IMG/VR virus record: IMGVR_UViG_3300036766_002289
Location: 124,001 to 188,000 of that record
Reading direction: 5' to 3' (one strand)
Length of the DNA stretch: 64,000 bases
Positions within the stretch are counted from its first letter, which is position 1, and every line of letters begins with the position of its first letter. Below, piece by piece: positions 1 through 64,000 of this stretch. The notes below the pieces were generated by a model. That model was not told the origin of the DNA, did no database searches, and saw only the letters and a list, made by a program, of their open reading frames with translations. The position numbers and the translations under genes are program-made.

Positions 1-633
1 GCGTGACATTGAAAACCCTTCAGCAATAACTAATTGACTACTTGCACAACCCATAAATACTTTTGATTTTGCAATCCAGGCGGTAGTTTCCAAGAAGTCT
101 AATCCAGTTTTATCAATGCCTATATCCCCAACATAATCGCCTTTAGCCCCAATTTGTACTATGTTAACTTTACTTGGGCCATTATCTAAATCCTTAATTA
201 AAGGAGTCCAGAAATCTTCACCTCTTGGGGCAACAATGATATATTCTTTATCTAATGTAGCCATATCTTCATATTCATAATATACCTTTTGATTCATTGG
301 TATATCTAAACTTTTACATATATGATCGGGAATATACATTTGTGGCACTTCGCGTATCCCTGCTTGATAGACCGCTTCATATTCGTTTTCATTTGGAACT
401 GGTAAGTACCAGGGTTGGATGCCTAATCCCATATGATCCATTACATAGTCTTCGTTAATAAGAAATTGGTCAATACAGGATTGATATTCCATGAGTCTTT
501 TTAGGGGGCGACAATATTCGCTGGTCCAGAAGTCCGCAACTGCATTATGTTTTTTGCATAGCCAGCGTACAGCTGTTAGGCAATACAAAACGTCTCCCAT
601 TTTTCCTGGCATTGCTACTGCTATCTTGTTCAT
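1..633 (-). CDS. GT9-like glycosyltransferase, partial (runs off window start)
   Basis: Manual translation MNKIAVAMPGKMGDVLYCLTAV...FMGCASSQLVIAEG is open to position 1. The GxxGD motif and C-terminal FxGxxS motif resemble heptosyltransferase-like GT-B proteins. Confidence 0.6.
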   Translation of the reverse strand, partial: MNKIAVAMPGKMGDVLYCLTAVRWLCKKHNAVADFWTSEYCRPLKRLMEYQSCIDQFLINEDYVMDHMGLGIQPWYLPVPNENEYEAVYQAGIREVPQMYIPDHICKSLDIPMNQKVYYEYEDMATLDKEYIIVAPRGEDFWTPLIKDLDNGPSKVNIVQIGAKGDYVGDIGIDKTGLDFLETTAWIAKSKVFMGCASSQLVIAEGFSMSR

Positions 634-634
634 G
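605..634. repeat. 30-bp direct repeat, copy 1 (copy 2 at 1378-1407)
   Basis: CCTGGCATTGCTACTGCTATCTTGTTCATG is identical at both sites. Confidence 0.95.
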
Positions 635-654
635 CAGTTATTATAGAATAATGA

Positions 655-1287
655 CTAAATTTTTAAGATAAAAGAATCTTGATTATACACAACCCGCTCT
701 ATTGCTGCCCATTTAGGATTATTTTCATAGATAGTTTTGATTTCTTCAGTGGTGAAGTGGGCAAGTGGGTCTTTATTATAATTATTTAATGATGTTTTTG
801 TTTTAGTAAATTTAATAATTTGTTCATCAATAGAATAAAATTTGTTTACTAAATTTAAAAAATCGGATTGAATGTTTTCGCACCTTAACCAATAATCAAT
901 ATTGAAGTTAGCTACATAATAGTCGATCATCCAATCTCCTAAAGTAGAAAGAGTTTCTGGTTGATTCTGGACTGAATAAGGTGGTGGTAAATATAATTTG
1001 TAGTTTTTATCAAAATAAGCTGCCTTATCTGGGACCGTTGAAATACCACCAGTGAATAAATGATGATAAATAAAACTTAAAATAAAATTTGGTAGTCTTC
1101 TAATATTAAGAATAAGTTTTTTATCTTTAATTAGGTCTATTCTTTCCGAAAATGGAGCATGTTTGTTATTATCATCAGGGTCAGCAAATATAATTTTATC
1201 AGGAATGGAATTTATAAAAAATGCACTGGTTGCATCACCAGCAGTTTTGGGCATATGTCCCCATGAAAAATCATCTGTAACAATCAT
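655..1287 (-). CDS. Sulfotransferase-family-like protein
   Basis: N-terminal HMPKTAG resembles the PAPS-binding loop; RCENIQSDF resembles the RFENLxxDF motif. Confidence 0.5.
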   Translation of the reverse strand: MIVTDDFSWGHMPKTAGDATSAFFINSIPDKIIFADPDDNNKHAPFSERIDLIKDKKLILNIRRLPNFILSFIYHHLFTGGISTVPDKAAYFDKNYKLYLPPPYSVQNQPETLSTLGDWMIDYYVANFNIDYWLRCENIQSDFLNLVNKFYSIDEQIIKFTKTKTSLNNYNKDPLAHFTTEEIKTIYENNPKWAAIERVVYNQDSFILKI

Positions 1288-1377
1288 TGTATATATCTAT
1301 CTATAGCTGCGTTAGCTATATAATCAATCTATTTCTGGTCATGCTCAAGATTTTATATAACCATAACTCACTTTTTC

Positions 1378-1407
1378 CCTGGCATTGCTACTGCTATCTT
1401 GTTCATG
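1378..1407. repeat. 30-bp direct repeat, copy 2; encodes 12-codon stub MNKIAVAMPGKK* (1368-1406, minus strand)
   Basis: Identical to 605-634. Confidence 0.95.
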
Positions 1408-1439
1408 TAAATATTATAGAAAGTTGAATACATATTTTT

Positions 1440-2087
1440 ATGGAATATGTAACAGAAGGTGCCCCTGAGTATGCAATGACCTTATTTCCCCCAGGTTTTA
1501 AAGGTGTATGCGTCGATGTAGGTGCCTATGACTCTAAATGGATTAATAATACATGGATTTTTGAGAAAGCTGGCTGGGAGACGTATTGTATTGAACCTAA
1601 TCCCAAATGTATTCCAACCCTTAAAAAAGAAAGAAAAAATGTATTAGAATATGCTTGTGGTGCTGCCAATCAAGACGATGTTGATTTCTTTGTTTATACA
1701 GTTGAAACTGTAGGAGAAGCTGCTGGCAGTGGTTTAATTGACCACTGTGCTGGGCCTCAAGGCGAATATCACAAAACAATCTTCACTAGAAAAGAAAAAG
1801 TTAAAGTTAGAACTCTGGATTGGCTGATGGAAAATGAAATCAAGCAAGACCACGTTGACTATGTTTCTATTGACGTAGAAAGAAACGAAATGAATGTCTT
1901 AAGGGGGTTTGACCTTGCTAGATGGAAGGTTAATGTAGTTCTTATTGAGAATCTTGAGCATGACCAAGAACAGCGTGATTATATGGTTGAAGCTGGCTAT
2001 AGATACATCCATCGCATGACATTTAATGATTTCTATGTAACGCACGCCTTTTACGATAATATGAAAGACTATTATCAATTTCCGTAA
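1440..2087 (+). CDS. FkbM family methyltransferase
   Basis: VDVGAYD, IEPNP, VKVRTLD and SIDVE motifs. Confidence 0.85.
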   Translation: MEYVTEGAPEYAMTLFPPGFKGVCVDVGAYDSKWINNTWIFEKAGWETYCIEPNPKCIPTLKKERKNVLEYACGAANQDDVDFFVYTVETVGEAAGSGLIDHCAGPQGEYHKTIFTRKEKVKVRTLDWLMENEIKQDHVDYVSIDVERNEMNVLRGFDLARWKVNVVLIENLEHDQEQRDYMVEAGYRYIHRMTFNDFYVTHAFYDNMKDYYQFP

Positions 2088-2374
2088 GTCTTCATTGATA
2101 CTGAATCTAAACTAAAATTCAATAACTCGTCAATACTCTTGATGAGTTTGTTTCTTTTGGCGTTCAGGAGTTGGCAATCTTTACTGTATTTGGCTATTTC
2201 TTCATCGGTTCCGCCACCCATGATTTTTTCTTGAAGAAACCAGATTTTCATATTGACCGTGAAAATTTCGTCTACTAGTAAACCTGGAGTCTTGACACAT
2301 ATAGAATCCTGATACATATAGTCATATATTCTTTTAATGAAGAATCTGAATTGGTCTTTAATAAATTTAATCAT
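2075..2374 (-). CDS. DUF4254-like helical protein
   Basis: KIWFLQE...LNAKRNKLIKSIDELL pattern. Confidence 0.45.
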   Translation of the reverse strand: MIKFIKDQFRFFIKRIYDYMYQDSICVKTPGLLVDEIFTVNMKIWFLQEKIMGGGTDEEIAKYSKDCQLLNAKRNKLIKSIDELLNFSLDSVSMKTYGN

Positions 2375-4659
2375 ATAATTACAAATTTAGGACAAGGGAC
2401 TATGAATTTACCACCGTTCTTTAGGAAGTCTGCTTCTCTTGCTACAAATTCATTTATAAAGTGCCAAGGCAAGACAAGCAGATAATCTGGCTTAGCTTTT
2501 CTCATTTCTTCTTCGGAACAAATAGGAATATTGGTTCCTATTGTTTTGAGTCCAAATTTGGCAGGACTTCTCTCAGCAATACCATCTATTAAAGTGTTAT
2601 CTAATTTGAAATATTGGAGTAAGGTATTGCCTTTTGTACTTGCGCCATACCCCCACACAGTTTTACCTTTTGCTTTTTCTTGTTTTATAAAGCTTACAGT
2701 TTTATCTTTAAGGTCATTAATTTTGTTGAAAAAATCTTTCCATGTCTCTTCACAGTCTAGTTTAAGTGTTTTTTCATATTCTAGAATTGAGTTTACTCTA
2801 AAACTACAAACATCTCGATATGGTTGAGAAGAGAAATTCTTGGAAGTGGCAGAGTATTTCATGGCATAAACCCTGAATGAGCCACCATTTATGTCATTTA
2901 ACTGGCAATCCATGATTTTAAACCCATTCTTTTCAAGTAGGGTTTTTATGTTGAAGAGGGAATAATAATACAAATGCTCGTGGCAATTATGAACTATTGC
3001 ATTAGAAACGAGATAAGTATTGTCTTCGGTTTCAATGTTGTAAACTATTCCATCATAATGTTCGGTTTTGATTTTACTAATTGGGACGTAGGTGAAATTA
3101 TCGTCGGAATAATATCTTAAAGAGTCTCTTCTATTGTGATAAAAAGACGTGAAGATTTTATCTAGAACTTTATTTTTACCTCTTAATTGCCAAGAATCTT
3201 TTGAAATGACCTTCCCACCTCGTATTTCTCTTTCATAAGGTTTCACATAAGAAAATCCAGTCATTGCGTTTAGATTTGCGAGCATTAATTGAACTTGATA
3301 TATTAAAGTTTTGGAAGCAGAATGTAATCCTACCTGATTGTCGATATAACCATCGCCGTTAACTAGTCCATTTAAAAAAGGTATGGTTATATCTTGAGTT
3401 GCATTAAAGATAAAATCTGGTATTTTTTTATTCAATGCACCTTTGCCGAACCATTCTTCAAACACTCTTGCCAATGCAGTGCAGGATATTTGTACATCCA
3501 TTCCTTCAGATACTTTACTTTCATAAATTCTAGTTTTATAACCAATCTTTAAAAATACTTTTTTAAGCTTGTCTGCGTAATCTTTTTCATTTTTGTTTAA
3601 TGAGAAATTAATATGCAAATTAGTTGGTCTTCCATTTATGTATCCTTCAGCGACATATAACCCCATCATCCATAAGATTTCATTAGTTAGAGTTAAATTT
3701 TTAAGACCTCTTCTATAATTGGGACTATCTGTTTTGTTGTATTTGGATAAATCTATTTTTCTATTTGTTTCTTTTGCTTTTAATTTTGGCAGCAACAAAT
3801 AGTCACCAGTTTTAATATCTTTAGCATCGACCCATTTAGGTGTGCTGTGGATATCTTTTGTCGTTAAAATTGGATGTTCTGGAGTACATTCTATTTCTTC
3901 TAAATATAGAGCTTTTATTTTAATCATCTCCCCTTTGTAGGGTCTACTGAATTTTTTCATTACCTTAGTATAATCGCCGTTTTTACCAATTACTTCATCG
4001 CCCACATTAATTTCAGATATTGGTTTGTTGGCACCTGTGATAAAAGCATCAGGTTTAAAACATATGTTATCAAAAGCAGTTTGTTGGAGCATTAAAGGAG
4101 TATAGCTCATTTGCATGACCCATATACCTTCATCTTCTAAGATTTCCCATACATCTTGAATGAATTTATCTGGGTGTTCTAGGTCATAAAACATGGCTAT
4201 AGATGTAACAATTTTAGCTTTTAATTCACCGAACATTGACTTTTTGAATACTTCTGCACTGAAATAGTCTTGGATTATAATATTAGCATGGATTTTGGCT
4301 TCTTCCTTAAAAGTGTCATCGGCGGGGTCAATGCCCATCTTAAATATGCCTCTGGGCACAAAGCTAAGAAGGGTTCCATCGTTACTAGCAATGTCTATCC
4401 ACAGGTCGTCATTGTCTAGTTTAGAAATACTGCAAATTGAGTCCACAATGCCTTTAAGTTCGTTTCTCATTGTGGCATTTATACCAGACCTATACCAGTA
4501 TTTGCCATACATGGCATCGAGTGGTGCTGATTTATCTAATCTTACTGCCCCACTATCTTCCAACATTAGTTTCATTTCAACCTTATTTGTTTGCGGCTCA
4601 GCATCTTTTGCGATAAAATCAGAGATGTATAGTTCGCCCAAAGTAAATAATTCTTTCAT
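2371..4659 (-). CDS. NDP-sugar C-methyltransferase (NovU/TylC3-like), intein-containing
   Basis: DIASNDGTLL, FDNI/CHEHLYYYS, INGGSFR, GYGASTKGNTLL and LPWHF motifs. Confidence 0.9.
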   Translation of the reverse strand: MKELFTLGELYISDFIAKDAEPQTNKVEMKLMLEDSGAVRLDKSAPLDAMYGKYWYRSGINATMRNELKGIVDSICSISKLDNDDLWIDIASNDGTLLSFVPRGIFKMGIDPADDTFKEEAKIHANIIIQDYFSAEVFKKSMFGELKAKIVTSIAMFYDLEHPDKFIQDVWEILEDEGIWVMQMSYTPLMLQQTAFDNICFKPDAFITGANKPISEINVGDEVIGKNGDYTKVMKKFSRPYKGEMIKIKALYLEEIECTPEHPILTTKDIHSTPKWVDAKDIKTGDYLLLPKLKAKETNRKIDLSKYNKTDSPNYRRGLKNLTLTNEILWMMGLYVAEGYINGRPTNLHINFSLNKNEKDYADKLKKVFLKIGYKTRIYESKVSEGMDVQISCTALARVFEEWFGKGALNKKIPDFIFNATQDITIPFLNGLVNGDGYIDNQVGLHSASKTLIYQVQLMLANLNAMTGFSYVKPYEREIRGGKVISKDSWQLRGKNKVLDKIFTSFYHNRRDSLRYYSDDNFTYVPISKIKTEHYDGIVYNIETEDNTYLVSNAIVHNCHEHLYYYSLFNIKTLLEKNGFKIMDCQLNDINGGSFRVYAMKYSATSKNFSSQPYRDVCSFRVNSILEYEKTLKLDCEETWKDFFNKINDLKDKTVSFIKQEKAKGKTVWGYGASTKGNTLLQYFKLDNTLIDGIAERSPAKFGLKTIGTNIPICSEEEMRKAKPDYLLVLPWHFINEFVAREADFLKNGGKFIVPCPKFVII
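2986..4062 (-). mobile_element. Intein (359 aa) with LAGLIDADG homing endonuclease
   Basis: Starts CFKPDAFITG, has block B ECTPEHPIL, motifs MGLYVAEG and NGLVNGDG, ends IVHN, followed by extein Cys+1 (CHEH). Confidence 0.93.
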
Positions 4660-4708
4660 GTTTTACCTGTTCCAATTAATACTATAATAGTGTAAGGAAC
4701 TTGGATTT

Positions 4709-5542
4709 ATGAATTTGAAAACCAAAAAAATCACATGCAAACAGTGCCAAGTAATTTTTGAGTGTAAAGATAATAAAAAAAATGAAAATAGAGTGTGTTG
4801 TTCTCATCATTGTTCATCTGTTTTAAATGGTCTCAGCAATAAAGGCAAACAACGCACGAATGAATTTAAGAAAAGCCATTCAATAAGGTTCAGTGGAGTA
4901 AATAATCCTTTCTTTGGAAGGCAACATTCCATTGAGAGTAAGACTAGGATGAGTGAAAACAATAAATGGCATGATGAAGACTTTAACTATTGCGATTTGT
5001 CTGAATCACAGAAAGAGGTATTAGATGGCATAATGTTATCGGACGGTCACTTAGACGCATCTAATACGTCGGCCCGTATTACTTACGGAAGCAAGTTTAG
5101 GGAAACTTTAGAAGATATTAAAAGTGAATTTTCAAATCTGCATTTCAGTGAGCCTTGGAAATCAAAAGTAAATTGTTATCATTTTAAATCAGCGTATTAT
5201 AAAAACTTGTTAGAAGAACGGCACAGATGGTATCCAAATGATTATAAAATTGTGCCTTCTGACGTTCGGATTACTCCACTATCTTGTCAATGGTGGTTTA
5301 TGGGCGATGGTTATCAAGTTGATTATGGTGTCATGTTATGTACGGATGCTTTTAATGCAGAAAGCATTAAAATATTAGTGGAAAAATTAGATTTTGATTG
5401 TCACAGGACTATCAGTAATAGAATAAGAATCAATAGTCGATCCGCTACGAATTTTTTGAATTGGACTAGGGATGCTGCGACTATACCAAAGCAGTATTTA
5501 TACAAATGGGGTAATCACAGGAGGCAGAAACTTGTTAAATAA
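4709..5542 (+). CDS. Free-standing homing endonuclease (NUMOD3 + LAGLIDADG_2)
   Basis: NNPFFGRQHSIESK; VLDGIMLSDG and WWFMGDG. Confidence 0.85.
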   Translation: MNLKTKKITCKQCQVIFECKDNKKNENRVCCSHHCSSVLNGLSNKGKQRTNEFKKSHSIRFSGVNNPFFGRQHSIESKTRMSENNKWHDEDFNYCDLSESQKEVLDGIMLSDGHLDASNTSARITYGSKFRETLEDIKSEFSNLHFSEPWKSKVNCYHFKSAYYKNLLEERHRWYPNDYKIVPSDVRITPLSCQWWFMGDGYQVDYGVMLCTDAFNAESIKILVEKLDFDCHRTISNRIRINSRSATNFLNWTRDAATIPKQYLYKWGNHRRQKLVK

Positions 5543-6557
5543 AAAGATTGTTTTTTGCACAGGAATAAATGGCCAAGACGGAAGTTATTTGGCTGAAAGA
5601 CTGTTAGAAGATGGCTACAAGGTTCATGGTTTAATAAGGCGTAGTTCCTTGCCAAATACGGGACGAATAACACATATAATAGACAAAATTACATTAGAAA
5701 CTGGAGATATGACTGATTGTTCTAATTTAAGTAGGCTAATTCGTGCCCTTCAACCCACAGAAATTTACAATTTAGCTGCCCAAAGTGACGTTAAAACATC
5801 GTTCACAATGCAGGAATTCACTGCTCAAACTAACGCAGTTGGTGTCTTACATATTTTAGAGGCAGTTAAAAGTCATTCCCCACATACTCGGGTTTATCAA
5901 GCTTCTACTTCGGAATTGTACGGGGGGAAGAATGTCCCAATAACTGGATACAATGAAGATAGTCCATTTAGGCCAAGAAGTCCATATGCAGTAGCAAAGC
6001 TTTATGCATATTGGATGTGTCGAATGTATAGGGAGGCTTATGGGACTTTTGCCGCTAATGGGATTCTAATGAATCACGAAAGTCCCCGTCGTGGGGAGAA
6101 TTTCGTGACTAAAAAAATCACTTCATGGTGTGGGCGCTATAAAAAATCACTTCATGGCGGCGCAAATTGGCCAGGTGTTTTAGAGCTTGGTAACTTGGAG
6201 AGTTTCCGTGATTGGGGTCATGCCAAAGATTATATTGAAGCAATGATTCTTATCAATAGGCATTCTGAACCTGATGATTGGGTCGTTGCCACGGGTGAAA
6301 CCCATAGTATCCGTGAATTTGTGCAGAATTGTTTTGATTGGATGAATATCAAACTAGAATGGCAAGGAAGTGGCTTAGGCGAAGTTGGCTTAGTGGATGG
6401 GAAGAAAGTAATTGCCATTAGCGAAGAATTCTTTCGGCCATCTGAAGTGGATAGATTATTAGGCGATAGTAGTAAGATTCGTAGCAAACTCGGTTGGAAG
6501 CCTAAATTTAGTTTCAGTGATTTGATTGATGACATGATGACTTATGAGGTGAATTAA
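5532..6557 (+). CDS. gmd: GDP-mannose 4,6-dehydratase
   Basis: TGINGQDGSYLAE, YNLAAQS, QASTSELYG, SPYAVAKLY, RDWGHAKDY. A TTG start at 5532 follows AGGAGG. Confidence 0.95.
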   Translation: MLNKKIVFCTGINGQDGSYLAERLLEDGYKVHGLIRRSSLPNTGRITHIIDKITLETGDMTDCSNLSRLIRALQPTEIYNLAAQSDVKTSFTMQEFTAQTNAVGVLHILEAVKSHSPHTRVYQASTSELYGGKNVPITGYNEDSPFRPRSPYAVAKLYAYWMCRMYREAYGTFAANGILMNHESPRRGENFVTKKITSWCGRYKKSLHGGANWPGVLELGNLESFRDWGHAKDYIEAMILINRHSEPDDWVVATGETHSIREFVQNCFDWMNIKLEWQGSGLGEVGLVDGKKVIAISEEFFRPSEVDRLLGDSSKIRSKLGWKPKFSFSDLIDDMMTYEVN

Positions 6558-7480
6558 TGAAAAAAGGTTTATTCATTAATCAAATAAAAACTCAGTGTAG
6601 CATTTATGAGTCTGGAGTAATGATTTATAATGCTCTTAAAGCCAACCCAAATTTTCAATTAGATTACATAGAAACCACATGCAATTTTAGTATTACAGAA
6701 AAATATGACTTCTGTGTGGTGAACTGGCATCATTGCACGATGCCTTTTACCAAAACACAGATTCAACAGCTGCCAGGGTTGAAAATAGGCATTAATTTGG
6801 AAGTATCACCATTAAATTGCATTCCTTATATGCCTGGGGACATATTTGATGCTTATATGATAATCGACCCAACTAAAGTCAAGGAAGGGAACTTTTTCCC
6901 ATTTCCAAGACCTTTAGAAGTTGTGGATGGTTTGAAGCCTTTGTTAGATGGAAATAAGATGGTTGTAGGAGCGTTTGGATTTTGTGGTAACAATGACAAG
7001 CGTTTCAATGAAATCATAGAGTATTTTAACACAACTGGTGAAGAATGCATCATAAGATTTAATTTCCCATTTGCGACTTACATGCCCGATAATCACATTT
7101 TTGTAAGCTCATATGTACAAAATTTAAAACTGAAAGTCAAATCTCCTAATATAGATTTAAGAATTACACATCATTACATGTCCAAGCCTGAGTTGGTGAG
7201 ATGGTGTTCAGAGCATACAATTAATGCATTTCCTTATTATAGGAACATTCCTGGTTTGGCAGCTGTAACCGATCAGGCAATATCTTCAGGTAGGCCATTA
7301 GCGGTATCAAATTGTTCCACATTTCGACATTTGTTCAAGTATATATCTTATTATCCTAAACAGAGTTACAAGGAACTGATGGTTTCTACTCTAGACGGCA
7401 TTAAACAGATGCAAATTGATTGGAGTACTGGCAGATTTAATGCTAGGTTTAATGAATTGTTAATTGAGAAGGGACTATAA
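6557..7480 (+). CDS. Hypothetical glycosyltransferase-like protein (paralogous to the two halves of 7481-9445)
   Basis: Shared QCxxY...PRPL...G.FGF...GL..V.D.A.S..RP pattern; lies in the glycan cluster. Confidence 0.55.
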   Translation: MKKGLFINQIKTQCSIYESGVMIYNALKANPNFQLDYIETTCNFSITEKYDFCVVNWHHCTMPFTKTQIQQLPGLKIGINLEVSPLNCIPYMPGDIFDAYMIIDPTKVKEGNFFPFPRPLEVVDGLKPLLDGNKMVVGAFGFCGNNDKRFNEIIEYFNTTGEECIIRFNFPFATYMPDNHIFVSSYVQNLKLKVKSPNIDLRITHHYMSKPELVRWCSEHTINAFPYYRNIPGLAAVTDQAISSGRPLAVSNCSTFRHLFKYISYYPKQSYKELMVSTLDGIKQMQIDWSTGRFNARFNELLIEKGL

Positions 7481-9445
7481 TTGGCAAGATATACACATAA
7501 AACTCAACTAGAGTTATTACAGGAACAAATAGAAATAAGTAAGACTCTACAGGAGCAAGTCAAATTAAGGCCAGTTGATAAACCAATTGGCAGACCAAGA
7601 GTTCTGCTATTAAATCATACTCATGTCCAATGCGGAGTATATCAATTTGGTAAAAGGGTTTATGAATTAGCGGCCAGATCAAAAAAAGTTGATTATTTTT
7701 ATAAAGATTTAAACAGTCATGCCGAATATGTTAAAGTTCTTGATGAAGTTAAGCCCCATTATGTAATTTACAACTGGCATTGGGACAGGATGCCTTGGTT
7801 GAGAGATAAGGATATTATAACTAACAAGGCCATGAAGCATTATTTCATTTATCATGATGGTTCTATGATGGAGGTGTATGATAAATATTTGTTTTTTGGA
7901 GAATATGACCCACAGAAAAAAGATGCAGTAAACAATAGAATCCTTTTACCAAGACCTTTATTCCCATACGAAGGTAAGTATCCTGTCAATACAGTGCCAA
8001 CAATAGGTAGTTTTGGTTTTGCCTTTACGCACAAACGTTTTCCAGAACTAGTTACGTTAGTAAATAATCAATTTAGTGAAGCTGTGATAAACATTCATAT
8101 GACTTTGCCATTTTTTGGAGACAGTGCTGGTGGGAAAATCGCTGACATTGTGAAGGCTTGTCATAAGAATAATTTCAGAAAAGAAGTGACATTAAATGTT
8201 ACGCAACATTTTATGGATGACCAGCAATTATTAAGCTTTTTGGCCAAAAATGATATCAATGTTTTCAACTATGCAGACCAACATAATCCAGGTTTGTCCA
8301 GTGTCCCTGATTATGCTTTGTCTGTTAAGAGACCGATAGCAATTACTAGTAATATGATGTTTCGGCACATAGCCAGTGAAGGTATTATGTTGGAGAAGAA
8401 TAGTATAAAAGAGATATTGAATAAAGGCATAGGCCCTGTAGAGCAATACCATGATAAATGGTCGATTAATAATTTTACTTCAAGTATGGAACAATTGTTT
8501 TTACCAGAGAGAAGTATGTCCCTTTTAAAGCCAGAAGTGTTGTTTGTAAATCATAAAATCCCTAATTGTGGAGTTTACCAATTTGGCAAACGTGCATATG
8601 AGCAGGTTGCGGCATCTGATAGGGTTGAGTATTCTTATAAGGAAGTAGATTCGACAGGGGAAATTGAGGCAATATTTAGAAACCCCCCAAAACATATTGT
8701 TTTCAATTGGCACCGTGCAACAATGCCGTGCTTAACAGAGCAAATGGTTATAAACAACAAAAAGTCGAAGCATTATTTCCTTTTTCATGAAGAAGTCATA
8801 AGGCAAAACTATAACAAATATTTCTTTTTTGGGGATTATGATATTGGTAATAAAAGAGTGCCGCTTAGTAAGAGTGAATTATTGCCCAGACCTTTGTTTA
8901 CTTACACTGGTAATTATCCAGTTAATGAAATTTTTACTGTTGGCAGTTTCGGTTTTGGGTTTTGGAATAAGGGGTTTCATGTATTGGTCAATCGCATTAA
9001 TATGGAATTTGACAATGCTATTATCAACTTACATATACCTTATTCTCATTTTGGTGATCCAGATAAATCACAAACGCACGCAGTTATAGCCGCCTGTAGA
9101 AGATTGAATGTTAAGCCTGGTATAAAACTCAACATTACTCAGTCATTCCTAACTAATGATGAAATATTGACCTTTTTAGCTGGCAATGATATCAATGCTT
9201 TTCTTTATTCAGATAATGGGGAAGGACTGTCCAGTGCAGTTGATTATGCTTTGTCGGTTAAGCGACCAATGATGATTACAGATTGTCAGATGTTCAGGCA
9301 CTTCAAAATGAATGAAATAGCCGCAGAATGTAATACAACAATGAGTATTTACAATCGCGGGCTTCAGCCTTTAGAAAAAGTTCGTGAAGATTGGGCAACA
9401 GAGAAACTTATAAATCAAATGGATGAGGTGTTCCTTTATGAATAA
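7481..9445 (+). CDS. Hypothetical glycosyltransferase-like protein with two tandem homologous domains
   Basis: CGVYQFGKR, LPRPLF, GSFGF and DYALSVKRP each occur twice. Confidence 0.65.
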   Translation: MARYTHKTQLELLQEQIEISKTLQEQVKLRPVDKPIGRPRVLLLNHTHVQCGVYQFGKRVYELAARSKKVDYFYKDLNSHAEYVKVLDEVKPHYVIYNWHWDRMPWLRDKDIITNKAMKHYFIYHDGSMMEVYDKYLFFGEYDPQKKDAVNNRILLPRPLFPYEGKYPVNTVPTIGSFGFAFTHKRFPELVTLVNNQFSEAVINIHMTLPFFGDSAGGKIADIVKACHKNNFRKEVTLNVTQHFMDDQQLLSFLAKNDINVFNYADQHNPGLSSVPDYALSVKRPIAITSNMMFRHIASEGIMLEKNSIKEILNKGIGPVEQYHDKWSINNFTSSMEQLFLPERSMSLLKPEVLFVNHKIPNCGVYQFGKRAYEQVAASDRVEYSYKEVDSTGEIEAIFRNPPKHIVFNWHRATMPCLTEQMVINNKKSKHYFLFHEEVIRQNYNKYFFFGDYDIGNKRVPLSKSELLPRPLFTYTGNYPVNEIFTVGSFGFGFWNKGFHVLVNRINMEFDNAIINLHIPYSHFGDPDKSQTHAVIAACRRLNVKPGIKLNITQSFLTNDEILTFLAGNDINAFLYSDNGEGLSSAVDYALSVKRPMMITDCQMFRHFKMNEIAAECNTTMSIYNRGLQPLEKVREDWATEKLINQMDEVFLYE

Positions 9446-10052
9446 AATACTTGGGGATGAAGATAGAGTGGCACTAGAGCCTCTGATTAGAGAAATGTTC
9501 CTGAAATGTCCAGAGATGATGGCTAGGAAATATCCTGACGCCAATGTTCAACAAGCATTCGTGTTGAACGAAGTATTGAAGCTAAATTCACCTAAAGATG
9601 TAGCAATGCTTTGTGTAGGATGCGTGGAAGATACAGCCGCCGAATACCTAAAAGTTAGTGGTTATAACGTAATTGGGATAGACCCAGAAATTAACCTTTC
9701 CCTCGCTGATTACAAGAAAATCGCAACTAATAAGTTCAATATAATCTTTTCAACTTCTGTTATTGAGCATGTGCCAGATGATGAACAATTTACCAAGGAT
9801 ATCTGTGAGTTACTTAACGTTGGGGGACATGCGATTCTAACCTGTGACTTCAGAGAAGCCCCAGGAAAAGTGCATCCATTGGATGTTAGATTCTATAAAG
9901 AGTTTGACTTGCTAAGAAGGTTAGGCAATATAATTGCCTCCTACAATTGTGAACTAGTGGGAGAACCAAACTGGAAAGGTGAGCCTAATTTTTGGTATGA
10001 CCATTATCATTATGGCTTTGCAACGTGGATGTTTACCAAAACTTCGGCATAG
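9423..10052 (+). CDS. Class I SAM-dependent methyltransferase
   Basis: IGIDP, STSVIEHV, LNVGG, ILTCD. Confidence 0.75.
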   Translation: MRCSFMNKILGDEDRVALEPLIREMFLKCPEMMARKYPDANVQQAFVLNEVLKLNSPKDVAMLCVGCVEDTAAEYLKVSGYNVIGIDPEINLSLADYKKIATNKFNIIFSTSVIEHVPDDEQFTKDICELLNVGGHAILTCDFREAPGKVHPLDVRFYKEFDLLRRLGNIIASYNCELVGEPNWKGEPNFWYDHYHYGFATWMFTKTSA

Positions 10053-10713
10053 ATGGTTGAACCAGAGTCACGTTTGGGACTAAAATAACGCCTTTTTTGA
10101 ATTTGTTTAGTTCTTGCATATATTCATCTTCTTTACAGCAGTCGTGCCATAAGACATTAGGCATTTTTCGCATCCTATTGTTGCCTATTTCATGCCAGAC
10201 GCCGAAGGTTTTGGCAATGTTGAATATGTCATATTCAATAGAATCTCTGTTCTTTTTGATTACCTTTTTAAGGTCTTCCAAATGATTAAGCCAGTGTTGT
10301 GTCTCATAAGCTACGCATTCCGTTCTGAGTGGAAACTTGAAGTGTTCACAGTGATTGCCGTAGGTAGAGTTTGGTTCTCTTTTGATGGTGTTGAATAGGC
10401 TTTTTGTCCAATTAAAAAGAGGAATAAACCTTCTAGACATTTTGACTAAAATATCCAAGTTATTATCTCCAGCCCATAAAAGACCGCTATATAGGGCTTT
10501 CACATCCCCAGCGTAGTGGCCGTGTTTGAATGGTGTCGAGACGAAGTTACAATTATAGTCCTTACATACTTGTTTTAGTGCTTCATCGCCGCTTGAGTCA
10601 TCATGGACAAGAACTGGTATGTTGATACCGTTTCTTTTCATCATTTCCATAGCGAGTTTGATGTAGTCTGGGGTGCCATAAGTGCTTATTATCAGGCCAA
10701 TTGAAGGAGGCAT
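10033..10713 (-). CDS. GT2-like glycosyltransferase
   Basis: IISTY and VLVHDDSS motifs. Confidence 0.5.
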   Translation of the reverse strand: MPPSIGLIISTYGTPDYIKLAMEMMKRNGINIPVLVHDDSSGDEALKQVCKDYNCNFVSTPFKHGHYAGDVKALYSGLLWAGDNNLDILVKMSRRFIPLFNWTKSLFNTIKREPNSTYGNHCEHFKFPLRTECVAYETQHWLNHLEDLKKVIKKNRDSIEYDIFNIAKTFGVWHEIGNNRMRKMPNVLWHDCCKEDEYMQELNKFKKGVILVPNVTLVQPSMPKFW

Positions 10714-10749
10714 AATTTAAACTAGTAAGATATATAGAATAGGCTAAAT

Positions 10750-11601
10750 ATGATTTCTGTACTCTGCCACCTTTACCATCATCACCTTTGGAATGAAATT
10801 AGTACCTCAATATCCCGTATTAAAACAGATAAACAAGTATACGTTAATTTGACTAATGATAAACCATACGAGCAGATTAGCAAAGAGATTAAAAGCAAAT
10901 TTCCAAACGCAAAAATTTCAGTTAGTCCAAATCAAGGTAAGGATATTGGTGGTAATTTAAGACTAATAGACAAATGGATGGGGGACGGTTCCCCTGGAGA
11001 ACTATTAATAGTCTGTCACGGGAAAAACAGAGATGGAGGTTGGAGAAAGGAACTATTTGCTCCATTATTCAGTAATTACGTTCCATATCTTTTTAAGAAT
11101 AATACTAGATTGGGTATGGTTGGCAATAAGAGATGGCTTTATCATCGTTCCCAAGACGTAAATTCAAATTTTTACAATGAATATTGTAAAAGATTTGGAT
11201 TTAGTGATACTAGTATGCATTTCATAGCAGGTACGATGTTTTGCGTGCGAAGTAGTATTTTCAAAGAGTTTTTTTCAAGGTTTAATGCAGCTAATATAGC
11301 CAATGAGTTAGAACATGGTGATTGCAGAGAGCCTTCTAGGACTCACTCTTGGGAGAGATTATACGGTGGAATTATTACGCATTCTCACTACCTAATCAAG
11401 CCAATTGAATATTATGAAGATGTAGACCTTGGTATTTTACAGTCTTTTAATGAAGAATATTACTTGGTTAACAATCCAGACGTTAATAACGTAGTTTTGT
11501 CCAATGATTATTCATCTGGGTTAATTCATTATATTAAATACGGTAGAAAGGAGGGTAGATTAATGACTAAACCTAGAAATAAAGCTCTATTGATGCTATA
11601 A
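10750..11601 (+). CDS. Rhamnan synthesis F (RgpF)-like protein with C-terminal NPDV module
   Basis: CHLYH, NQGKDIG, FIAGTMF, HSWERL. Confidence 0.75.
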   Translation: MISVLCHLYHHHLWNEISTSISRIKTDKQVYVNLTNDKPYEQISKEIKSKFPNAKISVSPNQGKDIGGNLRLIDKWMGDGSPGELLIVCHGKNRDGGWRKELFAPLFSNYVPYLFKNNTRLGMVGNKRWLYHRSQDVNSNFYNEYCKRFGFSDTSMHFIAGTMFCVRSSIFKEFFSRFNAANIANELEHGDCREPSRTHSWERLYGGIITHSHYLIKPIEYYEDVDLGILQSFNEEYYLVNNPDVNNVVLSNDYSSGLIHYIKYGRKEGRLMTKPRNKALLML

Positions 11602-11607
11602 TATTTT

Positions 11608-12438
11608 ATGTCATTGTGTATATTTTCGCATTACGCTGGTTTAGTATTTAATGAAACTTTTTACTTGGAAAATAATCCAGATGTAAAACAGGCTGTTCAG
11701 AATAGAAAATTTTCTAGTGGTCATAGACATTTCTCAGAGTATGGGAAACATGAAAACAGAAAGCATGAATTCCTACCATCAGTCACTCCTAAGTATATCA
11801 ATGTATATTTGAAAGAGCTTTCCAAGCACTTTGGCAAGGTGATACTTGTCAGCAATGCCAAAGTAGAAACAAATTTTCCTGTGGTTATTGTGGAAAACGA
11901 GGGCTATGATTTCGGCATGTGGAAAAAAGTTCTGAAAAACGTTGGTGCAGAAAACAGGATAGCATTAGTGAATGATAGTGTAGTTTTGTTTAATACTTTG
12001 GACCACATATTTAAATGGGCCGAATCTAATAAGTCAGATTTTTGGGGTTTAACTGATTCCAGGGAATTGGCGTATCATATACAGAGTTATTTTATGGTTT
12101 TTGAAATGAAAGCAGTAAGTTTACTCCTAGAATTTTTCAAGAATTATGTCATTGATAATGTTAGAAAGCGAACCATAATGAATGGCGAGTTGGGCTTATC
12201 CAGATTTATGATGAATAATGGTATGAATCTCAAGGCGTTTGTGAGTATGGGAGGCGTTCTTAATCCTCATTTTCATCATTGGAAACAATTGATTGAATCT
12301 GGTGTGCCAATTATTAAGAAGAAAATTGTGATTGGTCACAAAGATTTACCTAGAGTTGATTATAATAATTGGCATCTGGTGGTGCAGAAACACATGAAGT
12401 GGGAATATAATGATATTTTTAGCTATATAGGTGTATAA
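11608..12438 (+). CDS. RgpF-like protein with N-terminal NPDV module
   Basis: ENEGYDFGMW, LVNDS, FWGLT, HIQSYF, GELGLS. Confidence 0.75.
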   Translation: MSLCIFSHYAGLVFNETFYLENNPDVKQAVQNRKFSSGHRHFSEYGKHENRKHEFLPSVTPKYINVYLKELSKHFGKVILVSNAKVETNFPVVIVENEGYDFGMWKKVLKNVGAENRIALVNDSVVLFNTLDHIFKWAESNKSDFWGLTDSRELAYHIQSYFMVFEMKAVSLLLEFFKNYVIDNVRKRTIMNGELGLSRFMMNNGMNLKAFVSMGGVLNPHFHHWKQLIESGVPIIKKKIVIGHKDLPRVDYNNWHLVVQKHMKWEYNDIFSYIGV

Positions 12439-13368
12439 ATGTCAAACAAAAAAATTCTTGTAACAGGTGGTAGTGGGTTAGTAGGATGTGCTTTTCGCAG
12501 GAGCATTCCACATGCAATTTTTATTTCTTCTAAAGATGTTGACTTAAGGGATGAATCACAAACAATGAATTGCTTTAAATATGTTAAGCCTGATTATGTT
12601 ATTCACCTTGCTGGTAAAGTAGGCGGTGTTGCTTCTAATTATAATTACACAGGAACTTTTTTTACAGACAATATTCGTATTAATACCAATGTTTTAGATG
12701 CTTGCAAAAATTATAATGTAGAAAAAGTAGTTTCTTTTTTAAGCACTTGTATCTATCCAGATAAAGCAAACTACCCTCTAATAGAAAATCAGATACATAA
12801 TGGCGAACCGCATTTTACCAATTTTGGTTATGCGTATGCCAAAAGGATGCTCCATATCCAAAGCATGGCATATCGTCGTCAGTATGGATGTAATTTTGTG
12901 TGTGTTGTACCAAATAATCTCTATGGGGAAAATGATAATTTTGATCTACAAAACGCACATGTAATACCTGCTTTAATTCGTAAGATTTATCAAGCTAAAA
13001 TAAGCAATAATTCATTAGATGTTTGGGGAGATGGAGAAGTTTATCGAGAATTTACTTATGTGAATGATATAGTTAAAATTGTCAATTCATTATTAGCTTC
13101 ATCTTATGCTGAAGACATGCCGTTAAATATTGGCAACCCAACAGAAATTTTGCTTAATGATGTAATTAAAAAGTTATGTGAAATCATGGAGTTCTGTGGT
13201 GAAATTAAATACGATATTACCAAGCCAAAAGGACAATTGAGAAAACCTACATCAAATGCATGTTTGCTGAAACTGATGAACGTAGAGTACACAACTTTGC
13301 AAGAAGGACTCAAAAAAACTTGTGATTGGTTTGTTGAAAATTATCCTAATGTAAGAGGCGTGAAATGA
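12439..13368 (+). CDS. fcl: GDP-L-fucose synthase
   Basis: TGGSGLVG, HLAGKVGG, LSTCIYP, YAYAKR, PNNLYG, HVIPALIRK. Confidence 0.95.
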   Translation: MSNKKILVTGGSGLVGCAFRRSIPHAIFISSKDVDLRDESQTMNCFKYVKPDYVIHLAGKVGGVASNYNYTGTFFTDNIRINTNVLDACKNYNVEKVVSFLSTCIYPDKANYPLIENQIHNGEPHFTNFGYAYAKRMLHIQSMAYRRQYGCNFVCVVPNNLYGENDNFDLQNAHVIPALIRKIYQAKISNNSLDVWGDGEVYREFTYVNDIVKIVNSLLASSYAEDMPLNIGNPTEILLNDVIKKLCEIMEFCGEIKYDITKPKGQLRKPTSNACLLKLMNVEYTTLQEGLKKTCDWFVENYPNVRGVK

Positions 13369-13988
13369 GTGAAATATGGAGTGTTTTACATTCATTATTA
13401 AATGAGCCAAAAATAATTGTTGAGATAGGGGCGGCGGATGGTTTAGACACAATAAAACTCCTTAATGTTTTTAAAAATGCACATATTTATGTTTTTGAGC
13501 CAGACCCTAGAAACATTGAAAAATTCAAGAACAATTTAACATCATTGCGTGTGTCTTTTGCGGGAAAAGCAATAAGTAATTATAATGGATTTGGCAAGAT
13601 GTATTTATCGGGTACAGCGGAAAATGCGGATGGCTGGACATATTCTTCTTCTTTGAAAAAACCAAATTTACACTTAGTCATGGCTCCTTGGTGTGTGTTT
13701 AATAAGCAAACCAGAGTAGAAGTTGTGACTTTAGACAGTGCATTAAATCACCTTGAGAGTGAAATAGATTTTATTTGGGCTGACGTTCAAGGGAGTGAAG
13801 GGGAAATAATTGCTGGTGGTCAACAAATTTTAAATAAAACCAGATATTTCTACACTGAATATTATAATGACCAAATTTATGAAGGGCAAATAAATATAGA
13901 CCAAATACAGAAATTACTGCCTGGAACATGGGAGGTTGTTAGCAGGTGGGGGTGTGATGTTCTCTTCAAGAACAAAAGTTTACCTTAA
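13365..13988 (+). CDS. FkbM family methyltransferase
   Basis: EIGAADG, FEPDPRN, IWADVQGSE. Confidence 0.88.
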   Translation: MSEIWSVLHSLLNEPKIIVEIGAADGLDTIKLLNVFKNAHIYVFEPDPRNIEKFKNNLTSLRVSFAGKAISNYNGFGKMYLSGTAENADGWTYSSSLKKPNLHLVMAPWCVFNKQTRVEVVTLDSALNHLESEIDFIWADVQGSEGEIIAGGQQILNKTRYFYTEYYNDQIYEGQINIDQIQKLLPGTWEVVSRWGCDVLFKNKSLP

Positions 13989-14510
13989 TTTAGCAACCAA
14001 AACATCAGTGGATGAAAGACTAGATGGCATAAAAGTAAATCTATAATTTTGGTGTATTTCCAATATTTTTTTAGTAATGTCCTGCAAAGGCGGAATCCAC
14101 TCAGTCCCAGCTAATCTTATATCATCAATTAATATTATGTTGTTTTTAATATCATGGGCTTTTATAGCTTCTAATTCTTCCAATAAGGGGCTGCTTTTTT
14201 TCCCTTTTGCGGTATTACCCCCAGAATAATGTCCATCTAGCCAAAATAAAATTTTTTTGTTTATAGTTTTTAATAGTTGTGGAAGAACCTCAGAAGAATC
14301 TCCAAAATGAACATGAATATTTGGATTTCCAAGAAATTTTTCTTTAGAAAAATCATACCAATCTTTACTTAACTCGATAGTGTGTAATTCTTTAAAGTTA
14401 AATAAACTTGCCAATGAGGTTGTATGACCCGCCTCTGTTCCTGTCTCTACAAAAATATCACAGTCTTCTTTATTTTGGCGGATTATTTCAAACATGTCAA
14501 TATATCGCAT
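13980..14510 (-). CDS. SAM-dependent methyltransferase-like protein
   Basis: FVETGT, TIELS, GDS, FWLDGH, ILIDD. Confidence 0.7.
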   Translation of the reverse strand: MRYIDMFEIIRQNKEDCDIFVETGTEAGHTTSLASLFNFKELHTIELSKDWYDFSKEKFLGNPNIHVHFGDSSEVLPQLLKTINKKILFWLDGHYSGGNTAKGKKSSPLLEELEAIKAHDIKNNIILIDDIRLAGTEWIPPLQDITKKILEIHQNYRFTFMPSSLSSTDVLVAKLR

Positions 14511-14574
14511 AAATTATTTAGTCATTTACAATTATTTTTGGATGCGAGTTTGTAGGGATTGCATCACTGTTCCA

Positions 14575-15363
14575 CTAACTAGGAACTTGTAATGCACATA
14601 ATCTCTTATAAATATTACTTAATTGAAAATCTTCTACGGCATTAAGTATTCCATCATATTGATTAAAAACTCCTGTGTTGTATACAGGCAAATTATTGGA
14701 CGCCCCTCTTTTGATTTTGGCAAGATAATCATTAAAACTTCTGTTCATATAATGATTAATATGAGCTTTAGTGCAAGAGAATGGGGAGAATGGTCCATTT
14801 ATTGCATACCCCAATTCATTAACACAGTATTTGCCATTAATGTAATTGAAAGAATGTCCCTCACGGGCATTGACTACATGATCCAACCTAACTATTGATT
14901 TAATATGTTTATTGACCTCCAGGGATTGCTCCCCCCTTCTAGTAAATGCATGTATTTGTGATCCGCTTTGATTTTCTATTAAATTGTTCGAGCCAAAACC
15001 CAACCAATTTAGTCCTAAACCTCCATAATTTACATAGTTGGCTAATAATTCATCCAAATAGTTATGGCACACATCATTTACAACTATAAATTCGTCGCTG
15101 TCTATAAATGCTGCCCAAGTTACACTGTATCGAAATTTGTTTATAAAATCATCGTATGCGATCATATGTTTGTGCGGCGATGTACTTTCAAACCTAAACA
15201 CCTGAACTTGTCGCATGTCACCCAATAAATATTTTATGTGCGGCGTACTGTTGTTGTCGTAAATGTAAATCATGTCTACGCCGATGAGTAGATGGTAATT
15301 TATCCATTCTTTCAGATAATCTTCCCTTTCGTCTTTTATAATTGAGCAAATAGCTAGATTCAT
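14575..15363 (-). CDS. GT92/GT2-family glycosyltransferase
   Basis: CSIIKDE, EWINYH, IYDNNS, FIDSDEF, KSIVR. Start refined to ATG 15363. Confidence 0.8.
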   Translation of the reverse strand: MNLAICSIIKDEREDYLKEWINYHLLIGVDMIYIYDNNSTPHIKYLLGDMRQVQVFRFESTSPHKHMIAYDDFINKFRYSVTWAAFIDSDEFIVVNDVCHNYLDELLANYVNYGGLGLNWLGFGSNNLIENQSGSQIHAFTRRGEQSLEVNKHIKSIVRLDHVVNAREGHSFNYINGKYCVNELGYAINGPFSPFSCTKAHINHYMNRSFNDYLAKIKRGASNNLPVYNTGVFNQYDGILNAVEDFQLSNIYKRLCALQVPS

Positions 15364-15405
15364 AGCTAAATATCTATGTAATAGTAAGAATTTTTGGGGA
15401 ATAAA

Positions 15406-15951
15406 ATGCCAATACTTGAAAGAATAAACTTGAATAAAGAAGAGATTGAGGAAATTGAAAAAAAAATAAGTTATGAAAGACATGTGGAGCGATATTGTAT
15501 GATTCGGCAGTGGTGCAGAGGAAGAATTTTGGACTATGGGTGTGGGTGTGGCTATGGCTCTTATTTGGTTTCGAAGAACCCAGATGTTAAGTTCATCCAG
15601 GGGTATGACATTAATTTAGAAGCAATTGAATGGGCTAATAAAAATTTCAGTAACGATAAAACAGAGTATGTGTCGTCAATAGAAATTAAAGATTTTGACA
15701 TGTTGCTAGCAATAGAGGTCATAGAACACATAAAAGATAAATCAATTTTACCCGACATCGCTAGTAAAACAAATATAAAAGAAATTATTATTTCTTATCC
15801 ATCAAAAAAAACCACACATTACAATAAATTTCATTATTATGATTACAATACTCAAGAAATTGTTGATTTATTCAATGGTTTTAAATTGTTGAAAGAAATA
15901 AATTTTTATGAAGAATCTCACTTATTGATATTTACAAAGGACTTTATTTAA
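15406..15951 (+). CDS. Class I SAM-dependent methyltransferase
   Basis: ILDYGCGCGYG, GYDIN, EVIEHI. Confidence 0.8.
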   Translation: MPILERINLNKEEIEEIEKKISYERHVERYCMIRQWCRGRILDYGCGCGYGSYLVSKNPDVKFIQGYDINLEAIEWANKNFSNDKTEYVSSIEIKDFDMLLAIEVIEHIKDKSILPDIASKTNIKEIIISYPSKKTTHYNKFHYYDYNTQEIVDLFNGFKLLKEINFYEESHLLIFTKDFI

Positions 15952-16685
15952 TGATTACTGTAATTGATTTGGAAAAATACAGGCTTGGGAACGCATTGTT
16001 TAAGGTAGCGGCGGCATATGCTTTAGCTTTAAGAAACAATGACATTTTTTTGCTGCCAGAATGGAGATATTCTAAGTTTTTCAAAAAAATGCCAGCATAT
16101 CAAGGTGAGACAATTAGCAGCATTTATCATCAGCAAGAGTATCATTACAAGCCTATACCTTATACCCCAAATATGGCAATTTGCATTAAAGATGCTGGAT
16201 ATTTTCAATCAGAAAATTATTTTAGTGATTATGCCAGCGAGGTGCGGGATTTCCTCACCCCTAAATGTGAAAAAGAATTTCCTTTTTTTGATAGCATCAC
16301 ATGCTCGATTCATGTGCGACGAGGAGATTATGTTCAGTTGCAAAATTTCATGCCATTGGTAACAATGGACTATTACAATTTTTGTGTTGCGTTTACGTCT
16401 TTTAAAGAAATTAAGTTCATTGTTTTTTCAGATGATATAGATTGGTGTAAAAAGCATTTTGATAACAATTTCATTTTTGTCGAAGGCAATAGTGATATTG
16501 AAGATTTGTGTTGGATGAGTCAATGTACGCATAATATAATTGCAAACTCTAGTTTTTCATGGTGGGGGGCTTGGCTAAATAGCAATCCTAATAAAGCTGT
16601 ATACGCACCTGCTGTTTGGGTAGGCCCAGGACATAGGGGACTAGATACTAGGGACTTAATTCCAGCTAAGTGGCTAAAAATTTAA
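15951..16685 (+). CDS. GT11 alpha-1,2-fucosyltransferase
   Basis: RLGNALF, GYFQS, IHVRRGDY, FSDD, NSSFSWWGAWL. Confidence 0.92.
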   Translation: MITVIDLEKYRLGNALFKVAAAYALALRNNDIFLLPEWRYSKFFKKMPAYQGETISSIYHQQEYHYKPIPYTPNMAICIKDAGYFQSENYFSDYASEVRDFLTPKCEKEFPFFDSITCSIHVRRGDYVQLQNFMPLVTMDYYNFCVAFTSFKEIKFIVFSDDIDWCKKHFDNNFIFVEGNSDIEDLCWMSQCTHNIIANSSFSWWGAWLNSNPNKAVYAPAVWVGPGHRGLDTRDLIPAKWLKI

Positions 16686-16690
16686 ATTAT

Positions 16691-17464
16691 TTATTTCTCT
16701 AATATCAATAGACCATTGCACAAATCTGTACTAAACACAATCTTACATTTATTTGTTGCCATATATTCATCAATTGCTAGTTTAATTCCTTCTGCCGAAT
16801 TTTCCTCACAGGGAGTAGCACATGTGAAGGTGTCATGAAAAACCAGATACTTTTTGGACTTCGCAGCGTGAATTTCTAATTCATTTTTAACTTGTTCATA
16901 GGAGTGGTGACTATCAAAAAAGATTAAGTCTGTGGTGTTTATTATAAGTTCTTTATCAGCCGTATTATGTTGGTGGAACTCCCATTTCATTAGATTTTTA
17001 CTTTTAAGCCATACTATGAAAGGAGTTTCTTCTATATCATAGCTTTCTAGTTTGCCATCGGCTGGCAAACCATATAAGAAGGCAATTGTGCTTTGTCCGT
17101 GTCGTACACCGAACTCAGTAATGTGCTTACATTGGGATGCGTAGTATTCGAGTACGGGGAAATGTGACACCATATTACTTCTTAAATAAAATGGTAAACT
17201 GCCTACAGTTTCTTCTTTCATTACTATGGTGAGATCATCTGGCACAGTATGATAATAATGTTGTCTTACCTGATCTAAACTTAGTTGGTCGAATTTGAGG
17301 CAGGCATCTCGTCTTTGTCTGGTTTTATTAAATCTGCCTGAACCTTTTTCATTGATGCCATGTTGAAAATAATGGTCGTATGCGTCAACTCCAACTTTCG
17401 CCACATCTTCATTAGCTTTGTAATAATACTCGCTATCGAACAAATTTCTAGGTAAGTTTTCCAT
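16691..17464 (-). CDS. Methyltransferase (Methyltransf_24-like) with N-terminal NPDV-like module
   Basis: TEFGVRHGQST, FFDSHH, VFHDT. Confidence 0.7.
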   Translation of the reverse strand: MENLPRNLFDSEYYYKANEDVAKVGVDAYDHYFQHGINEKGSGRFNKTRQRRDACLKFDQLSLDQVRQHYYHTVPDDLTIVMKEETVGSLPFYLRSNMVSHFPVLEYYASQCKHITEFGVRHGQSTIAFLYGLPADGKLESYDIEETPFIVWLKSKNLMKWEFHQHNTADKELIINTTDLIFFDSHHSYEQVKNELEIHAAKSKKYLVFHDTFTCATPCEENSAEGIKLAIDEYMATNKCKIVFSTDLCNGLLILEK

Positions 17465-17468
17465 AAAG

Positions 17469-18083
17469 TTATAATAGTGAAATTTCTTTAAAATATTGAT
17501 TTTTAATCAATTTAATCTTATCTGGCGCATGAAAATTGTGAATCCCATGATACCCCAATGTGCCTAATCTGAAATATTTTTCACAACAAAAACGCGAAGC
17601 TTCTTCTCTTGGTGCAACTTTAGCTCCAACACTTCCCATTCTATGATGAAAATAGATATCTTCTGACTCGCCATTGTGCCTATGTTTACTTATAACGTCT
17701 AGCGTTTTTGACCTGGACCTTATGGACAAACCACCGTTATAATGTCCCGCAGATGGACCACCAATCCAGTCCCATTGCATAAATTCTTCAATCCCATGCC
17801 TTAATAACATGCTATCGTGTTGAAAAATCAATATTTTTTCATGTGGAATTTGATTCCAGAAACTTGCAGAAGCCAATAAACCACTGTATGAATGTCTATC
17901 TAGATTTCTATGAAGACTTATCTTTGTAGCTCGTAAGTCCTTAAATATTGAAGCGTTAAGATGGTGAAATATGTACAGTTCCCAGCCACTGCCCAGCTTT
18001 TTCATGTGCTTCTCTATGGTCGTTTTTAAATCTGGCAAGTGACGAGTTTCAACTATTACTGCTGCATGTGAATTTCTCAGCAT
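17469..18083 (-). CDS. DUF5672-like glycosyltransferase-related protein
   Basis: IVETR, LIFQHDS, WDWIG, NGGLSIRS, EDIYF, GYH. Confidence 0.7.
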   Translation of the reverse strand: MLRNSHAAVIVETRHLPDLKTTIEKHMKKLGSGWELYIFHHLNASIFKDLRATKISLHRNLDRHSYSGLLASASFWNQIPHEKILIFQHDSMLLRHGIEEFMQWDWIGGPSAGHYNGGLSIRSRSKTLDVISKHRHNGESEDIYFHHRMGSVGAKVAPREEASRFCCEKYFRLGTLGYHGIHNFHAPDKIKLIKNQYFKEISLL

Positions 18084-18158
18084 TTGTAGTATTTACTTTA
18101 CAAATCGAGATTTTGTAGTAAAATAAGTCAGTGCAGACTTAAATAGAGTAGAAGAACT

Positions 18159-18173
18159 ATAGCTTAGTTGTAC
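18159..18173 (+). promoter_or_regulatory. Conserved ATAGCTTAGTTGTAC box, copy 1
   Basis: Recurs at 35155 and 56325; lies 12 nt upstream of the tRNA. Confidence 0.55.
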
Positions 18174-18185
18174 TAGAGGCAGAAT

Positions 18186-18258
18186 CTCAGTGTAGTCTCA
18201 TGGCGGGGCGCTATCCTCATAAGATAGTCCAAAGTGGGTTCGATTCCCACCACTGAGA
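18186..18258 (+). tRNA. tRNA-Met/Ile2 (anticodon CAT), non-initiator type
   Basis: Acceptor CTCAGTG/CACTGAG, anticodon arm CTATC-CTCATAA-GATAG, T arm GTGGG-TTCGATT-CCCAC; no encoded CCA. Confidence 0.9.
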
Positions 18259-18295
18259 CTTCCCCATTAATAATTTATAGGAAACGGGGGTATTT

Positions 18296-18940
18296 ATGAG
18301 CGTTATGACTCAAAAGAAGGTTTTGGTTCTTAACAGGGGTTGGAATCCCATTGCTGTCGTTAATCTTGAGAAGGCCATGTGTCTTGTATGCTCCACATAC
18401 AAGAATGATGAGCCAAAGGCAAGGATTCTAGACGCAACACAGGATTTCAAGCTTTTCACTTGGGCTGATTGGGCAGAACTAATTCCAGCCGCAGGTGAAC
18501 CTATAATTCGTAGTGCCAAAGCTGACTTCCGTTGCCCTGAAATTATCCTGTTAAGTCGCTATAACAAGCTACCACAACAGAGAATTCATTTCAGTCGTCG
18601 CACAATATACAAGCGTGATAATAACACTTGTCAATATTGTGGGGCTAAGCCAGGGACTTCTGAACTTTCCATTGACCACATTCTGCCAAAATCCAGAGGT
18701 GGAAAAACGGATTGGACTAACTGCGTCTTAGCTTGCACCAACTGCAATAGGAAGAAGGCAGATCGTATCCTTAGCTGGAGGAACACTGCTACTGAAGTAA
18801 ATATGAAGCTTCTCAAGCAGCCGAAGAAGCCTAAGTTTACTTTCTACAAGGGCGACTACCGTTGCAAGTCTTGGGAAAGTATTCTTGGAGTTTCCTACTG
18901 GTTATGTGAGCTTCAAAACGACATGGACGAAGACTCTTGA
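18296..18940 (+). CDS. HNH endonuclease (McrA-like)
   Basis: CQYCG, SIDHILPKSRGG, CTNCNRKK. Confidence 0.88.
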   Translation: MSVMTQKKVLVLNRGWNPIAVVNLEKAMCLVCSTYKNDEPKARILDATQDFKLFTWADWAELIPAAGEPIIRSAKADFRCPEIILLSRYNKLPQQRIHFSRRTIYKRDNNTCQYCGAKPGTSELSIDHILPKSRGGKTDWTNCVLACTNCNRKKADRILSWRNTATEVNMKLLKQPKKPKFTFYKGDYRCKSWESILGVSYWLCELQNDMDEDS

Positions 18941-18991
18941 GGTTTGGTAAACTATTTTTGGAAATATTCGGTTGGCACACTATATTATAGT

Positions 18992-19915
18992 ATGTCAACC
19001 GAATATTTATTTACAACTGAGCAATGGTCAATAATCAACGGTTCTTTGTTGGGTGATGGACACATTACTAATCAAAGATATGGAAATTCCGCTTTCGCTA
19101 AAAACCAGTGTGGAAAACATGAGGATTATTTAAAGTGGCATTTTGATAAACTTACACCTTATTCATGTTCTATAAAATATTATGATAATTATTGTCTTGG
19201 TAAAAAATACGATAGAATTAGTTTTAGGACTAAATCAAATTTGTCTTTCGCAAAATTAAGGGAAAAATGGTATCCATCAGGCAAAAAAATTATTCCACAA
19301 GATTTAAAGCTAGACCCATTAACTATAGCTGTTTGGTTTTTTGATGATGGATCGAATAGTATTAAGTCTAGGTGTTGTAAATTCGCAACCTATTGTTTTA
19401 CCAAAAAAGAATGTGAATTCTTAGCGGAAGAATTAACTAACTTTAATATAAAATGTAATATTTCTAAAAAAAATGTTATAATAGTTAAAACTCAGTCTTA
19501 TAAGGAACTAGTTGATTTAATTAAGCCTTACATGTTATGGGATTGTTTCAAACATAAAGTTCAATACAGAGACTCTGAGCTAAGTTTTACCACAGAAGAA
19601 GAAGCGTTAAAAATTTTTGAGTTATTTAAATCAGGTGACACACAAAGACAAATCGCCAAGAAAGTCGGAAGAAGTACAACACTGGTTTCGACAATTCTAC
19701 GGGGGTGCAGAAAACATTATCTAGGACTGTCTGTTGCCAAAGAGGGAGTTTCATTAAACAATACAACAGGATTTACTGGAGTTTGTTGGGAGAAAAATAG
19801 AAATAAATGGCGGGTGGATGGTAAGAAAAATAATAAAAATGTGTACTTAGGCAGATTCAAAAAGAAAGAAGACGCAATTAAGGCTAGGAAAAATTGGGAA
19901 ATTAGGAATAAATAA
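18992..19915 (+). CDS. LAGLIDADG_2 homing endonuclease with HTH and AP2-like tail
   Basis: INGSLLGDG, VWFFDDG, GFTGVCW...YLGRF..KEDA. Confidence 0.85.
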   Translation: MSTEYLFTTEQWSIINGSLLGDGHITNQRYGNSAFAKNQCGKHEDYLKWHFDKLTPYSCSIKYYDNYCLGKKYDRISFRTKSNLSFAKLREKWYPSGKKIIPQDLKLDPLTIAVWFFDDGSNSIKSRCCKFATYCFTKKECEFLAEELTNFNIKCNISKKNVIIVKTQSYKELVDLIKPYMLWDCFKHKVQYRDSELSFTTEEEALKIFELFKSGDTQRQIAKKVGRSTTLVSTILRGCRKHYLGLSVAKEGVSLNNTTGFTGVCWEKNRNKWRVDGKKNNKNVYLGRFKKKEDAIKARKNWEIRNK

Positions 19916-19918
19916 GGT

Positions 19919-20404
19919 ATGTCATGGGCAGATTTCATAGCTTGGTTAATTTCGCTTTTTAAGAAGCCAACACCAACTCCGCAACCAACTCCAGTTCCTA
20001 GTAATTTTACTATACAACTCCTAAATTTGCATAATGCTCATAGAAAGCAAATAGGAGTTCCTGCATTAACATTGAATCCCATTTTAAATGGTACAGCACA
20101 AAAACATTCTAATTGGATGTTTCAAAACAAGACCTTGGACCACAATGAAAGTGGTGTATCGCCAGGACAAAGAATAACGGCAGCAGGTTACATTTGGCGA
20201 GCGTATGGCGAAAACATAGCATATGGTTATGCAACACCAGATGCTGTATTCGCTGGTTGGATGAGTTCAGCAGGACATAGACAAAACATAGAATCGCCTC
20301 TTTACAAAGACGCTGGTTTCGGGTTTAATGGCAATTACTGGACAGCTGATTTTGCTAAGGGTTTAATGGCAATTACTGGACAGCTGATTTTGCTAAGGGT
20401 TTAA
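19919..20404 (+). CDS. CAP/SCP domain protein (C-terminus altered by 38-bp triplication)
   Basis: LHNAHR, GENIAYG, WMSSAGHRQNI, YWTADF. Confidence 0.88.
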   Translation: MSWADFIAWLISLFKKPTPTPQPTPVPSNFTIQLLNLHNAHRKQIGVPALTLNPILNGTAQKHSNWMFQNKTLDHNESGVSPGQRITAAGYIWRAYGENIAYGYATPDAVFAGWMSSAGHRQNIESPLYKDAGFGFNGNYWTADFAKGLMAITGQLILLRV

Positions 20405-20434
20405 TGGCAATTACTGGACAGCTGATTTTGCTAA
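20321..20434. repeat. Perfect 38-bp tandem repeat, 3 copies
   Basis: GGGTTTAATGGCAATTACTGGACAGCTGATTTTGCTAA at 20321, 20359 and 20397. Confidence 0.97.
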
Positions 20435-20453
20435 ATCCTAAGAGAGTATAAAC

Positions 20454-20975
20454 ATGTTTTTCCATAAAAACTTAGTGCAAGAGATTAAAATTAAAACACT
20501 GACAAGGGGTGATTTTACCCTAGCAAGTGGCATTAAGAGCGATTATTACATAGATTTAAGTAAAGTTGTGTTTGGCGGTCGCGGCTTTGGATTAATAACA
20601 GATTGTATTATTCATTCTATTTGTTTGAATAACATAAACAAAATTGGTGGGCCTGCAATTGGTGCAATACCAATTGTTGTAGGGTTAATGTGTCGTTGCG
20701 ATATGGAAGGTTTTATCGTTCGCAAACAAGAAAAAGAATATGGAAAAAAGGATGTAATTGAAGGTTGCCTGGATAAAGGTGATAATGTCATATTGGTAGA
20801 AGACGTAACAACTTCAGGCAATTCATTGCTTAAGGCTGTCAAAGTTGTTCAGGAATTTGGTTGCAACGTAAAACAGGTTGTGTCAGTTTTAGACCGAAAT
20901 CAAGGAGCTACGGAACTGTTTGAAAAAGAAAACATTCCTTTTAAATATTTGGTATCAATTGATGAAGTCCTATAA
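20454..20975 (+). CDS. pyrE: Orotate phosphoribosyltransferase
   Basis: FTLASG..SDYYID, RKQEKEYG, LVEDVTTSG. Confidence 0.9.
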   Translation: MFFHKNLVQEIKIKTLTRGDFTLASGIKSDYYIDLSKVVFGGRGFGLITDCIIHSICLNNINKIGGPAIGAIPIVVGLMCRCDMEGFIVRKQEKEYGKKDVIEGCLDKGDNVILVEDVTTSGNSLLKAVKVVQEFGCNVKQVVSVLDRNQGATELFEKENIPFKYLVSIDEVL

Positions 20976-20982
20976 ATAATGT

Positions 20983-21183
20983 ATGCGAAATTATTGGCTT
21001 GATAGATATCAAGTGGGCAAACGTGTCCGTTATGTCGGACTGCAAACAGATTTATGGGGAAAATTCGGTCGCATAGTTAAAAATCTTAAAGACGGTAACG
21101 TAGAAGTGGAGTTCGAATTTCTTGGAATGTTTACCACCACAAGAAATGTGATTATCAAAAAAACCGAGATTATAGTCTTGTAA
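20983..21183 (+). CDS. Small hypothetical protein, MxNYWLD leader family (SH3/KOW-like)
   Basis: ORF track; VGKRVRYVG...GRIVK. Confidence 0.55.
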   Translation: MRNYWLDRYQVGKRVRYVGLQTDLWGKFGRIVKNLKDGNVEVEFEFLGMFTTTRNVIIKKTEIIVL

Positions 21184-21193
21184 AGGGGCTAAT

Positions 21194-22096
21194 ATGCTTT
21201 TGCAGGAACTTGAAGCTAAAGGACTGATTAAACCACCGTCTTGGCTAAGTAGCAACTGCCATTATATTTCTATTGTTGGTTCAACGGCATACGCTGCGCA
21301 AGATACTAATGGTGGGGATTCTGATTGGGATATAATGGGGATTTGCACACCACGGAAAGAAGTAATTTTCCCCCATCTCGCTGGAGTAATTAAAAATTTT
21401 GGCTATCAAGGTGAGGAGTTTAACGAATGGCAGCAACATAAAGTATTTGACAAAGATGCATTAGGTGGGCATGGCAGAGAATATGATTTTGCTATTTACA
21501 ATATAGTCAAATTTTTCGATCTGCTAATGAACAATAATCCTACTGTTATAGATAGTTTGTTTACCCCAAGAGAGTGTATTTTGCATATCACTGAAGTAGG
21601 CAATATGATTAGAGACAACAGGAAATTATTCTTGAGTAAAAAGTGCTGGGCGAGATATAAAGGTTATGCCATGAGTCAGTTGCATAAAATGGCTGGCAAA
21701 AAACGAAGCGGCAAGAGGAAAATCATTCAAGAAGAATATGGCTGGGATTTGAAATTCGGGATGCACCTTGTAAGACTCCTGTATGAGGCTGAAATGATTC
21801 TAAGTGAAGGTGACATAGATTTACGAAGACACAAAGAACACTTGAAATCTATAAGAAGAGGAGATATGTCTGAAAGTGATGTTCGTAAATGGGCTGCTGA
21901 TAAAGAGCGTCAGCTAGAAGAGGTTTTTACGAAGAGTAAATTACAAGAAGAACCCAATGAAAATGAGATAAAAACTCTTTTAGTCAATTGTCTTGAACAT
22001 CATTATGGCAACATTAAGTCCGCTATAGTGATGCCCGATAGGTATCAGTCAATACTGACTCAGTTTAAGAAAATTTTAGAGGAAAATGGAATTTAA
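21194..22096 (+). CDS. DNA polymerase beta-superfamily nucleotidyltransferase (RlaP/Nuc-transf-like)
   Basis: GSTAY, SDWDIMG, NNPTVID, KFGMHLVRLL. Confidence 0.8.
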   Translation: MLLQELEAKGLIKPPSWLSSNCHYISIVGSTAYAAQDTNGGDSDWDIMGICTPRKEVIFPHLAGVIKNFGYQGEEFNEWQQHKVFDKDALGGHGREYDFAIYNIVKFFDLLMNNNPTVIDSLFTPRECILHITEVGNMIRDNRKLFLSKKCWARYKGYAMSQLHKMAGKKRSGKRKIIQEEYGWDLKFGMHLVRLLYEAEMILSEGDIDLRRHKEHLKSIRRGDMSESDVRKWAADKERQLEEVFTKSKLQEEPNENEIKTLLVNCLEHHYGNIKSAIVMPDRYQSILTQFKKILEENGI

Positions 22097-22154
22097 TTGA
22101 TTTCTCCTATCAATTAGTATATTGAATATATTGTACTAATTGATAGGAGAAATC

Positions 22155-22799
22155 ATGCCAAGTGGTGGGTTAAATAAAGTCAATTTACTAGGCAAAAGAT
22201 TTGGTAAATTAATTGTTGAAGAAGAATCTGGTAGTAGTCCTCGTGGACTAGCATTATGGAAATGCCTATGCGACTGTGGTGAAACATGTATTATATCTGG
22301 ATACTACTTAACACAAGGAAGAAGAAAATCTTGTGGTTGTACAAATTTTAGAAAACGCGGGAAAGAAAATTCTAGATGGACTGGTCATGAAGAAATTAGT
22401 GGTTCCTATTGGAACGCTATTAAAGCAGGAGCTAAAACTAGAAATTTAGAAATGGGAATAACAATAGAATGCGCATGGGATAAGTTTAGTGAACAAAACG
22501 GGAAATGCGCATTAAGTGGCATGGACATATATTTATGCCCTTCATCAGGTTATCAAAGAGCCGATATAGATAGACAAACTGCATCCTTAGACAGAATTGA
22601 TAATAATCTAGGCTATATTGAAAGTAATATTCAATGGGTGCATAAAGATATCAATAGAATTAAAATGGACTTGCCTGTAAAATATTTCGTCTATTTTTGC
22701 AGCATGGTTGCACAACATGCTAAGCTTCCAGAGTTTAAAATTTCCGATGTAGATGTTATTTTTGAAATTAAGGAAATTCTTAATAATGTTGGCATTTAG
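22155..22799 (+). CDS. His-Me finger/HNH homing endonuclease-like protein
   Basis: GKRFGKL, WKCLCDCG, KSCGC, SLDRIDNNLGY..SNIQWV. Confidence 0.8.
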   Translation: MPSGGLNKVNLLGKRFGKLIVEEESGSSPRGLALWKCLCDCGETCIISGYYLTQGRRKSCGCTNFRKRGKENSRWTGHEEISGSYWNAIKAGAKTRNLEMGITIECAWDKFSEQNGKCALSGMDIYLCPSSGYQRADIDRQTASLDRIDNNLGYIESNIQWVHKDINRIKMDLPVKYFVYFCSMVAQHAKLPEFKISDVDVIFEIKEILNNVGI

Positions 22800-22811
22800 A
22801 ATAAATATACT

Positions 22812-23072
22812 GTGAAAAATTATTGGTTAGATAGACGCCCCAAGATCGGTCAAGTATTAGACCCATACAATCCTGACGTATACCAGAAATGGTACATATG
22901 TAAACCAGGCCCTGATGCTAATCTTTTTGCAGGATATGGACATACATCTTTATTTCTACATAAGGATGGCGTCTGGCGTAATACAACTTATAACATGGAA
23001 ACAGAGCAATACTCTGGCTATTATGATTCTTGGGAAGAAGCATACGACACATTAATGAAAAAGGGCAAATGA
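22812..23072 (+). CDS. Small hypothetical protein, MxNYWLD leader family
   Basis: ORF track; GTG start. Confidence 0.55.
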   Translation: MKNYWLDRRPKIGQVLDPYNPDVYQKWYICKPGPDANLFAGYGHTSLFLHKDGVWRNTTYNMETEQYSGYYDSWEEAYDTLMKKGK

Positions 23073-23215
23073 AAAACTATTGGCTTGATAAAAAGAAAGT
23101 ACAGGAAGAAAAAGAAAAATTCAAAGGTCTTTTTCAAGAACCCGCTAAGTATGGTTACTATAGACCTAGAAGATTCAATCTTATGCCAAAAGCATTCTAT
23201 TATCCTAAAACATAG
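23069..23215 (+). CDS. Small hypothetical protein, MxNYWLD leader family
   Basis: ATG overlaps the upstream stop; reads MKNYWLDKKK. Confidence 0.5.
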   Translation: MKNYWLDKKKVQEEKEKFKGLFQEPAKYGYYRPRRFNLMPKAFYYPKT

Positions 23216-24165
23216 TCCACAAAATGGTATGCAAGGGGTGGAATGACTTCTTTCTTGGCCATCTCAAATGAAGTTTGATAATGTGCTTTAATTCTTTCTG
23301 AAATAACTGGAGTATTGGTAAAAAATGGCTCGATTTTATCATGCTTTACATTAGGCCCGAGAGTAACTCTTAGCCCAGCTGCTTTAAACAGTTCCTCATA
23401 TTCCTGAACAGGATGCTTGATGAGTTTAACTTTGTCCTGTTTGTGCCCCATTTGTTCTAACTCTTGTCTAGTAAAAACTATGTGTGCAAATGCTTTGTTT
23501 AATTGATGATAAAGATGAGTCCCATGACGTGAACACCAAGGATGGCATCTAACGTATATTTTCCCATTAGGAGCCAAAGTTGTTTTAATCTTTTTTAATT
23601 GTTCTACGATCTCGTTATTTGACATAACCATGTGGTCTATAACATCATACATCAATATTACGTTATAGGGACCAGAGCTTTTTACTATATTCCAGTCATC
23701 TGTGTATATAACATTAGAAGTTTTCTCCCAACTATCCCATTTGGGAGATTTAACAGTGTCATAAGCTACTGATAACTTAGGGTTTTGTAGTCTCGACCTA
23801 TTGATAACATGTCCTTCCCCACAACCGAAATCAAGGAGTTTCAATCCTTCTAGATGTATTTCAATGATTATTTCAAGTATACCTTCTGCCCGTTCCTCTT
23901 TCATGATTTCTGAATCGCAGATTAGAGATGGATCAACAGCAGGTGGCCAATTAGAGGAGTGAAGTAAATTAGTCAATTCTTTCATTGTTGGATCGGTAGT
24001 TTCTAGTGATTTGACTAATTCTACATCCATTGCTTCAGCTAATTGCTCTAGTTGGGCGGGTGGTAAATGACCGCCATTTTTCAATTTGCCCATTAATTCT
24101 TGGATTTGTGCATCTTTATCTTGTAAGGTTCTTTCAAGCTCGGCTAATTTATCATTGATTTCCAT
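23200..24165 (-). CDS. Coiled-coil N-terminus plus class I SAM methyltransferase
   Basis: LLDFGCGEG, YDVIDH, LAPNG. Confidence 0.7.
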   Translation of the reverse strand: MEINDKLAELERTLQDKDAQIQELMGKLKNGGHLPPAQLEQLAEAMDVELVKSLETTDPTMKELTNLLHSSNWPPAVDPSLICDSEIMKEERAEGILEIIIEIHLEGLKLLDFGCGEGHVINRSRLQNPKLSVAYDTVKSPKWDSWEKTSNVIYTDDWNIVKSSGPYNVILMYDVIDHMVMSNNEIVEQLKKIKTTLAPNGKIYVRCHPWCSRHGTHLYHQLNKAFAHIVFTRQELEQMGHKQDKVKLIKHPVQEYEELFKAAGLRVTLGPNVKHDKIEPFFTNTPVISERIKAHYQTSFEMAKKEVIPPLAYHFVDYVLG

Positions 24166-24196
24166 TTTTCCCTCTATTGTATTATAATAATAGCGT

Positions 24197-25003
24197 ATGA
24201 AAATTACCGCGATTTTAAATGCAGCTAGTGCCCCTATAACACTGGACACTTTGGATTCTATACGATATTACATGACCGATCAGGTTATGGTCTTGATAGA
24301 TGGTTTTGCTTGGCATTCCTTTGATAAAGTGGAGCTTCCTGCTCATAAACTGAAAGGACTTAATCATGGGTGGTTTAAATCACCTTACCGTAATATAATA
24401 TTAAGTCTTTTAACTGCCTATCGTAACTTCCCAACAACCGATTGGTATTGTTATTTAGAGCATGATTGCCTAATTAGTTCTTCTAATTTCAAAAAAGATT
24501 TGATCGAAGCTGAGAAAAATAACGTTTGGTGCCTTGGGAGCGATTTTAGAAGGAATCAAGAAGAAAAAGTTAATTTATCCTATTTAGAAAAGATTATTAA
24601 AGATAAATTAAAAGAAAATACCTATTTATTAGGTGCGTGTATATTCTATCATAGGAACTTTATTAAGTTAGCGGTAGAAACTGAATTTTTTGACAAGTTT
24701 TTGTTTTACACAAATGAATTCAAAAACGGGTTTTTCCCGTTTTATTCAGCTTGGGACTTGACAGAACACGTTTTGCCGACTATGGTAGTGTATTACGGCG
24801 GTGAGATAAGTCAACTTTCAGTCTACAATGAAGCGGCTCATCTTTGGGCAGGAAACTATAGGCGATACCCAATAAGGTATCGGCCAGATATTGAGTATGA
24901 TACAGAGTTGTTTCTTCAAGCTTCAATTATACACCCACTAAAAACTTTGAATCACCCTATAAGGGATTTTTATAGGTCGAAAAGACAAAAGGAGGAAGTC
25001 TAA
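24197..25003 (+). CDS. Hypothetical protein (possibly GT-A-like)
   Basis: Long ORF; YLEHDC resembles a DxD variant. Confidence 0.45.
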   Translation: MKITAILNAASAPITLDTLDSIRYYMTDQVMVLIDGFAWHSFDKVELPAHKLKGLNHGWFKSPYRNIILSLLTAYRNFPTTDWYCYLEHDCLISSSNFKKDLIEAEKNNVWCLGSDFRRNQEEKVNLSYLEKIIKDKLKENTYLLGACIFYHRNFIKLAVETEFFDKFLFYTNEFKNGFFPFYSAWDLTEHVLPTMVVYYGGEISQLSVYNEAAHLWAGNYRRYPIRYRPDIEYDTELFLQASIIHPLKTLNHPIRDFYRSKRQKEEV

Positions 25004-25323
25004 TGGAAAGACTATTTTTAGATAACGTGGCCCATATCGGGCGTGAGATATTCGAGGATATCGCAAACAAGCACGAAGATGATGAATTCTTGCCAGAAGT
25101 CACTTCAGCAAACCCAAATTTGCACAGGGAAACTAATGCAGTGTTAGCTTCTTATTGTGAACTTCTGGCTGAATTAAGCGAAGTTTTTGTTCTTCATGGA
25201 CTTTGTAAAATAAGTGCAATGTCGAAACTAGCTAAACTAAAATCCAAATTGAAGGAAAACCGTAAGAAGGAAAATACTTTATTTTGGAAAACATTTAACC
25301 TTGAGATTGGTGGGGATCATTAA
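25003..25323 (+). CDS. Hypothetical protein
   Basis: Coupled ORF with GGAGG ribosome-binding site. Confidence 0.55.
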   Translation: MERLFLDNVAHIGREIFEDIANKHEDDEFLPEVTSANPNLHRETNAVLASYCELLAELSEVFVLHGLCKISAMSKLAKLKSKLKENRKKENTLFWKTFNLEIGGDH

Positions 25324-25541
25324 AACATCTACAACAATCCAGGCAATTTTTGCAAATGCTGCATTCGTCCAAAGGCTCACCATAAGTTCTTAAAACATCT
25401 TCATCATCTAATAACATGATTGCATATGAAAAACTTGATTTGCAGCATTTGCAAAAATCGAAATTCCTGTGAAATGCTCCCATGTTCTATTTATGCCCCG
25501 AAATCCACTTTACAAACGCGGATTTCGTGCTAGAGTCTAGT

Positions 25542-26174
25542 ATGACTTACATTTTCCCACCAAGACCGAAAGGTGCAGTGCCGCCACATGACCTCCCTTA
25601 TTTTGAAAAACAGGGGAAGTGGTGTGTGCAACCCAAGCTTAAGGGGGCACGGTGCGTAATCACCATTTCGGAAGATTCCGTGGTCGAATGCTATGGCAGG
25701 CATGGGCAGGATTTCTTGGCTTATTCGATGCCACAATCTCTAAGAAATGAAATTTTGGCATTGCCAGGTCTCAAAAAAGGTGTTAAGTACGTATTTGACA
25801 GCGAATTGATGATTAAGACCAAAGCAGAAGACACCAAGGGCAAAATTATCCTGTTTGATATTCTTCAAGAGGGTAATTATTTCTTCTACACTTTGAATCA
25901 AAAACAAAGGCTAGAATTGCTTGATGAGATTTGCGGCAAGCCAAGGAAGCTAGACCCGTGGCGTGGAATGGTCTATTACATTTCAGAAAACGTGCTAATG
26001 GCTCCCACTTATTTTTCAAAATTCAAGGAAGAATTCGAGAAAGATTTAGGTGAAGAAGTAGAGGGAGTTGTCTTACGTAAACTGGATTCTGTGATTGATA
26101 ACTTTGGTGGAAAAGAGTATTTAGTAGATTGGATGATTCGGTGTCGTAGACCAGCGAAGCATTGTAACTTCTAA
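25542..26174 (+). CDS. ATP-dependent ligase/capping-enzyme superfamily nucleotidyltransferase domain
   Basis: Motif I QPKLKGAR, III FDSEL, IIIa LFDIL, IV EGVVLRK, V WMIRCR. Confidence 0.7.
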   Translation: MTYIFPPRPKGAVPPHDLPYFEKQGKWCVQPKLKGARCVITISEDSVVECYGRHGQDFLAYSMPQSLRNEILALPGLKKGVKYVFDSELMIKTKAEDTKGKIILFDILQEGNYFFYTLNQKQRLELLDEICGKPRKLDPWRGMVYYISENVLMAPTYFSKFKEEFEKDLGEEVEGVVLRKLDSVIDNFGGKEYLVDWMIRCRRPAKHCNF

Positions 26175-26184
26175 GGAGTTAAAG

Positions 26185-27372
26185 ATGGAATTGTCAAAGG
26201 TTGCAGTAGTTGATGGTAAGGAATTTGAAATCCCTGAAGGCTTTACCCCATTGGGCGAAGATGGTCTGTTTCTTGCTGATTTCGATTTACTCGAATTGGC
26301 GGAAGAACCAGATTTACTTGAAGTTGGTAAGGAAGGGGATATTCAATTTTTTAATCCCCGTCATTTGGGTAAGTCTGACGAAGATGCTGTCAAGGGACAG
26401 GGTTTCAACAAGGATGAGATGCACGAATTGCTGAATGACATTCAGCGTAATGGCCTAGAATATCACCTTTGCGGTTTTTGGACTGAGAAAGATGGTAAGG
26501 TCAAAGCCAAGGTCAATGATGGTGAACGGCGTTGGCGCTGTGTGGATCGTATGCGTGCTAAGGATGAGAAGGTTTGGTCCCCAGCTTCTCAGCAATTCAT
26601 GTCCGCTAAGGATGTGTATGCCAAGATTCCGATTAAGATCAAGCCCATGAGCCAGGAAGAAGCTTTGATGAGGGCATGTGCAGTAAGCGAGACTGCTATC
26701 AAGTGGGGCGATGCGGCGATGGCACGTCTCATTAAGGCCCTGTATGCTAAGGGTAAGGGTGATGAAGCTGTTTGTAAGTTGGTCAATAAGGGAAAGCAAT
26801 GGGTCGCTGAAACCTATTCCCTCAATGACCTTGACGAAGTTTGCTTTGGCTATTTGCTTAGCAATAAGATCAACCGCACTGTCGCTAAGCAGTTATTGAA
26901 GATCGCTGTCATAGCTGACCGTCAGCGGATTTGTGCTGACGCTTTCAAGGATGCAGTGGACAATCATGCTACCGAAGTGGTTGAGGCTGAAAAGGCTGTC
27001 GAAAAAGCAGAAGATAAGGAAGAATTGGCACGGGCAGAACTCGCAGAAGCCAAACTCAATGGTGCTGCCCCAGAGATTATTGAAGAATTAGAGCAGAAGA
27101 TTGTTGAGGCTGGCGAGAAGATTAAAACTAAGAAGCGCAACAAGGCCGCTTCCGCTAAGCCAATGGCCAAGACCAAGAACCTCCGCAACGCTACAGGCGG
27201 TTCTAAGTCCATGACTGCTGCAAAGATGAGCAAGCAGTTGAGTCGTGTCAAGGATTTGATTGATAAGAATGATGAGACCAATGCTCCTATCGCTACGCTC
27301 AAGGTTGTTCAGGTCGTTCTGAGCGCTTTGCTGCAAGGTGATGATATCTTGGAAGCATTGAAGTCTGTTTGA
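26185..27372 (+). CDS. ParB/Srx-like N-terminal domain plus coiled-coil protein
   Basis: IQRNGL, NDGERRWRC; followed by a terminator. Confidence 0.6.
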   Translation: MELSKVAVVDGKEFEIPEGFTPLGEDGLFLADFDLLELAEEPDLLEVGKEGDIQFFNPRHLGKSDEDAVKGQGFNKDEMHELLNDIQRNGLEYHLCGFWTEKDGKVKAKVNDGERRWRCVDRMRAKDEKVWSPASQQFMSAKDVYAKIPIKIKPMSQEEALMRACAVSETAIKWGDAAMARLIKALYAKGKGDEAVCKLVNKGKQWVAETYSLNDLDEVCFGYLLSNKINRTVAKQLLKIAVIADRQRICADAFKDAVDNHATEVVEAEKAVEKAEDKEELARAELAEAKLNGAAPEIIEELEQKIVEAGEKIKTKKRNKAASAKPMAKTKNLRNATGGSKSMTAAKMSKQLSRVKDLIDKNDETNAPIATLKVVQVVLSALLQGDDILEALKSV

Positions 27373-27392
27373 TAGTTATCAAGCTGGTGTGG

Positions 27393-27426
27393 AAAAAGGC
27401 TCAACAGTAAAATGTTGAGCCTTTTT
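27393..27426 (+). terminator. Intrinsic terminator
   Basis: AAAAAGGCTCAACA-GTAAAA-TGTTGAGCCTTTTT. Confidence 0.85.
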
Positions 27427-27450
27427 CATTTAATATTCATATATAAATTG

Positions 27451-27735
27451 ATGATCCTTGTGTGCCCATTCTGTGGGACTGAAATTCAAGAAGCCTTGAT
27501 TAATGGATTGGCATCTTGCCAGAATTGTAAACGAGTGTTCGATAGTTGCTTGCCAAATAGACTCTTATCTGCTTCATGGCTAGTTCGAAAGAATAGTTAT
27601 CATGGCATTGCAGAATTAATTTCCGATACTAAGCTACCAGAACACGAAGCCATTTTAGTCTACACATTCGTAGTAGACAATTGCTATTCACAAGAAGAAT
27701 TTCAAAAAGCCATCAAAGACTTGGGCATCCATTGA
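27451..27735 (+). CDS. Hypothetical Zn-ribbon protein
   Basis: CPFC...CQNC. Confidence 0.55.
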   Translation: MILVCPFCGTEIQEALINGLASCQNCKRVFDSCLPNRLLSASWLVRKNSYHGIAELISDTKLPEHEAILVYTFVVDNCYSQEEFQKAIKDLGIH

Positions 27736-27759
27736 CAAATATATCTGAATCATTACAAT
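27732..27759 (+). promoter_or_regulatory. Sigma70-type promoter
   Basis: TTGACA-N16-TACAAT. Confidence 0.7.
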
Positions 27760-27766
27760 AAGAAAC

Positions 27767-28279
27767 ATGAACCCAAAAATTCACATATTGTGCGGGATGA
27801 TCGCGTCGGGGAAAAGTACGTATTGCCAGTCAGTAGCTAAGGCTGGCATAATATCAATGAATGATGATGCTGTCGTAAATCTATTACACGGCAATAATTA
27901 TTCACTTTATGACAAGGATTTGAAAATTCTTTACAAGTCCATTGAGACATCTATAGTTAGCCTAGTTTTGTGCCACGGCAAGATCGTGGCCATAGATCGT
28001 GGTGTGAACATCAGTACGTCAAGTAGGAAGCGATGGGTTGCACTTGCTCATAGTTATGACGTGCCATGTGAAGCTATCGTTTTCCCAAAAAGTTCTCCAG
28101 AGGTCCATGCACAACGCCGAGCAAGTCATGATGGTCGAGGCCATGATTATGATTACTGGTTGATGGTTGCAAAACATCATGATTCAATATATAATGAACC
28201 TTCCTTAGAAGAAGGATTTGACAATATTCATAAAATCAGTTATGAACAGATTTTAGCAGGGAGGGTTATAGATGGCTAG
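27767..28279 (+). CDS. AAA_33/polynucleotide kinase-like P-loop kinase
   Basis: GMIASGKST, IDRG N, R...RA. Confidence 0.75.
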   Translation: MNPKIHILCGMIASGKSTYCQSVAKAGIISMNDDAVVNLLHGNNYSLYDKDLKILYKSIETSIVSLVLCHGKIVAIDRGVNISTSSRKRWVALAHSYDVPCEAIVFPKSSPEVHAQRRASHDGRGHDYDYWLMVAKHHDSIYNEPSLEEGFDNIHKISYEQILAGRVIDG

Positions 28280-29132
28280 GTTATTAGATGGATTAGCTCT
28301 GGCAAAACAATATAAGACCAATCTTAGGGAAATGTTAGACCATCGCAGAACCAAACCAAGATTAGATGTGATCCTAGTTGGAGATAACCCAGCAAGTAAA
28401 ATTTATGTAAGTAAGAAGGTAGAAGCATGTAGAGAAGTTGGTATAGAATCTGTTACGCACAATTGTTCTTGTGATAATTTGTGGGACGCTTTCGGTCTAA
28501 CAAAACAATGTATAACTAACCTAAATAAAAATTCAAAAGTTAATGGCATACTCGTTCAATTGCCGCTGCCATTCCCAACTGAAGAAATTTTCGACTTGAT
28601 TGCCCCAGAAAAAGATGTCGATGTTTTTTCACCTGTGAATGTTGGTTTGTTAGTACAAAATAGACCAAGATTTCTGCCACCAACACCACTAGCAGTACAA
28701 AAATTAATATTAGATAATGGATTTATATTAAAAGGCAGGCATGTTGTAGTTATCAACCGCAGTAATGTGGTAGGATTGCCACTTTCTTCCATGCTTATCC
28801 AAGATAATGTTTTGGCTAATGCTACTGTTACCGTATGTCATGATAATACGCCATCCGAAATTCTAAAACAAATTTGTTTATCTGCTGATATAATAGTTGT
28901 CGCTGTAGGTATTCCTAATTTTCTAACATTAGACATGGTTAAAGAACATCAAGTAATCATAGATGTTGGAATTACTAGAATTGGTAAAAGGGTTGTTGGA
29001 GATGTACATCCAGCAGTCAAGGATAAAGTTCTTGCCATTTCACCTGTTCCAGGGGGCGTTGGGCCTTTAACAGTCGCCATGCTTTTATATAACACTGCCG
29101 ATGCTGCTCATTTTCAAAAGGAAGGCGAATAA
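28272..29132 (+). CDS. folD: Bifunctional methylene-THF dehydrogenase/cyclohydrolase
   Basis: VGDNPASKIYV, GILVQLPLP, KDVD, NRSNVVGLPL, PVPGGVGP. Confidence 0.95.
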   Translation: MARLLDGLALAKQYKTNLREMLDHRRTKPRLDVILVGDNPASKIYVSKKVEACREVGIESVTHNCSCDNLWDAFGLTKQCITNLNKNSKVNGILVQLPLPFPTEEIFDLIAPEKDVDVFSPVNVGLLVQNRPRFLPPTPLAVQKLILDNGFILKGRHVVVINRSNVVGLPLSSMLIQDNVLANATVTVCHDNTPSEILKQICLSADIIVVAVGIPNFLTLDMVKEHQVIIDVGITRIGKRVVGDVHPAVKDKVLAISPVPGGVGPLTVAMLLYNTADAAHFQKEGE

Positions 29133-30106
29133 TGAAAATCAGAATTTTTGGATTAAACGCTGATAAGATTTTTACTGAGTCTATATGTGACTACCTTGAT
29201 GCCGCCCCATCACCACATACTGAGAAGTATTTCCCTGATAGGGAGCCATATCTTAAATCTGATGTAAACGTGCGTGGAGATGATGTATATGTTGTCGCAT
29301 CTTTATACACAGACGAAAACGAAAGCGTAAATGACAAATTTGCAAAATTGCTAATATTCATTGGTTCTCTAAAAGATGCGTCTGCCGCCAGAATAAATTT
29401 AGTTGCACCATATTTGCCTTTTCAGCGGGCAGATAGGAAAACAGAAAGCCGTGCCCCGATTACAACCAAATATTTTGCAACAATGCTGGAAGCGGTAGGA
29501 ACAAATCGTGTTTTATCAATGGATGTTCATAATTTAAGTGTTTTCCAGAATTCTTTCAGGATTCCGACTGACAATCTTGAAGCTAGGAACTTGATGGTGG
29601 ATTATGTTACTTCAGAATTCAAAGACCAAGAGGCGGATATTTCTATTTTATCCCCAGATAGTGGCGGGGTTGGTAGGGCAGATCGTTTCAGAAAAAGACT
29701 TGCTATAAAAATGAACAGGAAAATTGATCTTTCCCATATGGGCAAGATTAGAGAAGGCACAATTGTACATGGAGACGAGATTACTGGTGATATAGAAGGC
29801 AAAGTTGTTTTGGTGGTCGATGATATGATTGCAAGTGGTTCTACGCTTGTAACTGCTGCTGGTACTGTGGAAAAACATGGCGGGAAGCTTTGGGCTGCTT
29901 GCGCCACCCATCCACTTTTCATAGGGAATGTGAATGACAACTTAATAAAAATAAATAGGATCGTTGTGACTGATACCATTATTCCTTCAAAAATCTCTGA
30001 CCAAGTAAAGAATAAATTGAAGGTTCTTTCAACCACTAAGTTGTTTGCTAGAGCAATCCGTAGGATTCATGACCAAGGTGGTTCAATTAGTGATCTTCTG
30101 AAATAG
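29132..30106 (+). CDS. prs: Ribose-phosphate pyrophosphokinase
   Basis: PYLPFQRADRK, MDVH, SPDSGG, VDDMIASGST. Confidence 0.92.
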   Translation: MKIRIFGLNADKIFTESICDYLDAAPSPHTEKYFPDREPYLKSDVNVRGDDVYVVASLYTDENESVNDKFAKLLIFIGSLKDASAARINLVAPYLPFQRADRKTESRAPITTKYFATMLEAVGTNRVLSMDVHNLSVFQNSFRIPTDNLEARNLMVDYVTSEFKDQEADISILSPDSGGVGRADRFRKRLAIKMNRKIDLSHMGKIREGTIVHGDEITGDIEGKVVLVVDDMIASGSTLVTAAGTVEKHGGKLWAACATHPLFIGNVNDNLIKINRIVVTDTIIPSKISDQVKNKLKVLSTTKLFARAIRRIHDQGGSISDLLK

Positions 30107-30275
30107 CGGAAACTGTTTCTAGCTCAGACCTTAAAACAGTTACGTTCTTGTCCGCTTCGATGCCTACGCGGACCTTATTCTTGTTATCAATACGAACGAT
30201 GATAATCCTTATGTCTTTTTGGCCAGGTTGCTTGATTACGATTGATTCGTCTCTTTTTCGGCTTAATACCAACAT
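30087..30275 (-). CDS. csrA: Carbon storage regulator
   Basis: MLVLSRK..ESIVI...VRVGIEA....VLRSEL. Confidence 0.9.
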   Translation of the reverse strand: MLVLSRKRDESIVIKQPGQKDIRIIIVRIDNKNKVRVGIEADKNVTVLRSELETVSAISEDH

Positions 30276-30363
30276 TTTATTGTGTCCTTTCTTAAACTAA
30301 AAGCTCCAACATCTTTACTGGAGTAACTTTAGAAGAATTCTCTAAAAATTTCTTGATAGGGGC

Positions 30364-30391
30364 TTTACAATCCAGTTTTTCGGGCTAGTAT
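30364..30391 (+). promoter_or_regulatory. Sigma70-type promoter
   Basis: TTTACA-N16-TAGTAT. Confidence 0.5.
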
Positions 30392-30490
30392 AAGATTGTC
30401 GGATATGGACGGCAACTGAGTAAGTGATTCAAGGCTCACACGATCAAGTTGCCATAAGTTACAATGAGCCTTATAGGTTCGGAGATTACT

Positions 30491-30916
30491 ATGAGTCGTT
30501 TAGTTGAATTAGCGCAAAAGTTGGTTAAGCTCGAAGCCGAAACCACTTTCGTCAAGGCGGAACTGGTTGCTGCCCTTAGCGCAAATGCTAAGGCGAAGGC
30601 CGTTGCTGCCCCTAAGAAGGCTGCAACTCGCAAGAAGGCTGCTAAGCCTGCTGCGGACGCTACTAATGCCCCGCAAGAGGACAAGCCAAAGCGTGTTTCT
30701 CTCAAGGATGTGGTTCAGACCATTCTTGGCAAGAGTTCCGAAGGACTGGATTTAGGCGGAATCGTCGCTGAAGTACATGAAATGGTCAAGCGTGGGGAGT
30801 ACGCCACCAATGCTAAGAGTCTTTCCGCTGTTGTGTCCCAAGCGGTTAACCAACTCAAGCAAGAAGTCAAGATCAAGCATGACCGCGAGAGCAAGAAGTA
30901 TTCGCTGGCCAACTAA
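30491..30916 (+). CDS. Lys/Ala-rich DNA-binding protein with C-terminal winged-helix-like region
   Basis: AAPKKAATRKKAAK linker; helical C-terminus ending KYSL. Confidence 0.55.
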   Translation: MSRLVELAQKLVKLEAETTFVKAELVAALSANAKAKAVAAPKKAATRKKAAKPAADATNAPQEDKPKRVSLKDVVQTILGKSSEGLDLGGIVAEVHEMVKRGEYATNAKSLSAVVSQAVNQLKQEVKIKHDRESKKYSLAN

Positions 30917-30924
30917 GCAAGTTG

Positions 30925-30965
30925 AAAAATAAGCCAGTGGCAAGAATACCACTGGCTTATTTTTC
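30925..30965. terminator. Bidirectional intrinsic terminator between convergent genes
   Basis: AAAAATAAGCCAGTGG-CAAGAATA-CCACTGGCTTATTTTT. Confidence 0.88.
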
Positions 30966-31145
30966 TCCTATCACCTTTTTGAACTTAGTTTCTAACAACA
31001 ATTCCATATTGCGGATTACAGTCTTGAATGCTGCCGAACAGCCTGGATTATCAATGTTTTTTTGATAATTTGTCCAGGTGTTTTTCAAGCAGAACTGCAA
31101 AGTCTGATAATCCAAAGGTGATATAACTAATTTTAATGATGGCAT
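30957..31145 (-). CDS. Small hypothetical protein
   Basis: ORF track; coupled with the upstream gene. Confidence 0.5.
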   Translation of the reverse strand: MPSLKLVISPLDYQTLQFCLKNTWTNYQKNIDNPGCSAAFKTVIRNMELLLETKFKKVIGEK

Positions 31146-31148
31146 AAA

Positions 31149-31667
31149 TTACTCAGGAAAAAATCCTTCCATAAGAGACTTAGCTTCTGCAATTTTATCT
31201 TTCACCGTTTCTCTCGCAACCCCATAGTCCTCAAGTTTAATCGTGGCATAGAAATTAGGATTTTTCTTTGAGAAAGTTGCTCCAACAACGATAGTATTTG
31301 TTAGTAATGGGTCAATATACATTCTCCAACGTTTGTCGAATGTTCCTGTATATAATACACAATCATACCCCAATGGCAATTGATCCATCGGAACTGCGAC
31401 ATATTTCTTAGGGAAGCTAGTCTCAAGTAATTCATTTATATCTGGGGGCATAACCAACCAAAAGTAGCCTTTAGCTCCCTTTGACACCAAAACATTAGTC
31501 GCTTCTCTTAGTTTCGTATAAAGACCTTCATGCTTTGGTTCGCTGAAACAATGCCAATTAGTTGTTAAATGTGTTCCTGCTTGAGCTAAGATTAAATCTA
31601 CTAATTGGTGAGTAAAAAACTCATCTTTTGGGCCTTCTATATCTTCTGGCAAATTAACTCTACGCAT
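31149..31667 (-). CDS. Short paralog of T4 gp23-like major capsid protein C-terminal region
   Basis: GAKGYFWLVMPPDINELLE and YTGTFDKRWRMYIDP...IVVG resemble gp23 motifs. Confidence 0.5.
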   Translation of the reverse strand: MRRVNLPEDIEGPKDEFFTHQLVDLILAQAGTHLTTNWHCFSEPKHEGLYTKLREATNVLVSKGAKGYFWLVMPPDINELLETSFPKKYVAVPMDQLPLGYDCVLYTGTFDKRWRMYIDPLLTNTIVVGATFSKKNPNFYATIKLEDYGVARETVKDKIAEAKSLMEGFFPE

Positions 31668-32305
31668 TTTTCTCCCTCTTCGTTTAAGTAACTGATTAAT
31701 TTATCGCACTTTAATTTTATTTCTTTTTTATTGTCCCCTAATTTCCCAAGTAAAGTATTACATAACTCGCACAATAATCCCCTAATCTGTTTTGTGCGAT
31801 GACAGTGATCTACCGCTAACGACCGTTTGTTAGTTTTATTTTTACCACAAATGGCACAGCCATAATTTTGTTCCTTTAAAATATGATTGTATTCTTCTAA
31901 AGTTATTCCATATTTCTTTTGTAGGTCTTTGGATTTCATGCAAGCACGACACGAAGAGGCAACTTTATCTTTGCAATGATTGTTTAAACTAAAATCTTCT
32001 TGTGGTTTTACACTTAAACAATTGGCGCATTTTTTGAATCCATCCTTTAAAAAAGAACCTTTTTGTTTTAGTTCACGTCGGTAACAGCCGCATGAGCTAG
32101 TGCCGTTGCCCAAGTCGGTCAGCATAACATCTTTTGTATTTCCACAAGTGCAAACACAAGTCACATGGTATTTACCTTCACAATGTTTTGATACATTATA
32201 TTTCCTAAAAGGTTTATTAATTACTTTGAGACGACCGTATGTGCTGCCAATTAGTATTTTGTCATATAATAGATTTCTCATACTAACATTATAGTTGGTT
32301 TTCAT
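31637..32305 (-). CDS. Recombination endonuclease VII-like homing endonuclease
   Basis: KYGIT, CAICG, LAVDHCH, RGLLCELCN. Confidence 0.85.
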   Translation of the reverse strand: MKTNYNVSMRNLLYDKILIGSTYGRLKVINKPFRKYNVSKHCEGKYHVTCVCTCGNTKDVMLTDLGNGTSSCGCYRRELKQKGSFLKDGFKKCANCLSVKPQEDFSLNNHCKDKVASSCRACMKSKDLQKKYGITLEEYNHILKEQNYGCAICGKNKTNKRSLAVDHCHRTKQIRGLLCELCNTLLGKLGDNKKEIKLKCDKLISYLNEEGEKCVELICQKI

Positions 32306-32311
32306 TAAATT

Positions 32312-32875
32312 TTATAAATTTTTACTAGAAAGCATCAGATTTTTAACATTCTTGTTACAGAAACCGTGAGTGGTTCTGTTTATAAATTCATATACAACAC
32401 CTGTCAATTCTGAAGGTTTTGTAAAAATCTGAGTAAGCGGTGGGTCTTCACATTTCAAAGGCTTTTCACTCGTAAATTCAGCATAGCCTTTATCTTTCCA
32501 CTCTTTCATTTTAGCTTCAACATCTTCAACCTGATAAGCAATATGGTGAACACCCCCAATCCCACTTCTTGCAGCAACCCATTCCCCAACAATGCTTCCA
32601 GGTTCTCCGTCACTAACGAATATTTCAGGTGGTGTATGGTATTCTGGGAGCGAAGCCATTTGTTGTATAGCTAAGTCATCCCGACATGGCCCTTCAACAG
32701 ACCACAAAGAATACGCAGTTTTCTCTGGTGGTTCCAGAGCAATGCAATCTGCGTGAGTTCCGTCATCAAAATCTATGGTAAATTCTTCCTGGATAGTGTA
32801 TCCTAGTGCGTCGATAAAAAACTGAGCGGTCTTTTTTCTATCGGCAACTCTGTATGCAATGTGGTCAAGGCGCAT
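32312..32875 (-). CDS. VOC/glyoxalase family protein resembling the HPPD C-terminal domain
   Basis: LDHIAY, GVHHIAYQV, LTQIFT, YEFINR..GF. Confidence 0.75.
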   Translation of the reverse strand: MRLDHIAYRVADRKKTAQFFIDALGYTIQEEFTIDFDDGTHADCIALEPPEKTAYSLWSVEGPCRDDLAIQQMASLPEYHTPPEIFVSDGEPGSIVGEWVAARSGIGGVHHIAYQVEDVEAKMKEWKDKGYAEFTSEKPLKCEDPPLTQIFTKPSELTGVVYEFINRTTHGFCNKNVKNLMLSSKNL

Positions 32876-32915
32876 ATATGTTCTCCTTGTATTATACTAG
32901 TAATGGATCAAAATT

Positions 32916-33788
32916 ATGAATTTTAAATTAACTACTTTTTTAGGCGTGCCACTTAGATTAAATCTATTTACTTTACTATTTGTAGCCTATTTGTATTTTT
33001 CTACGCCGAGTCAACAAGTCATAGATGGAATGGTAATTCCACATCTTGACATTTTGGCGGCTGGTGGCTTTTGCATAATGCTATTTTTTGTAATTTTACA
33101 TGAATATGGACATTGCTGGATGGCACAAAAAGTAGGGTGGAAAGTATATGATGTTACGATATATCCTATTGGTGGCATAGCTAGCATGGATTTTAAATAT
33201 AGCAACCCAATTCAAGAAATTCTTGTGATTGTTGCTGGACCTGCGGTCAACCTAATACTAGCTGGAATTTTTTCAGTGTGCCTAATTTCTTCTTATCTGA
33301 TAAACAAAGATGCGATTATACCCATAATTGTTTTCTTCATGCTTATGGTCATGAATTTGTTCATCATGGGATTTAATCTTTTGCCCATTTACCCTATGGA
33401 TGGTGGCAGGATTCTACGTGCATTACTTGCGTTTAAATTAGGACATAGAAAAGCAACTTGGTGGGCAGTTAAAACTGGACAATGTTTAGGTGTTGGTCTC
33501 ATTATTCTTGCGTTCTGTTTTAGTTATTATATTACTGGCATTATATTAGGATTTATTTTAATTCAATCGCAAGCTGAAATCTCTGATTCAAACATTATCG
33601 TTGGTTTACAAAATATTCGAATAAATACAGCAAAAATACTAGATAAACCCGAACTAGCAAAAGCCACTTTACCTGAATTAATCTCAGCCTTGGAAGCTGT
33701 GAAAGATGAAGAAACAAAAGAAAAAATACCACTTGATGAATTATTACCGCTACTCAAGGATTTGCAGGCAGACGGCATAACCATTTGA
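32916..33788 (+). CDS. Site-2 protease (M50)
   Basis: HEYGH, AGPAVN, NLLPIYPMDGGR; transmembrane segments. Confidence 0.92.
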   Translation: MNFKLTTFLGVPLRLNLFTLLFVAYLYFSTPSQQVIDGMVIPHLDILAAGGFCIMLFFVILHEYGHCWMAQKVGWKVYDVTIYPIGGIASMDFKYSNPIQEILVIVAGPAVNLILAGIFSVCLISSYLINKDAIIPIIVFFMLMVMNLFIMGFNLLPIYPMDGGRILRALLAFKLGHRKATWWAVKTGQCLGVGLIILAFCFSYYITGIILGFILIQSQAEISDSNIIVGLQNIRINTAKILDKPELAKATLPELISALEAVKDEETKEKIPLDELLPLLKDLQADGITI

Positions 33789-33812
33789 CAATTCAGGATT
33801 TCGTAGTATAGT
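33785..33812 (+). promoter_or_regulatory. Sigma70-type promoter for clpX
   Basis: TTGACA-N16-TATAGT. Confidence 0.7.
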
Positions 33813-33853
33813 AGACGGGGGAACGTTTAACAATTCAGGCATAAGGAGATTCA

Positions 33854-35158
33854 ATGGGGACGCGAGGAAAAAGGAAAATTAGTCGTTATTGTGATTTTTG
33901 TTCAAGGTCAGAAGATGAGGCAGGACGCTTGGTGGAAGGTCCAGGTGGTCCTAATCATGGGAAAATGGAAGGTGAATTTACATCCTACATCTGTGGGAAA
34001 TGTCTGGATGCCTGTACACGGCTTCTACAAACCAAACCTGTTATCCATACCCCTACCAAAATCCCTAATCCAAAAGAATTGGTAGCCAAACTCAATCAAC
34101 ATGTCATCGGCCAAGATCGTGCCAAGAAAGTCTTAGCCGTTGCTGTGTCTAACCACTATAAGCGACTGATCGACGAAGATTACGTAAGACAAACTAAGAA
34201 TTCTTTAGACCCCCTTGATTCCGTCGTTATTGATAAGAGCAATATCCTTATGCTCGGGCCTACAGGTTGTGGTAAAACCTTATTGTGCCAAACCTTAGCA
34301 ACCTTACTTGACGTTCCTTTTGCCATTGGTGACGCAACTACTTTGACGGAAGCAGGTTACGTTGGCGAAGACGTTGAAAACCTGTTGCTTCGTTTGATCC
34401 ATGCTGCCGATTTTGATATTGAGAAGGCTCAAACTGGCATCATTTATATTGATGAAATTGATAAGATCGGCAAGACTAGCCAGAATGTCTCTATTACGCG
34501 AGATGTTTCTGGTGAAGGTGTTCAGCAAGCCTTACTTAAGATGCTTGAAGGAACAATTGCCAACGTACCACCAACTGGTGGCCGTAAGCATCCTGAGCAA
34601 CAGTACTTGCAAATTGACACTACTAATATCTTATTCATCTGTGGTGGTGCGTTCGTTGGGCTGGAAGATATTGTGGGGCAAAGACTTGGGAAGAAAAGCA
34701 TTGGATTCGGTGTTACCCTAGAAGATCATGATTACGATGAGAAAAAGAAGCGTGATTGGTTACTGGCTCGCACAACTCCAGATGATTTGATTCATTTTGG
34801 GTTAATTCCTGAATTGGTAGGACGTATGCCAGTTATTGCCCCATTGAACGAATTGAATGAAGAGTCTTTGATTAAGGTTCTTACTGAGCCTAAGAGCGCA
34901 TTGCTCAAGCAATATGCTAAGTTGTTTCGCTATAACAACGCAAAGCTCGAATTCTCGGAAGGGGCAATTCGAGAAATTGCAAAAAAAGCTATCAAGCTTA
35001 ATACTGGTGCCAGAGCATTACGTGGGGTCGTTGAAGACTTAATGCTTGAATGGCAGTATGAATTGGAAGATGGTAAGGGGCAGACTTACATTGTTACTGA
35101 GGAAGTAGTCAAGGGCGAAAAACCTTTGGTGGCCGAAGCAACTAAGGAAGCTGCATAG
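33854..35158 (+). CDS. clpX: ATP-dependent Clp protease ATP-binding subunit
   Basis: C4 zinc finger, [26 protein letters not shown] loop. Confidence 0.96.
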
Positions 35159-35280
35159 CTTAGTTGTACCAGTGAATCTTGCATTGGCTTGGGTACAAAC
35201 GGTTTATGGTATAGGGCGAAAGCCTACCGTTCTAGTGGCTGTAAACGCTAGATATTGCACTTAGGCCAATGCAATTTTTA
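35155..35280 (+). ncRNA. Candidate structured leader RNA or attenuator (unknown class)
   Basis: 16-bp outer stem 35179-35194/35259-35274, GAAA-capped hairpin, second hairpin, U-tract; begins with the conserved box. Confidence 0.5.
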
Positions 35281-35294
35281 TTTTGGAGTTTACT

Positions 35295-35951
35295 ATGAAG
35301 ATTTGTGCTATTTCTGACCAGCACGGCAATTTGCCAAAAATTCCTTCTTGCGACCTTTTCCTTATCGCAGGCGATATTTGTCCAGCCACCAACCATAGTG
35401 TAGATTTTCAGGAATATTGGTTAGAAACCCAATTCAAGAATTGGTTAAAGGATGTTGATGCCAAGGAAAAGGTTTATATCTGCGGCAACCATGATTTCTT
35501 TTTCGAGAAAGCTTCAAAAAATAGGATTCAAAAAGCTTTAGAGAAGATTCCTGGTATTTACCTTCAAGACTCTAGCACAGAATTTGATGGCTTAAATATT
35601 TACGGAACACCTTGGCAACCATACTTTTTCGATTGGGCATTTAACCTTTATGAGAATGATTTAAAGAAAAAATGGGAATTAATTCCTAAGAACACTGATG
35701 TTCTTATTGTGCATGGTCCGCCTAGCACCTACGGTGATTATGCACCGCGTCCAAAAGGTAAAGGTGGGGAGCATACAGGTTCGCCTTCTCTACTGGGAAA
35801 AATTAAGGAAATTGAGCCGAAGCTCTGCGTTTTCGGTCACATCCACGAGGGACGTGGAGAGTGGGACTTAGACAAAACTAAGTTGGCCAATGTTACCATC
35901 TTAGATGGTAAGTATCAGATGGTTCATGAACCCTGGATTTACAACTTATAA
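35295..35951 (+). CDS. Metallophosphoesterase (MPPED-like)
   Basis: SDQHG, AGD, GNHD, HGPP, FGHIHE. Confidence 0.88.
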   Translation: MKICAISDQHGNLPKIPSCDLFLIAGDICPATNHSVDFQEYWLETQFKNWLKDVDAKEKVYICGNHDFFFEKASKNRIQKALEKIPGIYLQDSSTEFDGLNIYGTPWQPYFFDWAFNLYENDLKKKWELIPKNTDVLIVHGPPSTYGDYAPRPKGKGGEHTGSPSLLGKIKEIEPKLCVFGHIHEGRGEWDLDKTKLANVTILDGKYQMVHEPWIYNL

Positions 35952-35952
35952 T

Positions 35953-36264
35953 ATGCCACTTTTATTTGTCCATGAATGTCATAATACCATTCTCAAAGGA
36001 TCATTAGTCTCAAAAGCTAATACCTTTCCACGTTATAGAATGTATGATTATCATGGTAGTCCAGTTTTGAAAGAAGAGAAATCTGGCACTGCCATTTATG
36101 GGGAATTATGGTTTGTGCATAACTTTGATGACCTAGATCGGTTTGAGTCAAATATTTATAAGCGAGAGTTGATATTTTTAGAAAACCCCTGTGTGTTTGC
36201 TTATGCATATCTATTTAACCAGTCTGTTGAAGGGCTGTTAGAACATGGACACCAAATTAACTGA
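35953..36264 (+). CDS. Gamma-glutamylcyclotransferase-like protein (N-terminal YG motif absent)
   Basis: IYGELW, LDRFE, YKR, AYAY. Confidence 0.55.
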   Translation: MPLLFVHECHNTILKGSLVSKANTFPRYRMYDYHGSPVLKEEKSGTAIYGELWFVHNFDDLDRFESNIYKRELIFLENPCVFAYAYLFNQSVEGLLEHGHQIN

Positions 36265-37072
36265 AAGACAGTTGGAATATATTTGGCATATAAAGGATTT
36301 TGATTCCGCTCGTAAAACAAAAATTATAATGGGCGAGATGCCAGATTACGAACTCTATCTTGCTGCCAAGCAGAAACTTCATAACAGGAAAACTCCTTAT
36401 GAATATAGCTTCATGAATATAGAACCGCTATTATCGAGGGAACAAGAACAGCACTTATTCCGTCAGTACAATTACTTAAAGTATAAGTACAAGCAATCTA
36501 CTGAGGAAGAGATTAAAACGATCTTAGACAAGATTAAGGTTGTCAGAGACATTCTGACGTATGCTAATACTAGGTTGGTAATTACTGTTCTTAAAAAGCA
36601 AAAATATATAGATTTTGAAATTGCTTTGAGTGACGGAATCTATGGCCTCGTTGATGCAATTGACTTATTTGATTTCCGTAAAGGTATTAAATTTAGCACT
36701 TATGCGTATTGGGCCATTATGAGTAAAATAAGAACTTTTAGTCAAATAGAACTTGGCGAAAAGATTCACATCACTAGTAATCAGGACATAGCTTTAGAAG
36801 ATAGTCCAGATGAAGAGTGTAACGACGTTGAGCATAACGAAAATTGCAGGATTGTTGATGACATTCTTTCTACTCTTGCAGAGCGAGAGAAAATGATAAT
36901 TACTTATTATTATGGCCTGAAGAATGTACGAAGATTAGGACTGCGAGAAATTAGTAAACGATTCAAAATTAGCAAAGAAAGAGTGAGGCAGATTAAGGAC
37001 GCTGGACTCCATAAGCTCAAACTAACGGAGTTAAGAAAATATGAAGAAAAAAGGCTATCATTACATACTTGA
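36245..37072 (+). CDS. Sigma-70 family RNA polymerase sigma factor
   Basis: Region 2 GLVDAIDLFDFRKGIKFSTYAYWAI; region 4 ISKERVRQI. Confidence 0.92.
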   Translation: MDTKLTERQLEYIWHIKDFDSARKTKIIMGEMPDYELYLAAKQKLHNRKTPYEYSFMNIEPLLSREQEQHLFRQYNYLKYKYKQSTEEEIKTILDKIKVVRDILTYANTRLVITVLKKQKYIDFEIALSDGIYGLVDAIDLFDFRKGIKFSTYAYWAIMSKIRTFSQIELGEKIHITSNQDIALEDSPDEECNDVEHNENCRIVDDILSTLAEREKMIITYYYGLKNVRRLGLREISKRFKISKERVRQIKDAGLHKLKLTELRKYEEKRLSLHT

Positions 37073-37826
37073 AAGTCCGCAATATCAGAACTGTGAAGTG
37101 CTTAATCCAGATGGGCACCTCATGTTCCGTTGTTCATACAAAAAAGCCAATTGGTACCTCGAAAGAAATCTAGCCGTCAAGTTGAAGGATGAACCATTAG
37201 TTGTCAAATTGCTATTTACTCCTAATGGTAATGGGCATATTGGCGACCCATATCATTTACAAGTAATGCAGAATAAATGCGCAGTATGTGGGAATGCTGA
37301 GGATTTAACTAGGCATCATATAGTTCCCTATTGTTATAGGCGATACTTCCCAGATGAAATCAAGAATCATCGTGCTTATGATGTGATGGCAATGTGTACT
37401 AATTGTCACCATGCTTATGAAACTCAAGCGGAGTGTCTTAAAAAAGAAATTGGAGAAGAATATGGGATGCCAGTTGGCGGCATGGGTGCCAAATATGACA
37501 AGAAATCTGCTGGGGCTAAAACGGCGGCACATGCAATTTTACAACATGCATCAAAGATGCCCCCTGCAAGATTAGAGGAACTATATGAACGTGTGCGTGT
37601 TCATTTAGGAAGGGAGGCAACCATAGACGACTTACAACAATTAACTAATAAAAACTTACATGATTTTAGAGACTATGTACATCATGGCAAGTATGTAGTG
37701 AGCAAAATTCCCACCGATGGGATTGAAGAATTTATCAGAAGGTGGCGTAAGCATTTTTTGGAAACTATGCAACCAAGGTTCATGCCAAATAATTGGACGG
37801 TAGAGCGTTCAGTTTGGCATAAGTAG
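37041..37826 (+). CDS. HNH protein resembling the EXD2 C-terminal domain
   Basis: NCEVLNPDG..MFRCS.KKANWYL, CAVCG, RHHIVPYCYR, CTNCH. Confidence 0.65.
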   Translation: MKKKGYHYILESPQYQNCEVLNPDGHLMFRCSYKKANWYLERNLAVKLKDEPLVVKLLFTPNGNGHIGDPYHLQVMQNKCAVCGNAEDLTRHHIVPYCYRRYFPDEIKNHRAYDVMAMCTNCHHAYETQAECLKKEIGEEYGMPVGGMGAKYDKKSAGAKTAAHAILQHASKMPPARLEELYERVRVHLGREATIDDLQQLTNKNLHDFRDYVHHGKYVVSKIPTDGIEEFIRRWRKHFLETMQPRFMPNNWTVERSVWHK

Positions 37827-37831
37827 GCTAC

Positions 37832-37859
37832 TTTACATTGTCAGAATTCGTGGTATACT
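37832..37859 (+). promoter_or_regulatory. Sigma70-type promoter for the PARP operon
   Basis: TTTACA-N16-TATACT. Confidence 0.7.
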
Positions 37860-37951
37860 AAGGGAGATGCCAAATAATTTTAGGAATTAACTTAACTTAA
37901 ACTAAGAATTTTACGATTTAACTAATAACGATTATTAACAGGTGAAATACA

Positions 37952-39583
37952 ATGGCTAAATTAGAAAAGAACGAGTATCCCCGTAATTCTTCGGCAGATG
38001 ATTTTCAGTGTTTTGGACCGCCAGCAACAGAAGACGGTCAGTTTGACACATGTAAAATCGCTGACCTTGGCTGCTTTACCCAAGACGGTAAAGACAGTAA
38101 TAAGTATTACCATGCTGCTGTAGTTCAGCATAAAAAGACTAAAGCATGGTTTGTATATTTTCAATGGGGTCGCACAGGAGCAACCAATCCCACATTTCAA
38201 TTCGTTGAATGTGGTGGCGAATCCGATGCACAACGCACTTTTGCCGCACAACTCCATGATAAAAACGATAAACGTGGTCAATGGACTACTGTAGCTGGAA
38301 TCCGCACGCTTCAAGCCAAACCTAATAAGGATTGTTATCTAGTCCGTGCTATGGCAACTCGTTCAGTCGGCTTACCAGACGCTAAAACCATTAAGGTTAA
38401 TGAAGGTGCAAAAGTTACTGCCGCACCTACCAGCAAATCTGATTCAAAGATTGACAATCATACATTGCGTTTAATGCGGGACTTGAACGTGGCAACAGTG
38501 TCTTATACTCGTGGTGTTATGGCAGATGATTCTCTACCTACACAAAAGTCTATTGATGAAGCACGTCAGATTCTCCAAGAAGCGCAGAAGCGACTTGTGG
38601 TTGTTGGTAACAACGTAAATCATCAAGTAGCCGATAGTGATTTGAATCAACTCACAAGGCTGATGTATAGCCGTATTCCTAAGAAAAAGGCTTTACATTG
38701 TGCGGCTCATGAGTGGATTCTGAATAAGGACAATATTTTTTCTTGGACGGCGGACTTAGACGCATTCGAATCAGCCCTTTACGTAACTGACATTGAAGAT
38801 TCCAAGCAGACTGAAGATGTGTTTGCTGGTATGCCAATTACTATGGAATGGGTCGATCCCACTTCTATTGCTGGAAAATTTGCATATAATTGGTGGCCGA
38901 AAGCAACTGCAAATCGGCACGGTGGTCTTGGTAAGATGACAATTAAAAATCTTTGGCGTGTCCAACGCCGTGGCGATGGGCACGGTGGTCTTGGTAAGAT
39001 GACAATTAAAAATCTTTGGCGTGTCCAACGCCGTGGCGATGACACGAAGCTTTATAGCTGCCAAGATTCGGTATTAAAGGAAAAACCTTCTATTAAGGAA
39101 CGTCCTTTATTCCAACCCGAACGTTCCGATTTGCAGGACAATTCATTGATTAAGAAGTATACGGACACCAATACTTCTCTTCTATTTCATGGCACTCGCT
39201 CCGTTAATGTTCCTGGTATTCTTCGTGAAAACCTACGTCTTCCAAAGCAATTGGTTGGTGTTGTTATCACTGGTGCCATGTTCGGTCCTGGTATTTATTG
39301 GGCTGACGATTGGAAAAAGAGCGCTGGTTACACCTCATTAAGGGGTTCTTATTGGTCGTCTGGTGATGGAAGTGTCAAGAATCGTGACGCCTTCATGTTT
39401 GCTGGCGATGTTGTTCTTGGTAATCCTTATGTAGCACCATATTCTGGTGGTTATACGTCACCTCCTAAAGGTCATCATAGTGTCTATGGTAAGGCTGGAA
39501 AGAGTGGCGTTCAGAATAATGAATTCATTATTTACGATACTAAACAGTATCAGCTTCGTTATTTAATCGAATTTGCAGCATAA
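37952..39583 (+). CDS. WGR-domain poly(ADP-ribose) polymerase-like protein
   Basis: FQWGRTG; LFHGTR, GAMFGPGIYWA, GYTS, NNEFIIY (H-Y-E triad). Confidence 0.9.
   Translation: MAKLEKNEYPRNSSADDFQCFGPPATEDGQFDTCKIADLGCFTQDGKDSNKYYHAAVVQHKKTKAWFVYFQWGRTGATNPTFQFVECGGESDAQRTFAAQLHDKNDKRGQWTTVAGIRTLQAKPNKDCYLVRAMATRSVGLPDAKTIKVNEGAKVTAAPTSKSDSKIDNHTLRLMRDLNVATVSYTRGVMADDSLPTQKSIDEARQILQEAQKRLVVVGNNVNHQVADSDLNQLTRLMYSRIPKKKALHCAAHEWILNKDNIFSWTADLDAFESALYVTDIEDSKQTEDVFAGMPITMEWVDPTSIAGKFAYNWWPKATANRHGGLGKMTIKNLWRVQRRGDGHGGLGKMTIKNLWRVQRRGDDTKLYSCQDSVLKEKPSIKERPLFQPERSDLQDNSLIKKYTDTNTSLLFHGTRSVNVPGILRENLRLPKQLVGVVITGAMFGPGIYWADDWKKSAGYTSLRGSYWSSGDGSVKNRDAFMFAGDVVLGNPYVAPYSGGYTSPPKGHHSVYGKAGKSGVQNNEFIIYDTKQYQLRYLIEFAA
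38916..39041. repeat. Perfect 63-bp in-frame tandem duplication
   Basis: HGGLGKMTIKNLWRVQRRGD is encoded twice by identical DNA. Confidence 0.95.
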
Positions 39584-39593
39584 GGAGGAAATT

Positions 39594-40016
39594 ATGGGCA
39601 TTGATTATTCAGCATGTTCAATCATTGGTGTGATGATTCCAAATCCTTACGTCAAAGTGCAAGAGCGTGGTTGCCATCATGCCGAGAAGAAGGCTAAGTT
39701 TTGTCCTGAATGTGGCAAACCAATGTATGAGGAGCAAAAGAGGCAGCATCCTATCATTGAGGTACTGGATGATTATCGCAGTGAAAAGACGACAAAACTT
39801 AAATTAATTTGGTCCACCGATCAAGGTGAAGCCTATGTTGGCTTTTTCAAGGGTGAATCAGATGGTAGCAGAAGTGGTGGTGCCCGTGCTGGGCTTAAAG
39901 TTGATCTTCCTGATATCAATATTCAGGAATTGAAAAGTGCCTTACGAAAAGAACTGAAAGAACTTTATAACGAAAATAACTTTGGATTATGGACTGTACT
40001 TTACTGTAGTTACTAA
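39594..40016 (+). CDS. Hypothetical protein with CPECG Zn-ribbon
   Basis: AGGAGG ribosome-binding site; operonic with PARP. Confidence 0.65.
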   Translation: MGIDYSACSIIGVMIPNPYVKVQERGCHHAEKKAKFCPECGKPMYEEQKRQHPIIEVLDDYRSEKTTKLKLIWSTDQGEAYVGFFKGESDGSRSGGARAGLKVDLPDINIQELKSALRKELKELYNENNFGLWTVLYCSY

Positions 40017-40036
40017 ACAAAAAAGGAGAAAGAACT

Positions 40037-40696
40037 ATGTGTCAGAATGTTGCCTTGATTAATGATGTGGTTAACGAATTCGTTAACGATGGTAAGATGT
40101 TTACGGCGTACAACGTTACGACAGAAGTACGCAAACGAACCAAGGACCGTATTGCTCATGATGAAGTGAAGAGGGACGTTCACCGCATGTTCAACGATGG
40201 CGAGATGTTCAGCTACAACCGCAGTCTCGCCATGTTGCCAGGAATTAATCCGCAACCTTGGGTTTATCATCCATTGGCTGCTGATATCTCACTTTACAAT
40301 GGCCAGCCAACGGGTACTGTTACTTCAACTCCACCTTTCAGTGGTGTCCCTACTTTGATTCCGCATGTGCCTAATTCCATTAGCACGAATGCCGTGGCGA
40401 GTGACAATGTTTTCAAGTTGGATACGACTAACAGGCTTTGTGTGCCAGCAAAATTGATCCGTAATTTAGGACTTTCTGCTGGAGACCAAGCTGCCGTTAT
40501 GTATGATTCGGAATTGATCTTGACTAGTGAAGGTAAGGCTGCGACAATGACAAGCGCGGACTACATTACAAGCTATGTCGTAGACTCTTACGATAATGTC
40601 CGTCTCACGCTTACAGCTTTGCAAAAGGGTCGTCTCAATGGCACTGAATTCGAAATCGAAGGAGACTTGGAAAAAGTCACCATCCGACCTCACTAA
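40037..40696 (+). CDS. Hypothetical protein with C-terminal AbrB-like region
   Basis: KLDTTNRLCVPAKLIRNLGLSAGD. Confidence 0.55.
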   Translation: MCQNVALINDVVNEFVNDGKMFTAYNVTTEVRKRTKDRIAHDEVKRDVHRMFNDGEMFSYNRSLAMLPGINPQPWVYHPLAADISLYNGQPTGTVTSTPPFSGVPTLIPHVPNSISTNAVASDNVFKLDTTNRLCVPAKLIRNLGLSAGDQAAVMYDSELILTSEGKAATMTSADYITSYVVDSYDNVRLTLTALQKGRLNGTEFEIEGDLEKVTIRPH

Positions 40697-40712
40697 TCCT
40701 AGTCACCTAATT

Positions 40713-41222
40713 ATGTCAGGTAAATATGACCAGGCGATTGTCTTACTTCGTAAGATGTTGAGACAATCGCCTGATTGTCATTGGGGATGGTTTGAGTTAT
40801 CATCCGCATACTACGAAAAAAAGAAATATATATTGGCCCTAAGATATGCTCAGAAGTCTTTAGCCATAGAACCAAATTGTCCATTAGCATTATGGCATTG
40901 TGCTGGCGCATTATCCCACACCGCTAGTATTCTGGGCATTGAAGAGAATTTTCAGAAGTCTTATGACATTTATAAGAAACTTTTGAAAAAAGGCGTAGCT
41001 GGTTTAGATAAAATGGATTGTTGTAATGAAGGCCATAATGACAACTTAGGACTTATCAATGATTGTCGTCTTGCCGTAGGCATGTGTGCTTATGGCATGA
41101 ATAAATACAAAGAAGCTAAGCGATGGACAAACTTGTTCATCAGCAAGCATGACAAAAACTCCATTTATACTAAAAAATTTGGCATTAGGGTTTTAAAGAG
41201 TATAGAAAAATATGAACACTAA
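40713..41222 (+). CDS. TPR-repeat protein
   Basis: GKYDQAIVLLRK...LSSAYYEKKKY..AL.Y..K.L...P. Confidence 0.75.
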   Translation: MSGKYDQAIVLLRKMLRQSPDCHWGWFELSSAYYEKKKYILALRYAQKSLAIEPNCPLALWHCAGALSHTASILGIEENFQKSYDIYKKLLKKGVAGLDKMDCCNEGHNDNLGLINDCRLAVGMCAYGMNKYKEAKRWTNLFISKHDKNSIYTKKFGIRVLKSIEKYEH

Positions 41223-41344
41223 AATTGCAAAAGATTGTGGCCATGCCACTGACCGCATTTGGACAGTAGACGACAAAGAACTATGTTCAGAATGTATGCT
41301 TAGAATTATGAATAAAGATACTTACGACGAAGTATTCCAGGGAG

Positions 41345-41587
41345 ATGAAGATGAAGAAGAACGAGAAGCTTACTGATTTACTTAAATGGCATCATAGTGC
41401 TATTAACACGTTAGATAAACTAATTAAAGATATACGGCACGCTATTGCCGAAGAAGCTAAACGGCGGTGCCATGAGAATAATCAAGCATTGATAGATTCT
41501 GAAACCGTATGTCAAGCTATGAAAAAGTATGTTAAACCAGAATTTTATGATCCTTACGCCGATTCGTTATCTTCGCGTGGCGACTAG
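41345..41587 (+). CDS. Hypothetical protein
   Basis: ORF track. Confidence 0.45.
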   Translation: MKMKKNEKLTDLLKWHHSAINTLDKLIKDIRHAIAEEAKRRCHENNQALIDSETVCQAMKKYVKPEFYDPYADSLSSRGD

Positions 41588-41595
41588 ATAAATGC

Positions 41596-42240
41596 ATGAA
41601 GGATTTGGCGATTTACACCGCAATTACTGGTGGCTATGATAGCGTAAAAGAACATGTAAACTTGCCAGGGGACTTGTTCATATTTACTGATAGGGAAGTG
41701 CGTAGTGATAAGTATTATGTGTTGCCATGTTTGAATTTGTTCAAAAGTAATAATAGAAATGCTAAAATACATAAAGTGCTTGCGCATGTGTATTTTCCAG
41801 AATATGAATATACTTTATGGATTGATGGGAACGTAAGAATTAAAAAAGATATATCTTCTTTGATAAATCGCTTGAAAAACCATGATATAAGTTTATTTAA
41901 ACACTCTGAAAGAACTTGTGCATACAAAGAGGCAAAGGTTTGTAGTCATTATATTTTAGACAAACCACCTATAATTTCGAAGCAAGTAGAAAGATACAAA
42001 AAGGAACAATTTCCAGAACAATATGGTTTGTGGTGTGGTGGAATTATTTTCCGAAGTAATCGGATGCATAATCTAAATGAATTTTGGTGGAAAGAAATCT
42101 GTGCTGGCTCTAAAAGAGACCAGATAAGCCTGCCATATGCTCTATGGAAAAATAACATTACGGCGAACAATATAGATGGCAACATGATAGATGGATGTTT
42201 CGAACTACACTCCCATTTAAGATTGCCGACTATAAACTAG
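41596..42240 (+). CDS. DUF616/TOD1-like glycosyltransferase domain protein
   Basis: YTAITGGYD, WIDGN, RDQISL. Confidence 0.8.
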   Translation: MKDLAIYTAITGGYDSVKEHVNLPGDLFIFTDREVRSDKYYVLPCLNLFKSNNRNAKIHKVLAHVYFPEYEYTLWIDGNVRIKKDISSLINRLKNHDISLFKHSERTCAYKEAKVCSHYILDKPPIISKQVERYKKEQFPEQYGLWCGGIIFRSNRMHNLNEFWWKEICAGSKRDQISLPYALWKNNITANNIDGNMIDGCFELHSHLRLPTIN

Positions 42241-42247
42241 ATAGTGT

Positions 42248-42745
42248 ATGAGTTTCAAAGTATGGTTAGAATCCAGTATAAATGATTTATACGATAGTGC
42301 TGTGGATGCCTATCCTAAAACAAAGTTTAGACAACATGCAGTTGACACTATTAAGATCGTAGAATTGAGTATTATCCCCTTCAAAGGTATGAAGACCATA
42401 TTCTTCAAGGGTTTAGCTCAAAACGAAGGCAACGAATACAATACGGTGATTGTCTTCAAAGAAGTGGATTATTCAAAAGGCATAAAGATAACTGCTAGTG
42501 ATGGACTAGATTATGAACTAAAGCCTTTATCAGTTAATAATGATGTTTTTGTTAGGTGCGATTGTCCTGATTTCAGTTGGCGATTCAATTATTACAATTA
42601 TCTGGACCACTCACTATATGGAAAGAAAAGAAAGAAATACGAAAGTGGTGAGTATCCTGCAAATCCAAAAGAGTCGCCTGGTCTGTGTAAACACCTAATC
42701 TCTATGACACGGGCATTAAGAGATTCGGGCATTTTGAAAGACTGA
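42248..42745 (+). CDS. SWIM zinc-finger protein
   Basis: VRCDCPDF...LCKHL; MSFKVWLE N-terminus. Confidence 0.7.
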   Translation: MSFKVWLESSINDLYDSAVDAYPKTKFRQHAVDTIKIVELSIIPFKGMKTIFFKGLAQNEGNEYNTVIVFKEVDYSKGIKITASDGLDYELKPLSVNNDVFVRCDCPDFSWRFNYYNYLDHSLYGKKRKKYESGEYPANPKESPGLCKHLISMTRALRDSGILKD

Positions 42746-42746
42746 A

Positions 42747-43730
42747 ATGATTACCAGAGATAAAGTTCGTGGTATGTTCTTAGGCGTTGCCATTGGGGAT
42801 TCTTTTGGAATGCCTTTCGAAAGCAAGAAGTTTGAAGATGTTAAAGCCCTAAAAAGAACTAATACTTATCGAAGTAGTAATCGTGGTAAGAAGGGCAGTT
42901 GGACTGACGATACACAATTAACGATTGCTACAGCATTGGCCATGCTTGAATCAGGTGATTTCAACATGGACAACATTGCTGCTTGGCATGTCAAAGCTTA
43001 TAAAGCTTCGACTTCAGGGTGGGGAGGCACGACTAGGGATGCTGTTAAAAAACTCTCTGAAGGAACACATTGGTCAGAATCTGGTAAATTTGTAGGACAA
43101 AATAATAGGGGATTTGGCAATGGTGTAGTGATGAAAGCAGCACCATTAGCTGCATACTTTGCTCTTGCCAATGACGACTTGGATTATGACAATTCCATTT
43201 GTGATTTTACAATGATGACCCACCAAACAAGTGTGGCTGTTAGTTCTTGTTATGCCCATGTAGAAGCTCTAATGTATTGTTTGCGAGAAACAATTGATAG
43301 CTTCCGCAGTAGAGAATTTATTGAGGCGATAGTGGAGTCCAGTACGATTGGTGCCGCTTATTTCCCAGAAACTTTCAAGGATGATATAACCACTAAGTTA
43401 GAATCTATAAGAGAAATATACAGTATTCCAGATTTACTTTTTGATGACGGTTATTTAGTCAGCGAATTTGGCGGCGGTTCTTGTTATGTTTATGATTCTT
43501 TACCATTTTCTTATGCATTTTTCCTACGTGGTCCATTCAGTATTGAGAGCATGTATGATGTTGCATATGCTGGCGGTGACTCTGATACAAATGCCTCCAT
43601 CGTTGCAAGCATGATCGGCGCAATCTGTGGAACGAAAGTTTTCCCAAAAACTCTGGTAGAAGGATTATCTGCAAAAAATCAAATTTTGAGAATAGCCGAC
43701 CTGTTTTATGAAAAGTTCTTTACAAATTGA
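42747..43730 (+). CDS. ADP-ribosylglycohydrolase (ARH/DraG family)
   Basis: AIGDSFG, WTDDTQL, GNGVVMK, GGDSDT. Confidence 0.9.
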   Translation: MITRDKVRGMFLGVAIGDSFGMPFESKKFEDVKALKRTNTYRSSNRGKKGSWTDDTQLTIATALAMLESGDFNMDNIAAWHVKAYKASTSGWGGTTRDAVKKLSEGTHWSESGKFVGQNNRGFGNGVVMKAAPLAAYFALANDDLDYDNSICDFTMMTHQTSVAVSSCYAHVEALMYCLRETIDSFRSREFIEAIVESSTIGAAYFPETFKDDITTKLESIREIYSIPDLLFDDGYLVSEFGGGSCYVYDSLPFSYAFFLRGPFSIESMYDVAYAGGDSDTNASIVASMIGAICGTKVFPKTLVEGLSAKNQILRIADLFYEKFFTN

Positions 43731-43787
43731 AGAACTGTGCTAAAATACGGTAGGGCACGGAGTTATCTTGTCTAAGGGAGGACCGAA

Positions 43788-44219
43788 ATGTATGCTTCCC
43801 ATGATTTCGTCATTACAAAACACCTGAGAGAAAGATTTGTTGAACGTTTTTCAAAAGAAAGTGTAGAATTTGCCCACCTGCGAGCATGTAAACAAATTAG
43901 TTGTGAAACATGCAGAGAACTGACGTTTAGTTTATGCGAATTAGTAGAGCAAAATAGAAAAAATTGGGATAGCATTATTTGTGCAAAAATGCACGATGCA
44001 AAAAACGTTAAGATTTTCCAGAATGATTTTACTTTCATGGACACAATGTATAAGAAATATGGTTACGACCGTTATGACTTTCTGGTAGAAGGCAATATCT
44101 TATTTGTGGTCAAAGGGAATCATGTGGGAGTTACTTGCTGTAATGCTCAAAACCCACTCAATGGTTCAATGGTAATTGCAAACTATATCAATCGTCCAAA
44201 ATACAAGAAAGCAAATTAA
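43788..44219 (+). CDS. Hypothetical protein
   Basis: GGAGG ribosome-binding site; TKHLRERF motif. Confidence 0.6.
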   Translation: MYASHDFVITKHLRERFVERFSKESVEFAHLRACKQISCETCRELTFSLCELVEQNRKNWDSIICAKMHDAKNVKIFQNDFTFMDTMYKKYGYDRYDFLVEGNILFVVKGNHVGVTCCNAQNPLNGSMVIANYINRPKYKKAN

Positions 44220-44222
44220 GAA

Positions 44223-44849
44223 ATGGCTATTCTCAAGAAAAAAGATAATGTGAAAACACCAGCACAGATGCGTGTTCTAATTGCCAAGGATGTACTGGAG
44301 ATGCTACCGCTCTTGCATCCAGTGCAGGGAACGTACCTATTGCTAAAAGAATCACTCCGTAAAGACTTACGTGACGCCAAGACAAATATGAAATTTGTTG
44401 CTAGTAATTGTAAAGTGTGCGCTCTGGGTGCCTGTTTCCTTGGATGGGTTCATCATTTCAATACGCTTTCCATACTTGATCTTAATTGCACCGACCATGA
44501 GCAAATGATTAGATTGATGAGCGATGTTTTTGATGCAGGTCAACTCGAAATGATTGAGGCAGCGTTTGAGGGATTTGATAGGTTAGCTAGTTATGTAACG
44601 CGCTACCCCGATCTTCATGACCGCCTTCGCGCCATCATGGAAAACATCGTTGTAAATAAAGGAACTTTTGTCCCATTGGATAATCAAATGGAAGCTTCAT
44701 GCACTTGGGGTGACGGCCCTGATGTACTGCTAAGCATCAACGGCACACATTATGATTTAACTGCTGACGAGGCAATACGGTTATCTGTGGATTTAAGTCT
44801 AGCAGCAGCATGGGCAAAAGAGCAGAATGAACAAACACTTTGCCGATAA
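44223..44849 (+). CDS. Hypothetical phage protein
   Basis: ORF track; CALGAC motif. Confidence 0.55.
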   Translation: MAILKKKDNVKTPAQMRVLIAKDVLEMLPLLHPVQGTYLLLKESLRKDLRDAKTNMKFVASNCKVCALGACFLGWVHHFNTLSILDLNCTDHEQMIRLMSDVFDAGQLEMIEAAFEGFDRLASYVTRYPDLHDRLRAIMENIVVNKGTFVPLDNQMEASCTWGDGPDVLLSINGTHYDLTADEAIRLSVDLSLAAAWAKEQNEQTLCR

Positions 44850-45120
44850 ACTGTTGTCTGGGGAAACCGTTGAATGTCGTCCGCGTGGTAGCTCCATGAC
44901 CCCTAAGATTAAGTCTGGCCAATTGATAACAATATCACCAGACCTATCTGAACTACATAAGGGTGACGTAGTGTTCTGTAAGGTTAAAGGCAAGTATTTC
45001 GTTCATCTGTTATCTGCTATCCAAGGTGAACGTTATCAGATAAGTAATAACCACAACCATGTTAATGGCTGGATTGGCAAAAATTCTATGTTTGGTAAAG
45101 TAGTAAAGGTATCAGACTAA
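44827..45120 (+). CDS. S24/S26 peptidase-like small protein
   Basis: GSSMTP, GDVVFC, VHLL. Confidence 0.65.
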   Translation: MNKHFADKLLSGETVECRPRGSSMTPKIKSGQLITISPDLSELHKGDVVFCKVKGKYFVHLLSAIQGERYQISNNHNHVNGWIGKNSMFGKVVKVSD

Positions 45121-45308
45121 TGGAACTCCAGAAACGAAAACCAGAATATGCAATTCCAATATGGTGTCAAATGCCAATGGAGGAACATTTGTGTTTTGGT
45201 GGCTGTTGGGGAATTTCGAGTGGTAGAGTCGCGGAGGAAGGGCACGAATACTGTAAGGACTGTGAGTATAACGAAGATAATCTAAATGTGTCCAGTGGTG
45301 TAAGGTAG
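45120..45308 (+). CDS. Small Cys-rich hypothetical protein
   Basis: ORF track; 3' end overlaps the tRNA-like RNA. Confidence 0.45.
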   Translation: MELQKRKPEYAIPIWCQMPMEEHLCFGGCWGISSGRVAEEGHEYCKDCEYNEDNLNVSSGVR

Positions 45309-45473
45309 CACACTTTGGCTGAGAAGGTAAGGTTCGATTCCTATGTGGTGTTAAGGGCACGCCAGATTCAACTGGAAGTTTTAGGTTAAATTCCTAAACA
45401 GTGGTGTAAGGCTGTGATGAGCAGAGCGCACATCGAAGCCAAGGTAGATAAGGTTCGAATCCTTGCTGGGCAA
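45289..45473 (+). ncRNA. tRNA-like RNA (tRNA-Gln-type shell) with a 116-nt insert replacing the anticodon loop
   Basis: Acceptor TGTCCAG/CTGGGCA+A, D arm GTGT-AAGGTA-GCAC, 8-bp stem CTTTGGCT/AGCCAAGG, T arm TAAGG-TTCGAAT-CCTTG. Confidence 0.65.
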
Positions 45474-45490
45474 TTAAAAAGGAGATTACT

Positions 45491-45862
45491 ATGAAAGACC
45501 TTGTGATGGAAGTCCAGAATTTTTTTAACGGTATGAACAATGTAACCTTACTTGGTGGCCAAGTTCTGGCCCAAGTAAAAGTTGGTGATGAAGTTGAAAT
45601 CGTCACCACTAGATCGGGCCGCAAAACCCGAATAGTTGGTATTAAACGATTCAACCAAAGTCTAGACTGTGTTAATGGTGGTGTGGCTGGACTTCTATTT
45701 GAAGGAATAGGAGACTTAGATTTTAGGACTACTCCACTACCCCCAAATCCTTATAATCCCAAGACTCAATTAGAAGAATATCTCAAGTTCAGCAGCAAAG
45801 ACAACGATGCCGAAAACGTAAGGATCGTTAGGGCACCTCAACCTGTTGCTTGGCAGTTTTGA
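45491..45862 (+). CDS. Stand-alone EF-Tu domain II-like protein
   Basis: GQVLAQVKVGDEVEIV...KTRIVGIKRFNQSLD...GLLFEGI resembles EF-Tu GRVERGIIKVGEEVEIV...TGVEMFRKLLD...GVLLRGI. Confidence 0.7.
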   Translation: MKDLVMEVQNFFNGMNNVTLLGGQVLAQVKVGDEVEIVTTRSGRKTRIVGIKRFNQSLDCVNGGVAGLLFEGIGDLDFRTTPLPPNPYNPKTQLEEYLKFSSKDNDAENVRIVRAPQPVAWQF

Positions 45863-45871
45863 GGACTAATC

Positions 45872-46081
45872 ATGAGAACACTACAATTAATATTTATGTT
45901 GCTCGGTGCGTTGCCAGCTTTGCTTATTACTAGGATGCTGCCAAATCCACATAGAAGCGGCAAACATGGACTCGCAGTATTGATGCATGTGTCGCTTATC
46001 AGCGGGACAATAATGGCTTTAATAGTCTTGGCATTGGCCTTATACATTATATTTAATTTCCTTGAGGTCACAAATGCCTAA
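45872..46081 (+). CDS. Small membrane protein
   Basis: GAGG ribosome-binding site; two hydrophobic segments. Confidence 0.55.
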   Translation: MRTLQLIFMLLGALPALLITRMLPNPHRSGKHGLAVLMHVSLISGTIMALIVLALALYIIFNFLEVTNA

Positions 46082-46295
46082 AATTCTAGAAGAAGCCTTA
46101 ATGTGGTTGGGAATTTGGGCAATTATTTTTAATATCTTTTTTGCTGTGCCCTTATTCTTTTATTTAAGAAGCATATCAAGGGAGAAGTTTATATGCATCA
46201 TGTATATTCTGCACCATTGGTTGCAGAATTTTGATTGTGGTTATGGGCAAGATGAAGTGTTGAGGGATTTAGCAAAGGTGGAAAAACATGTCTAA
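46074..46295 (+). CDS. Small membrane protein
   Basis: Coupled ORF; hydrophobic segment. Confidence 0.5.
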
Positions 46296-46506
46296 GGAAG
46301 ATGTTATTCAGGCAGAAGGTAAAGTCTTAGAATCTTTGCCTAATGCACAGTTCAAAGTGAAGCTGGATACTGGTTATGAAATCATAGCCCATATATCTGG
46401 CAGGATGCGAAAGAACTTTATCAAGGTGATCCCAGGCGACGTTGTAGAAGTCGAGATTTCACCTTATGATTTGACCAAGGGTCGAATCAGCCGTAGAACA
46501 AGATGA
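46288..46506 (+). CDS. infA: Translation initiation factor IF-1
   Basis: [20 protein letters not shown]...[28 protein letters not shown]. Confidence 0.96.
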
Positions 46507-46512
46507 TTGTAT

Positions 46513-46585
46513 GCTCTTGTAGCTCAATGGGAGAGCGACGAACTCTAAATTCGATTGGTTGAGGGTTCGAATCCCTCCAAGAGCG
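46513..46585 (+). tRNA. Amber suppressor tRNA (anticodon CTA)
   Basis: Acceptor GCTCTTG/CAAGAGC+G, D arm GCTC-AATGGGA-GAGC, loop CT-CTA-AA (46543-46549), T arm GAGGG-TTCGAAT-CCCTC. Confidence 0.88.
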
Positions 46586-46858
46586 TTATGAAAACTGCAA
46601 TATTATTGCTGTACATTATAGGCAGCTTGTGCTTCCTAACAGGCAGTATATTATCCCTTATAATTCATTTTAGAGAATAAACATGGACGAAGGACTTAAA
46701 AAGATCATGCATCTTGCCCTTGTGTCGGGCATCATTACTCTATATGCTGTATTTTATCCATTACACGCATTGATTACATTAATTCTAACATGCTGTGTAT
46801 TGTTCATCATGAGGAATGGGTAAAATTCTACTTGACTTAACAATTCAAGGTGATTATC

Positions 46859-47116
46859 ATGAGCCTACCAAGAGTTAATCATGAATGCTGTGGTCCAGTT
46901 GAACGTGAAATTGGGAAAGATGATTTTCTTACCGTATCAGCTAAGCACTTAGTAGAAACTAATCCCACAATTGCAGGGGTTCTTAGTGTTTTTATAGAAC
47001 GGATGCCAGAATGCTGTAAAAAAGCAGCAATGCTCGGTGTCTTTATGACATATAGACTCTTGGAAAATCAGGATGAATGTGATAGATTGGAGAAGGAATT
47101 AAATGGAATGGATTGA
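46859..47116 (+). CDS. Hypothetical protein
   Basis: ORF track. Confidence 0.55.
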   Translation: MSLPRVNHECCGPVEREIGKDDFLTVSAKHLVETNPTIAGVLSVFIERMPECCKKAAMLGVFMTYRLLENQDECDRLEKELNGMD

Positions 47117-47702
47117 AATAGTCGATGGTAAGTTAAAGCATCATATTCACTTGAGCGACGTTTGTGGTGATAAACCATTACATTTAGTGGCCCAAGGGGA
47201 AGCTCACTATGGTCATTGGTTGATGACTGAAGAAGAAATTAAAATTGCAAAAAAAGAAGAAGAAAGTTTGGACAGTATTGATGAATGGAACAAATTTGCC
47301 TATAGTGGATTAAGTCGCAGTGAAAAAGCTTATAATAAAGGCAGGGAAGATAAAGAAGCCAACTTATCTAAAAATTTAGAATATAATTCCTCAGCACACA
47401 AAGGTTTAAATGAACGAACACAAAAATATTATAATGCTGGCTACGATGGTATTGAAAAAGATAAAGTGAATGTGACGATTAATGAGTACCCAGCAGTCGT
47501 GTACCAATATCCTTGGATGCCTAACGATACTATTTTATACTATGAAAACCATCCTTTTGCGGCATTAGTTCCATATGTAGCCCCACTCCCTTACATGACC
47601 TGGAAAAAAGCAATTGAAGAACGTGGTTCAGAAGAAAAAATGAAAGAGTTTGTTGAATACTATAACAATTTGAAAGGTGAAAAACATGAGCGAAAGAATT
47701 AA
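47103..47702 (+). CDS. Hypothetical protein
   Basis: Coupled ORF. Confidence 0.55.
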   Translation: MEWIEIVDGKLKHHIHLSDVCGDKPLHLVAQGEAHYGHWLMTEEEIKIAKKEEESLDSIDEWNKFAYSGLSRSEKAYNKGREDKEANLSKNLEYNSSAHKGLNERTQKYYNAGYDGIEKDKVNVTINEYPAVVYQYPWMPNDTILYYENHPFAALVPYVAPLPYMTWKKAIEERGSEEKMKEFVEYYNNLKGEKHERKN

Positions 47703-48138
47703 GCACAAGGTCGTTCCAACCCAAATCAAGGGTGATGACCTAATGGCATTTGTTATTTATGCTAAGGTCAAGGCTGTAGACGCCGATGGCCTAAGAGTAA
47801 TTGTCACAGACACTAATGGCAAGGAAATTAGCATTAAGGGTCGAGACCTTATTGAAACGTCCTTCTCTGCCGACCAGTTCCAAGAAGAACAGAAGATCAG
47901 CAAGACTAAGGCTGAAGAAATTTTCTCTAATGTACAAGACCGACCATTAACTGTTGCCTTCACGAAGGCAGATGGCTCTGACCGCGTTCTTAGAGGTAGA
48001 GTAATTGGAGAAGCTCCACTCGGTAGGAGCTTGGTAGAAGATTTAGACATTGATGATCCAAAGAATCGCATCCGAGAAGTAGACCGTAGAACTATCCAAT
48101 GGTTTGTGGTCGATGGCGTTAAGTACAAAATTAAGTAA
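47686..48138 (+). CDS. Hypothetical protein with SH3/WYL_2-like C-terminal domain
   Basis: TVAFTKADGSDRVLRG...IREVD. Confidence 0.5.
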   Translation: MSERIKHKVVPTQIKGDDLMAFVIYAKVKAVDADGLRVIVTDTNGKEISIKGRDLIETSFSADQFQEEQKISKTKAEEIFSNVQDRPLTVAFTKADGSDRVLRGRVIGEAPLGRSLVEDLDIDDPKNRIREVDRRTIQWFVVDGVKYKIK

Positions 48139-48187
48139 GGAGTGGTATGACTTTTTTAAATTATGTTTTGGCGGTTGTACTTATAAG

Positions 48188-48400
48188 ATGAGGAAGTCCT
48201 TGATAGAACGACCTAAATGTAACCGTTGTAAAGGTTCACTGGATATTTGGCATGATCCAGAAACTGGTATTGGCCTGATATGCAACAATCCTGGCACTTT
48301 ACAAACAGATGCCCAATTTACGGAAAGATTTAATTCATTACCTGGCGATGATGTTGTCAAATTAGAAAAATTATATGGTCCAATTAGAAAGGAAAATTAG
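48188..48400 (+). CDS. Small Zn-ribbon hypothetical protein
   Basis: CNRC...C. Confidence 0.45.
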   Translation: MRKSLIERPKCNRCKGSLDIWHDPETGIGLICNNPGTLQTDAQFTERFNSLPGDDVVKLEKLYGPIRKEN

Positions 48401-48401
48401 A

Positions 48402-48602
48402 ATGGAACAGAAAATCAGAGAACTGGCTTATGAAATTTGGGAAAAAGCTGGTTCCCCTGAAAGTGACGGAATTCAATATTGGCTTCAAGCTGAATCTGAA
48501 TTAACTCCAATGGAATTTAGCCCACAAAAGAGACTTAGCAGGAAATTAGGTCCAGTCGGTAGACTACATGCCGCAAAAGTAAGCCCTGGAAAAAAGAAAT
48601 AA
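48402..48602 (+). CDS. DUF2934 domain protein
   Basis: IRELAYEIWEKAG......YWLQAE.EL. Confidence 0.8.
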   Translation: MEQKIRELAYEIWEKAGSPESDGIQYWLQAESELTPMEFSPQKRLSRKLGPVGRLHAAKVSPGKKK

Positions 48603-48606
48603 TCCT

Positions 48607-48632
48607 AAAAGGTGGCTTAAGCCACCTTTTTT
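48607..48632 (+). terminator. Intrinsic terminator
   Basis: AAAAGGTGGC-TTAA-GCCACCTTTTTT. Confidence 0.85.
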
Positions 48633-48642
48633 GTGGTATGAC

Positions 48643-48670
48643 TTGACAAGTCGCACATTAATGGTAAGAT
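48643..48670 (+). promoter_or_regulatory. Sigma70-type promoter
   Basis: TTGACA-N16-TAAGAT with extended TG. Confidence 0.7.
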
Positions 48671-48721
48671 AAAGGTAGGGAACGAGTTATGTCATTTTAT
48701 CTCTTACCAAAGGCATGAGAA

Positions 48722-48916
48722 ATGTCAGCGACAACAGATTTTCAAATGAGATTGTTAGAAGGAAGATCAAAAAGACTTAATCAATTAATTAAAATTGCCG
48801 CTCCTAAACATATGATTTGTAAAGAAGTTATTCTAATAGTGCAGATAGCAATGGTGCTAAACCCAAATATGTTTAAACCTTGGAGCAATAATGAATATGC
48901 AACCGCCACTGGATAA
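48722..48916 (+). CDS. Small hypothetical protein
   Basis: ORF track. Confidence 0.45.
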   Translation: MSATTDFQMRLLEGRSKRLNQLIKIAAPKHMICKEVILIVQIAMVLNPNMFKPWSNNEYATATG

Positions 48917-57285: not shown

Positions 57286-58227
57286 ATGAGCGACATGTTA
57301 TGCACAATATGTAAAAAAGTAAAAGTTAGGCACTTATATTGTGAAAAGTGCCGTAAGGATTATTGGAAGACCTACTTAAAAGTCTACAGAAAAAACAATA
57401 AAGCAAAAATTTCGAACCTCAATGAAGAATGGAGAAAAAGCAATAAGGAATATTGTGCCGAGTATAAAGTCCTGTATTATAGGTCGTTAAAAGGAAGATT
57501 AGTTGAGCTTCTACGCTCGGCAAAAAGGAGGGCGAAGAAAAGGAGTTTAAACTTTAACTTAACATTAGAGTTTTTAGAAGCGTTGTGGGCAGTACAAAAT
57601 GATCGATGTGCAGTAACTGGTTTGATTTTAAATATTCCGCAAACAACCAATAATGGAAAAGCACAGCCGTTTTCTCCTTCTATTGATCGCATTGACCCAG
57701 CCAAAGGATATACGGAGGGCAATGTTAGAATAGTATGCTATGTGGTTAATTGTGCGTTGCATTTTGGCATAAATGTATTTAGTGTAATATCAAGGGCATA
57801 CTTGAATGGCATAATACCATCTGAAATGCCCTGTAGAAATGACGATGCGGCATTGCCCAAGGATAAAAATTATCGAGAAGGCCCAAAAGGTGTAATCAGC
57901 GCACTCTACAACCAATGCAGGAAGAATGCTAAAGCAAAAAACATAGAGTTTAAAATTACGAAAAAATTTATAGCTAAACTATTTGTTAAACAAAAAAATA
58001 AATGTATTTTAACTAGCATTACTTTCAGCAATCTACTGGTAGGGAATAAACAAAGTAATCCTTTTAGAGCGTCTATTGACAGAGTTAACCCCAAGATTGG
58101 ATATGTGCCTAAAAATATTAGATTAGTCATCGTAGCAATGAATTATGCCATGAATGAATTCGGGGAAAACATTTTCAAGGAGATTTGTGAGGCATATGAG
58201 AATAATTTACTCAAACCATCCAGTTGA
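57286..58227 (+). CDS. Protein with two tandem His-Me finger endonuclease domains
   Basis: PSIDRIDPAKGY..GNVR and ASIDRVNPKIGY..KNIR. Confidence 0.8.
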   Translation: MSDMLCTICKKVKVRHLYCEKCRKDYWKTYLKVYRKNNKAKISNLNEEWRKSNKEYCAEYKVLYYRSLKGRLVELLRSAKRRAKKRSLNFNLTLEFLEALWAVQNDRCAVTGLILNIPQTTNNGKAQPFSPSIDRIDPAKGYTEGNVRIVCYVVNCALHFGINVFSVISRAYLNGIIPSEMPCRNDDAALPKDKNYREGPKGVISALYNQCRKNAKAKNIEFKITKKFIAKLFVKQKNKCILTSITFSNLLVGNKQSNPFRASIDRVNPKIGYVPKNIRLVIVAMNYAMNEFGENIFKEICEAYENNLLKPSS

Positions 58228-58699
58228 AATCACACAAAATTCATTGTTTTTATGTGGGCCTTCGCCCCGTTCCAAGGACGTTAAATCTTGGCGTCCAGAA
58301 GCATTAAAAATATTGGGTACACTGGAATATAGTGGCACAATTTATGTCCCTGAATGGGATTCTAATGTGCCAAAAATCAATTATATTGAACAGGTTGAAT
58401 GGGAATATGCACATCTTGAAAACTGTGGATTAGTAGTTTTTTGGGTTCCGAGAAAACTCGACACAATGCCAGCCTTTACCACTAATGTAGAATTTGGTTC
58501 CTATGTTAGGTCGGGCCGTATCCTCTATGGTCGGCCTAAAAGAGCAGAAAAGTGCGAATACTTAGATTGGCTCTATACCAAAGTCACTACTCGAATCCCG
58601 CATGAAAATTTGCTTGAGCTTCTTAAAGAAGCAATAAGTCGTGTGGCTCAAATACAAAATCCAAATCATTGGGTATGTAGATCAGGATATAGTTTATGA
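58196..58699 (+). CDS. Nucleoside 2-deoxyribosyltransferase-like protein
   Basis: LFLCGP, SWR, QVEWE, VFW, TTNVEFG. Confidence 0.75.
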   Translation: MRIIYSNHPVEITQNSLFLCGPSPRSKDVKSWRPEALKILGTLEYSGTIYVPEWDSNVPKINYIEQVEWEYAHLENCGLVVFWVPRKLDTMPAFTTNVEFGSYVRSGRILYGRPKRAEKCEYLDWLYTKVTTRIPHENLLELLKEAISRVAQIQNPNHWVCRSGYSL

Positions 58700-59025
58700 A
58701 AATCAAATATGTAGTAATGGAAGATGACTGTATAATCACGGTGGAAGATACAGAAAAAGAAGCCCAAGAATGTATTGATCGTTATATGGAAAAAATCAAT
58801 ATGCCAACAATGAAAGAAATTCTAAGCCGCGTCGAAAAGAAACGCGGAGAATTACCGAAAATAGTTCAGGTTGTTCCCCACGATTGGGATGCCATAGTAT
58901 TAGCAGATACTATACGTGCGTTACGACCTTATTTGCGACATGATAAAGATTGTCAAATTTTGGATAATTGGAATTGTAAAAAAGGTTGTGATTGTGGCTT
59001 GGGCAAAATAGATTTAGGAGATTAG
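58696..59025 (+). CDS. Hypothetical protein
   Basis: Coupled ORF. Confidence 0.5.
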   Translation: MKIKYVVMEDDCIITVEDTEKEAQECIDRYMEKINMPTMKEILSRVEKKRGELPKIVQVVPHDWDAIVLADTIRALRPYLRHDKDCQILDNWNCKKGCDCGLGKIDLGD

Positions 59026-59026
59026 T

Positions 59027-60326
59027 ATGAAAAAAGTTCACATTATTGGTGGCGGTACTTTAACCCACATTCGTCCACATCTTTCTTTGTGCGCACCAGC
59101 CTATGGTGGCACTGCGCGTCGTCTGGCAAATCTATGCAAATTTCATAATCTGGAAGTTAATTTGCACCTTACTAGAATGGCTGGTGGTAAAAAAAACACT
59201 AGAAACAGTTTGGGACGTTGGCAATCTTTTAGATGAGATCAATGCAGACCTTGATTCAAAGATTGTATTCATGCCTGTTGCCATGTGTGATTTTGAAGCA
59301 ATTGTTGGGCTTAATAATGTTTCATTTGCTCCACTTGCTAATCCTGATGGGCCTAGACTAACTACGCACACACTTGACAGGATGCAACCTGAAACATGGC
59401 CACATCTAAGATTGAAACCGATGCCTAAGTTAATCAATGATATTCGCCGTGGGCGTAAAGATATTTTTGTTGTTGGTTTCAAACATACTGCAAATGTTAC
59501 GGCAGAAGAACAATATATTGCAGGACTTAATCTCTTGAAAGAATCTTCCTGCAATCTAGTCCTAGCCAATGATACATCAACAGGGCTTAATATGGTAATT
59601 ACACCAGAAGAGGCTAGGTATCATGCTACTACTGATCGTACAAAAGCGTTGGAGGGACTGGTAGAAATGGCTTACTTAAGAAGCCAATTGACCTTCACTC
59701 GTTCTACAGTTGTTGCGGGTGATTCAATTCCTTGGAGTTCTCCATTAGTGCCAGCAGCCCTTCGCGCTATTGTAAATTATTGTATTGCTCAAGGTGCATA
59801 CAAACCTTTTCGTGGCTCGACTGTTGGCCATTTTGCCTGCAAGATAAATGACAAGGTTTTTCTAACAAGCAAACGCAAAACCAATTTCAATGACCTTGAA
59901 AAAAATGGGTTGGTAATGGTTGAAACGGATGGGCCAGATAGCGTTATTGCCTATGGTAGTAAGCCTAGTGTTGGCGGACAGTCTCAGCGTATCGTGTTCA
60001 ATGAACATCGAGACTATGACTGCATTGTACACTTCCATTGCCCTATCAAGGCTGGCTCAGGAGTGCCACAAGTTTCTCAGAGAGAATATGAATGCGGCAG
60101 TATGCAGTGTGGACAGAATACTTCTAAGGGTTTAAAAAAGTTTGGGAATCTTAGTGCCGTGTATCTGCAAGAACATGGTCCTAATATTGTTTTTAATAGT
60201 AAAATTGACCCTAAAGAAGTAATCAACTTCATCAATCATAATTTCCATCTTGATGAAAAGACTGGTGGCCCTGTAACTCTCAAGGAAATTCGTGAGACTC
60301 CGAATACCTTGGAATCGCTAATTTGA
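59027..60326 (+). pseudogene. CoaB/DFP-like domain fused to a class II aldolase-like domain, split by a frameshift at an A8 run (59189-59196)
   Basis: GGGT..HIR...AYGGT start; +1 frame VAMCDF, VVGFK, LVLAND; then GHF...FLTSKR, IVHFHC, HGP. Confidence 0.65.
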
Positions 60327-60379
60327 GGTTAAATAATGTTGTTCTTGGAATGCATTTGTGGAGGAAAAAAGAAAAAATC

Positions 60380-60973
60380 ATGGCAAAGTTTGTGTGTAGT
60401 GACTGGCACTGCGGCGAAGACAGATTCGAACTTATGGGTCGGCCATTCACTTCTATTGAAGGAATGATTGACACCCTGATTAAGAATCACAATTCTCTAG
60501 TAATGCCAGATGATGAAGTCTATATGGTTGGTGATGTTTGTTATCAAAAACGTCCAGAATATCTTAGTCGAGTCGCAGATTTCAATGGTAAAAAGACTCT
60601 AATTCGTGGGAATCATGATAGGGTTCTTTCCGATACTGATTTCCTAATGTATTTTGACAAAGTAATTGCTGATGGTGCTGGTATTGATCTAGACATTGAA
60701 GGCATTCCTTGTTATCTTACACACTATCCCACTCGTGGGCGGCAAGATAGGTTCAACCTAGTCGGACATGTGCATGGAGCCTGGCGTTACCAACTTAATT
60801 CTTTTAACATTGGGGTTGATGCGAATCATTTTTATCCCGTAAACCTAAAAACAATTCCGTTTCACTTTAAAGCAATTTGTGAGTATTACGATCAGGATGT
60901 ATGGGTAGGATACGACCCTATAAATGAAATTTATAAAGGTGTTCGGGGCAAAAAAGGAAGTTATTTTACGTAA
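60380..60973 (+). CDS. Calcineurin-like metallophosphoesterase
   Basis: SDWHCG, VGDV, RGNHD, THYP, GHVHG. Confidence 0.88.
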   Translation: MAKFVCSDWHCGEDRFELMGRPFTSIEGMIDTLIKNHNSLVMPDDEVYMVGDVCYQKRPEYLSRVADFNGKKTLIRGNHDRVLSDTDFLMYFDKVIADGAGIDLDIEGIPCYLTHYPTRGRQDRFNLVGHVHGAWRYQLNSFNIGVDANHFYPVNLKTIPFHFKAICEYYDQDVWVGYDPINEIYKGVRGKKGSYFT

Positions 60974-61824
60974 GTCAAAACCTTTTGAAATTTAATATAT
61001 TTCCTTGATAATCCACCAACCCAATCACCTTCGTATATAAATTGCCCAAATAAATTTACATGTGGTTTTTTGCTACAAATAAATTGTGAGGAATTACCCT
61101 TATCGGTTATTCTTTTGCGTATATTATAATTCCATCCCTGTTTTTCAAAAAGAGTTATGGCAAATGTCCAATCTTGTAATATGGGTCCACTAAACGATAA
61201 TTGCGGATACCAGCCTTTTTTGGTGTAATAGATACAGCCATCTCCATCGAAGAATCCACGCCACCAGAAACAATGAAGTTTTTCTGGTATGTTACTTAGA
61301 ATCTTACTTGCGCTTTCATGCTTAGTTTGATAAGAATTATTTTTAAGGTATTCAAATAAAAAAGGGTTTGAGGTATCAAAACATCCTTGCGCATTTTTTA
61401 CTCTAGTTGCATATTGTTTCTTTTTGCTCTTATAAAAATTCCAGGTTCCAGTTGACATGAAAAGTTCTTTTATGTCCATTGCGTCTTTTAATTTTAGATT
61501 TAATCTAATTCTTTTAGAATAGCCAAAACCATCTAAGCAGCCATCGGCCCATATTAAACCCAACAAATATGCAGATTCTGGTGTTTTCACATCTATGAAT
61601 TGCTGTGCGTTAACTGGATATTTATCCATAGACTTCTTATGTCGCGTACTATGACTTAGCTGTAATTGGTCTTTATTAAGGTGTAGGTCTAGCGAACAGA
61701 CTTTTAATTTGATTCTTTGTTCTTTGATGCCTAAAGATTCTACACAAAATTTAAGTCCATGTTTTGGATAAAATTCTCGAAGTAATTGTATTTGATTTTC
61801 AGTCCATTTATTATATTGTCTCAT
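60961..61824 (-). CDS. LAGLIDADG homing endonuclease
   Basis: AYLLGLIWADG and WRGFFDGDG. Confidence 0.88.
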   Translation of the reverse strand: MRQYNKWTENQIQLLREFYPKHGLKFCVESLGIKEQRIKLKVCSLDLHLNKDQLQLSHSTRHKKSMDKYPVNAQQFIDVKTPESAYLLGLIWADGCLDGFGYSKRIRLNLKLKDAMDIKELFMSTGTWNFYKSKKKQYATRVKNAQGCFDTSNPFLFEYLKNNSYQTKHESASKILSNIPEKLHCFWWRGFFDGDGCIYYTKKGWYPQLSFSGPILQDWTFAITLFEKQGWNYNIRKRITDKGNSSQFICSKKPHVNLFGQFIYEGDWVGGLSRKYIKFQKVLTYVK

Positions 61825-61966
61825 AATATTATCTATGTTGGTGTGCAAAATTTTATTGAATAATTCTGACTATTTTGCTAACATGCAAATGAGAAAATAA
61901 GATGAGACCATGTGTGACTCCACAAGCAATTATTGAACACAGAAGTAAACCAAGGGGATTTCCAGT

Positions 61967-62164
61967 ATGACTAGAGAAGAATACATTGAGAATTATGTGG
62001 TGCATTTTCTTGCTGTCTGGACGGCAAACAATTTCAATGATTATTGCAGTCGTGGCAAACATAAGCAACTTGAGAACCCACCTTTTGAGGATGCAGTATT
62101 CTTAGCTGCTCAAACTTGGGACAAGTTTCAAGAATTTTGTATCAATAGAACAAGGAATGAGTAA
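61967..62164 (+). CDS. Small hypothetical protein
   Basis: ORF track. Confidence 0.5.
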   Translation: MTREEYIENYVVHFLAVWTANNFNDYCSRGKHKQLENPPFEDAVFLAAQTWDKFQEFCINRTRNE

Positions 62165-62419
62165 ATGGCTGGATATCATCTGAATGACATTCCCCGTGGC
62201 GAATACGGTGAGCTTTCTAAGGTAATTGAAGAAGCTTTAGAGCTAAAAGACGCTATGGAACAAGGGCAGAAATTGATGTGTCTTATTGAGCTTGCCGATA
62301 TACTCGGGGCCATCGAAGGATATTTAGAAAAATATTATGAAGGCAAGATTACTGTTGATGATCTTTTTAACATGTCCTATGCTACCAAAAGAGCTTTTGA
62401 GTCAGGATATAGAAAATGA
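62165..62419 (+). CDS. MazG-like NTP pyrophosphohydrolase
   Basis: KVIEEALEL...ELAD. Confidence 0.55.
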   Translation: MAGYHLNDIPRGEYGELSKVIEEALELKDAMEQGQKLMCLIELADILGAIEGYLEKYYEGKITVDDLFNMSYATKRAFESGYRK

Positions 62420-63309
62420 GTATTGAAGATAAGAAACGTGGAGCATTCTGGGGCTTAATTATCGGGGACGCTCTTGGGGCACCCGTAGAATTTAAAATGC
62501 CTGGTGAATTTGTTCCAGTAACAGATTACCAGAGTGGTGGCCCACATAGCCTTAATAAGGGCGAATGGACTGATGATACAAGTCTTGCTCTTGCTCTTGC
62601 TGATAGTCTGGCCAATGGCTGGAATACTAAAGACCAACTTGACAAGTATTGTAGCTGGTATGAAGAAGGCAAGTACTCCGTCAATGGTTGGTGTTTTGAT
62701 ATCGGTGGCACTACAAAACATGCCTTGGAAAACTATAGGGACAGTGGTAATCCAGAAACTTGTGGGCTAGCCGATGATGATTATTCAGGGAATGGTTCGA
62801 TTATGAGATTGGCACCAGTGCCAATTAAATATTCAGAATTGTTTTTTGATCTAGATGAACTCATCAGATTAGCAGAAGAATCTAGTGCTACAACTCATGC
62901 AAGTAAGAAATGTAGAGATTGTTGTGCATACCTAGCCACATTAATAGCTGGATTAATCAATGGAATTGATAGGGAAATCTTACTGAATGACCCTTATTAT
63001 ATTCCACCAAAAGTATGTACAGCCGTAAGACTAGTCGCAGAAGGTAGTTACCGCAAAAACAAGGTCAAAGGCAGTGGTTATGTAGTAGAAAGCTTGGAAG
63101 CTGCTTTATGGGCTTTTCACAAAGCTGAGAATTTCAGGAAAGCTGTCTTGGCTGCGGTTAATCTAGGAGATGATGCGGACACTACGGCGGCGGTCTGTGG
63201 GCAGTTGGCTGGGGCTTATTGGGGGTTTGAAGCTATTCCAGAGGAATGGCGTATTAATTTAGCTAAAAATGATTTAATAGAAGGCTATTTTAATGCCCTG
63301 ATAAAATAA
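62416..63309 (+). CDS. ADP-ribosylglycohydrolase (ARH/DraG family)
   Basis: IIGDALG, WTDDT, GNGSIMRLAP, GDDADT. Confidence 0.93.
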   Translation: MSIEDKKRGAFWGLIIGDALGAPVEFKMPGEFVPVTDYQSGGPHSLNKGEWTDDTSLALALADSLANGWNTKDQLDKYCSWYEEGKYSVNGWCFDIGGTTKHALENYRDSGNPETCGLADDDYSGNGSIMRLAPVPIKYSELFFDLDELIRLAEESSATTHASKKCRDCCAYLATLIAGLINGIDREILLNDPYYIPPKVCTAVRLVAEGSYRKNKVKGSGYVVESLEAALWAFHKAENFRKAVLAAVNLGDDADTTAAVCGQLAGAYWGFEAIPEEWRINLAKNDLIEGYFNALIK

Positions 63310-63317
63310 ATAAACAC

Positions 63318-63665
63318 ATGAAAACAAAGGATTATTATTGGTGTTTAACTGTAAAAAATGGAACTAATCTTGACTTTATCTTTGCAGAAACCGTCAAAGA
63401 AAACAATATAGTCGCAGCATGTATGACAAAGGATACTAAGGCTTCTATTTGGACAGAGGGCAAGACAGAAACAGAGGCGGTGGCAAGTTTAAAGGTCAAA
63501 TTAGAAGAAAAATTTGGTAAAATCCAGAGATGGAATGATATAATGTTCGAAGTATCCATCTTTGATAAGGATGGGAAGCACAAAGATATCGCACCTGGGC
63601 CTATATGGTGGACAGGCAGGAATGGTTATAGTCCTCAAGATGGAAGAAGGTTAACTCATGACTGA
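63318..63665 (+). CDS. Hypothetical protein
   Basis: ORF track. Confidence 0.5.
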   Translation: MKTKDYYWCLTVKNGTNLDFIFAETVKENNIVAACMTKDTKASIWTEGKTETEAVASLKVKLEEKFGKIQRWNDIMFEVSIFDKDGKHKDIAPGPIWWTGRNGYSPQDGRRLTHD

Positions 63666-64000
63666 TGAACAAGTTAAAAAAGAATTAGAGAAATTATTTT
63701 CGGAATGGAACATACTGCCTACACTGGAAAAGCTATATCAAGGGTTTGAGAAATATCAAGGTTGTTTTCATGATGTAGAATCACGCAGCGAGACAGTTTA
63801 TCCTTGGCCTTTTTCACCCAAAGGAGACGAAATGGAAAGCATTAAGAAACTTTTAGTAGGTAAAACTATTGCTAGTGTTGACTTTAGCAATTACAAAGCA
63901 ACTTCTGATACAATGGTTTTGAAATTCACAGACGGCACTAATATAAAGATTGTATCGGACCCCAATTGCACATTTGATGGTCTATCCTTCTACGTTCAAA
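63658..64000 (+). CDS. Hypothetical protein, partial (runs off window end)
   Basis: ATG overlaps the upstream stop; frame open to the end. Confidence 0.5.
   Translation, partial: MTDEQVKKELEKLFSEWNILPTLEKLYQGFEKYQGCFHDVESRSETVYPWPFSPKGDEMESIKKLLVGKTIASVDFSNYKATSDTMVLKFTDGTNIKIVSDPNCTFDGLSFYVQ

What the first reader, a model, noticed from the sequence alone, without database searches (positions are those of the whole stretch)
1..18083. 18-kb glycan synthesis and decoration island in a phage
Seen: gmd + fcl + GT11 form a complete GDP-L-fucose and fucosyl-transfer route. There are also GT9, GT2, GT92-like, two RgpF-like, DUF5672, a sulfotransferase-like protein, a sugar C-methyltransferase and at least six other methyltransferases, with mixed orientation. 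Inference: virion glycosylation (a glycan shield as in giant viruses) or host-surface remodelling with methylated, fucosylated sugars.
Basis: partly seen in the sequence, partly recalled or inferred. Interest (0 to 1): 0.6.

Follow-up and report, generated by a model that had tools for sequence, protein, structure and literature searches.

The report
Mosaic sugar-decoration island in huge phage
An 18-kb block of 21 genes in a very large sediment phage is a real sugar-building island that probably makes fucose and a rare branched methyl-sugar to coat a phage or host surface; such islands are known from cyanophages and giant viruses, but this one is bigger, mosaic and holds a mobile intein.

Summary
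Window -65..18083 carries 21 tightly packed ORFs (98% coding). Eighteen are glycan enzymes: GMD, an Fcl-like synthase, a sugar 3-C-methyltransferase, six other methyltransferases, nine glycosyltransferase-type domains and a sulfotransferase-like protein. The record is a tailed phage with major head, portal and baseplate genes. It is a 390-kb cut of a 590-kb sediment contig, and its sister is the 595-kb uncultured phage LR756511.1.

- The left half is a conserved cassette: GMD, 3-C-methyltransferase, small ORF, a Pfam-less GT-B family (one single and one tandem-double gene), and methyltransferases. It recurs in 38 viral contigs, some labelled giant-virus MAGs, and beside the C-methyltransferase in 69 of 80 bacterial or archaeal loci. 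It predicts a GDP-linked C-branched 6-deoxyhexose (virenose/evalose-like) besides GDP-fucose.
- The C-methyltransferase is split in its catalytic motif by an intact 359-aa LAGLIDADG intein. A related phage in another metagenome has the exact empty site.
- The right half is shared, dispersed, with the sister phage.

No membrane, export or lipid-carrier gene was found. Whether the glycan goes on virion proteins (my preference, about 0.45) or on host envelope glycans (about 0.33) is unresolved. The kind is already known from cyanophage "LPS" clusters and chloroviruses, so this is a new variant.

The parts
1..633 (-). Short GT9-like GT-B glycosyltransferase (232 aa). The ORF runs to 66 nt left of the window (L001:1435-2133).
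   Evidence: No Pfam or NCBIfam hit. Atlas structure TM 0.73-0.78 to GT9-bearing clusters. Homologues of 36-44% lie next to the cassette in L066, L017, L019 and L026.
655..1287 (-). Sulfotransferase-like protein (210 aa).
   Evidence: No Pfam hit. Atlas feature score 0.95-0.97 and structure TM 0.67-0.74 to mostly viral Sulfotransfer_2 clusters. Only 8 homologues in the word search.
594..1437 (.). 71-nt direct repeats (594-664 and 1367-1437, 83% identical) that bracket the sulfotransferase-like gene. The second copy is a remnant of the GT9-like gene's 5' end.
   Evidence: family D2. By my reading of the repeat sequences printed (not run through translate), the second copy keeps the GT9-like gene's upstream region and its first 12 codons, then a stop.
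1440..2087 (+). FkbM-family methyltransferase 1, a cassette member.
   Evidence: Pfam PF05050, 1.9e-20. 56-62% identical copies lie in the viral cassettes.
2075..2374 (-). Small cassette ORF (99 aa; called as 80 aa by JGI), weakly DUF4254-like, function unknown.
   Evidence: Pfam 18 bits, below cut-off. Conserved between the C-methyltransferase and GTB1 genes in many viral loci. JGI gene call.
2371..4659 (-). NDP-hexose 3-C-methyltransferase (TylC3/TcaB9 type) interrupted by an intein.
   Evidence: Methyltransf_14, 1.4e-45. An intein-less homologue matches D-mycarose 3-C-methyltransferase 4rv9 at 9e-38, and also TcaB9 and KijD1. Exteins are 50-61% identical to L036:8117-9358.
2986..4062 (-). 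359-aa intein (Cys200..Asn558, +1 Cys559) with a LAGLIDADG endonuclease, inserted at FDNI|CHEH.
   Evidence: Pfam Intein_splicing 5.7e-16 and LAGLIDADG_3. Motif positions. An exact 1077-nt empty site occurs in a contig of run X3.
4709..5542 (+). Free-standing LAGLIDADG_2 + NUMOD3 homing endonuclease between the inverted C-methyltransferase block and GMD.
   Evidence: Pfam. Two paralogues elsewhere in the genome.
5472..6557 (+). GDP-mannose 4,6-dehydratase. The true start may lie about 60-80 nt downstream.
   Evidence: PF16363, 7.2e-116. 54-56% identical to cyanophage GMDs. N-terminus examined.
6557..7480 (+). GTB1: a GT-B fold glycosyltransferase of a family without a Pfam model.
   Evidence: No Pfam, NCBIfam or PDB sequence hit. 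AF2 pLDDT 94. Foldseek hits SenB, TreT, TarM, HepE, PimB' and ManT at E 1e-9 to 1e-7. 259+ homologues.
7481..9445 (+). GTB2x2: a tandem double module of the same GT-B family (654 aa).
   Evidence: BLASTP to GTB1 gives 2e-23 and 1e-22 for the two halves. Internal DNA repeats are spaced 933-936 nt.
9423..10052 (+). Class I SAM methyltransferase (Methyltransf_11), a cassette member.
   Evidence: Pfam. 35-50% identical copies follow GTB2x2 in the viral cassettes.
10033..10713 (-). GT-A fold (GT2-like) glycosyltransferase with an invariant H-D-D-x-S.
   Evidence: NCBIfam TIGR04440, 5e-4. AF2 pLDDT 91. Foldseek TarP 6.6e-8, SpsA and the WrtF fucosyltransferase. Invariant residues.
10750..11601 (+). 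Protein like the C-terminal half of RgpF.
   Evidence: PF05045 positions 272-503, 6.9e-7. Adjacent homologue pair in LR756511.1.
11608..12438 (+). Protein like the N-terminal half of RgpF.
   Evidence: PF05045 positions 24-199, 1.1e-14. 41% identical to the LR756511.1 copy.
12439..13368 (+). Fcl-like GDP-4-keto-6-deoxymannose 3,5-epimerase/4-reductase.
   Evidence: NCBIfam GDPFucSynFcl, 1.4e-71, full length but below the equivalog cut-off. 67% identical to the LR756511.1 copy.
13365..13988 (+). FkbM-family methyltransferase 2.
   Evidence: PF05050, 1.8e-15.
13980..14510 (-). Methyltransf_24-type methyltransferase (weak match).
   Evidence: PF13578, 4.4e-4, below cut-off.
14575..15483 (-). GT92 / GT2_4 (GT-A) glycosyltransferase. 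The likely true start is Met41, at 15363.
   Evidence: PF01697 1.4e-15 and PF13704 4.7e-14. The relative aligns only from residue 27-42 onward. Met positions.
15394..15951 (+). Small class I methyltransferase, paired with GT92 as in the sister phage.
   Evidence: Pfam. 62% identical and adjacent to GT92 in LR756511.1.
15951..16685 (+). GT11-family (alpha-1,2-fucosyltransferase-type) enzyme.
   Evidence: PF01531, 7.7e-24. HVRRGDY and SSFSWWGAWL motifs.
16691..17464 (-). Methyltransf_24 / CmcI-like (rhamnosyl O-methyltransferase-like) methyltransferase.
   Evidence: PF13578 7.9e-7 and PF04989 1e-3.
17469..18083 (-). DUF5672 protein, function unknown. It is the last gene of the island.
   Evidence: PF18922, 3.6e-23. 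56% identical copy in LR756511.1.
18186..18259 (+). tRNA-Met that marks the right border. It is followed by HNH and LAGLIDADG endonuclease genes.

Best explanation
Window -65..18083 is a genuine, mosaic glycan-biosynthesis island of a lytic-type, T4-related huge phage from freshwater sediment. The source contig is about 590 kb.

Proposed mechanism:
1. Phage GMD takes host GDP-mannose and converts it to GDP-4-keto-6-deoxymannose.
2. The Fcl-like enzyme turns part of this into GDP-L-fucose.
3. The intein-bearing 3-C-methyltransferase, once spliced, methylates C-3 of the keto-sugar. Reduction by Fcl or another SDR then gives a GDP-linked C-branched 6-deoxyhexose (virenose/evalose type).
4. Nine soluble glycosyltransferase-type domains assemble a hetero-oligosaccharide in the cytoplasm of the infected cell. 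These are three modules of a Pfam-less GT-B family genetically tied to the C-methyltransferase, a GT9-like protein, two GT-A proteins, two RgpF-like proteins and a GT11 fucosyltransferase.
5. Six further methyltransferases and a sulfotransferase-like protein decorate the product.

The most likely acceptor is a phage protein of the virion, such as fibres or capsid, giving a glycan coat as in chloroviruses and some mycobacteriophages.

Shown: gene content, folds, cassette conservation, phage identity and intein polymorphism. Inferred: the sugar products, the order of steps, expression, and above all the acceptor.
For: Gene and fold assignments.

Phage hallmarks. The T4-type major head protein is 87% identical to that of the 595-kb phage LR756511.1.

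Cassette linkage:
- The C-methyltransferase lies beside GTB1 in 29 of 38 viral loci and 69 of 80 cellular loci.
- GMD, C-methyltransferase and Fcl are consecutive genes in Synechococcus phage DSL-LC02.
- The route GMD, then NDP-hexose 3-C-methyltransferase, then GMER has been proposed for L-virenose (PMC3539893).

Cytoplasmic, self-contained chemistry without export parts:
- No island protein has a transmembrane-grade hydrophobic segment.
- No ORF in the 390 kb has more than 5 such segments, so there is no Wzx-, Wzy- or WaaL-like protein.
- The single 5-segment candidate in the window is an M50 protease.

No integrase was found, so lysogenic conversion is unlikely.

The island abuts a block of tail-fibre-like or virion-structural genes (phrog_892, phrog_32822, phrog_38058).

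GTB1 of this phage sits in a supported clade (SH-aLRT 98) of 14 viral contigs plus one 5-kb MAG contig, apart from the cellular clade. Another clade holds contigs labelled giant-virus MAGs.

Precedent: PBCV-1 encodes GMD, GMER, a fucosyltransferase domain and methyltransferases for its capsid glycans and relies on host GDP-mannose (PMC9614988).

Selection on the pathway: the intein is intact (Cys1, TPEH, two LAGLIDADG motifs, HN, +1 Cys) and in frame, and all 21 ORFs are open.
Against: - No expression or protein data exist. Only DNA runs from sediment and freshwater hold the sequence.
- The major head protein has no Ser/Thr-rich tail of the kind glycosylated in mycobacteriophages, and nothing marks an acceptor.
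- In bacteria the homologous cassette sits in surface-glycan loci with membrane proteins (Acyl_transf_3, YfhO-like). Host carriers and exporters could therefore be co-opted.
- The literature reads similar cyanophage clusters as host-surface modification (PMC1079782; PMC7824862).
- The negative searches cover only 390 of about 590 kb.
- Fcl scores below NCBIfam's equivalog cut-off. The C-methyltransferase lacks a detectable N-terminal zinc domain (compared).
- The tree is a quick, unfinished search.
Confidence: 0.45

Rival explanations
1. Host-envelope remodelling. The soluble phage enzymes act on the host's own lipid-linked or surface glycans (O-antigen, capsule, S-layer or wall polysaccharide), using host carriers, flippases and ligases. 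The surface becomes fucosylated, methylated or branched. That would block superinfection by rival phages or stop progeny being lost on debris.
For: - This is the standard reading of the closest known systems: the 24 'LPS' genes of P-SSM2 (PMC1079782) and the jumbo-phage 'capsular polysaccharide modification systems' (PMC7824862).
- The cellular homologues of the cassette lie in surface-glycan loci with GT2, GT4, Acyl_transf_3 and YfhO-like genes.
- GT9-, RgpF- and GT11-type enzymes classically act on LPS or wall glycans (established knowledge).
- Most O-antigen glycosyltransferases are also soluble or peripheral, so the lack of membrane proteins does not exclude this reading.
Against: - No initiating phosphoglycosyltransferase, flippase, polymerase, ligase or transporter was found in the island or in the 390 kb.
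- No integrase was found, so a long-lived converted host is not expected.
- A 21-gene pathway building a new branched sugar is a large investment for a short lytic cycle.
- The viral copies form old virus-specific clades rather than recent host captures.
Confidence: 0.33
2. A soluble or non-protein product. The island would make a free methylated oligo- or polysaccharide, or glycosylate a small molecule or lipid inside the infected cell, by analogy with mycobacterial methylmannose polysaccharides or natural-product deoxysugars.
For: - The structural neighbours of GTB1 include the methylmannose-polysaccharide mannosyltransferase 7qsg and small-molecule glycosyltransferases (SenB, tetrahydrobiopterin glucosyltransferase).
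- The high methyltransferase-to-glycosyltransferase ratio resembles methylated polysaccharide systems.
- C-3 methyl deoxysugars are best known from antibiotic pathways (TylC3, TcaB9, KijD1).
Against: - No aglycone, polyketide or lipid-synthesis genes lie nearby.
- Fold neighbours at 8-12% identity do not indicate the substrate.
- In bacteria the cassette sits with envelope-glycan genes.
Confidence: 0.1
3. DNA hypermodification. The glycosyltransferases and methyltransferases would decorate hydroxymethyl-pyrimidines in phage DNA to evade restriction.
For: - Phage glycosyltransferases that add diverse glycans to DNA are known (Pyle et al., bioRxiv 10.1101/2023.12.21.572611, listed).
- T4 alpha-glucosyltransferase 1y6f appears among the fold hits of GTB1.
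- The phage is T4-related.
Against: - No thymidylate-synthase-family hydroxymethylase was found in the 390 kb. The Tet/JBP search was uninformative because its control did not ring.
- The GDP-fucose and C-methyl-deoxyhexose pathways, GT11, RgpF-like and sulfotransferase-like proteins are glycan enzymes, not DNA-modification enzymes.
- The same cassette lies in cellular surface-glycan loci.
Confidence: 0.04
4. Artefact. The island would be bacterial DNA joined to a phage by misassembly, or host flank of a prophage, as the 'provirus' label might suggest.
For: IMG/VR classes the record as a provirus. Homologous cassettes exist in bacterial chromosomes.
Against: - The island lies 124 kb inside the record, between tail-fibre-like genes and typical phage genes and homing endonucleases.
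- A single 35-kb contig of the source run spans the laid stretch 2001-8000 without differences.
- Half of the island's genes have 41-67% identical homologues in the sister phage LR756511.1.
- A related phage contig in another study keeps the C-methyltransferase to GTB1 arrangement.
- GTB1 groups with viral copies, not bacterial ones.
- The source contig is 590 kb, the size of the sister phage.
Confidence: 0.02

Closest known systems
Glycan ('LPS') gene clusters of T4-like cyanophages and other jumbo phages (P-SSM2, S-SCSM1, S-SKS1; Sullivan 2005, PMC1079782; PMC9602691; Iyer et al. 2021, PMC7824862)
   Same: Large lytic myoviruses with a T4-type head carry clusters of 13-24 genes: GMD, GDP-fucose synthase, alpha-1,2-fucosyltransferase, several glycosyltransferase families and O-methyltransferases. 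The GMD here is 54-56% identical to theirs. The clusters vary between related phages.
   Different: - The host and habitat differ: a sediment huge phage of about 590 kb, not a marine cyanophage.
- This island adds the C-methyltransferase / Pfam-less GT-B cassette, a sulfotransferase-like gene, an intein and a homing endonuclease.
- It has no sugar kinase or nucleotidyltransferase.
- The function of the known clusters is itself untested.
Synechococcus phage DSL-LC02 (metagenome-assembled, OR032571; PMC10611076) 10.5-kb cluster
   Same: The gene order is GMD, C-methyltransferase (36% identical), GDP-fucose synthase, GT, GT4 (24% identical to GTB1), FkbM, then more glycosyltransferases. This is the same pathway logic in a GenBank phage.
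   Different: It is annotated only generically ('methyltransferase domain-containing protein'). It has no intein, no double GT-B gene, and no GT11, RgpF-like or sulfotransferase-like genes. It is a 168-kb Kyanoviridae genome.
Chlorovirus PBCV-1 capsid-glycan machinery (Chem Rev 2022, PMC9614988)
   Same: The virus encodes GMD (A118R), GMER (A295L), a fucosyltransferase domain, multi-domain glycosyltransferases and sugar O-methyltransferases (A064R-D3, A061L). It depends on host GDP-mannose and works in the cytoplasm. Its glycans end up on the major capsid protein.
   Different: It is a eukaryotic giant virus. C-branched sugars and sulfotransferases are not mentioned in that review (0 occurrences). 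Attachment to the virion is proven there and only inferred here.
Mycobacteriophage virion glycosylation (Freeman et al. 2023, cited in PMC12619734)
   Same: Phage-encoded glycosyltransferases, with methyltransferases, put glycans on capsid and tail-tube subunits.
   Different: Only two or three genes are involved and there is no nucleotide-sugar synthesis. The acceptors are C-terminal tails, which the major head protein here lacks.
NDP-hexose 3-C-methyltransferases (TylC3-type 4rv9, TcaB9, KijD1) and the proposed GDP-route to virenose in Coxiella (PMC3539893)
   Same: The enzyme shares the Methyltransf_14 C-terminal domain and the FD.I(Y/C)HEH motif. Its genomic partners GMD and Fcl match the proposed route GMD, then C-methyltransferase, then GMER.
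   Different: The known enzymes use dTDP-sugars in antibiotic pathways. The phage and viral subfamily shows no Methyltransf_13 zinc domain in Pfam (compared). The nucleotide and stereochemistry of the product are unknown.
Inteins with LAGLIDADG homing endonucleases in phage genes
   Same: It has the canonical Cys1 / TxxH / HN / +1 Cys architecture and is inserted in a catalytic motif. It is 25-28% identical to inteins in the DNA polymerase gene of Lactococcus phage 949 and to similar elements in unannotated (hypothetical) genes of Erwinia jumbo phages.
   Different: The host gene is a sugar-modifying enzyme rather than a replication, repair or packaging protein. From memory, a few archaeal sugar-metabolism inteins exist, so this is rare rather than unprecedented.

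Membership tests
GDP-L-fucose de novo pathway (Gmd + Fcl/GMER) | A GDP-mannose 4,6-dehydratase family member | tested here: met
   PF16363, 387.7 bits against a cut-off of 27, full length.
GDP-L-fucose de novo pathway (Gmd + Fcl/GMER) | A GDP-L-fucose synthase equivalog | tested here: inconclusive
   The best NCBIfam model is GDPFucSynFcl, aligned over 3-302 of 308 positions at 1.4e-71, but with 241 bits against an equivalog cut-off of 500.
GDP-L-fucose de novo pathway (Gmd + Fcl/GMER) | A source of GDP-mannose | tested here: not met
   No NTP_transferase (ManC-type) gene in the 390-kb record. The phage must rely on the host, or the gene lies in the unseen 200 kb.
GT11 alpha-1,2-fucosyltransferases | Family profile match and the HxRRxD GDP-fucose motif | tested here: met
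   PF01531, 84.9 bits against a cut-off of 23.9, covering only profile positions 128-268. HVRRGDY is present. That this motif is diagnostic is from memory.
GT9 (heptosyltransferase family) | Match to the GT9 sequence profile | tested here: not met
   No PF01075 hit even at E 5. There is only structural likeness (TM 0.73-0.78) to clusters in which some members carry GT9. I therefore call it GT9-like, not GT9.
GT2 / GT-A glycosyltransferases | GT-A fold with an acidic DxD-type motif | tested here: met
   AF2 pLDDT 91. Foldseek TarP, SpsA and GnT-I at 1e-7. Invariant H37-D38-D39-x-S41. No Pfam GT2 profile hit, so the support is at fold level only.
GT-B (GT4-like) glycosyltransferases | Two Rossmann-like domains with structural similarity to solved GT-B enzymes | tested here: met
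   AF2 pLDDT 94, pTM 0.90. At least 500 Foldseek matches at E <= 0.001, and all of those listed are GT-B enzymes. No Pfam, NCBIfam or PDB sequence match, so this is a separate sequence family.
NDP-hexose 3-C-methyltransferases (TylC3/TcaB9) | C-terminal Methyltransf_14 domain, class I methyltransferase core, and the (Y/C)HEH catalytic motif | tested here: met
   The intein-less homologue aligns end to end with 4rv9 at 9e-38. The motif is restored across the splice junction as FDNI-CHEH.
NDP-hexose 3-C-methyltransferases (TylC3/TcaB9) | N-terminal zinc-binding domain (Methyltransf_13) | tested here: not met
   Absent from the Pfam hits of the phage protein, and no Cys in the first 60 residues. 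It is present in the Ferruginibacter homologue.
Inteins (class 1, with homing endonuclease) | Cys/Ser1, block B TxxH, terminal HN, +1 Cys/Ser/Thr, in-frame insertion in a conserved host motif, and LAGLIDADG motifs | tested here: met
   C200, TPEH at 259-262, LAGLIDADG motifs at 333-340 and 432-438, H557-N558, C559. Pfam Intein_splicing and LAGLIDADG_3.
Inteins (class 1, with homing endonuclease) | Presence/absence polymorphism with a precise empty site | tested here: met
   A contig of run X3 skips 1082 nt and has 5 nt in their place. The net loss is 1077 nt, which equals 359 codons.
Inteins (class 1, with homing endonuclease) | Protein splicing activity | not testable with these tools
   This needs expression and a splicing assay.
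Sulfotransferases | Profile match and PAPS-binding 5'-PSB / 3'-PB motifs | tested here: inconclusive
   No Pfam hit. Atlas leads to Sulfotransfer_2 clusters. A PKTAGD loop is visible, but I did not align it to a solved sulfotransferase.
Complete surface-polysaccharide pathway (Wzx/Wzy or ABC type) | Initiating phosphoglycosyltransferase, flippase or transporter, and polymerase or ligase (polytopic membrane proteins) | tested here: not met
   The hydropathy scan found none in the island and no ORF with more than 5 hydrophobic segments in the 390 kb. The scan is crude, and 200 kb of the source contig was not examined.
Virus-encoded virion glycosylation (chlorovirus or mycobacteriophage type) | Glycan covalently attached to a virion protein | not testable with these tools
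   This needs virions. The gene-level parallels are listed under Closest known systems.
Phage DNA glycosylation systems | A hydroxymethyl-pyrimidine-generating enzyme together with a DNA glycosyltransferase | tested here: not met
   PF00303 is absent. The PF12851 search was uninformative because the control did not ring. Only 390 of 590 kb was searched.
Tailed phage (Caudoviricetes), T4-type head | Major head, portal, baseplate and terminase genes on the same molecule | tested here: met
   phrog_138 1.5e-84, phrog_213 1.4e-78, phrog_219 2e-30. Terminase_6N fragments. 2,601 phage records match the head protein.

The most novel reading that the evidence does not exclude
The left half of the island would be the phage copy of a so-far undescribed pathway. 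It consists of GMD, a zinc-domain-less sugar 3-C-methyltransferase, a new GT-B family (single and tandem-double forms), a small DUF4254-like protein and methyltransferases. It spans bacteria, archaea, phages and giant-virus MAGs, makes a GDP-linked C-branched 6-deoxyhexose and installs it on glycans. In this huge phage the product, further fucosylated, O-methylated and perhaps sulfated, would coat virion fibres or capsid. That would be the first branched-chain sugar and the most elaborate self-encoded glycan coat reported for a bacteriophage. A mobile intein polices the key enzyme.
Probability: 0.3. Interest if true: 0.72.

Novelty: new variant of a known kind. Interest (0 to 1): 0.48.

Why it matters
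Large glycan clusters in lytic phages have been known since 2005, but their products and targets have never been determined.

This island sharpens the question in three ways:
- It separates a lineage-inherited fucosylation toolkit from a horizontally circulating cassette.
- It ties a Pfam-less glycosyltransferase family to a sugar C-methyltransferase across more than 100 viral and cellular loci.
- It predicts a concrete, testable product: a GDP-3-C-methyl-6-deoxyhexose.

If the glycan sits on virions, huge phages would join chloroviruses, mimiviruses and some mycobacteriophages as viruses that build their own glycan coat. That bears on adsorption, on survival in sediment and on recognition by grazers or immune systems.

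The cassette also offers new enzymes for making rare branched sugars. The intein gives a natural presence/absence system in a metabolic gene.

Tried and rejected
- **Expression timing.** The T4 late-promoter motif TATAAATA is not enriched: 16 and 21 sites against about 30 and 27 expected. The sigma-70 and terminator scans equal the shuffles. No inference on timing is possible.
- **RNA evidence.** No RNA run holds the stretch.
- **Alternative genetic code.** A tRNA with anticodon CTA and a rise in ORF cover when TAG is read through suggested TAG recoding. Read-through of TAA or TGA raises cover as much. Single TAGs bridging long frames are only mildly enriched at 240-330 kb, 14 of 35. The island and the structural genes read cleanly in code 11, so I used no other code.
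- **Acceptor clues.** There is no Ser/Thr-rich tail on the major head protein. The neighbouring fibre-like proteins are 19-24% Ser+Thr, which is not diagnostic.
- **Pfam capsid, portal and sheath models** (PF05065, PF04860, PF04984) found nothing, whereas PHROGs did. I therefore give little weight to the other single-family negatives.
- **Sequence searches for GTB1 against PDB** gave only noise, with a single sequence or with a profile. Structure prediction was needed.
- **The intein in other loci.** It has no counterpart inside the C-methyltransferase genes of the 118 other loci.
- **Unused tools.** Complex prediction and the large representative search were not used. I make no binding claim, and the word search had already found the families.
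- **First paper search.** The search on huge phages, glycosyltransferase and fucose returned only unrelated glycobiology.

Full report
**Where the window lies.** The window is bases 124001-188000 of a 390,039-bp IMG/VR virus record labelled 'provirus', CheckV 98%. One island protein is on record from a 590,099-bp JGI contig of a sediment sample. The 390-kb record is therefore a cut of a larger molecule.

PHROGs identify a major head protein (1.5e-84), a portal (1.4e-78), a baseplate wedge and a tail protein at 339-382 kb. Terminase fragments are present. No tyrosine integrase was found. The head protein is of the T4 type. It is 87% identical to that of the 595-kb uncultured phage LR756511.1, and about 30-35% identical to those of Microcystis, Xanthomonas jumbo and cyanomyoviruses. 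The rest of the window holds ordinary big-phage cargo: many HNH and LAGLIDADG endonucleases, PRPP synthetase, ADP-ribosylglycohydrolases, ParB-like and polymerase-like proteins. This is a huge tailed phage, not a bacterial chromosome.

**The observation.** From 66 nt left of the window to 18083 there are 21 ORFs covering 98% of the DNA. Profile searches confirm:
- GMD, an Fcl-like SDR, GT11 and GT92/GT2_4.
- Two RgpF-like genes, each matching a different half of the RgpF profile, with the C-half gene first.
- DUF5672.
- A sugar C-methyltransferase and six further methyltransferases.

Five ORFs had no Pfam hit even at E 5.
- Two of them, 6557-7480 and 7481-9445, are paralogues. The second is a tandem double of the first (DNA repeats 933-936 nt apart). 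With 25 homologues, AlphaFold gave pLDDT 94. Foldseek returned only GT-B glycosyltransferases: SenB, TreT, TarM, HepE, PimB', WaaG and ManT.
- ORF 10033-10713 folds (pLDDT 91) as a GT-A enzyme like TarP and SpsA, with an invariant H-D-D-x-S.

GT11 has the HVRRGDY motif.

The tally is nine glycosyltransferase-type domains in eight genes, seven methyltransferases, two SDR sugar-nucleotide enzymes, one sulfotransferase-like protein, one homing endonuclease and two unknowns. Outside the island, the 390 kb contains only one paralogue of any island enzyme: a GT-A at genome 14.0-14.8 kb, next to another SDR.

**A conserved cassette.** I searched IMG/VR with the GT-B family and found 38 loci. tblastn with all island proteins shows a recurrent gene string: GMD, C-methyltransferase, small ORF (orf99), GTB1, GTB2x2, Methyltransf_11, with or without FkbM and a GT9-like gene. 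The C-methyltransferase is present in 29 of the 38 loci. Five loci carry giant-virus MAG labels.

In one-per-species prokaryote genomes the family is widespread: Chitinophagaceae, Pyrinomonadaceae, cyanobacteria, Planctomycetota, Methanomicrobiales and others. GTB1 lies beside the C-methyltransferase in 69 of 80 loci, with FkbM in 40 and a GMD-like SDR in 71. In Ferruginibacter the neighbours are an Acyl_transf_3 protein, an SDR, GMD, GT2, GT4 and a YfhO-like membrane protein, which is a surface-glycan locus.

A quick ML tree places the phage GTB1 in a clade (SH-aLRT 98) of 14 viral contigs plus one 5-kb MAG contig. This clade is separate from the cellular clade and from the clade holding the giant-virus-labelled contigs. 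The viral/cellular label changes 5 times, against 34 in shuffles. The careful search did not finish and the root is not established.

In the window, the C-methyltransferase/orf99 segment is inverted relative to the usual order, and a LAGLIDADG/NUMOD3 endonuclease gene sits at the inversion joint.

**What the cassette should make.** The C-methyltransferase is homologous along its length to D-mycarose 3-C-methyltransferase (9e-38), TcaB9 and KijD1. Those enzymes methylate C-3 of NDP-4-keto-6-deoxyhexoses (established knowledge). GMD makes exactly such a keto-sugar from GDP-mannose. GMD, C-methyltransferase and Fcl are consecutive genes in Synechococcus phage DSL-LC02. The same three-enzyme route was proposed for L-virenose (PMC3539893).

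I therefore infer two branches from one intermediate: GDP-L-fucose, used by GT11, and a GDP-3-C-methyl-6-deoxyhexose, used by the GT-B family that is genetically tied to the methyltransferase. The phage subfamily lacks the N-terminal zinc domain seen in the bacterial homologue. No ManC-type gene is present, so host GDP-mannose is needed, as in PBCV-1.

**The intein.** The 762-aa C-methyltransferase ORF contains a 359-aa insertion (Cys200 to Asn558) with Intein_splicing and LAGLIDADG_3 domains. It has the full set of splicing blocks: Cys1, TPEH, two LAGLIDADG motifs, His-Asn and +1 Cys. It interrupts FDNI|CHEH, the counterpart of the YHEH motif of TylC3 and TcaB9.

Laying contigs of four public runs on 2001-8000 showed the following. 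In a sediment metagenome of another study (coded X3), a 5.2-kb contig that is 86-89% identical continues from 2983 to 4066 with 5 substituted letters. The net deletion is 1077 nt, which is exactly the intein. The contig then carries 1925 other letters in place of 4671-6556, and resumes in GTB1.

None of the other 118 C-methyltransferase loci has this intein. The 735-kb phage LR756501 has an intein-less copy at 67% identity. The intein is therefore a recent, mobile invader of an otherwise conserved active site.

**Mosaic structure.** The sister phage LR756511.1 has the following dispersed over 45-125 kb and near 294 kb:
- DUF5672 (56%).
- The RgpF pair (27% and 41%, adjacent and in the same order).
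- Methyltransferase + GT92 (62% and 57%, adjacent) and a second GT92.
- GT11 (28%), GMD (47%) and Fcl (67%).

It has none of the C-methyltransferase, orf99, GTB1, GTB2x2, Methyltransf_11, GT9-like, sulfotransferase-like or GT-A genes. The right half of the island is thus a lineage toolkit, and the left half is an acquired cassette.

A 71-nt direct repeat brackets the sulfotransferase-like gene. Its second copy is a 12-codon stump of the GT9-like gene with its upstream region. This points to insertion by recombination at a duplicated 5' end.

**Function.** No island protein has a membrane-spanning segment. The hydrophobic N-terminus of the GT92 ORF precedes the conserved Met41 start. The 390 kb has no polytopic membrane protein beyond an M50 protease and a tape-measure-sized protein. 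The chemistry is therefore cytoplasmic and has no export apparatus of its own.

Immediately upstream lies a 40-kb block with tail-fibre and virion-structural PHROG matches. These facts, the lack of an integrase, the virus-specific clades and the chlorovirus precedent make virion-protein glycosylation my preferred acceptor model, at 0.45.

The main rival, at 0.33, is modification of host envelope glycans through host carriers. That is how similar cyanophage clusters have been read, and it is where the cellular homologues work.

DNA glycosylation is unlikely: no hydroxymethylase was found, and the enzymes are of glycan type. Assembly artefact is very unlikely.

All negatives are limited to 390 of about 590 kb. 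There is no expression evidence.

**Novelty.** Phage clusters with GMD, Fcl, fucosyltransferases, many glycosyltransferases and methyltransferases are already described (PMC1079782, PMC9602691, PMC7824862). 89 GenBank phage records carry a GMD homologue. The finding is therefore a new, unusually large and mosaic variant of a known kind.

What seems new:
- The C-branched-sugar cassette with its unclassified GT-B family, spanning viruses and cells.
- Its presence in huge phages.
- The polymorphic intein in a sugar C-methyltransferase.

No paper in the searchable library links sugar C-methyltransferases with phages.

Noticed in passing
window 46512-46586 (+): tRNA with anticodon CTA (amber suppressor; ARAGORN calls it tRNA-Pyl). 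ORF cover at genome 240-330 kb is low in code 11 (0.41-0.49). TAG read-through does not rescue it more than TAA or TGA read-through does, and bridging TAGs are only mildly enriched.
   Followed up: partly
whole record; L147 (JGI 3300036766, Ga0373622_0000005): The 390-kb 'provirus' record is a cut of a 590,099-bp contig, close to the 595 kb of the sister phage LR756511.1. The provirus boundary is probably a trimming artefact, and about 200 kb of the phage was not visible to me.
   Followed up: partly
window 594-664 and 1367-1437: A 71-nt direct repeat (83% identical) brackets the sulfotransferase-like gene. The second copy keeps the upstream region and first 12 codons of the GT9-like gene, then a stop. 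This looks like a scar of modular gene insertion.
   Followed up: partly
window 4709-5542, 18296-18940, 18944-19915, 51435-52490, 55273-56328, 57286-58227; L004:6726-7811: The density of free-standing homing endonucleases (LAGLIDADG_2 with NUMOD3, HTH or AP2 domains; HNH; Endo VII-like) is very high. One sits exactly at the joint where the C-methyltransferase block is inverted relative to other cassettes.
   Followed up: partly
genome 6867-7148 and 9719-9838 (L006, L008); 368575-368967 (L007): Terminase_6N matches come in separate pieces about 2.6 kb apart, plus a second weak locus. The large terminase may be split by an intron, intein or endonuclease insertion.
   Followed up: no
genome 14000-14773 and 15714-16733 (L050): A second mini glyco-locus: a 40% identical paralogue of the island's GT-A protein and another NAD-dependent epimerase/dehydratase. 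A sigma-70-family factor lies nearby at 11801-12283.
   Followed up: partly
window 42747-43730 and 62416-63309; 29132-30106; 20454-20975; 21194-22096; 19919-20404: Two ADP-ribosylglycohydrolase paralogues, a PRPP synthetase, a phosphoribosyltransferase-like protein, an RlaP RNA-repair nucleotidyltransferase and a CAP/SCP-domain protein. This suggests NAD/ADP-ribose and RNA-repair conflict modules downstream of the island.
   Followed up: no
window 32916-33788 (+): A five-segment membrane protein of the M50 (site-2 protease) family. It is the only multi-pass membrane protein in the window.
   Followed up: partly
window 11446-11486 and 11647-11687: A 41-nt repeat encodes the same FNE..YL..NPDV peptide at the end of the RgpF-C-like gene and near the start of the RgpF-N-like gene. 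It may be a shared short module of unknown role.
   Followed up: no
L004:12954-14837 (genome 116954-118837): A 627-aa NHL / beta-propeller protein (Vgb_lyase-like repeats) with a tail-fibre-like N-terminus. It and two following ORFs share phrog_19068. These are possible receptor-binding or glycan-binding fibre parts just upstream of the island.
   Followed up: partly

Follow-up and report, generated by a model that had tools for sequence, protein, structure and literature searches.

A candidate huge-phage module for reversible ADP-ribosylation, with PARP and winged-helix relatives in type XIII retron operons

What might a phage do with a gene resembling PARP1? The question is raised by the window (the whole 64,000-nucleotide stretch of DNA that was analysed), taken from a 390-kb phage record that is itself part of a 590-kb contig. 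An earlier note, made from the sequence letters, had read positions 37832-41222 as a promoter-led operon headed by a WGR-PARP gene, with two ADP-ribosylhydrolase (ARH) genes elsewhere, and had interpreted these genes as a reversible ADP-ribosylation circuit. The observation was partly confirmed and its interpretation is partly supported; taken overall, the account largely holds. The purposes that the note suggested, namely host take-over, DNA-damage signalling or counter-defence against DarT-like or NAD-based systems, gained no direct support. The locus probably provides this huge phage with a module for reversible ADP-ribosylation.

The ORF at 37952-39583 on the plus strand encodes a 543-aa PARP-like protein with the PARP1/2 architecture of WGR, helical and ADP-ribosyltransferase (ART) domains. 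Pfam detected PARP (6.8e-22) and WGR (1.9e-8), and sequence matches to PARP1 and PARP2 were obtained in the PDB. The WGR core (aa 42-107; 38075-38272) carries its motif at residues 72-74, and the ART catalytic domain (38822-39583) contains H413, Y449, K456, Y460 and E524, with H413/Y449/E524 aligned to H862/Y896/E988 of PARP1. These five residues and R74 are invariant among 57 family members, W72 and G73 are conserved in 56 of the 57, and all 24 viral PARP copies retain the H, Y, E, K and Y. An AF2 model (pLDDT 80.8) matched PARP2 and PARP1 WGR-HD-CAT structures on a DNA break in Foldseek, down to 3.5e-21, and VIA-align placed PARP1 662-1007, comprising the helical domain (HD) and the ART, on model residues 163-543 (Z 27-28; rmsd 3.2-3.4 Å over about 300 residues). 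In the case of the helical domain (about aa 163-290; 38438-38821), which resembles the autoinhibitory HD of PARP1, Pfam PARP_reg gave no score on the phage protein. The assignment comes from the model, with helices at 169-276, and from the PARP1 alignment, which begins at 662, the start of the HD. The presence of a PARP1-like enzyme with a WGR domain and an H-Y-E triad in a phage, as claimed earlier, was thus borne out.

PARP1, PARP2 and PARP3 share this domain order, and the phage protein has the H-Y-E triad, the second tyrosine and a lysine equivalent to K903. However, it lacks zinc fingers and a BRCT domain, is about 25% identical in the catalytic part, has an asparagine (N522) at the position of PARP1 Y986, and carries 35 N-terminal residues and a beta-rich extension C-terminal to the WGR that are specific to its family. 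The same layout of WGR, poorly scoring helical domain and PARP domain, together with a co-encoded hydrolase, occurs in Herpetosiphon aurantiacus and Clostridioides difficile CD160 (compared here by description; PMC8120803). Both of those enzymes are active in vitro and reversed by PARG, and the Herpetosiphon enzyme is DNA-dependent (PMC8120803). Their eraser is a PARG, whereas that of the phage string is an ARH. A canonical paralogue with WGR, PARP_reg and PARP domains, found in locus L035, shares only about 34% identity over the catalytic region and has a very long branch in the tree.

From PARP through to the first ARH gene (ARH1; 42747-43730, plus strand), the genes share one strand and are separated by -32 to +20 nt, and the string is flanked by a 125-nt gap upstream and a 57-nt gap downstream. 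This tight same-strand spacing argues that ARH1 belongs to the same unit rather than lying elsewhere, and an operon ending at 41222, as first drawn, is too short. In the closest relative, L055, the genes for PARP, p147, p219, the TPR protein, p165 and ARH are contiguous. A sigma-70-type promoter-like site lies upstream at 37832-37859 on the plus strand (TTTACA, 16 nt, TATACT with TG). It was the top of the scan (10/12), and its pattern matches nowhere else in the window. However, it is a consensus match only, such sites are not in excess in the region (34 versus 28 +/- 5 in shuffles), and it is not preserved in either of the two closest relatives, L055 and L004, so the description of the operon as promoter-led is weak. 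Because this site is not conserved and the region is coded almost entirely on one strand, we infer the limits of the transcription unit. A conserved leader element, GATTTAACTAAyAACGA (37915-37931, plus strand), lies directly 5' of the PARP ribosome-binding site; L055 has a near-identical version and L004 retains part of it, and the element has no second copy in the window.

Two further genes upstream are recurrent neighbours. A sigma-70-like factor is encoded at 36245-37072 on the plus strand (Pfam Sigma70_r4 6.8e-12, r2 9.6e-5), and sigma-factor homologues lie upstream of PARP in 8 of 23 viral relatives (L004, L008, L010, L055, L056, L057, L059 and L061). Judged by gene order, it is a conserved upstream neighbour of PARP; membership in the module is not claimed. 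Directly 5' of PARP is a conserved gene for a 261-aa putative HNH-like protein (37041-37826, plus strand), a weak call (HNH_2 0.0037, DUF968 0.0057, PHROG HNH 2.9e-4). Homologues with 36-67% identity were found 5' of PARP in seven viral loci and in L041, and none was found in the retron loci described below.

The string also encodes p219 (40037-40696, plus strand; 219 aa). AF2 (pLDDT 86) predicted a winged-helix domain at aa 1-88, a disordered linker and an MraZ-like domain at aa 123-219. In Foldseek, the C-terminal domain matched MraZ (9sz7, 1n0e) at 9e-4 to 8e-3, the best match at 8.8e-4 with a TM of 0.5, and the N-terminal domain matched winged-helix folds with a probability above 0.9 at an E of about 0.2. 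The product had been called AbrB-like. The predicted fold, a tandem AbrB/SpoVT domain as in MraZ, agrees with that call, but Pfam made none (MraZ at 0.069 only); one homologue carries PF04014. A stand-alone p219 homologue occurs within 10 kb of PARP in 13 of 23 viral loci, and one adjoins PARP in eight loci of the genome collection, seven of them from Planctomycetota (L023, L027, L033, L034, L035, L046, L052) and one probably a phage contig (L041). On this evidence from gene neighbourhoods, p219 is a conserved partner of PARP, a point absent from the earlier note.

The 140-aa protein p147 (39594-40016, plus strand; 147 aa from a TTG at 39573) has a possible C-H-H...CxxC zinc knuckle, but its designation as a Zn-ribbon protein is sub-threshold (Zn_Ribbon_1, E 0.0067, 16.6 bits against a cut-off of 25). 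It is lineage-specific, with a sole homologue among the loci in L055 (70% identity), and its Atlas matches are phage hypothetical clusters only. The TPR protein was correctly named (40596-41222, plus strand; TPR_2 4.9e-12); its start is probably the ATG at 40713, and its homologues are confined to the closest relatives L055, L004 and L008. Two small ORFs of 54 and 80 aa and a TOD1/MUCI70 glycosyltransferase-like gene (41212-42240, plus strand; Pfam TOD1_MUCI70 6e-16) separate the TPR gene from p165 here, but not in L055. The 165-aa phage protein p165 (42248-42745, plus strand), encoded 1 nt 5' of ARH1, has a putative SWIM-type CxC...CxH motif (CDC at residue 104, CKH at residue 147; Pfam SWIM 0.081), and its neighbours in Atlas are phage clusters, with SWIM present in 12-23% of their members.

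Both ARH genes named in the earlier note are real, although only one of them lies apart from the PARP gene. ARH1 is an ARH/DraG-family ADP-ribosylhydrolase (Pfam 1.6e-47) with Lmo0067, MJ1187, DraG and ARH3 as PDB relatives. ARH2 (62416-63309, plus strand; Pfam 4e-75) belongs to a different subfamily, its closest solved structures being the Thermus ARH 2cwc (2.6e-64) and the Tri1-type hydrolase 6dre (1.1e-57). The metal-site motifs PFE/PVE, TDDT and DxDT are present in both. ARH2 is surrounded by a LAGLIDADG gene and genes for unknown proteins, and no linkage to the PARP module was seen. In contrast, ARH1 homologues (36-69% identity) lie downstream of PARP within 10 kb in 11 of 23 viral loci and in L041, which supports co-encoding of writer and eraser. 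The 390-kb record contains the two ARHs and one Macro gene, and no PARG; a microbial PARG gene lies near PARP in L009 and is also found in G306.

The PARP family comprises 843 homologues, and its viral carriers are huge phages of 340-670 kb. Neither p219 nor an ARH was detectable within 10 kb of PARP in 10 of 23 viral relatives, and the module is therefore not universal. In L008, an ATP-dependent DNA ligase gene lies just 3' of PARP, with one small ORF intervening. Relatives at 50-64% identity come almost only from Planctomycetota, where the gene is rare, occurring in two of 301 sampled species with the centre genome counted.

Many of these cellular relatives lie beside retron genes. In L003, PADLOC identified RT_XIII (6e-155), SWIM_XIII (4e-154) and HEAT-ARM_XIII (2e-56) directly 5' of the PARP homologue. 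Across 44 loci from the bacterial and archaeal genome collection, nearly all of them from Planctomycetota, RT_XIII was found within 10 kb of PARP in 26, and about 22 of these have it directly upstream on the same strand. The usual order in Planctomycetota is ARH, HEAT/ARM, SWIM, RT, PARP, so that PARP is the next gene after the RT; of the 12 loci whose flanking sequence is long enough, 8 have an ARH gene ahead of the HEAT gene (Pfam 4.5e-37 for the ARH of L016). The winged-helix domain of p219 is also present, either fused to the RT N-terminus or encoded separately beside PARP, and the p219 N-domain is homologous to this RT extension (pairwise E 1e-11; hhalign probability 99.75, E 2e-27). Type XIII retrons comprise an RT, a DEDE/winged-helix/SWIM protein and a WGR-like HEAT/ARM protein. 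The phage record contains no RT, and its SWIM-like p165 and TPR proteins have no profile similarity to SWIM_XIII or HEAT/ARM_XIII. The published description of type XIII retrons does not mention PARP or ADP-ribosylation (PMC7736814). By homology, the closest cellular kin of the PARP and winged-helix pair is the tail of the type XIII retron operon of Planctomycetota, a connection absent from the earlier note.

In the phylogeny against bacterial PARPs, which had been proposed as a check, the Planctomycetota PARPs group in a single clade (SH-aLRT 99) that is sister to the viral clade of the window (96-98). Other viral clades are deeper in both midpoint-rooted and outgroup-rooted trees, the root being either the midpoint or one very long outgroup branch. 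The Planctomycetota clade thus nests within viral diversity.

By analogy with PARP1-3, the WGR domain would recognise an end or junction in a nucleic acid, and the ligand-bound WGR would release the helical autoinhibitory domain. The H-Y-E ART would then move ADP-ribose from NAD+, singly or in chains, onto itself, partner proteins or DNA ends. The p219 protein could act as a DNA-binding targeting factor, a substrate or a regulator of PARP, and ARH1 at the end of the string would take the mark off. In the retron setting, reverse-transcribed DNA would be the obvious WGR ligand. The domain architecture, catalytic residues, gene order with its conservation, and homology to retron-linked genes are established; we infer nucleic-acid activation, which targets are modified, whether they receive poly- or mono-ADP-ribose, ARH1 as the enzyme of reversal, and the part played in infection.

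The retron relationship could also point to counter-defence by mimicry, which we regard as unlikely. The phage PARP and winged-helix protein would compete with a host retron-XIII/PARP system or titrate its ligand, and host-placed ADP-ribose would be removed from phage proteins or DNA by ARH1 together with ARH2 and the macrodomain. The nearest cellular relatives are indeed retron-linked PARPs whose RTs share the winged-helix domain, the record combines two ARHs with a Macro gene but lacks an RT, and the rarity of PARP in Planctomycetota resembles that of accessory defence genes. However, a decoy needs no intact catalytic residues, yet every viral copy keeps them. The nesting of the bacterial clade within viral diversity argues against a recent capture of the phage genes from a host retron, and the phage G+C of about 37% lends no support to a planctomycete host.

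Slightly less likely again is a role in host take-over, in which transcription or translation machinery would be modified, as by T4 Alt, ModA and ModB, with the WGR and p219 merely tethering the enzyme to DNA. The sigma-like factor upstream of the module in about a third of the viral relatives would fit, and jumbo-phage surveys propose this role for phage PARPs (PMC7824862). The T4 enzymes are likewise phage ADP-ribosyltransferases used in infection, but they are R-S-E mono-ARTs without a WGR, an HD or a dedicated operon eraser (PMC8120803), whereas the enzyme here is H-Y-E. Take-over would leave unexplained the bacterial wiring of the same PARP and winged-helix domain to an RT, as well as the DNA ligase, RNA ligase or PARG genes that accompany PARP in some relatives.

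Over-activation of PARP1 drains NAD+, and this speaks for a reading that we find improbable: foreign or broken DNA, for example that of a superinfecting phage, would trigger PARP, NAD+ depletion would abort the competitor, and ARH1 would recycle or limit self-damage. The bacterial PARP gene is part of a retron operon, with a PemK toxin gene beside it. Retrons are described as anti-phage defence elements (PMC13712802), so an abortive-type effector would fit the retron setting. However, Nampt, an NAD+ salvage enzyme that could shield the phage, was not found in the 390-kb record, and aborting its own cell offers little gain to a lytic phage.

The PARP gene also contains a perfect 2 x 63-bp tandem duplication (38916-39041, plus strand; TRF, 100% identity, score 252), which the earlier note did not mention. 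It adds 21 aa in frame, residues 322-342 being identical to 343-363, and repeats a loop and the first core strand of the ART domain; in the AF2 model, copy 1 is a disordered loop and copy 2 forms the strand. It was found in one of 57 family members and is missing from all 12 aligned relatives. Lying where the ART core begins, the duplication may impair this PARP copy or may be an assembly artefact. That the window holds a decaying or mis-assembled gene rather than a working enzyme, as the perfect, singular repeat and the duplicated strand might suggest, is very improbable, since the duplication is in frame, the full ART core remains in the model, the rest of the PARP frame is unbroken and all neighbouring genes are intact.

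The reversible ADP-ribosylation module that we favour can be set beside known systems. H-Y-E ARTs of the PARP clade have been noted in phages before, in Aeromonas phage Aeh1 (2005) and as jumbo-phage PARPs or 'PARTs' (2021-2022), with poly-ADP-ribosylation of host or phage targets as their suggested role (PMC1266365, PMC7824862, PMC9503650). The Aeh1 protein is there described as fused to a coat-like domain (PMC1266365). The statement that most phage ARTs are R-S-E is dated, as in a 2022 survey the commonest viral ARTs include PARP-like and other H-Y-[EDQ] families (PMC9503650). What is available of these surveys does not describe the WGR-HD-ART huge-phage family, its winged-helix/MraZ-like partner, the string-end ARH or the retron link (PMC1266365, PMC7824862, PMC9503650). 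DraT/DraG and Tre1/Tri1 likewise pair an ART with a co-encoded ARH-family hydrolase, but their writers are R-S-E arginine-specific ARTs rather than PARPs; the Tri1-type hydrolase 6dre and the Thermus ARH are close to ARH2, whereas ARH1 is more distant (DraG at about 5e-9).

The PARP-p219-ARH module and its retron link were not found in the literature searched, where phage PARPs themselves have already been noted. The PARP and winged-helix pair is most likely of phage origin. Since the same PARP and winged-helix domain occur both in the phage and in the retron tail, the pair behaves as a portable unit for ADP-ribosylation, which would be triggered by nucleic acid.

Database searches bear out the earlier note's identification of a WGR protein with an H-Y-E catalytic region. 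The 543-aa product of 37952-39583 (+) matched Pfam PARP (6.8e-22) and WGR (1.9e-8), as well as PARP1/PARP2 chains in the PDB. Residues H413, Y449 and E524 align with PARP1 H862, Y896 and E988 and are invariant in 57 family members. The same holds for Y460, for K456, which corresponds to PARP1 K903, and for R74 in the W-G-R motif, whereas W72 and G73 are conserved in 56 of the 57. The ART fold with its H-Y-E triad places the protein in the PARP/ARTD clade (PF00644), and it carries the feature of DNA-dependent PARPs, a W-G-R-bearing WGR domain N-terminal to the catalytic region. By its H-Y-E active site it differs from T4 Alt/Mod-type phage ARTs, which have an R-S-E site.

An AlphaFold model (43 homologues used, mean pLDDT 80.8) found its best Foldseek matches in PARP1 WGR-HD-CAT chains on a DNA double-strand break and in PARP2, with E values down to 3.5e-21. 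Residues 163-543 of the model superpose on PARP1 662-1007 in VIA-align over ~300 residues (Z 27-28, rmsd 3.2-3.4 A, 25% identity), and Z 27-28 was obtained against both the PARP1 and the PARP2 catalytic fragments. The model's helices 169-276 overlay PARP1 from residue 662 onwards, where the helical autoinhibitory domain (HD) begins. The modelled architecture is thus WGR, HD and ART, although Pfam PARP_reg (PF02877) gave no match.

The window covers bases 124001-188000 of the IMG/VR record that encodes this PARP (G000), which is 390,039 bp long, has a CheckV completeness of 98% and is classed by IMG/VR as 'provirus'. It is probably a trimmed huge-phage contig, because a protein search found the same PARP recorded on a 590,099-bp contig, and its class is probably a trimming artefact. 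The label contrasts with that longer contig and with the 340-670-kb phage contigs of relatives, one of which has terminal repeats. G000 lacks 200 kb of its contig, and failures to find PARG, a reverse transcriptase (RT) or Nampt in it are therefore provisional. G+C content is ~37%, and the + strand holds nearly all genes from ~32.9 kb to 51.2 kb of the window. The sole DNA-level match in the phage collection was weak, to the 595-kb uncultured phage LR756511 (77% identity over 12% of the query). Elsewhere in the window lie a C-methyltransferase ORF split by an intein that carries a homing-endonuclease domain of the LAGLIDADG type (2371-4659, - strand; Methyltransf_14 1.4e-45, Intein_splicing 5.7e-16), two tRNA genes (18186-18258 and 46513-46585), an HNH endonuclease (55273-56328), a nucleoside 2-deoxyribosyltransferase-like gene (58154-58699) and a nucleotide-metabolism cluster (27767-30106) of an AAA_33 kinase-like gene, FolD (THF dehydrogenase/cyclohydrolase) and PRPP synthetase.

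The operon had been taken to end with the TPR gene at 41222. The gene string continues beyond that point, and ten genes from PARP to the hydrolase ARH1 (42747-43730) are spaced by -32 to +20 nt, with flanking gaps of 125 nt upstream and 57 nt downstream. Writer and eraser thus stand at the two ends of one tight string. The promoter proposed at 37832 is the best consensus match of the region, and its pattern has no second copy in the window, but such sites are no more frequent there than in shuffled sequence and it is not conserved in the two closest relatives. Unlike the predicted promoter, a 17-nt leader element before the PARP start (GATTTAACTAAyAACGA, 37915-37931) is conserved in both of these relatives; it too has no second copy in the window. 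This leader could act as an operator site, perhaps one bound by the MraZ-like protein encoded further along the string. Upstream of PARP, a block conserved in relatives (32916-37826) encodes an M50 peptidase, a ClpX-like ATPase, a metallophosphatase, a sigma-70-like factor and a 261-aa HNH-like protein. Within the string, a TOD1/MUCI70 glycosyltransferase-like gene and two small ORFs (41596-42240) separate the TPR gene from that of p165, a SWIM-like protein just upstream of ARH1. The two are adjacent in the closest relative, L055 (PARP 88% identical), where the order PARP, p147, p219, TPR, p165, ARH is unbroken.

Both ARH hydrolases of the earlier note were recovered as full-length PF03747 matches (ARH1, 1.6e-47; ARH2, at 62416-63309, 4e-75), each with the E, TDD and DxDT metal-ligand motifs. 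The binuclear-metal motifs are positioned at PFE 23, TDDT 53 and DSDT 278 in ARH1 and at PVE 23, TDDT 52 and DADT 253 in ARH2. A LAGLIDADG-like gene (60961-61848, - strand) adjoins ARH2. The sole macrodomain gene found lies outside the window (G000:206499-206828; Pfam Macro 1.4e-17) and encodes a third potential ADP-ribose eraser or reader of this phage. Bacterial PARP-PARG operons encode PARG beside PARP, whereas PARG (PF05028 or PF10021) gave no match, provisionally, in the 390-kb record, either as the microbial or as the eukaryote type; the control search for the eukaryote type also gave no match. The TPR assignment was confirmed (TPR_2, 45.4 bits against a cut-off of 27), and PADLOC gave this protein no more than weak PDC-M16B matches; PARP, p147 and p219 match none of its defence-system models. 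For the 140/147-aa 'Zn-ribbon' protein, p147, only one CxxC pair and a C-H-H stretch are present, and the score of 16.6 bits falls below the cut-off of 25.

The protein earlier called AbrB-like is p219 (219 aa, 40037-40696). Pfam does not make that call (MraZ, 0.069), but the C-terminal domain does match MraZ at the level of fold. In the p219 model (pLDDT 86), a disordered linker joins a winged-helix-like domain at the N-terminus to an MraZ-like domain at the C-terminus, the latter with Foldseek matches to MraZ structures 9sz7, 1n0e and 9qlg at about 8.8e-4 to 8e-3 and TM 0.5. MraZ is a tandem AbrB/SpoVT fold, a class of swapped-hairpin beta-barrel DNA binders. PF04014 is carried by a p219 homologue, P0133. 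A database search returned 15 close homologues of p219, several on ~590-kb contigs and one with a JGI annotation as PrlF-type regulator or antitoxin.

A word-based protein search yielded 843 PARP homologues, the best 120 of which are 58-100% identical and ~520-550 aa long, many on 540-670-kb contigs. Direct terminal repeats are present in the 572-kb record of one relative, which argues that the PARP-bearing relatives are complete huge phages. Neighbours were analyzed from naive ORF calls and BLAST at 1e-5 in 67 loci out of the 843+ homologues, 23 of them viral (4 from assemblies and 19 from IMG/VR). A stand-alone p219 homologue was found within 10 kb downstream of PARP in 13 of the 23 viral loci and an ARH1-type hydrolase downstream in 11; upstream, 8 have a sigma-like factor and 7 an HNH-like gene. 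None of the 23 has a reverse transcriptase (no RT_XIII match). In the case of viral locus L008, an ATP-dependent DNA ligase lies just downstream of PARP with one small ORF between (L008:9989-11122). In locus L009, the 8 kb upstream of PARP hold genes for a microbial-type PARG and an RNA ligase (269-964 and 5559-6206), with a Nudix gene nearby. Microbial PARG was thus seen in two relatives, L009 and one further PARP-bearing record. An end- or nick-centred function in the phage would fit these ligases, and the PARG genes hint that chains rather than single units may be made.

Cellular relatives were obtained from a scan of one prokaryotic genome per species. Almost all of the 44 loci are from Planctomycetota (Gemmataceae, Pirellulaceae, Planctomycetaceae), and these include two complete chromosomes and one isolate, Neorhodopirellula pilleata Pla100. 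Outside the phylum are a 546-kb contig with phage-like neighbours, assigned to a Bacteriovoracaceae bin, and two ~107-kb contigs assigned to Woesearchaeota bins. The cellular PARPs are 50-64% identical to that of the window. PARP was present in 2 of 301 sampled Planctomycetota species, centre genome included, and is therefore sporadic in the phylum rather than a lineage trait. At L035:9713-13756, a p219-like gene is flanked by two PARPs, one of the window type and one canonical (WGR + PARP_reg + PARP, 479 aa). In five Planctomycetota MAG loci (L036, L046, L047, L051 and L052) PARP is split over several frames, as is the RT in L051; these splits are either gene decay or assembly frameshift errors.

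The three genes upstream of PARP in cellular loci L003/L013 match the PADLOC models HEAT-ARM_XIII (2e-56), SWIM_XIII (4e-154) and RT_XIII (6e-155), which by sequence identifies them as a type XIII retron. By BLAST, RT_XIII lies within 10 kb of PARP in 26 of the 44 cellular loci and directly upstream on the same strand in ~22. The typical order is ARH (~400 aa), HEAT/ARM (~600), SWIM (~590), RT (~645) and PARP, with genes that overlap or nearly touch. The ARH precedes the HEAT gene in 8 of the 12 loci with enough upstream sequence, and its identity was confirmed by Pfam in L016. In two complete genomes, PARP is far from any RT_XIII. The phage itself shows no retron RT, with RVT_1 giving no match, provisionally, in the 390-kb record. 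Counterparts of SWIM_XIII and HEAT/ARM_XIII were sought in p165 and the TPR protein, respectively, and were rejected (no BLAST matches; hhalign probability <1%). Comparison of the PARP WGR with the 'WGR-like' N-terminus of HEAT/ARM_XIII gave no signal with shallow profiles.

The first ~88 residues of p219 are homologous to an N-terminal extension of the Planctomycetota RTs (35% pairwise identity, E 1e-11). Profile-profile alignment agrees (probability 99.75, E 2e-27) and is confident over the N-domain only; an MraZ-like domain within the RT extension was rejected, as the confident alignment is limited to those residues. Where RTs are short (465-518 aa, without the extension), a stand-alone two-domain p219 homologue of 230-258 aa stands beside PARP (L033, L034, L035). 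Four further loci (L023, L027, L046, L052) have a stand-alone p219 homologue beside PARP and no RT within the available flank. From these homologies and placements, the association of PARP with the winged-helix domain holds in both phages and bacteria, whether the two are encoded side by side or the domain is fused to the neighbouring RT. These comparisons support p219, as modelled, as a conserved DNA-binding-type partner of PARP, and support homology of the writer and of the first domain of its partner to retron-linked genes.

A quick maximum-likelihood tree was built from 57 PARPs (24 viral, 20 RT-linked, 13 other). A single clade (SH-aLRT 99) takes in all 30 Planctomycetota PARPs and is sister to the viral clade of the window (96); the remaining viral clades branch deeper under midpoint rooting. 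A second tree, with the canonical WGR + PARP_reg + PARP paralogue of L035 added as outgroup, gave the same picture; within the bacterial clade, RT-unlinked copies branch first and RT-linked copies are derived. The reading we favour is a passage from phage to Planctomycetota followed by recruitment into the retron. This direction is favoured rather than demonstrated, given the great length of the outgroup branch and the quick method by which both trees were made. These trees suggest that a defence-type bacterial operon took its effector from phages.

By analogy with PARP1-3 and two bacterial PARPs assayed in vitro (PMC8120803), the WGR domain would bind a nucleic-acid end or junction, the HD would then be released, the ART domain would transfer ADP-ribose from NAD+, and ARH1 would reverse the mark. 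The retron context suggests DNA with unusual ends as the class of ligand. As a tentative joint reading, possible though rather doubtful, WGR-PARP and the winged-helix protein would form a phage-born nucleic-acid-sensing ADP-ribosylation switch that was captured by Planctomycetota and wired to type XIII retrons. In bacteria, the winged-helix domain would have been fused to the RT on this wiring, and the PARP effector would be under the control of the retron msDNA, or would respond when this DNA is lost or altered during infection. In the phage, the switch would serve to tag or protect the phage's own DNA ends or replication intermediates, with ARH1 as its reset.

Rival, less likely readings of the phage module were also weighed. 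It might act as a decoy or in counter-defence. It might instead serve the take-over of host machinery. A further alternative is that the phage PARP burns NAD+. Nampt gave no match, provisionally, in the 390-kb record, and PARP is thus not accompanied by any evident route of NAD+ salvage. Finally, the copy in this genome might be damaged, as it alone among the 57 family members carries a perfect 2 x 63-bp tandem duplication (38916-39041), either a recent event or an assembly artefact; the duplication is in frame, adds 21 residues and repeats the ART domain's first core strand together with a loop, with its first copy a disordered loop in the AlphaFold model.

The enzyme class is not new, because phage PARP-like ARTs and bacterial WGR-HD-PARPs have already been described. 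The former have been noted in Aeh1, since 2005 (PMC1266365), and in jumbo-phage surveys (PMC7824862, PMC9503650); among the known bacterial proteins with WGR, helical and PARP domains, two show activity in vitro (PMC8120803). Type XIII retrons have been described as an RT, a DEDE/winged-helix/SWIM protein and a 'WGR-like' HEAT/ARM protein (PMC7736814), and a 2026 survey lists 26 of them in Planctomycetota (PMC13712802); neither mentions PARP or ADP-ribosylation. A full-text search for literature linking retrons with WGR or PARP returned nothing relevant. Within the literature searched, neither a phage module that combines PARP with a winged-helix/MraZ-like protein and an ARH nor its relationship to the PARPs of retron loci appears to have been described.

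Eukaryotes rely centrally on signalling of the PARP1 type, which responds to a DNA end by attaching ADP-ribose and later removing it. To our knowledge, its prokaryotic and viral relatives are almost unstudied, and we know of no function for type XIII retrons. The present locus is a compact and widely conserved phage version whose partner and eraser can be identified, and it is directly expressible and assayable. Were it just another phage ART of unknown target, it would still represent, within clear bounds, a large family that occurs mainly in huge phages. The link between PARP and retron points to reverse-transcribed DNA as a candidate ligand and suggests a candidate mechanism by which type XIII retrons might exert their effect. 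If the joint reading is true, these would be the first retrons with an ADP-ribosylating effector, and the family would be a prokaryotic and viral counterpart of PARP1 DNA-break signalling.

What the first reader, a model, noticed from the sequence alone, without database searches (positions are those of the whole stretch)
45474..45862. Stand-alone EF-Tu domain II protein directly behind the tRNA-like RNA
Seen: the RBS AAGGAG follows the RNA 3' end within about 10 nt. About 80 residues align by eye with EF-Tu domain II, with no GTPase or domain III, plus a Pro-rich tail. Established: EF-Tu domain II contacts the aminoacylated acceptor end and the 30S subunit. Inference: an RNA-protein pair (tRNA mimic plus acceptor-end binder), or an EF-Tu decoy against defence systems that target EF-Tu. 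It is clustered with IF-1 and the suppressor tRNA within 1.3 kb.
Basis: partly seen in the sequence, partly recalled or inferred. Interest (0 to 1): 0.78.

Follow-up and report, generated by a model that had tools for sequence, protein, structure and literature searches.

The report
Stand-alone EF-Tu domain II phage protein
A huge phage carries a small gene, kept by selection, that encodes only the middle beta-barrel domain of the bacterial translation factor EF-Tu, altered so that it can hardly do EF-Tu's job; what it binds is unknown, and it does not depend on the odd tRNA-like RNA just upstream.

Summary
Window 45491-45862 (+) is a 123-aa gene with an AAGGAG ribosome-binding site 6 nt after a tRNA-shaped RNA (45289-45473).

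**What it is.** The protein is EF-Tu domain II alone. Pfam GTP_EFTU_D2 scores just over its cut-off. The AlphaFold2 model (pLDDT 92) superposes on E. coli EF-Tu residues 207-297 at Z 11.7. The genome has no GTPase domain and no domain III. The "Pro-rich tail" is really a roughly 28-residue loop plus helix inserted before the last barrel strand.

**Family.** At least nine sequence clusters exist, all in one clade of huge phages. The gene is under purifying selection (dN/dS about 0.1).

**What it has lost.** The residues EF-Tu uses for the aminoacyl-CCA end are not kept, and the loop that contacts the 30S subunit varies in length and sequence. It is only 27-34% identical to EF-Tu domain II, against 53-67% among cellular EF-Tu fragments.

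**Link to the RNA.** The RNA is real, novel and highly conserved, but it precedes the gene in only 4 of 13 loci. One close relative has deleted it cleanly while the protein stays under selection. An obligate RNA-protein pair is therefore not supported. A decoy role has no positive support but is not excluded.

**Best guess (low confidence).** It is a free-standing binding barrel for an RNA 3' end, comparable to domain C2 of IF2.

The parts
45491..45862 (+). Gene for the 123-aa stand-alone EF-Tu domain II protein (stop codon included)
   Evidence: ORF. Pfam PF03144. PDB phmmer hits are nearly all EF-Tu. AF2 model pLDDT 91.9. VIA-align Z 11.7 to EF-Tu 207-297. dN/dS 0.12 against L002.
45491..45727 (+). 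Residues 1-79: beta-barrel strands, equivalent to EF-Tu residues about 207-288
   Evidence: DSSP strands 4-71. Foldseek rmsd about 2 A over 73-81 columns to EF-Tu. Residue mapping.
45728..45805 (+). Residues 80-105: family-specific insertion, made of a Pro-rich loop with the conserved NPYNP motif and a helix (94-105)
   Evidence: AF2 secondary structure. Not aligned to EF-Tu by VIA-align: 89 of 117 residues align. Motif conserved across the family.
45806..45832 (+). Residues 106-114: strand that closes the barrel (invariant V110 and I112)
   Evidence: model range 1-117 maps to EF-Tu 207-297.
45479..45484 (+). Shine-Dalgarno sequence AAGGAG of the domain II gene
   Evidence: Read directly from the sequence.
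45289..45473 (+). tRNA-shaped RNA. It has a 7-bp acceptor stem, a D arm and a T arm. The anticodon arm is replaced by an 8-9 bp stem that opens into a multi-hairpin insert of about 100 nt. No CCA is encoded.
   Evidence: ARAGORN with introns allowed. Folds. Covariation between the window and L019 in the acceptor and long stems. 95-98% identical to L002, while the flanks are 55-90% identical. No Rfam family.
45120..45308 (+). 62-aa Cys-rich ORF directly upstream. Its last 20 nt overlap the RNA's 5' acceptor strand and D arm, and its stop codon TAG sits in the D loop.
   Evidence: Homologues in L002 and L004 are 79% and 62% identical. dN/dS 0.24-0.33.
45872..46081 (+). 69-aa hydrophobic small protein (membrane-protein-like by eye) downstream of the gene
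   Evidence: Weak homologue in L002.
46062..46295 (+). Hydrophobic small protein of 73-77 aa, conserved between the domain II gene and IF-1 in L004 and L019
   Evidence: (64% identity to the L004 73-aa protein).
46288..46506 (+). Phage-encoded translation initiation factor IF-1
   Evidence: Pfam eIF-1a E 1.1e-24. TIGR00008 infA 109 bits against a cut-off of 61.
46512..46586 (+). Amber suppressor-type tRNA (anticodon CUA)
   Evidence: ARAGORN. Rfam tRNA 66.6 bits.

Best explanation
**Shown.** This is a real, selected gene of a huge phage. It encodes only the domain II beta-barrel of EF-Tu, with a family-specific Pro-rich loop and helix inserted before the last strand. It descends from EF-Tu rather than from IF2, EF-G or SelB, and has since been re-tooled:
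- the residues EF-Tu uses for the aminoacyl-CCA end have changed;
- the GRG loop that touches the 30S shoulder varies in length and sequence;
- it does not need the upstream tRNA-like RNA in cis.

**Inferred, low confidence.** It works as a free-standing ligand-binding barrel within the phage's island of translation genes (IF-1, suppressor tRNA, tRNA-like RNA). It would use the face that binds the acceptor end in EF-Tu. That strand now reads I-K-(R/H)-(F/Y), like the R846-R847-F848 strand of IF2 domain C2, and a conserved F-R pair lies next to the position of EF-Tu R288. With this face it would hold the single-stranded 3' end of a tRNA or tRNA-like RNA. That could protect the end, sequester it, or deliver it during phage-directed translation.
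For: **Identity and fold:**

**Stand-alone:**

**Selection:** dN/dS is 0.12 (window against L002) and 0.09 (L004 against L019). The family comprises at least nine clusters of 106-155 aa, all stand-alone.

**Restricted to one clade:** all loci with enough flanking sequence are syntenic with this phage.

**Mechanistic lead:**
- K52 replaces EF-Tu E259 in 8 of 9 members. The next residue is R or H in 6 of 9. The one after it is aromatic in 8 of 9. F78-R79 is kept in 7 of 9.
- hhalign places window I51-K52-R53-F54 on E. coli IF2 L845-R846-R847-F848.
- IF2 domain C2 alone binds the fMet-tRNA acceptor end as strongly as whole IF2 (PMC4611024).
- The IF2 mutation R847G weakens that binding (PMC8709274).

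**Context:** the gene lies next to the tRNA-like RNA in 4 loci and near IF-1 and tRNA(CUA) in the window, L004 and L019.
Against: - The IF2 C2 alignment is local (30 columns) and weak (probability 18.5%).
- The family is neutral to acidic: pI 4.7-6.8 in 8 of 9 members.
- EF-Tu pocket residues E215, D216, T228, R262 and N273 are not kept.
- Without domain I, half of EF-Tu's pocket is missing.
- The RNA is absent before the gene in most loci, and the gene stays under selection where the RNA is deleted.
- The more distant members lie about 5 kb away, in another gene neighbourhood with no IF-1 directly beside them.
- No binding has been measured. The complex prediction gave no answer.
Confidence: 0.3

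Rival explanations
1. Competitor or decoy for a protein that docks on EF-Tu domain II. Candidates are a defence sensor that recruits EF-Tu (Avs7-like), the capsid-peptide/Lit system, or a CdiA-type tRNase toxin. The free barrel would soak up the docking protein and spare or uncouple host EF-Tu.
For: - EF-Tu domains II and III are a known docking surface in phage-host conflict. Avs7 binds them (PMC13581612). PDB holds CdiA, Tse6 and Q-beta replicase complexes with EF-Tu.
- The gene is accessory: it is absent from the related 595-kb phage LR756511 near IF-1.
- It has moved about 5 kb within the island.
- It evolves faster than its neighbours: non-synonymous difference pN is 0.16, against 0.04 for the S24-like gene in the same window-L002 comparison; IF-1 has pN 0.06 against the more distant L004.
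- The family is mostly acidic.
Against: - It is only 27-34% identical to EF-Tu domain II, against 53-67% among cellular EF-Tu fragments.
- The residues it shares with EF-Tu are mainly glycines and hydrophobic residues, as expected of the barrel core rather than of a surface patch (reading of the alignment).
- It has no domain III, which the Avs7 contact includes.
- Lit and the type IV Thoeris protease cut in domain I, so it cannot act as a substrate decoy.
- No PADLOC or PHROG family matches.
Confidence: 0.2
2. Ribosome-binding modulator. The barrel would occupy the 30S shoulder site used by domain II of EF-Tu and IF2, and would act with phage IF-1 to bias initiation or elongation towards phage messages.
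For: - The gene is two small genes upstream of phage IF-1 in the window, L004 and L019.
- Huge phages are known to carry initiation and elongation factors (PMC7162821).
- The domain II barrels of translational GTPases contact the 30S shoulder (established knowledge).
Against: - The loop that corresponds to EF-Tu S219-V226 (GRG), which by established knowledge contacts 16S rRNA helix 5, varies in length and sequence across the family.
- The family is not basic.
- IF-1 linkage is absent in the more distant members.
- Co-folding with phage IF-1 gave no signal, which the tool rates as no answer.
Confidence: 0.12
3. Obligate ribonucleoprotein with the upstream tRNA-like RNA.
For: - The two are adjacent, 6 nt to the RBS, in the window, L002, L003 and L019.
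- The RNA is the most conserved segment of the locus.
Against: - The RNA is absent upstream of the gene in 9 of 13 loci, and the contig that carries P0006 leaves no room for it.
- No copy was found in the 12-kb loci L008 and L009 or in L011 and L012.
- L004 and L005 carry a clean 158-nt deletion of the RNA, yet the protein is intact and the L004-L019 pair shows dN/dS 0.09.
- A caveat: the short contigs cannot show whether the RNA sits elsewhere in those genomes.
Confidence: 0.08
4. A binding module for an unrelated phage or host protein, acting through the family-specific NPYNP loop and helix and having nothing to do with translation. The barrel would serve only as a scaffold.
For: - The most distinctive conserved surface elements are the insertion (NPYNP and the N-D-A-E turn), which EF-Tu lacks.
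- The neighbouring genes in the distant members have no known function.
Against: There is no positive evidence for any partner. The gene stays within one genomic island that also carries IF-1 and tRNA genes.
Confidence: 0.25
5. A decaying remnant of a captured tuf gene, with no function.
For: It covers only a fragment of EF-Tu.
Against: - It is under purifying selection.
- Its edges match the domain boundaries exactly.
- At least nine diverged clusters keep an intact ORF and family-specific motifs.
- The fold is predicted with confidence.
Confidence: 0.03

Closest known systems
Domain II of bacterial elongation factor EF-Tu (Pfam PF03144 GTP_EFTU_D2)
   Same: The beta-barrel fold is the same: Z 11.7, 89 residues aligned to E. 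coli EF-Tu 207-297, and the domain boundaries match. The fold-signature residues are kept (the G-x-x-V-E-I stretch and the glycines). EF-Tu is the best hit in every sequence and structure search.
   Different: There is no GTPase domain and no domain III anywhere in the genome. Identity is 27-34%. The aminoacyl/A76 pocket residues are replaced and the 30S-contact loop is variable. A loop and helix of about 28 residues are inserted before the last strand.
Domain C2 of initiation factor IF2, a beta-barrel that alone binds the fMet-tRNA acceptor end
   Same: It is a homologous type of barrel that works as an independent binder of an RNA 3' end (PMC4611024). The window protein's K52-R53-F54 aligns with IF2 R846-R847-F848, and R847 matters for tRNA binding.
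   Different: Profile similarity is weak and local (probability 18.5%). The protein is clearly closer to EF-Tu (probability 96%). The second basic residue is kept in only 6 of 9 family members.
Stand-alone small proteins with the EF-Tu domain II fold in bacteria and archaea (ESM Atlas and AlphaFold DB clusters of 89-139 aa)
   Same: They are single-domain proteins of similar size and the same fold (TM 0.61-0.64).
   Different: phmmer against 1.84 billion representatives returned only the phage family plus proteins that look like ordinary EF-Tu or fragments of it. The cellular stand-alone clusters are therefore not detectably the same sequence family. Their functions are also unknown.
Translation genes of huge phages (IF1, IF3, EF-G, EF-Tu, EF-Ts, ribosomal proteins; Al-Shayeb et al. 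2020)
   Same: It belongs to the same kind of genome (390-590 kb, 48 tRNAs, IF-1) and the same general theme of phage-encoded translation parts.
   Different: That paper's main text lists elongation factors as such and does not mention a domain-II-only protein. This protein cannot be an elongation factor.
tRNA and tRNA-like RNAs (for the upstream RNA)
   Same: The acceptor stem, the D arm (a 17-mer shared with phage tRNA-Gln and suppressor-type genes) and the T arm are present with covariation. U1-A72 and G2-C71 resemble tRNA-Gln.
   Different: There is no anticodon arm: a 9-bp stem leads to an insert of about 100 nt that holds two more T-arm-like hairpins. The Rfam tRNA model does not match, and neither does any other Rfam family. 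No CCA is encoded. The genome has no Ro/TROVE protein, so a Y-RNA-type partner protein is not present.

Membership tests
Pfam GTP_EFTU_D2 (PF03144), the EF-Tu domain II fold | Profile HMM score at or above the gathering threshold | tested here: met
   30.4 bits against a cut-off of 30.3, E 5.4e-7, residues 28-79. The same match appears in the genome search at 30.7 bits. The margin is thin.
Pfam GTP_EFTU_D2 (PF03144), the EF-Tu domain II fold | Six-stranded beta-barrel that superposes on domain II of a solved EF-Tu | tested here: met
   AF2 pLDDT 91.9. Foldseek top 50 are all EF-Tu, rmsd about 2 A. VIA-align Z 11.7, with 89 residues on EF-Tu 207-297.
Elongation factor EF-Tu (TIGR00485 equivalog) | GTPase (G) domain | tested here: not met
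   The protein is 123 aa. There is no PF00009 match anywhere in the 390-kb genome.
Elongation factor EF-Tu (TIGR00485 equivalog) | Domain III | tested here: not met
   No PF03143 match in the genome. In the structural alignment the C-terminal part is the closing strand of domain II, not domain III.
Elongation factor EF-Tu (TIGR00485 equivalog) | Whole-protein score above the curated cut-off | tested here: not met
   28.6 bits against a cut-off of 522.4.
EF-Tu-type binder of the aminoacyl acceptor end | Pocket residues E215, D216, F218, T228, E259, R262 and N273 (E. coli numbering; the list of residues is from established knowledge) | tested here: not met
   Only F218 is kept. E259 is K, T228 is G, and the others vary across the family.
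EF-Tu-type contact with the 30S shoulder | Conserved loop S219-V226 with G222-R223-G224 | tested here: not met
   The loop differs in length (insertions of up to about 8 residues) and in sequence among members.
IF2 domain C2-like stand-alone acceptor-end binder | Sequence-profile relationship to IF2 C2 | tested here: inconclusive
   hhalign gives probability 18.5%, with 30 columns aligned around the I-K-R-F strand.
IF2 domain C2-like stand-alone acceptor-end binder | Basic-basic-aromatic strand (E. coli R846-R847-F848) that contributes to tRNA binding | tested here: inconclusive
   The window protein has K52-R53-F54. Across the family the counts are K 8 of 9, R/H 6 of 9 and aromatic 8 of 9. 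The functional role of R847 comes from PMC8709274.
IF2 domain C2-like stand-alone acceptor-end binder | Measured binding to the 3' end of an (aminoacyl-)tRNA | not testable with these tools
   This needs EMSA, filter binding or an ester-protection assay.
Anti-defence decoy of EF-Tu | Keeps the EF-Tu surface that the defence protein recognises | tested here: inconclusive
   Overall identity is 27-34%, against 53-67% among cellular EF-Tu domain II fragments. No EF-Tu-like surface patch stands out in the alignment. The host and its defence proteins are unknown.
Canonical tRNA (for the upstream RNA) | Cloverleaf with acceptor, D, anticodon and T arms, detected by the Rfam tRNA model | tested here: not met
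   The acceptor, D and T arms are present with covariation. There is no anticodon arm, and Rfam gives no hit at E up to 1.

The most novel reading that the evidence does not exclude
The barrel is a free-standing binder of RNA 3' ends, an EF-Tu domain II converted to IF2-C2-like chemistry. Together with phage IF-1, the suppressor tRNA and the composite tRNA-like RNA, it would form a phage-specific module. That module would either hold or shield acceptor ends from host tRNA-targeting nucleases, or deliver a special tRNA or tRNA-like RNA to the ribosome without a GTPase.
Probability: 0.15. Interest if true: 0.8.

Novelty: new variant of a known kind. Interest (0 to 1): 0.5.

Why it matters
EF-Tu is among the most conserved and abundant bacterial proteins and a recurrent player in phage-host conflict (Lit, type IV Thoeris, Avs7, Q-beta replicase, CdiA toxins). 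Here one clade of huge phages has taken a single EF-Tu domain, kept it under selection and changed its binding face. That is a clean natural example of domain exaptation from the core translation machinery. Finding its ligand would show either a GTPase-free way of handling tRNA ends or a new way for a phage to interfere with partners of EF-Tu. The adjacent RNA is a strongly conserved, unclassified tRNA-derived RNA and deserves study in its own right.

Tried and rejected
**Readings rejected**
- *The tail is the first beta-hairpin of domain III.* Sequence alignments ran on to EF-Tu residue about 322. The structural alignment rejects this: the C-terminal strand closes the domain II barrel, so model 1-117 equals EF-Tu 207-297.
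- *TAG is recoded because of the suppressor tRNA.* Under the standard code, ORFs of 100 aa or more already cover 85% of the genome, and 141 of 659 end in TAG.
- *The RNA is a recent copy of one of the phage's 48 tRNAs.* No close paralogue was found.

**Steps that gave nothing**
- Co-folding with E. coli EF-Tu, phage IF-1 and the 62-aa ORF scored 0.00. The tool rates this as no answer, so it is not used as evidence.
- No RNA-seq run was listed for this locus. The five runs listed are all DNA-type metagenomes, so RNA ends and processing could not be checked, and read laying was not used.
- PHROGs, PADLOC and BFVD hold no phage family or analogue for this protein.
- Rfam gives no match for the RNA in the window or in L019.
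- The genome has no TROVE/Ro protein, so a Y-RNA-type partner protein is not present.
- Promoter and terminator scans were no better than shuffled sequence.
- An exact 30-mer from the RNA's 3' part matched nothing in the viral contigs.
- Guenneugues et al. 2000 (PMC302095), on the IF2 C2 binding residues, is not held. The residue list recalled from it is not used as evidence.
Full report
**1. What is in the sequence**

Window 45491-45862 (+) is an ATG-initiated ORF of 123 codons. AAGGAG lies at 45479-45484, 6 nt upstream of the ATG. It is also 6 nt downstream of the last base (discriminator A, 45473) of a tRNA-shaped RNA that starts at 45289. All genes in this stretch run on the + strand and are tightly packed. 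Simple promoter and terminator scans are no better than shuffled sequence. Downstream lie two small hydrophobic proteins, a bona fide IF-1 (46288-46506; Pfam E 1.1e-24; TIGR00008 109 bits against a cut-off of 61) and a tRNA with anticodon CUA (46512-46586).

**2. Where the window comes from**

The window is positions 124001-188000 of a 390-kb viral record. The same protein is on record from a 590-kb contig. The genome carries 48 tRNA genes. Its only detectable DNA relative among deposited phages is the 595-kb uncultured phage LR756511.1. DNA-type runs that hold this sequence are from sediment, soil and freshwater metagenomes, and no RNA run was listed.

**3. The protein is EF-Tu domain II and nothing else**

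*Sequence evidence.* Pfam GTP_EFTU_D2 matches residues 28-79 at E 5.4e-7, only just above the gathering score (30.4 against 30.3 bits). Taken alone that would be thin, but other searches agree:
- phmmer against PDB lists 58 sequences; all but two weak hits near the bottom are EF-Tu or EF-Tu fusion chains.
- NCBIfam matches only EF-Tu models, at profile positions 210-289.
- hhalign of the family profile against Salmonella EF-Tu gives probability 96%.

*Structure evidence.* The AlphaFold2 model built on a 13-sequence alignment is confident (pLDDT 91.9, pTM 0.80). In Foldseek against PDB the first 50 matches are all EF-Tu, at about 2 A rmsd over 73-81 columns. VIA-align places model residues 1-117 on E. 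coli EF-Tu 207-297, with 89 aligned residues and Z 11.7.

*Stand-alone status.* The phage genome has exactly one PF03144 match, no GTPase domain and no domain III.

*Correction to the "Pro-rich tail".* Residues about 72-93 form a loop that holds the Pro-rich stretch, and residues 94-105 form a helix. Of these, about 28 residues have no counterpart in EF-Tu. Residues 106-114 are the strand that closes the barrel. My earlier reading from sequence alignment, that the tail was the first hairpin of domain III, is rejected on this basis.

**4. It is a selected member of a small family**

An exhaustive phmmer search of 1.84 billion representatives found 14 proteins at E up to 0.001. P0002-P0008 and P0013 are stand-alone relatives of 106-155 aa, 35-71% identical to the query. 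The rest look like ordinary EF-Tu or fragments of it. With the window protein this gives at least nine diverged sequences (alignment A3).

The family shares motifs that EF-Tu lacks: F-F-N, T-V-L-G-G, I-K-(R/H)-(F/Y), F-x-G-I, F-R, N-P-Y-N-P and N-D-A-E-x-V-x-I.

Selection is purifying. dN/dS is 0.12 between the window and L002, where synonymous sites are near saturation, and 0.09 between L004 and L019.

Every locus with enough flanking DNA is syntenic with this phage, so the family is confined to one clade of huge phages. It is absent from PHROGs and PADLOC. In BFVD the only relatives are full-length GTPases of giant viruses. Stand-alone proteins with this fold do exist in bacteria and archaea. 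They did not appear in the sequence search, so they are analogues in architecture rather than demonstrable family members.

**5. What it has lost relative to EF-Tu**

I numbered the alignment with a Salmonella EF-Tu taken from a held record. The roles of the EF-Tu residues named here come from established knowledge.
- Pocket residues for the aminoacyl group and A76 are mostly gone. E215 and D216 are variable, T228 is G, E259 is K (8 of 9), and R262 and N273 are variable. Only F218 persists.
- The S219-V226 loop with G222-R223-G224, which contacts the 30S shoulder, varies in length and sequence.
- The family is neutral to acidic: pI 4.7-6.8 in 8 of 9 members.
- Identity to Salmonella domain II is 27-34%. 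Four EF-Tu-like fragments from metagenomes (P0009, P0011, P0012, P0015) are 53-67% identical to it.

The protein is therefore not a spare part of EF-Tu. It is a re-tooled domain.

**6. The tRNA-like RNA and the test of linkage**

*The RNA is real.*
- It is 95-98% identical between the window and L002. The flanking genes are 55-90% identical, and synonymous sites in the domain II gene are 66% different.
- A divergent copy in L019 keeps the outer architecture through compensatory changes. The acceptor stem is UGUCCAG/CUGGGCA in the window and UGCCCUG/CGGGGCA in L019. The long stem is CUUUGGCU/AGCCAAGG against CUUUGGUUG/CAACCAAGG. The D and T arms are kept.
- Its D-arm 17-mer is shared with phage tRNA-Gln and suppressor-type genes elsewhere.
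- In place of an anticodon arm it has an 8-9 bp stem that opens into an insert of about 100 nt with two more T-arm-like hairpins.
- It matches no Rfam family.

*Linkage to the protein is only lineage-specific.*
- The RNA precedes the gene in the window, L002, L003 and L019.
- In L004 and L005 the protein is 93% identical to L019's, but the RNA is removed by a clean 158-nt deletion. That deletion leaves only its 5' acceptor strand and D arm, which overlap the end of the 62-aa ORF. The gene then starts directly after that remnant, 5-6 nt past the ORF's stop codon.
- In L006, L008, L009, L010, L011, L012 and L013 other genes abut the domain II gene. On the contig that carries P0006 (no DNA held) a 339-aa gene does the same.
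- A covariance model of the RNA finds no copy in the longer of those loci.
- Because the gene remains under strong purifying selection across the L004/L019 pair, an obligate cis-linked RNA-protein pair is not supported. The caveat is that the short contigs cannot exclude a copy elsewhere in those genomes.

**7. The decoy idea**

Lit and the type IV Thoeris caspase-like protease cut EF-Tu in domain I (after R45 and R59; bioRxiv 10.1101/2024.10.24.620036). A domain-II-only protein therefore cannot be a substrate decoy. Avs7 uses EF-Tu domains II and III as a structural cofactor (PMC13581612), and several toxins dock on EF-Tu (PDB titles). Competing for such a docking protein is conceivable. It would fit the gene's patchy distribution, its relocation within the island and its faster evolution compared with its neighbours. 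Against it stand the lack of EF-Tu-like surface conservation and the lack of domain III. I rate it 0.2.

**8. Most likely mechanism**

The strands that line EF-Tu's acceptor-end face are among the most conserved in the family, but their chemistry has changed. The strand V258-E259-M260-F261 has become I-K-(R/H)-(F/Y), and a conserved F-R pair sits next to the position of R288. hhalign aligns window I51-K52-R53-F54 with E. coli IF2 L845-R846-R847-F848. [quoted passage not shown]

This is a lead, not a test: the alignment is local and has probability 18.5%. Together with the gene's place in an island that holds IF-1, a suppressor tRNA and, in some lineages, the tRNA-like RNA, it makes a free-standing binder of an RNA 3' end the reading I think most likely (0.3). 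Rivals are a competitor for a protein that docks on EF-Tu (0.2), a ribosome-shoulder binder (0.12), an unrelated protein-binding scaffold that uses the NPYNP insertion (0.25), the obligate RNP (0.08) and a dead remnant (0.03). Co-folding with E. coli EF-Tu, phage IF-1 and the 62-aa ORF gave no answer and is not counted either way.

**9. Comparison with what is known, and verdict**

By fold and descent the protein belongs to the EF-Tu domain II superfamily. It is not an EF-Tu, because the G domain, domain III and the equivalog score all fail. Al-Shayeb et al. 2020 list IF1, IF3 and elongation factors G, Tu and Ts in huge phages, with no mention in the main text of a domain-II-only protein. A large comparative survey of jumbo phages does not mention EF-Tu or elongation factors at all. 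A full-text search for the Pfam name together with "phage" found nothing relevant.

I file it as a new variant of a known kind. The finding is real, unusual and selected, but its function is unresolved and the most exciting reading, an RNA-protein pair, is weakened. Interest 0.5.

Noticed in passing
window 45289-45473; L019 5810-5991; L003 672-882: The upstream RNA is an unclassified composite RNA derived from a tRNA. It has a tRNA-Gln-like acceptor (U1-A72, G2-C71), a D arm and a T arm. A 9-bp stem replaces the anticodon arm and leads to an insert with two extra T-arm-like hairpins (45330, 45383) and a second D-arm-like element. The 13-nt repeat CAGTGGTGTAAGG occurs twice (45293, 45399). At the same internal hairpin, L003 and L019 each carry a nested stem with a 7-nt loop that looks like an anticodon loop (GUCCAAA and GUGCUAA); the window and L002 lack it.
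   Followed up: partly
window 45120-45308: A 62-aa Cys-rich ORF (ending in CxxC, possibly a zinc ribbon) overlaps the RNA's 5' acceptor strand and D arm, and its TAG stop lies in the D loop. The same bases therefore serve as coding sequence and as structured RNA. In L004, where the RNA is deleted, the AAGG of the D loop lies about 10 nt upstream of the domain II gene's ATG and could serve as its ribosome-binding site.
   Followed up: partly
L037 3372-3437; L021 6367-6568; L022 2914-3011; L052 474-541: The D-arm 17-mer GTGGTGTAAGGTAGCAC occurs in unrelated phage and metagenome contigs. There it heads ordinary tRNA-Gln or suppressor-type genes, but also other tRNA-like RNAs whose anticodon arm is missing (L037) or replaced by a long stem with an inserted hairpin (L021). 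This hints at a wider class of tRNA-scaffold RNAs in phages.
   Followed up: partly
window 46512-46586: An amber-suppressor-type tRNA (CUA) sits directly after IF-1, and the pair is conserved in L001 and L019. Even so, the genome reads well under the standard code (85% covered by ORFs of 100 aa or more, and 141 of 659 end in TAG). Any use of the suppressor would therefore be local or conditional.
   Followed up: partly
window 42747-43730: An ADP-ribosylglycohydrolase (Pfam E 1.6e-47) lies five genes upstream and is syntenic in L001 and L004. It is a candidate for reversing ADP-ribosylation by a host or a phage enzyme.
   Followed up: no
window 44827-45120: A 97-aa protein with only the S24/LexA-type peptidase domain (Pfam E 1.6e-8) and no DNA-binding domain. 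It is very conserved: 80-86% identity to L001 and L004, and dN/dS 0.03 between the window and L002.
   Followed up: no
No ordinary tRNA-Ser or tRNA-Tyr is found among the 48. The phage may carry several non-canonical tRNA-like genes.
   Followed up: no
window 50412-51242 and L008 4947-5777, L009 4963-5976, L011 1829-2659: In the more distant relatives the domain II gene sits directly after a conserved 276-337-aa protein of unknown function (46-61% identical to the window's copy) and a weak dual-specificity-phosphatase-like protein. In the window those genes lie 5 kb downstream, so the domain II gene has moved within the island.
   Followed up: partly
whole record: The viral record held is 390,039 bases and classed as "provirus", yet the identical protein is on record from a 590,099-base contig. 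The record may therefore be a trimmed part of a larger assembly.
   Followed up: no

Follow-up and report, generated by a model that had tools for sequence, protein, structure and literature searches.

Conserved leader UAG codons in two gene families of standard-code large phages that may be gated by an amber suppressor tRNA

We analyzed a 64,000-nucleotide stretch of DNA (the window), which corresponds to positions 124001-188000 of a single 390,039-bp IMG/VR virus record from a sediment metagenome (CheckV completeness 98%). ARAGORN detected two tRNAs in the window, one of which, at 46512-46586, has the anticodon CUA. The Rfam tRNA model (RF00005) matched 46513-46585 (+) at 66.6 bits, compared to a gathering score of 29, and covered model positions 1-71 of 71. 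The cloverleaf contains a perfect 7-bp acceptor stem, a D-loop (AATGGGA) with G18G19, a canonical anticodon loop (C-U-C-U-A-A-A, with the anticodon at 46545-46547), a 4-bp anticodon stem topped by an A27.A43 mismatch, a T-loop of TTCGAAT, and discriminator G73, with no encoded CCA. The preliminary description correctly reported this architecture, but its placement of A at position 20 was a numbering slip, as position 20 is G and position 21 is A. Its suggestion that the tRNA body is Arg-like is only partly right. Although the nearest sense tRNAs are Arg(UCU), these come only after other suppressors, and A20 and C35, likely the major ArgRS determinants, are absent (position 20 is G, or C in the relative described below, and position 35 is U). 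ARAGORN labels the gene tRNA-Pyl, but this follows from the anticodon only. The presence of G18G19, the canonical T-loop, a variable region of 5-6 nt, and an anticodon stem of 4-5 bp do not fit the atypical body expected for tRNA-Pyl, with its short D-loop lacking G18G19, 3-nt variable loop, and 6-bp anticodon stem. The tRNA lies 7 nt downstream of infA (translation initiation factor IF-1; 46288-46506 (+); Pfam PF01176, 86 bits).

The genome has 39% G+C, 48 tRNA genes, mostly clustered at 21.7-74.5 kb, RIIA, and a T4-type large terminase. To determine if UAG is reassigned, we compared coding densities under different codes. Greedy ORF density was 0.905 under code 11, 0.901 with TAG as sense, and 0.902 with TGA as sense, and TAG ended 131 of 660 ORFs. 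Thus, the preliminary description was correct that the code is not globally reassigned. We found no RF1/RF2 gene and no GlnRS/GluRS gene, and detected only a sub-threshold class II aaRS-like fragment.

We next asked if the tRNA is conserved. The closest public relative is LR756511.1, a 595,163-bp uncultured phage whose TerL is 67% identical. This phage also uses the standard code (density 0.914; TAG ends 19% of ORFs) and has 63 tRNAs and a tmRNA. Its region at 155-204 kb is colinear with window 24-56 kb and carries a tRNA(CUA) at the same place, just after infA. The two tRNAs differ by paired, compensatory changes in the acceptor stem (GCTCTTG/CAAGAGC compared to GCTTGCG/CGCAAGC), the anticodon stem (CGAA/TTCG compared to CAGT/ACTG), and the T stem, while both retain the anticodon loop, the A27.A43 mismatch, and G73. 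This is the signature of a tRNA under selection. Two IMG/VR relatives found through TerL (210 kb and 341 kb) lack the infA-tRNA region and have no CUA tRNA, but as they are 42% and 68% complete, they are uninformative. An exact-pattern search for the tRNA in viral contigs, a search with the neighboring 199-aa protein, and a megablast of 12 kb against GenBank phages found nothing.

Among 267 phage tRNAs, the nearest neighbors of the window tRNA are other CUA suppressors. These include the suppressors of cultured Pectobacterium phage CBB and Aeromonas phage Akh-2, and of the code-15 phage Phass-1. An unpaired 27:43 position is commoner among the suppressors (10 of 28) than among other phage tRNAs (23 of 233; Fisher's test, p = 7e-4, although the sequences are not independent). 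Experiments cited in a 2026 paper show that such an unpinned pair makes a CUA tRNA read UAG more efficiently (PMC13092985).

To identify genes that could be targets of the tRNA, we searched for reading frames interrupted by TAG. Same-frame ORF pairs split by a single stop were not enriched for TAG (22, compared to 41 for TAA and 40 for TGA). Our first screens for TAGs spanned by homology were swamped by off-frame translations of conserved DNA. When only the best-supported frame per region was kept, the five TAG-split pairs all hit different genes in relatives. TAG-ending genes were also not enriched for nearby backup stops, as the median distance to the next TAA or TGA was 23 codons, compared to 13 for other genes. 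Other candidates for conserved coding sequence upstream of the first start after a TAG proved to be a frameshifted NAPRTase-like gene at genome 56.4-57.3 kb, an ATT start at about genome 368.0 kb on the minus strand, and BLAST alignments running into a promoter-like motif that translates as S-C-T.

The exception was a gene at 52524 to which the preliminary description had pointed as a possible read-through target. Here, a Shine-Dalgarno (SD) sequence, AAGGAG (52513-52518 (+)), lies 5 nt upstream of a leader (52524-52541 (+)) that encodes M-D-E-F-L-amber, with the TAG at 52539-52541 followed by A. The body of the gene (52542-52886 (+)) contains 114 codons plus TAA, and the first canonical start within it, a GTG at 52602, lies 20 codons into the conserved domain. 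The LR756511 orthologue has the same arrangement, with AAGGAGA preceding ATG ACT CAC TAG. The residues after the TAG (Y.Y.F.R.DLP) are conserved between the two, while the GTG positions do not align. Moreover, homologues without any stop begin MKR, MKP, or MTP immediately before the same motif, which fixes the true N-terminus. The coding region therefore begins upstream of the GTG, and the only canonical, SD-served start is the ATG in front of the TAG.

The encoded protein resembles peptidyl-tRNA hydrolase 2 (PTH2). The window copy matched PF01981 at 20.1 bits, which is below the cut-off of 23, while the LR756511 orthologue scored 28 bits. A profile of 21 homologues hit solved PTH2 enzymes (24bt_A, E = 3e-7; 2zv3_A, E = 2e-6). 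An AlphaFold2 model built on 20 homologues (pLDDT 93.3) matched the PTH2 structures 3erj, 2zv3, 1q7s, 1wn2, and 1xty with Foldseek probability 1.0 and TM 0.66-0.70. Thus, the gene is predicted to encode a PTH2-fold protein of a divergent phage clade.

We determined whether the leader stop is a trait of this family. A profile-guided scan of IMG/VR found 35 loci, 30 of them distinct. Of these 30, 16 unambiguously contain ATG, 0-3 further codons, a stop, and then 2-12 codons before the conserved domain, with no ATG in between. Fifteen of the 16 use TAG and one uses TGA. Additional loci have longer or GTG-initiated leaders (L122, L124, and L132), and some, as well as LR756501, carry a second in-frame TAG (L118, L120, L123, L125, and L137). 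As the columns aligned to these internal TAGs fall in a variable loop (E, N, or Q in relatives), they were not decisive as to the inserted amino acid, and the statement in the preliminary description that the residue cannot be read from the sequence stands. The base after the leader stop is a purine in 15 of 16 cases, a context that probably favors suppression over release (Bossi 1983; Miller and Albertini 1983).

Within 2 kb on either side, a suppressor tRNA was present in 14 of the 30 distinct loci. All are CUA except two: L133, the locus whose leader stop is TGA, has a tRNA(UCA), while L148 has a tRNA(UUA) and an ordinary start. There was no mismatch between leader stop codon and anticodon. 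Suppressors make up 14 of the 59 tRNAs in these loci, compared to 1 of 48 in the genome containing the window and 1 of 63 in LR756511. However, only 8 of the 16 gated loci have a suppressor within 2 kb, although the rest may have it further away, as in the window (6 kb). In addition, several homologues lie beside a suppressor tRNA yet have an ordinary start (L140, L149, L151, and the XacN1 fusion form). The linkage therefore does not depend on the gate alone.

The same leader is present in cultured phages. Using tblastn against GenBank phages, we found the gene in 36 records. The leader reads MAQ-TAG in Pectobacterium phage CBB, with a tRNA(CUA) 3.7 kb downstream, and MAQ-TAG in Cronobacter phage GAP32, with an annotated "Sup-tRNA" 3.1 kb downstream. 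It reads MTH-TAG in Serratia phage BF, MSH-TAG in Yersinia phage fHe-Yen9-04, and MTH-TAG in Erwinia phage pEa_SNUABM_19, each with a tRNA(CUA). Salmonella phage Arash has ML-TAG, with a cta tRNA 1 kb downstream that is annotated as Phe, and Acinetobacter phage ME3 has MT-TAG, with a CTA tRNA 0.5 kb upstream. Ralstonia phage RsoM2USA has ML-TAG but no suppressor within 5 kb, and LR756501, a 735-kb uncultured phage, has MS-TAG with two cta tRNAs 2.4 kb downstream. In contrast, RaK2 has an ordinary start and no match to the CBB-type suppressor, and in XacN1, Xoo-sp13, and CM1 the domain is fused behind another domain. In GenBank, the gated genes are either cut to the C-terminal part (CBB_406, GAP32_397, and Arash gp84c) or not annotated (BF, fHe-Yen9-04, pEa_SNUABM_19, and RsoM2USA). 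PHROG 34073, which is 77 positions long, covers only the C-terminal half of the protein and appears to be built from the truncated form.

To test if other genes have this architecture, we scanned the whole genome for an SD, ATG, at most 9 codons, a stop, and then a coding ORF of at least 70 codons with no start in the first 8 codons. This returned two places, both with TAG, and none with TAA or TGA. In LR756511, the scan returned the PTH2-like gene and one weak TAA case. The second place, at genome 55824-56069 and outside the window, reads AAAGGAG-aataac-ATG CTC TAG and encodes a 78-aa protein. Its homologues are highly conserved (58% mean column identity; invariant HFNK and TKGSLKF) and were found in 56 IMG/VR loci, 42 of them distinct. 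Of these 42, 35 have an ATG-(0-5 codons)-TAG leader, and the base after the stop is a purine in 32 of 35. Thirty of the 73 tRNAs in these loci are CUA suppressors, often directly abutting the gene. Cultured Rhizobium phage RHph_I1_18 carries the gene (MSEFM-TAG, unannotated) with tRNA-Pyl(cta) 33 nt downstream. In Atu_ph07 and Phosso, the domain is fused to a longer ORF that lies two genes downstream of a canonical PTH2 gene, so the two families are also neighbors of each other. The model of the 78-aa protein is a small all-beta fold (pLDDT 93.3) with no PDB counterpart, matching only uncharacterized AFDB clusters, and we found no Pfam or PHROG family.

A model that we favor with reasonable confidence is that the tRNA is a functional amber suppressor, kept by a standard-code giant phage to open a translational gate on a very small set of its own genes. 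In this genome, the gate is an in-frame UAG placed 1-5 codons after an SD-served AUG in the PTH2-like gene and the 78-aa protein gene. Without charged suppressor tRNA, the ribosome would release a 2-5-residue peptide at little cost, while in its presence the full protein would be made, such that output follows suppressor activity. As our evidence is from DNA sequence alone, that read-through occurs is inferred. The non-conserved position of the UAG, together with the varied discriminator bases of the linked suppressors (G, A, or U), suggests that the identity of the inserted residue does not matter. Of the two possibilities in the preliminary description, conditional read-through of selected genes is well supported, while an early stage of recoding is not supported.

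Why a hydrolase would be gated is far less certain. Our preferred reading, which is tentative and rests on the enzyme family name alone, is a coupled clean-up or feedback loop. Hydrolase supply would scale with suppression, either to recycle peptidyl-tRNA produced by read-through, drop-off, and ribosome rescue, or to deacylate the suppressor and thus cap read-through. This would let a phage whose own genes often end in UAG tolerate a suppressor. Nonetheless, since about 130 phage ORFs end in TAG without enrichment of backup stops, an efficient suppressor would extend many proteins, and how these genes are spared is unexplained. More broadly, it is slightly more likely than not that large standard-code phages carry a previously unrecognized control module, consisting of a dedicated suppressor tRNA and a small regulon with the cognate stop at codons 2-6, that works as a sensor-effector loop to set or buffer stop-codon read-through in the infected cell. 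Such a module would explain the suppressor tRNAs of jumbo phages such as XacN1, GAP32, and CBB, and would offer a plausible starting point from which wider recoding could evolve.

We considered other explanations, all of which we regard as unlikely. One is that the ATG-x-TAG unit is an upstream mini-ORF that terminates normally, with the hydrolase made by reinitiation or from a non-canonical start just downstream and the suppressor tRNA unrelated to it. This genome does use non-AUG starts, as an ATT and an ATC sit behind good SD sequences where relatives have ATG, and mini-ORFs of 2-5 codons can be regulatory, as is probably the case for the lambda bar minigenes and leader peptides. However, in the window copy there is no in-frame ATG, GTG, TTG, ATT, ATC, ATA, or CTG in the first 15 codons after the TAG, where the conserved domain already begins (ATT is at codon 16 and GTG at codon 20), and LR756511 has only a CTG at codon 6. 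The SD is also positioned for the upstream ATG. Moreover, the stop is TAG in 50 of 51 gated loci, and the only TGA sits next to a tRNA(UCA), while a plain terminating uORF should use all three stops freely. The linkage to suppressor tRNAs would also be left unexplained.

It is similarly doubtful that the tRNA mainly acts on the host or on defense, by causing read-through of host UAG-terminated mRNAs, rescuing amber mutations, or replacing tRNAs cut by host anticodon nucleases, with the gated genes incidental. The 48 tRNAs and several translation genes (IF-1 and an EF-Tu domain-2-like protein) are consistent with remodeling of translation, and some phage tRNAs may evade tRNA-targeting defenses. 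However, a CUA tRNA replaces no sense tRNA, nothing in our data bears on host mRNAs, the host being unknown, and this idea does not explain why two gene families next to the tRNA carry a cognate stop at codons 2-6. An early stage of TAG reassignment toward code 15 is slightly less likely still. Related suppressors occur in code-15 phages such as Phass-1, some homologous hydrolase genes carry a second in-frame TAG, and a gradual route through standard-code relatives has been proposed (Borges et al., 10.1101/2021.08.26.457843). Nevertheless, TAG is not depleted and coding density does not rise with TAG as sense in either this genome or LR756511, no TAG apart from those in the two leader-gated genes is spanned by homology, and the two-gene device is stable across phages as distant as Rak2-like enterobacterial phages and this sediment phage. 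Finally, that the anticodon is an assembly or sequencing error of an Arg(UCU) tRNA, or the gene a decaying pseudo-tRNA, is refuted by the LR756511 orthologue, despite the similarity to Arg(UCU) tRNAs and the stem mismatch; the same anticodon loop and mismatch also occur in dozens of other phage loci.

Suppressor tRNAs have been noted in cultured jumbo phages for more than a decade without a known client. The XacN1 study reported two CUA suppressors, but in silico read-through of the 18 amber stops found no targets (PMC5852040), and the Atu_ph07 study listed a UCA suppressor and peptidyl-tRNA hydrolases without connecting them (PMC6102473). These studies looked past the 3′ ends of genes, while the targets proposed here are at 5′ ends and are truncated or missing in GenBank annotations. 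A 2026 jumbo-phage survey treats suppressors only as tools of alternative codes (PMC13037316), and the Borges et al. preprint does not contain the word hydrolase. In open-access papers and bioRxiv preprints, we found nothing describing the leader stop, although prior description elsewhere cannot be excluded.

In stop-codon-recoded phages, such as code-15 crAss-like, Lak, and Phass-1 phages, a tRNA(CUA) is likewise proposed to switch on genes that carry in-frame TAG in a host using the standard code (Borges et al.; PMC9523058), and the Phass-1 tRNA-Sup matches the window tRNA at 81% over 60 nt. However, in those phages 26-71% of genes carry in-frame stops and TAG is largely abandoned as a terminator, while here TAG ends a fifth of the genes and only two genes carry one amber codon each, at the extreme 5′ end. 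Compared to the archaeal and eukaryotic PTH2 enzymes (Pth2/Bit1; PDB 3erj, 2zv3, 1q7s, and 1xty), the phage proteins match in predicted fold (TM about 0.7) but form a divergent clade with its own invariant set (V21, Q22, H25, A26, E29, E74, and T82). The leader also recalls E. coli RF2 (prfB), in which decoding of an early in-frame UGA in a translation-factor gene probably sets the amount of that factor. However, prfB appears to use a +1 frameshift and to sense its own product, while here the frame is unchanged, the sensor would be a dedicated tRNA, and feedback by the hydrolase is only conjecture. Engineered circuits, such as the feed-forward "leak dampener" (PMC7969014), also place a UAG near the start of a coding sequence so that protein is made only when a suppressor tRNA is present, and the arrangement described here would be a natural, widespread counterpart of these synthetic circuits.

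An 11-mer, TTAGTTGTACC, occurs 109 times genome-wide with at most one mismatch, with 102 of the copies on the + strand and a dense concentration at genome 244-317 kb. Within the window, it is found at positions 18164, 29399, 35160, and 56330. The motif sits in front of many small ORFs and of the tRNA-Met at window 18186, and is probably a phage-specific promoter. Because the motif contains TAG, it supplies many of the TAG "stops" in that region and mimics conserved S-C-T residues in BLAST comparisons.

Examination of the PTH2-like homologues revealed that some, namely those at loci L118, L120, L123, L125, and L137 and in LR756501 (locus L172), carry a second in-frame TAG about 40 codons in. 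This TAG falls in a variable loop where relatives have E, N, or Q. Directly upstream of the gated gene in our genome is a 351-aa minus-strand ORF with repeated Cys-motif modules, which is probably a homing endonuclease. The neighborhood (window 44827-45120, 45491-45862, 49925-50398, and 51435-52490 (-)) also includes a peptidase S24-like protein, a small protein with EF-Tu domain 2 (30.4 bits, just over the cut-off), and a weak match to a dual-specificity phosphatase.

Outside the window, two genes (at genome about 368,012 on the minus strand and about 372,396 on the + strand; locus L019) appear to start at ATT and ATC behind good Shine-Dalgarno sequences, where relatives have ATG at the aligned position. 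These apparent starts are of interest in a phage that encodes its own IF-1. Just past the end of the window, at genome 188409-188840 (locus L174), a 204-aa open frame gave a match to the class II aminoacyl-tRNA synthetase core (Asp/Asn/Lys type), although this match was below threshold (22.7 bits, cut-off 25).

At window 10750-12438, two adjacent same-frame ORFs (10750-11601 and 11608-12438), which are separated by a TAA, both match one 585-codon ORF of LR756511 (residues 33-256 and 313-556), indicating a gene split or fusion. At genome 56.4-57.3 kb (locus L003), outside the window, a nicotinate phosphoribosyltransferase-like gene is split between two frames near 56,690, while the LR756511 homologue is one 627-codon ORF. 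This split represents either a frameshift or an assembly error.

The 48 tRNAs of our genome (mostly clustered at genome 21.7-74.5 kb) include no Ser or Tyr and only two Leu. In the partial relatives G001 and G002, the clusters consist almost only of class II tRNAs (Ser, Leu, Tyr), while LR756511 has both kinds of cluster at separate places. Our contig may lack the class II cluster despite its estimated completeness of 98%. At 414.1-414.7 kb (L086:1078-1653, minus strand) and 341280-341632, LR756511 encodes a short 191-aa release-factor-like protein, which has an RF-1 (GGQ) domain and only the last part of the PCRF domain, and also a tmRNA. Our genome has no release-factor homologue, and ARAGORN, run with its tmRNA option, did not find a tmRNA.

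Lastly, we compared the gated genes with the existing annotation of cultured phages. In GenBank records KU574722, JN882285, KY630187, LT960551, MW879342, OQ632216, MG752970, and MN988519, these genes are either truncated to an internal start or not annotated. PHROG 34073 seems to model the truncated form, and in phage Arash, the cta tRNA is annotated as tRNA-Phe.
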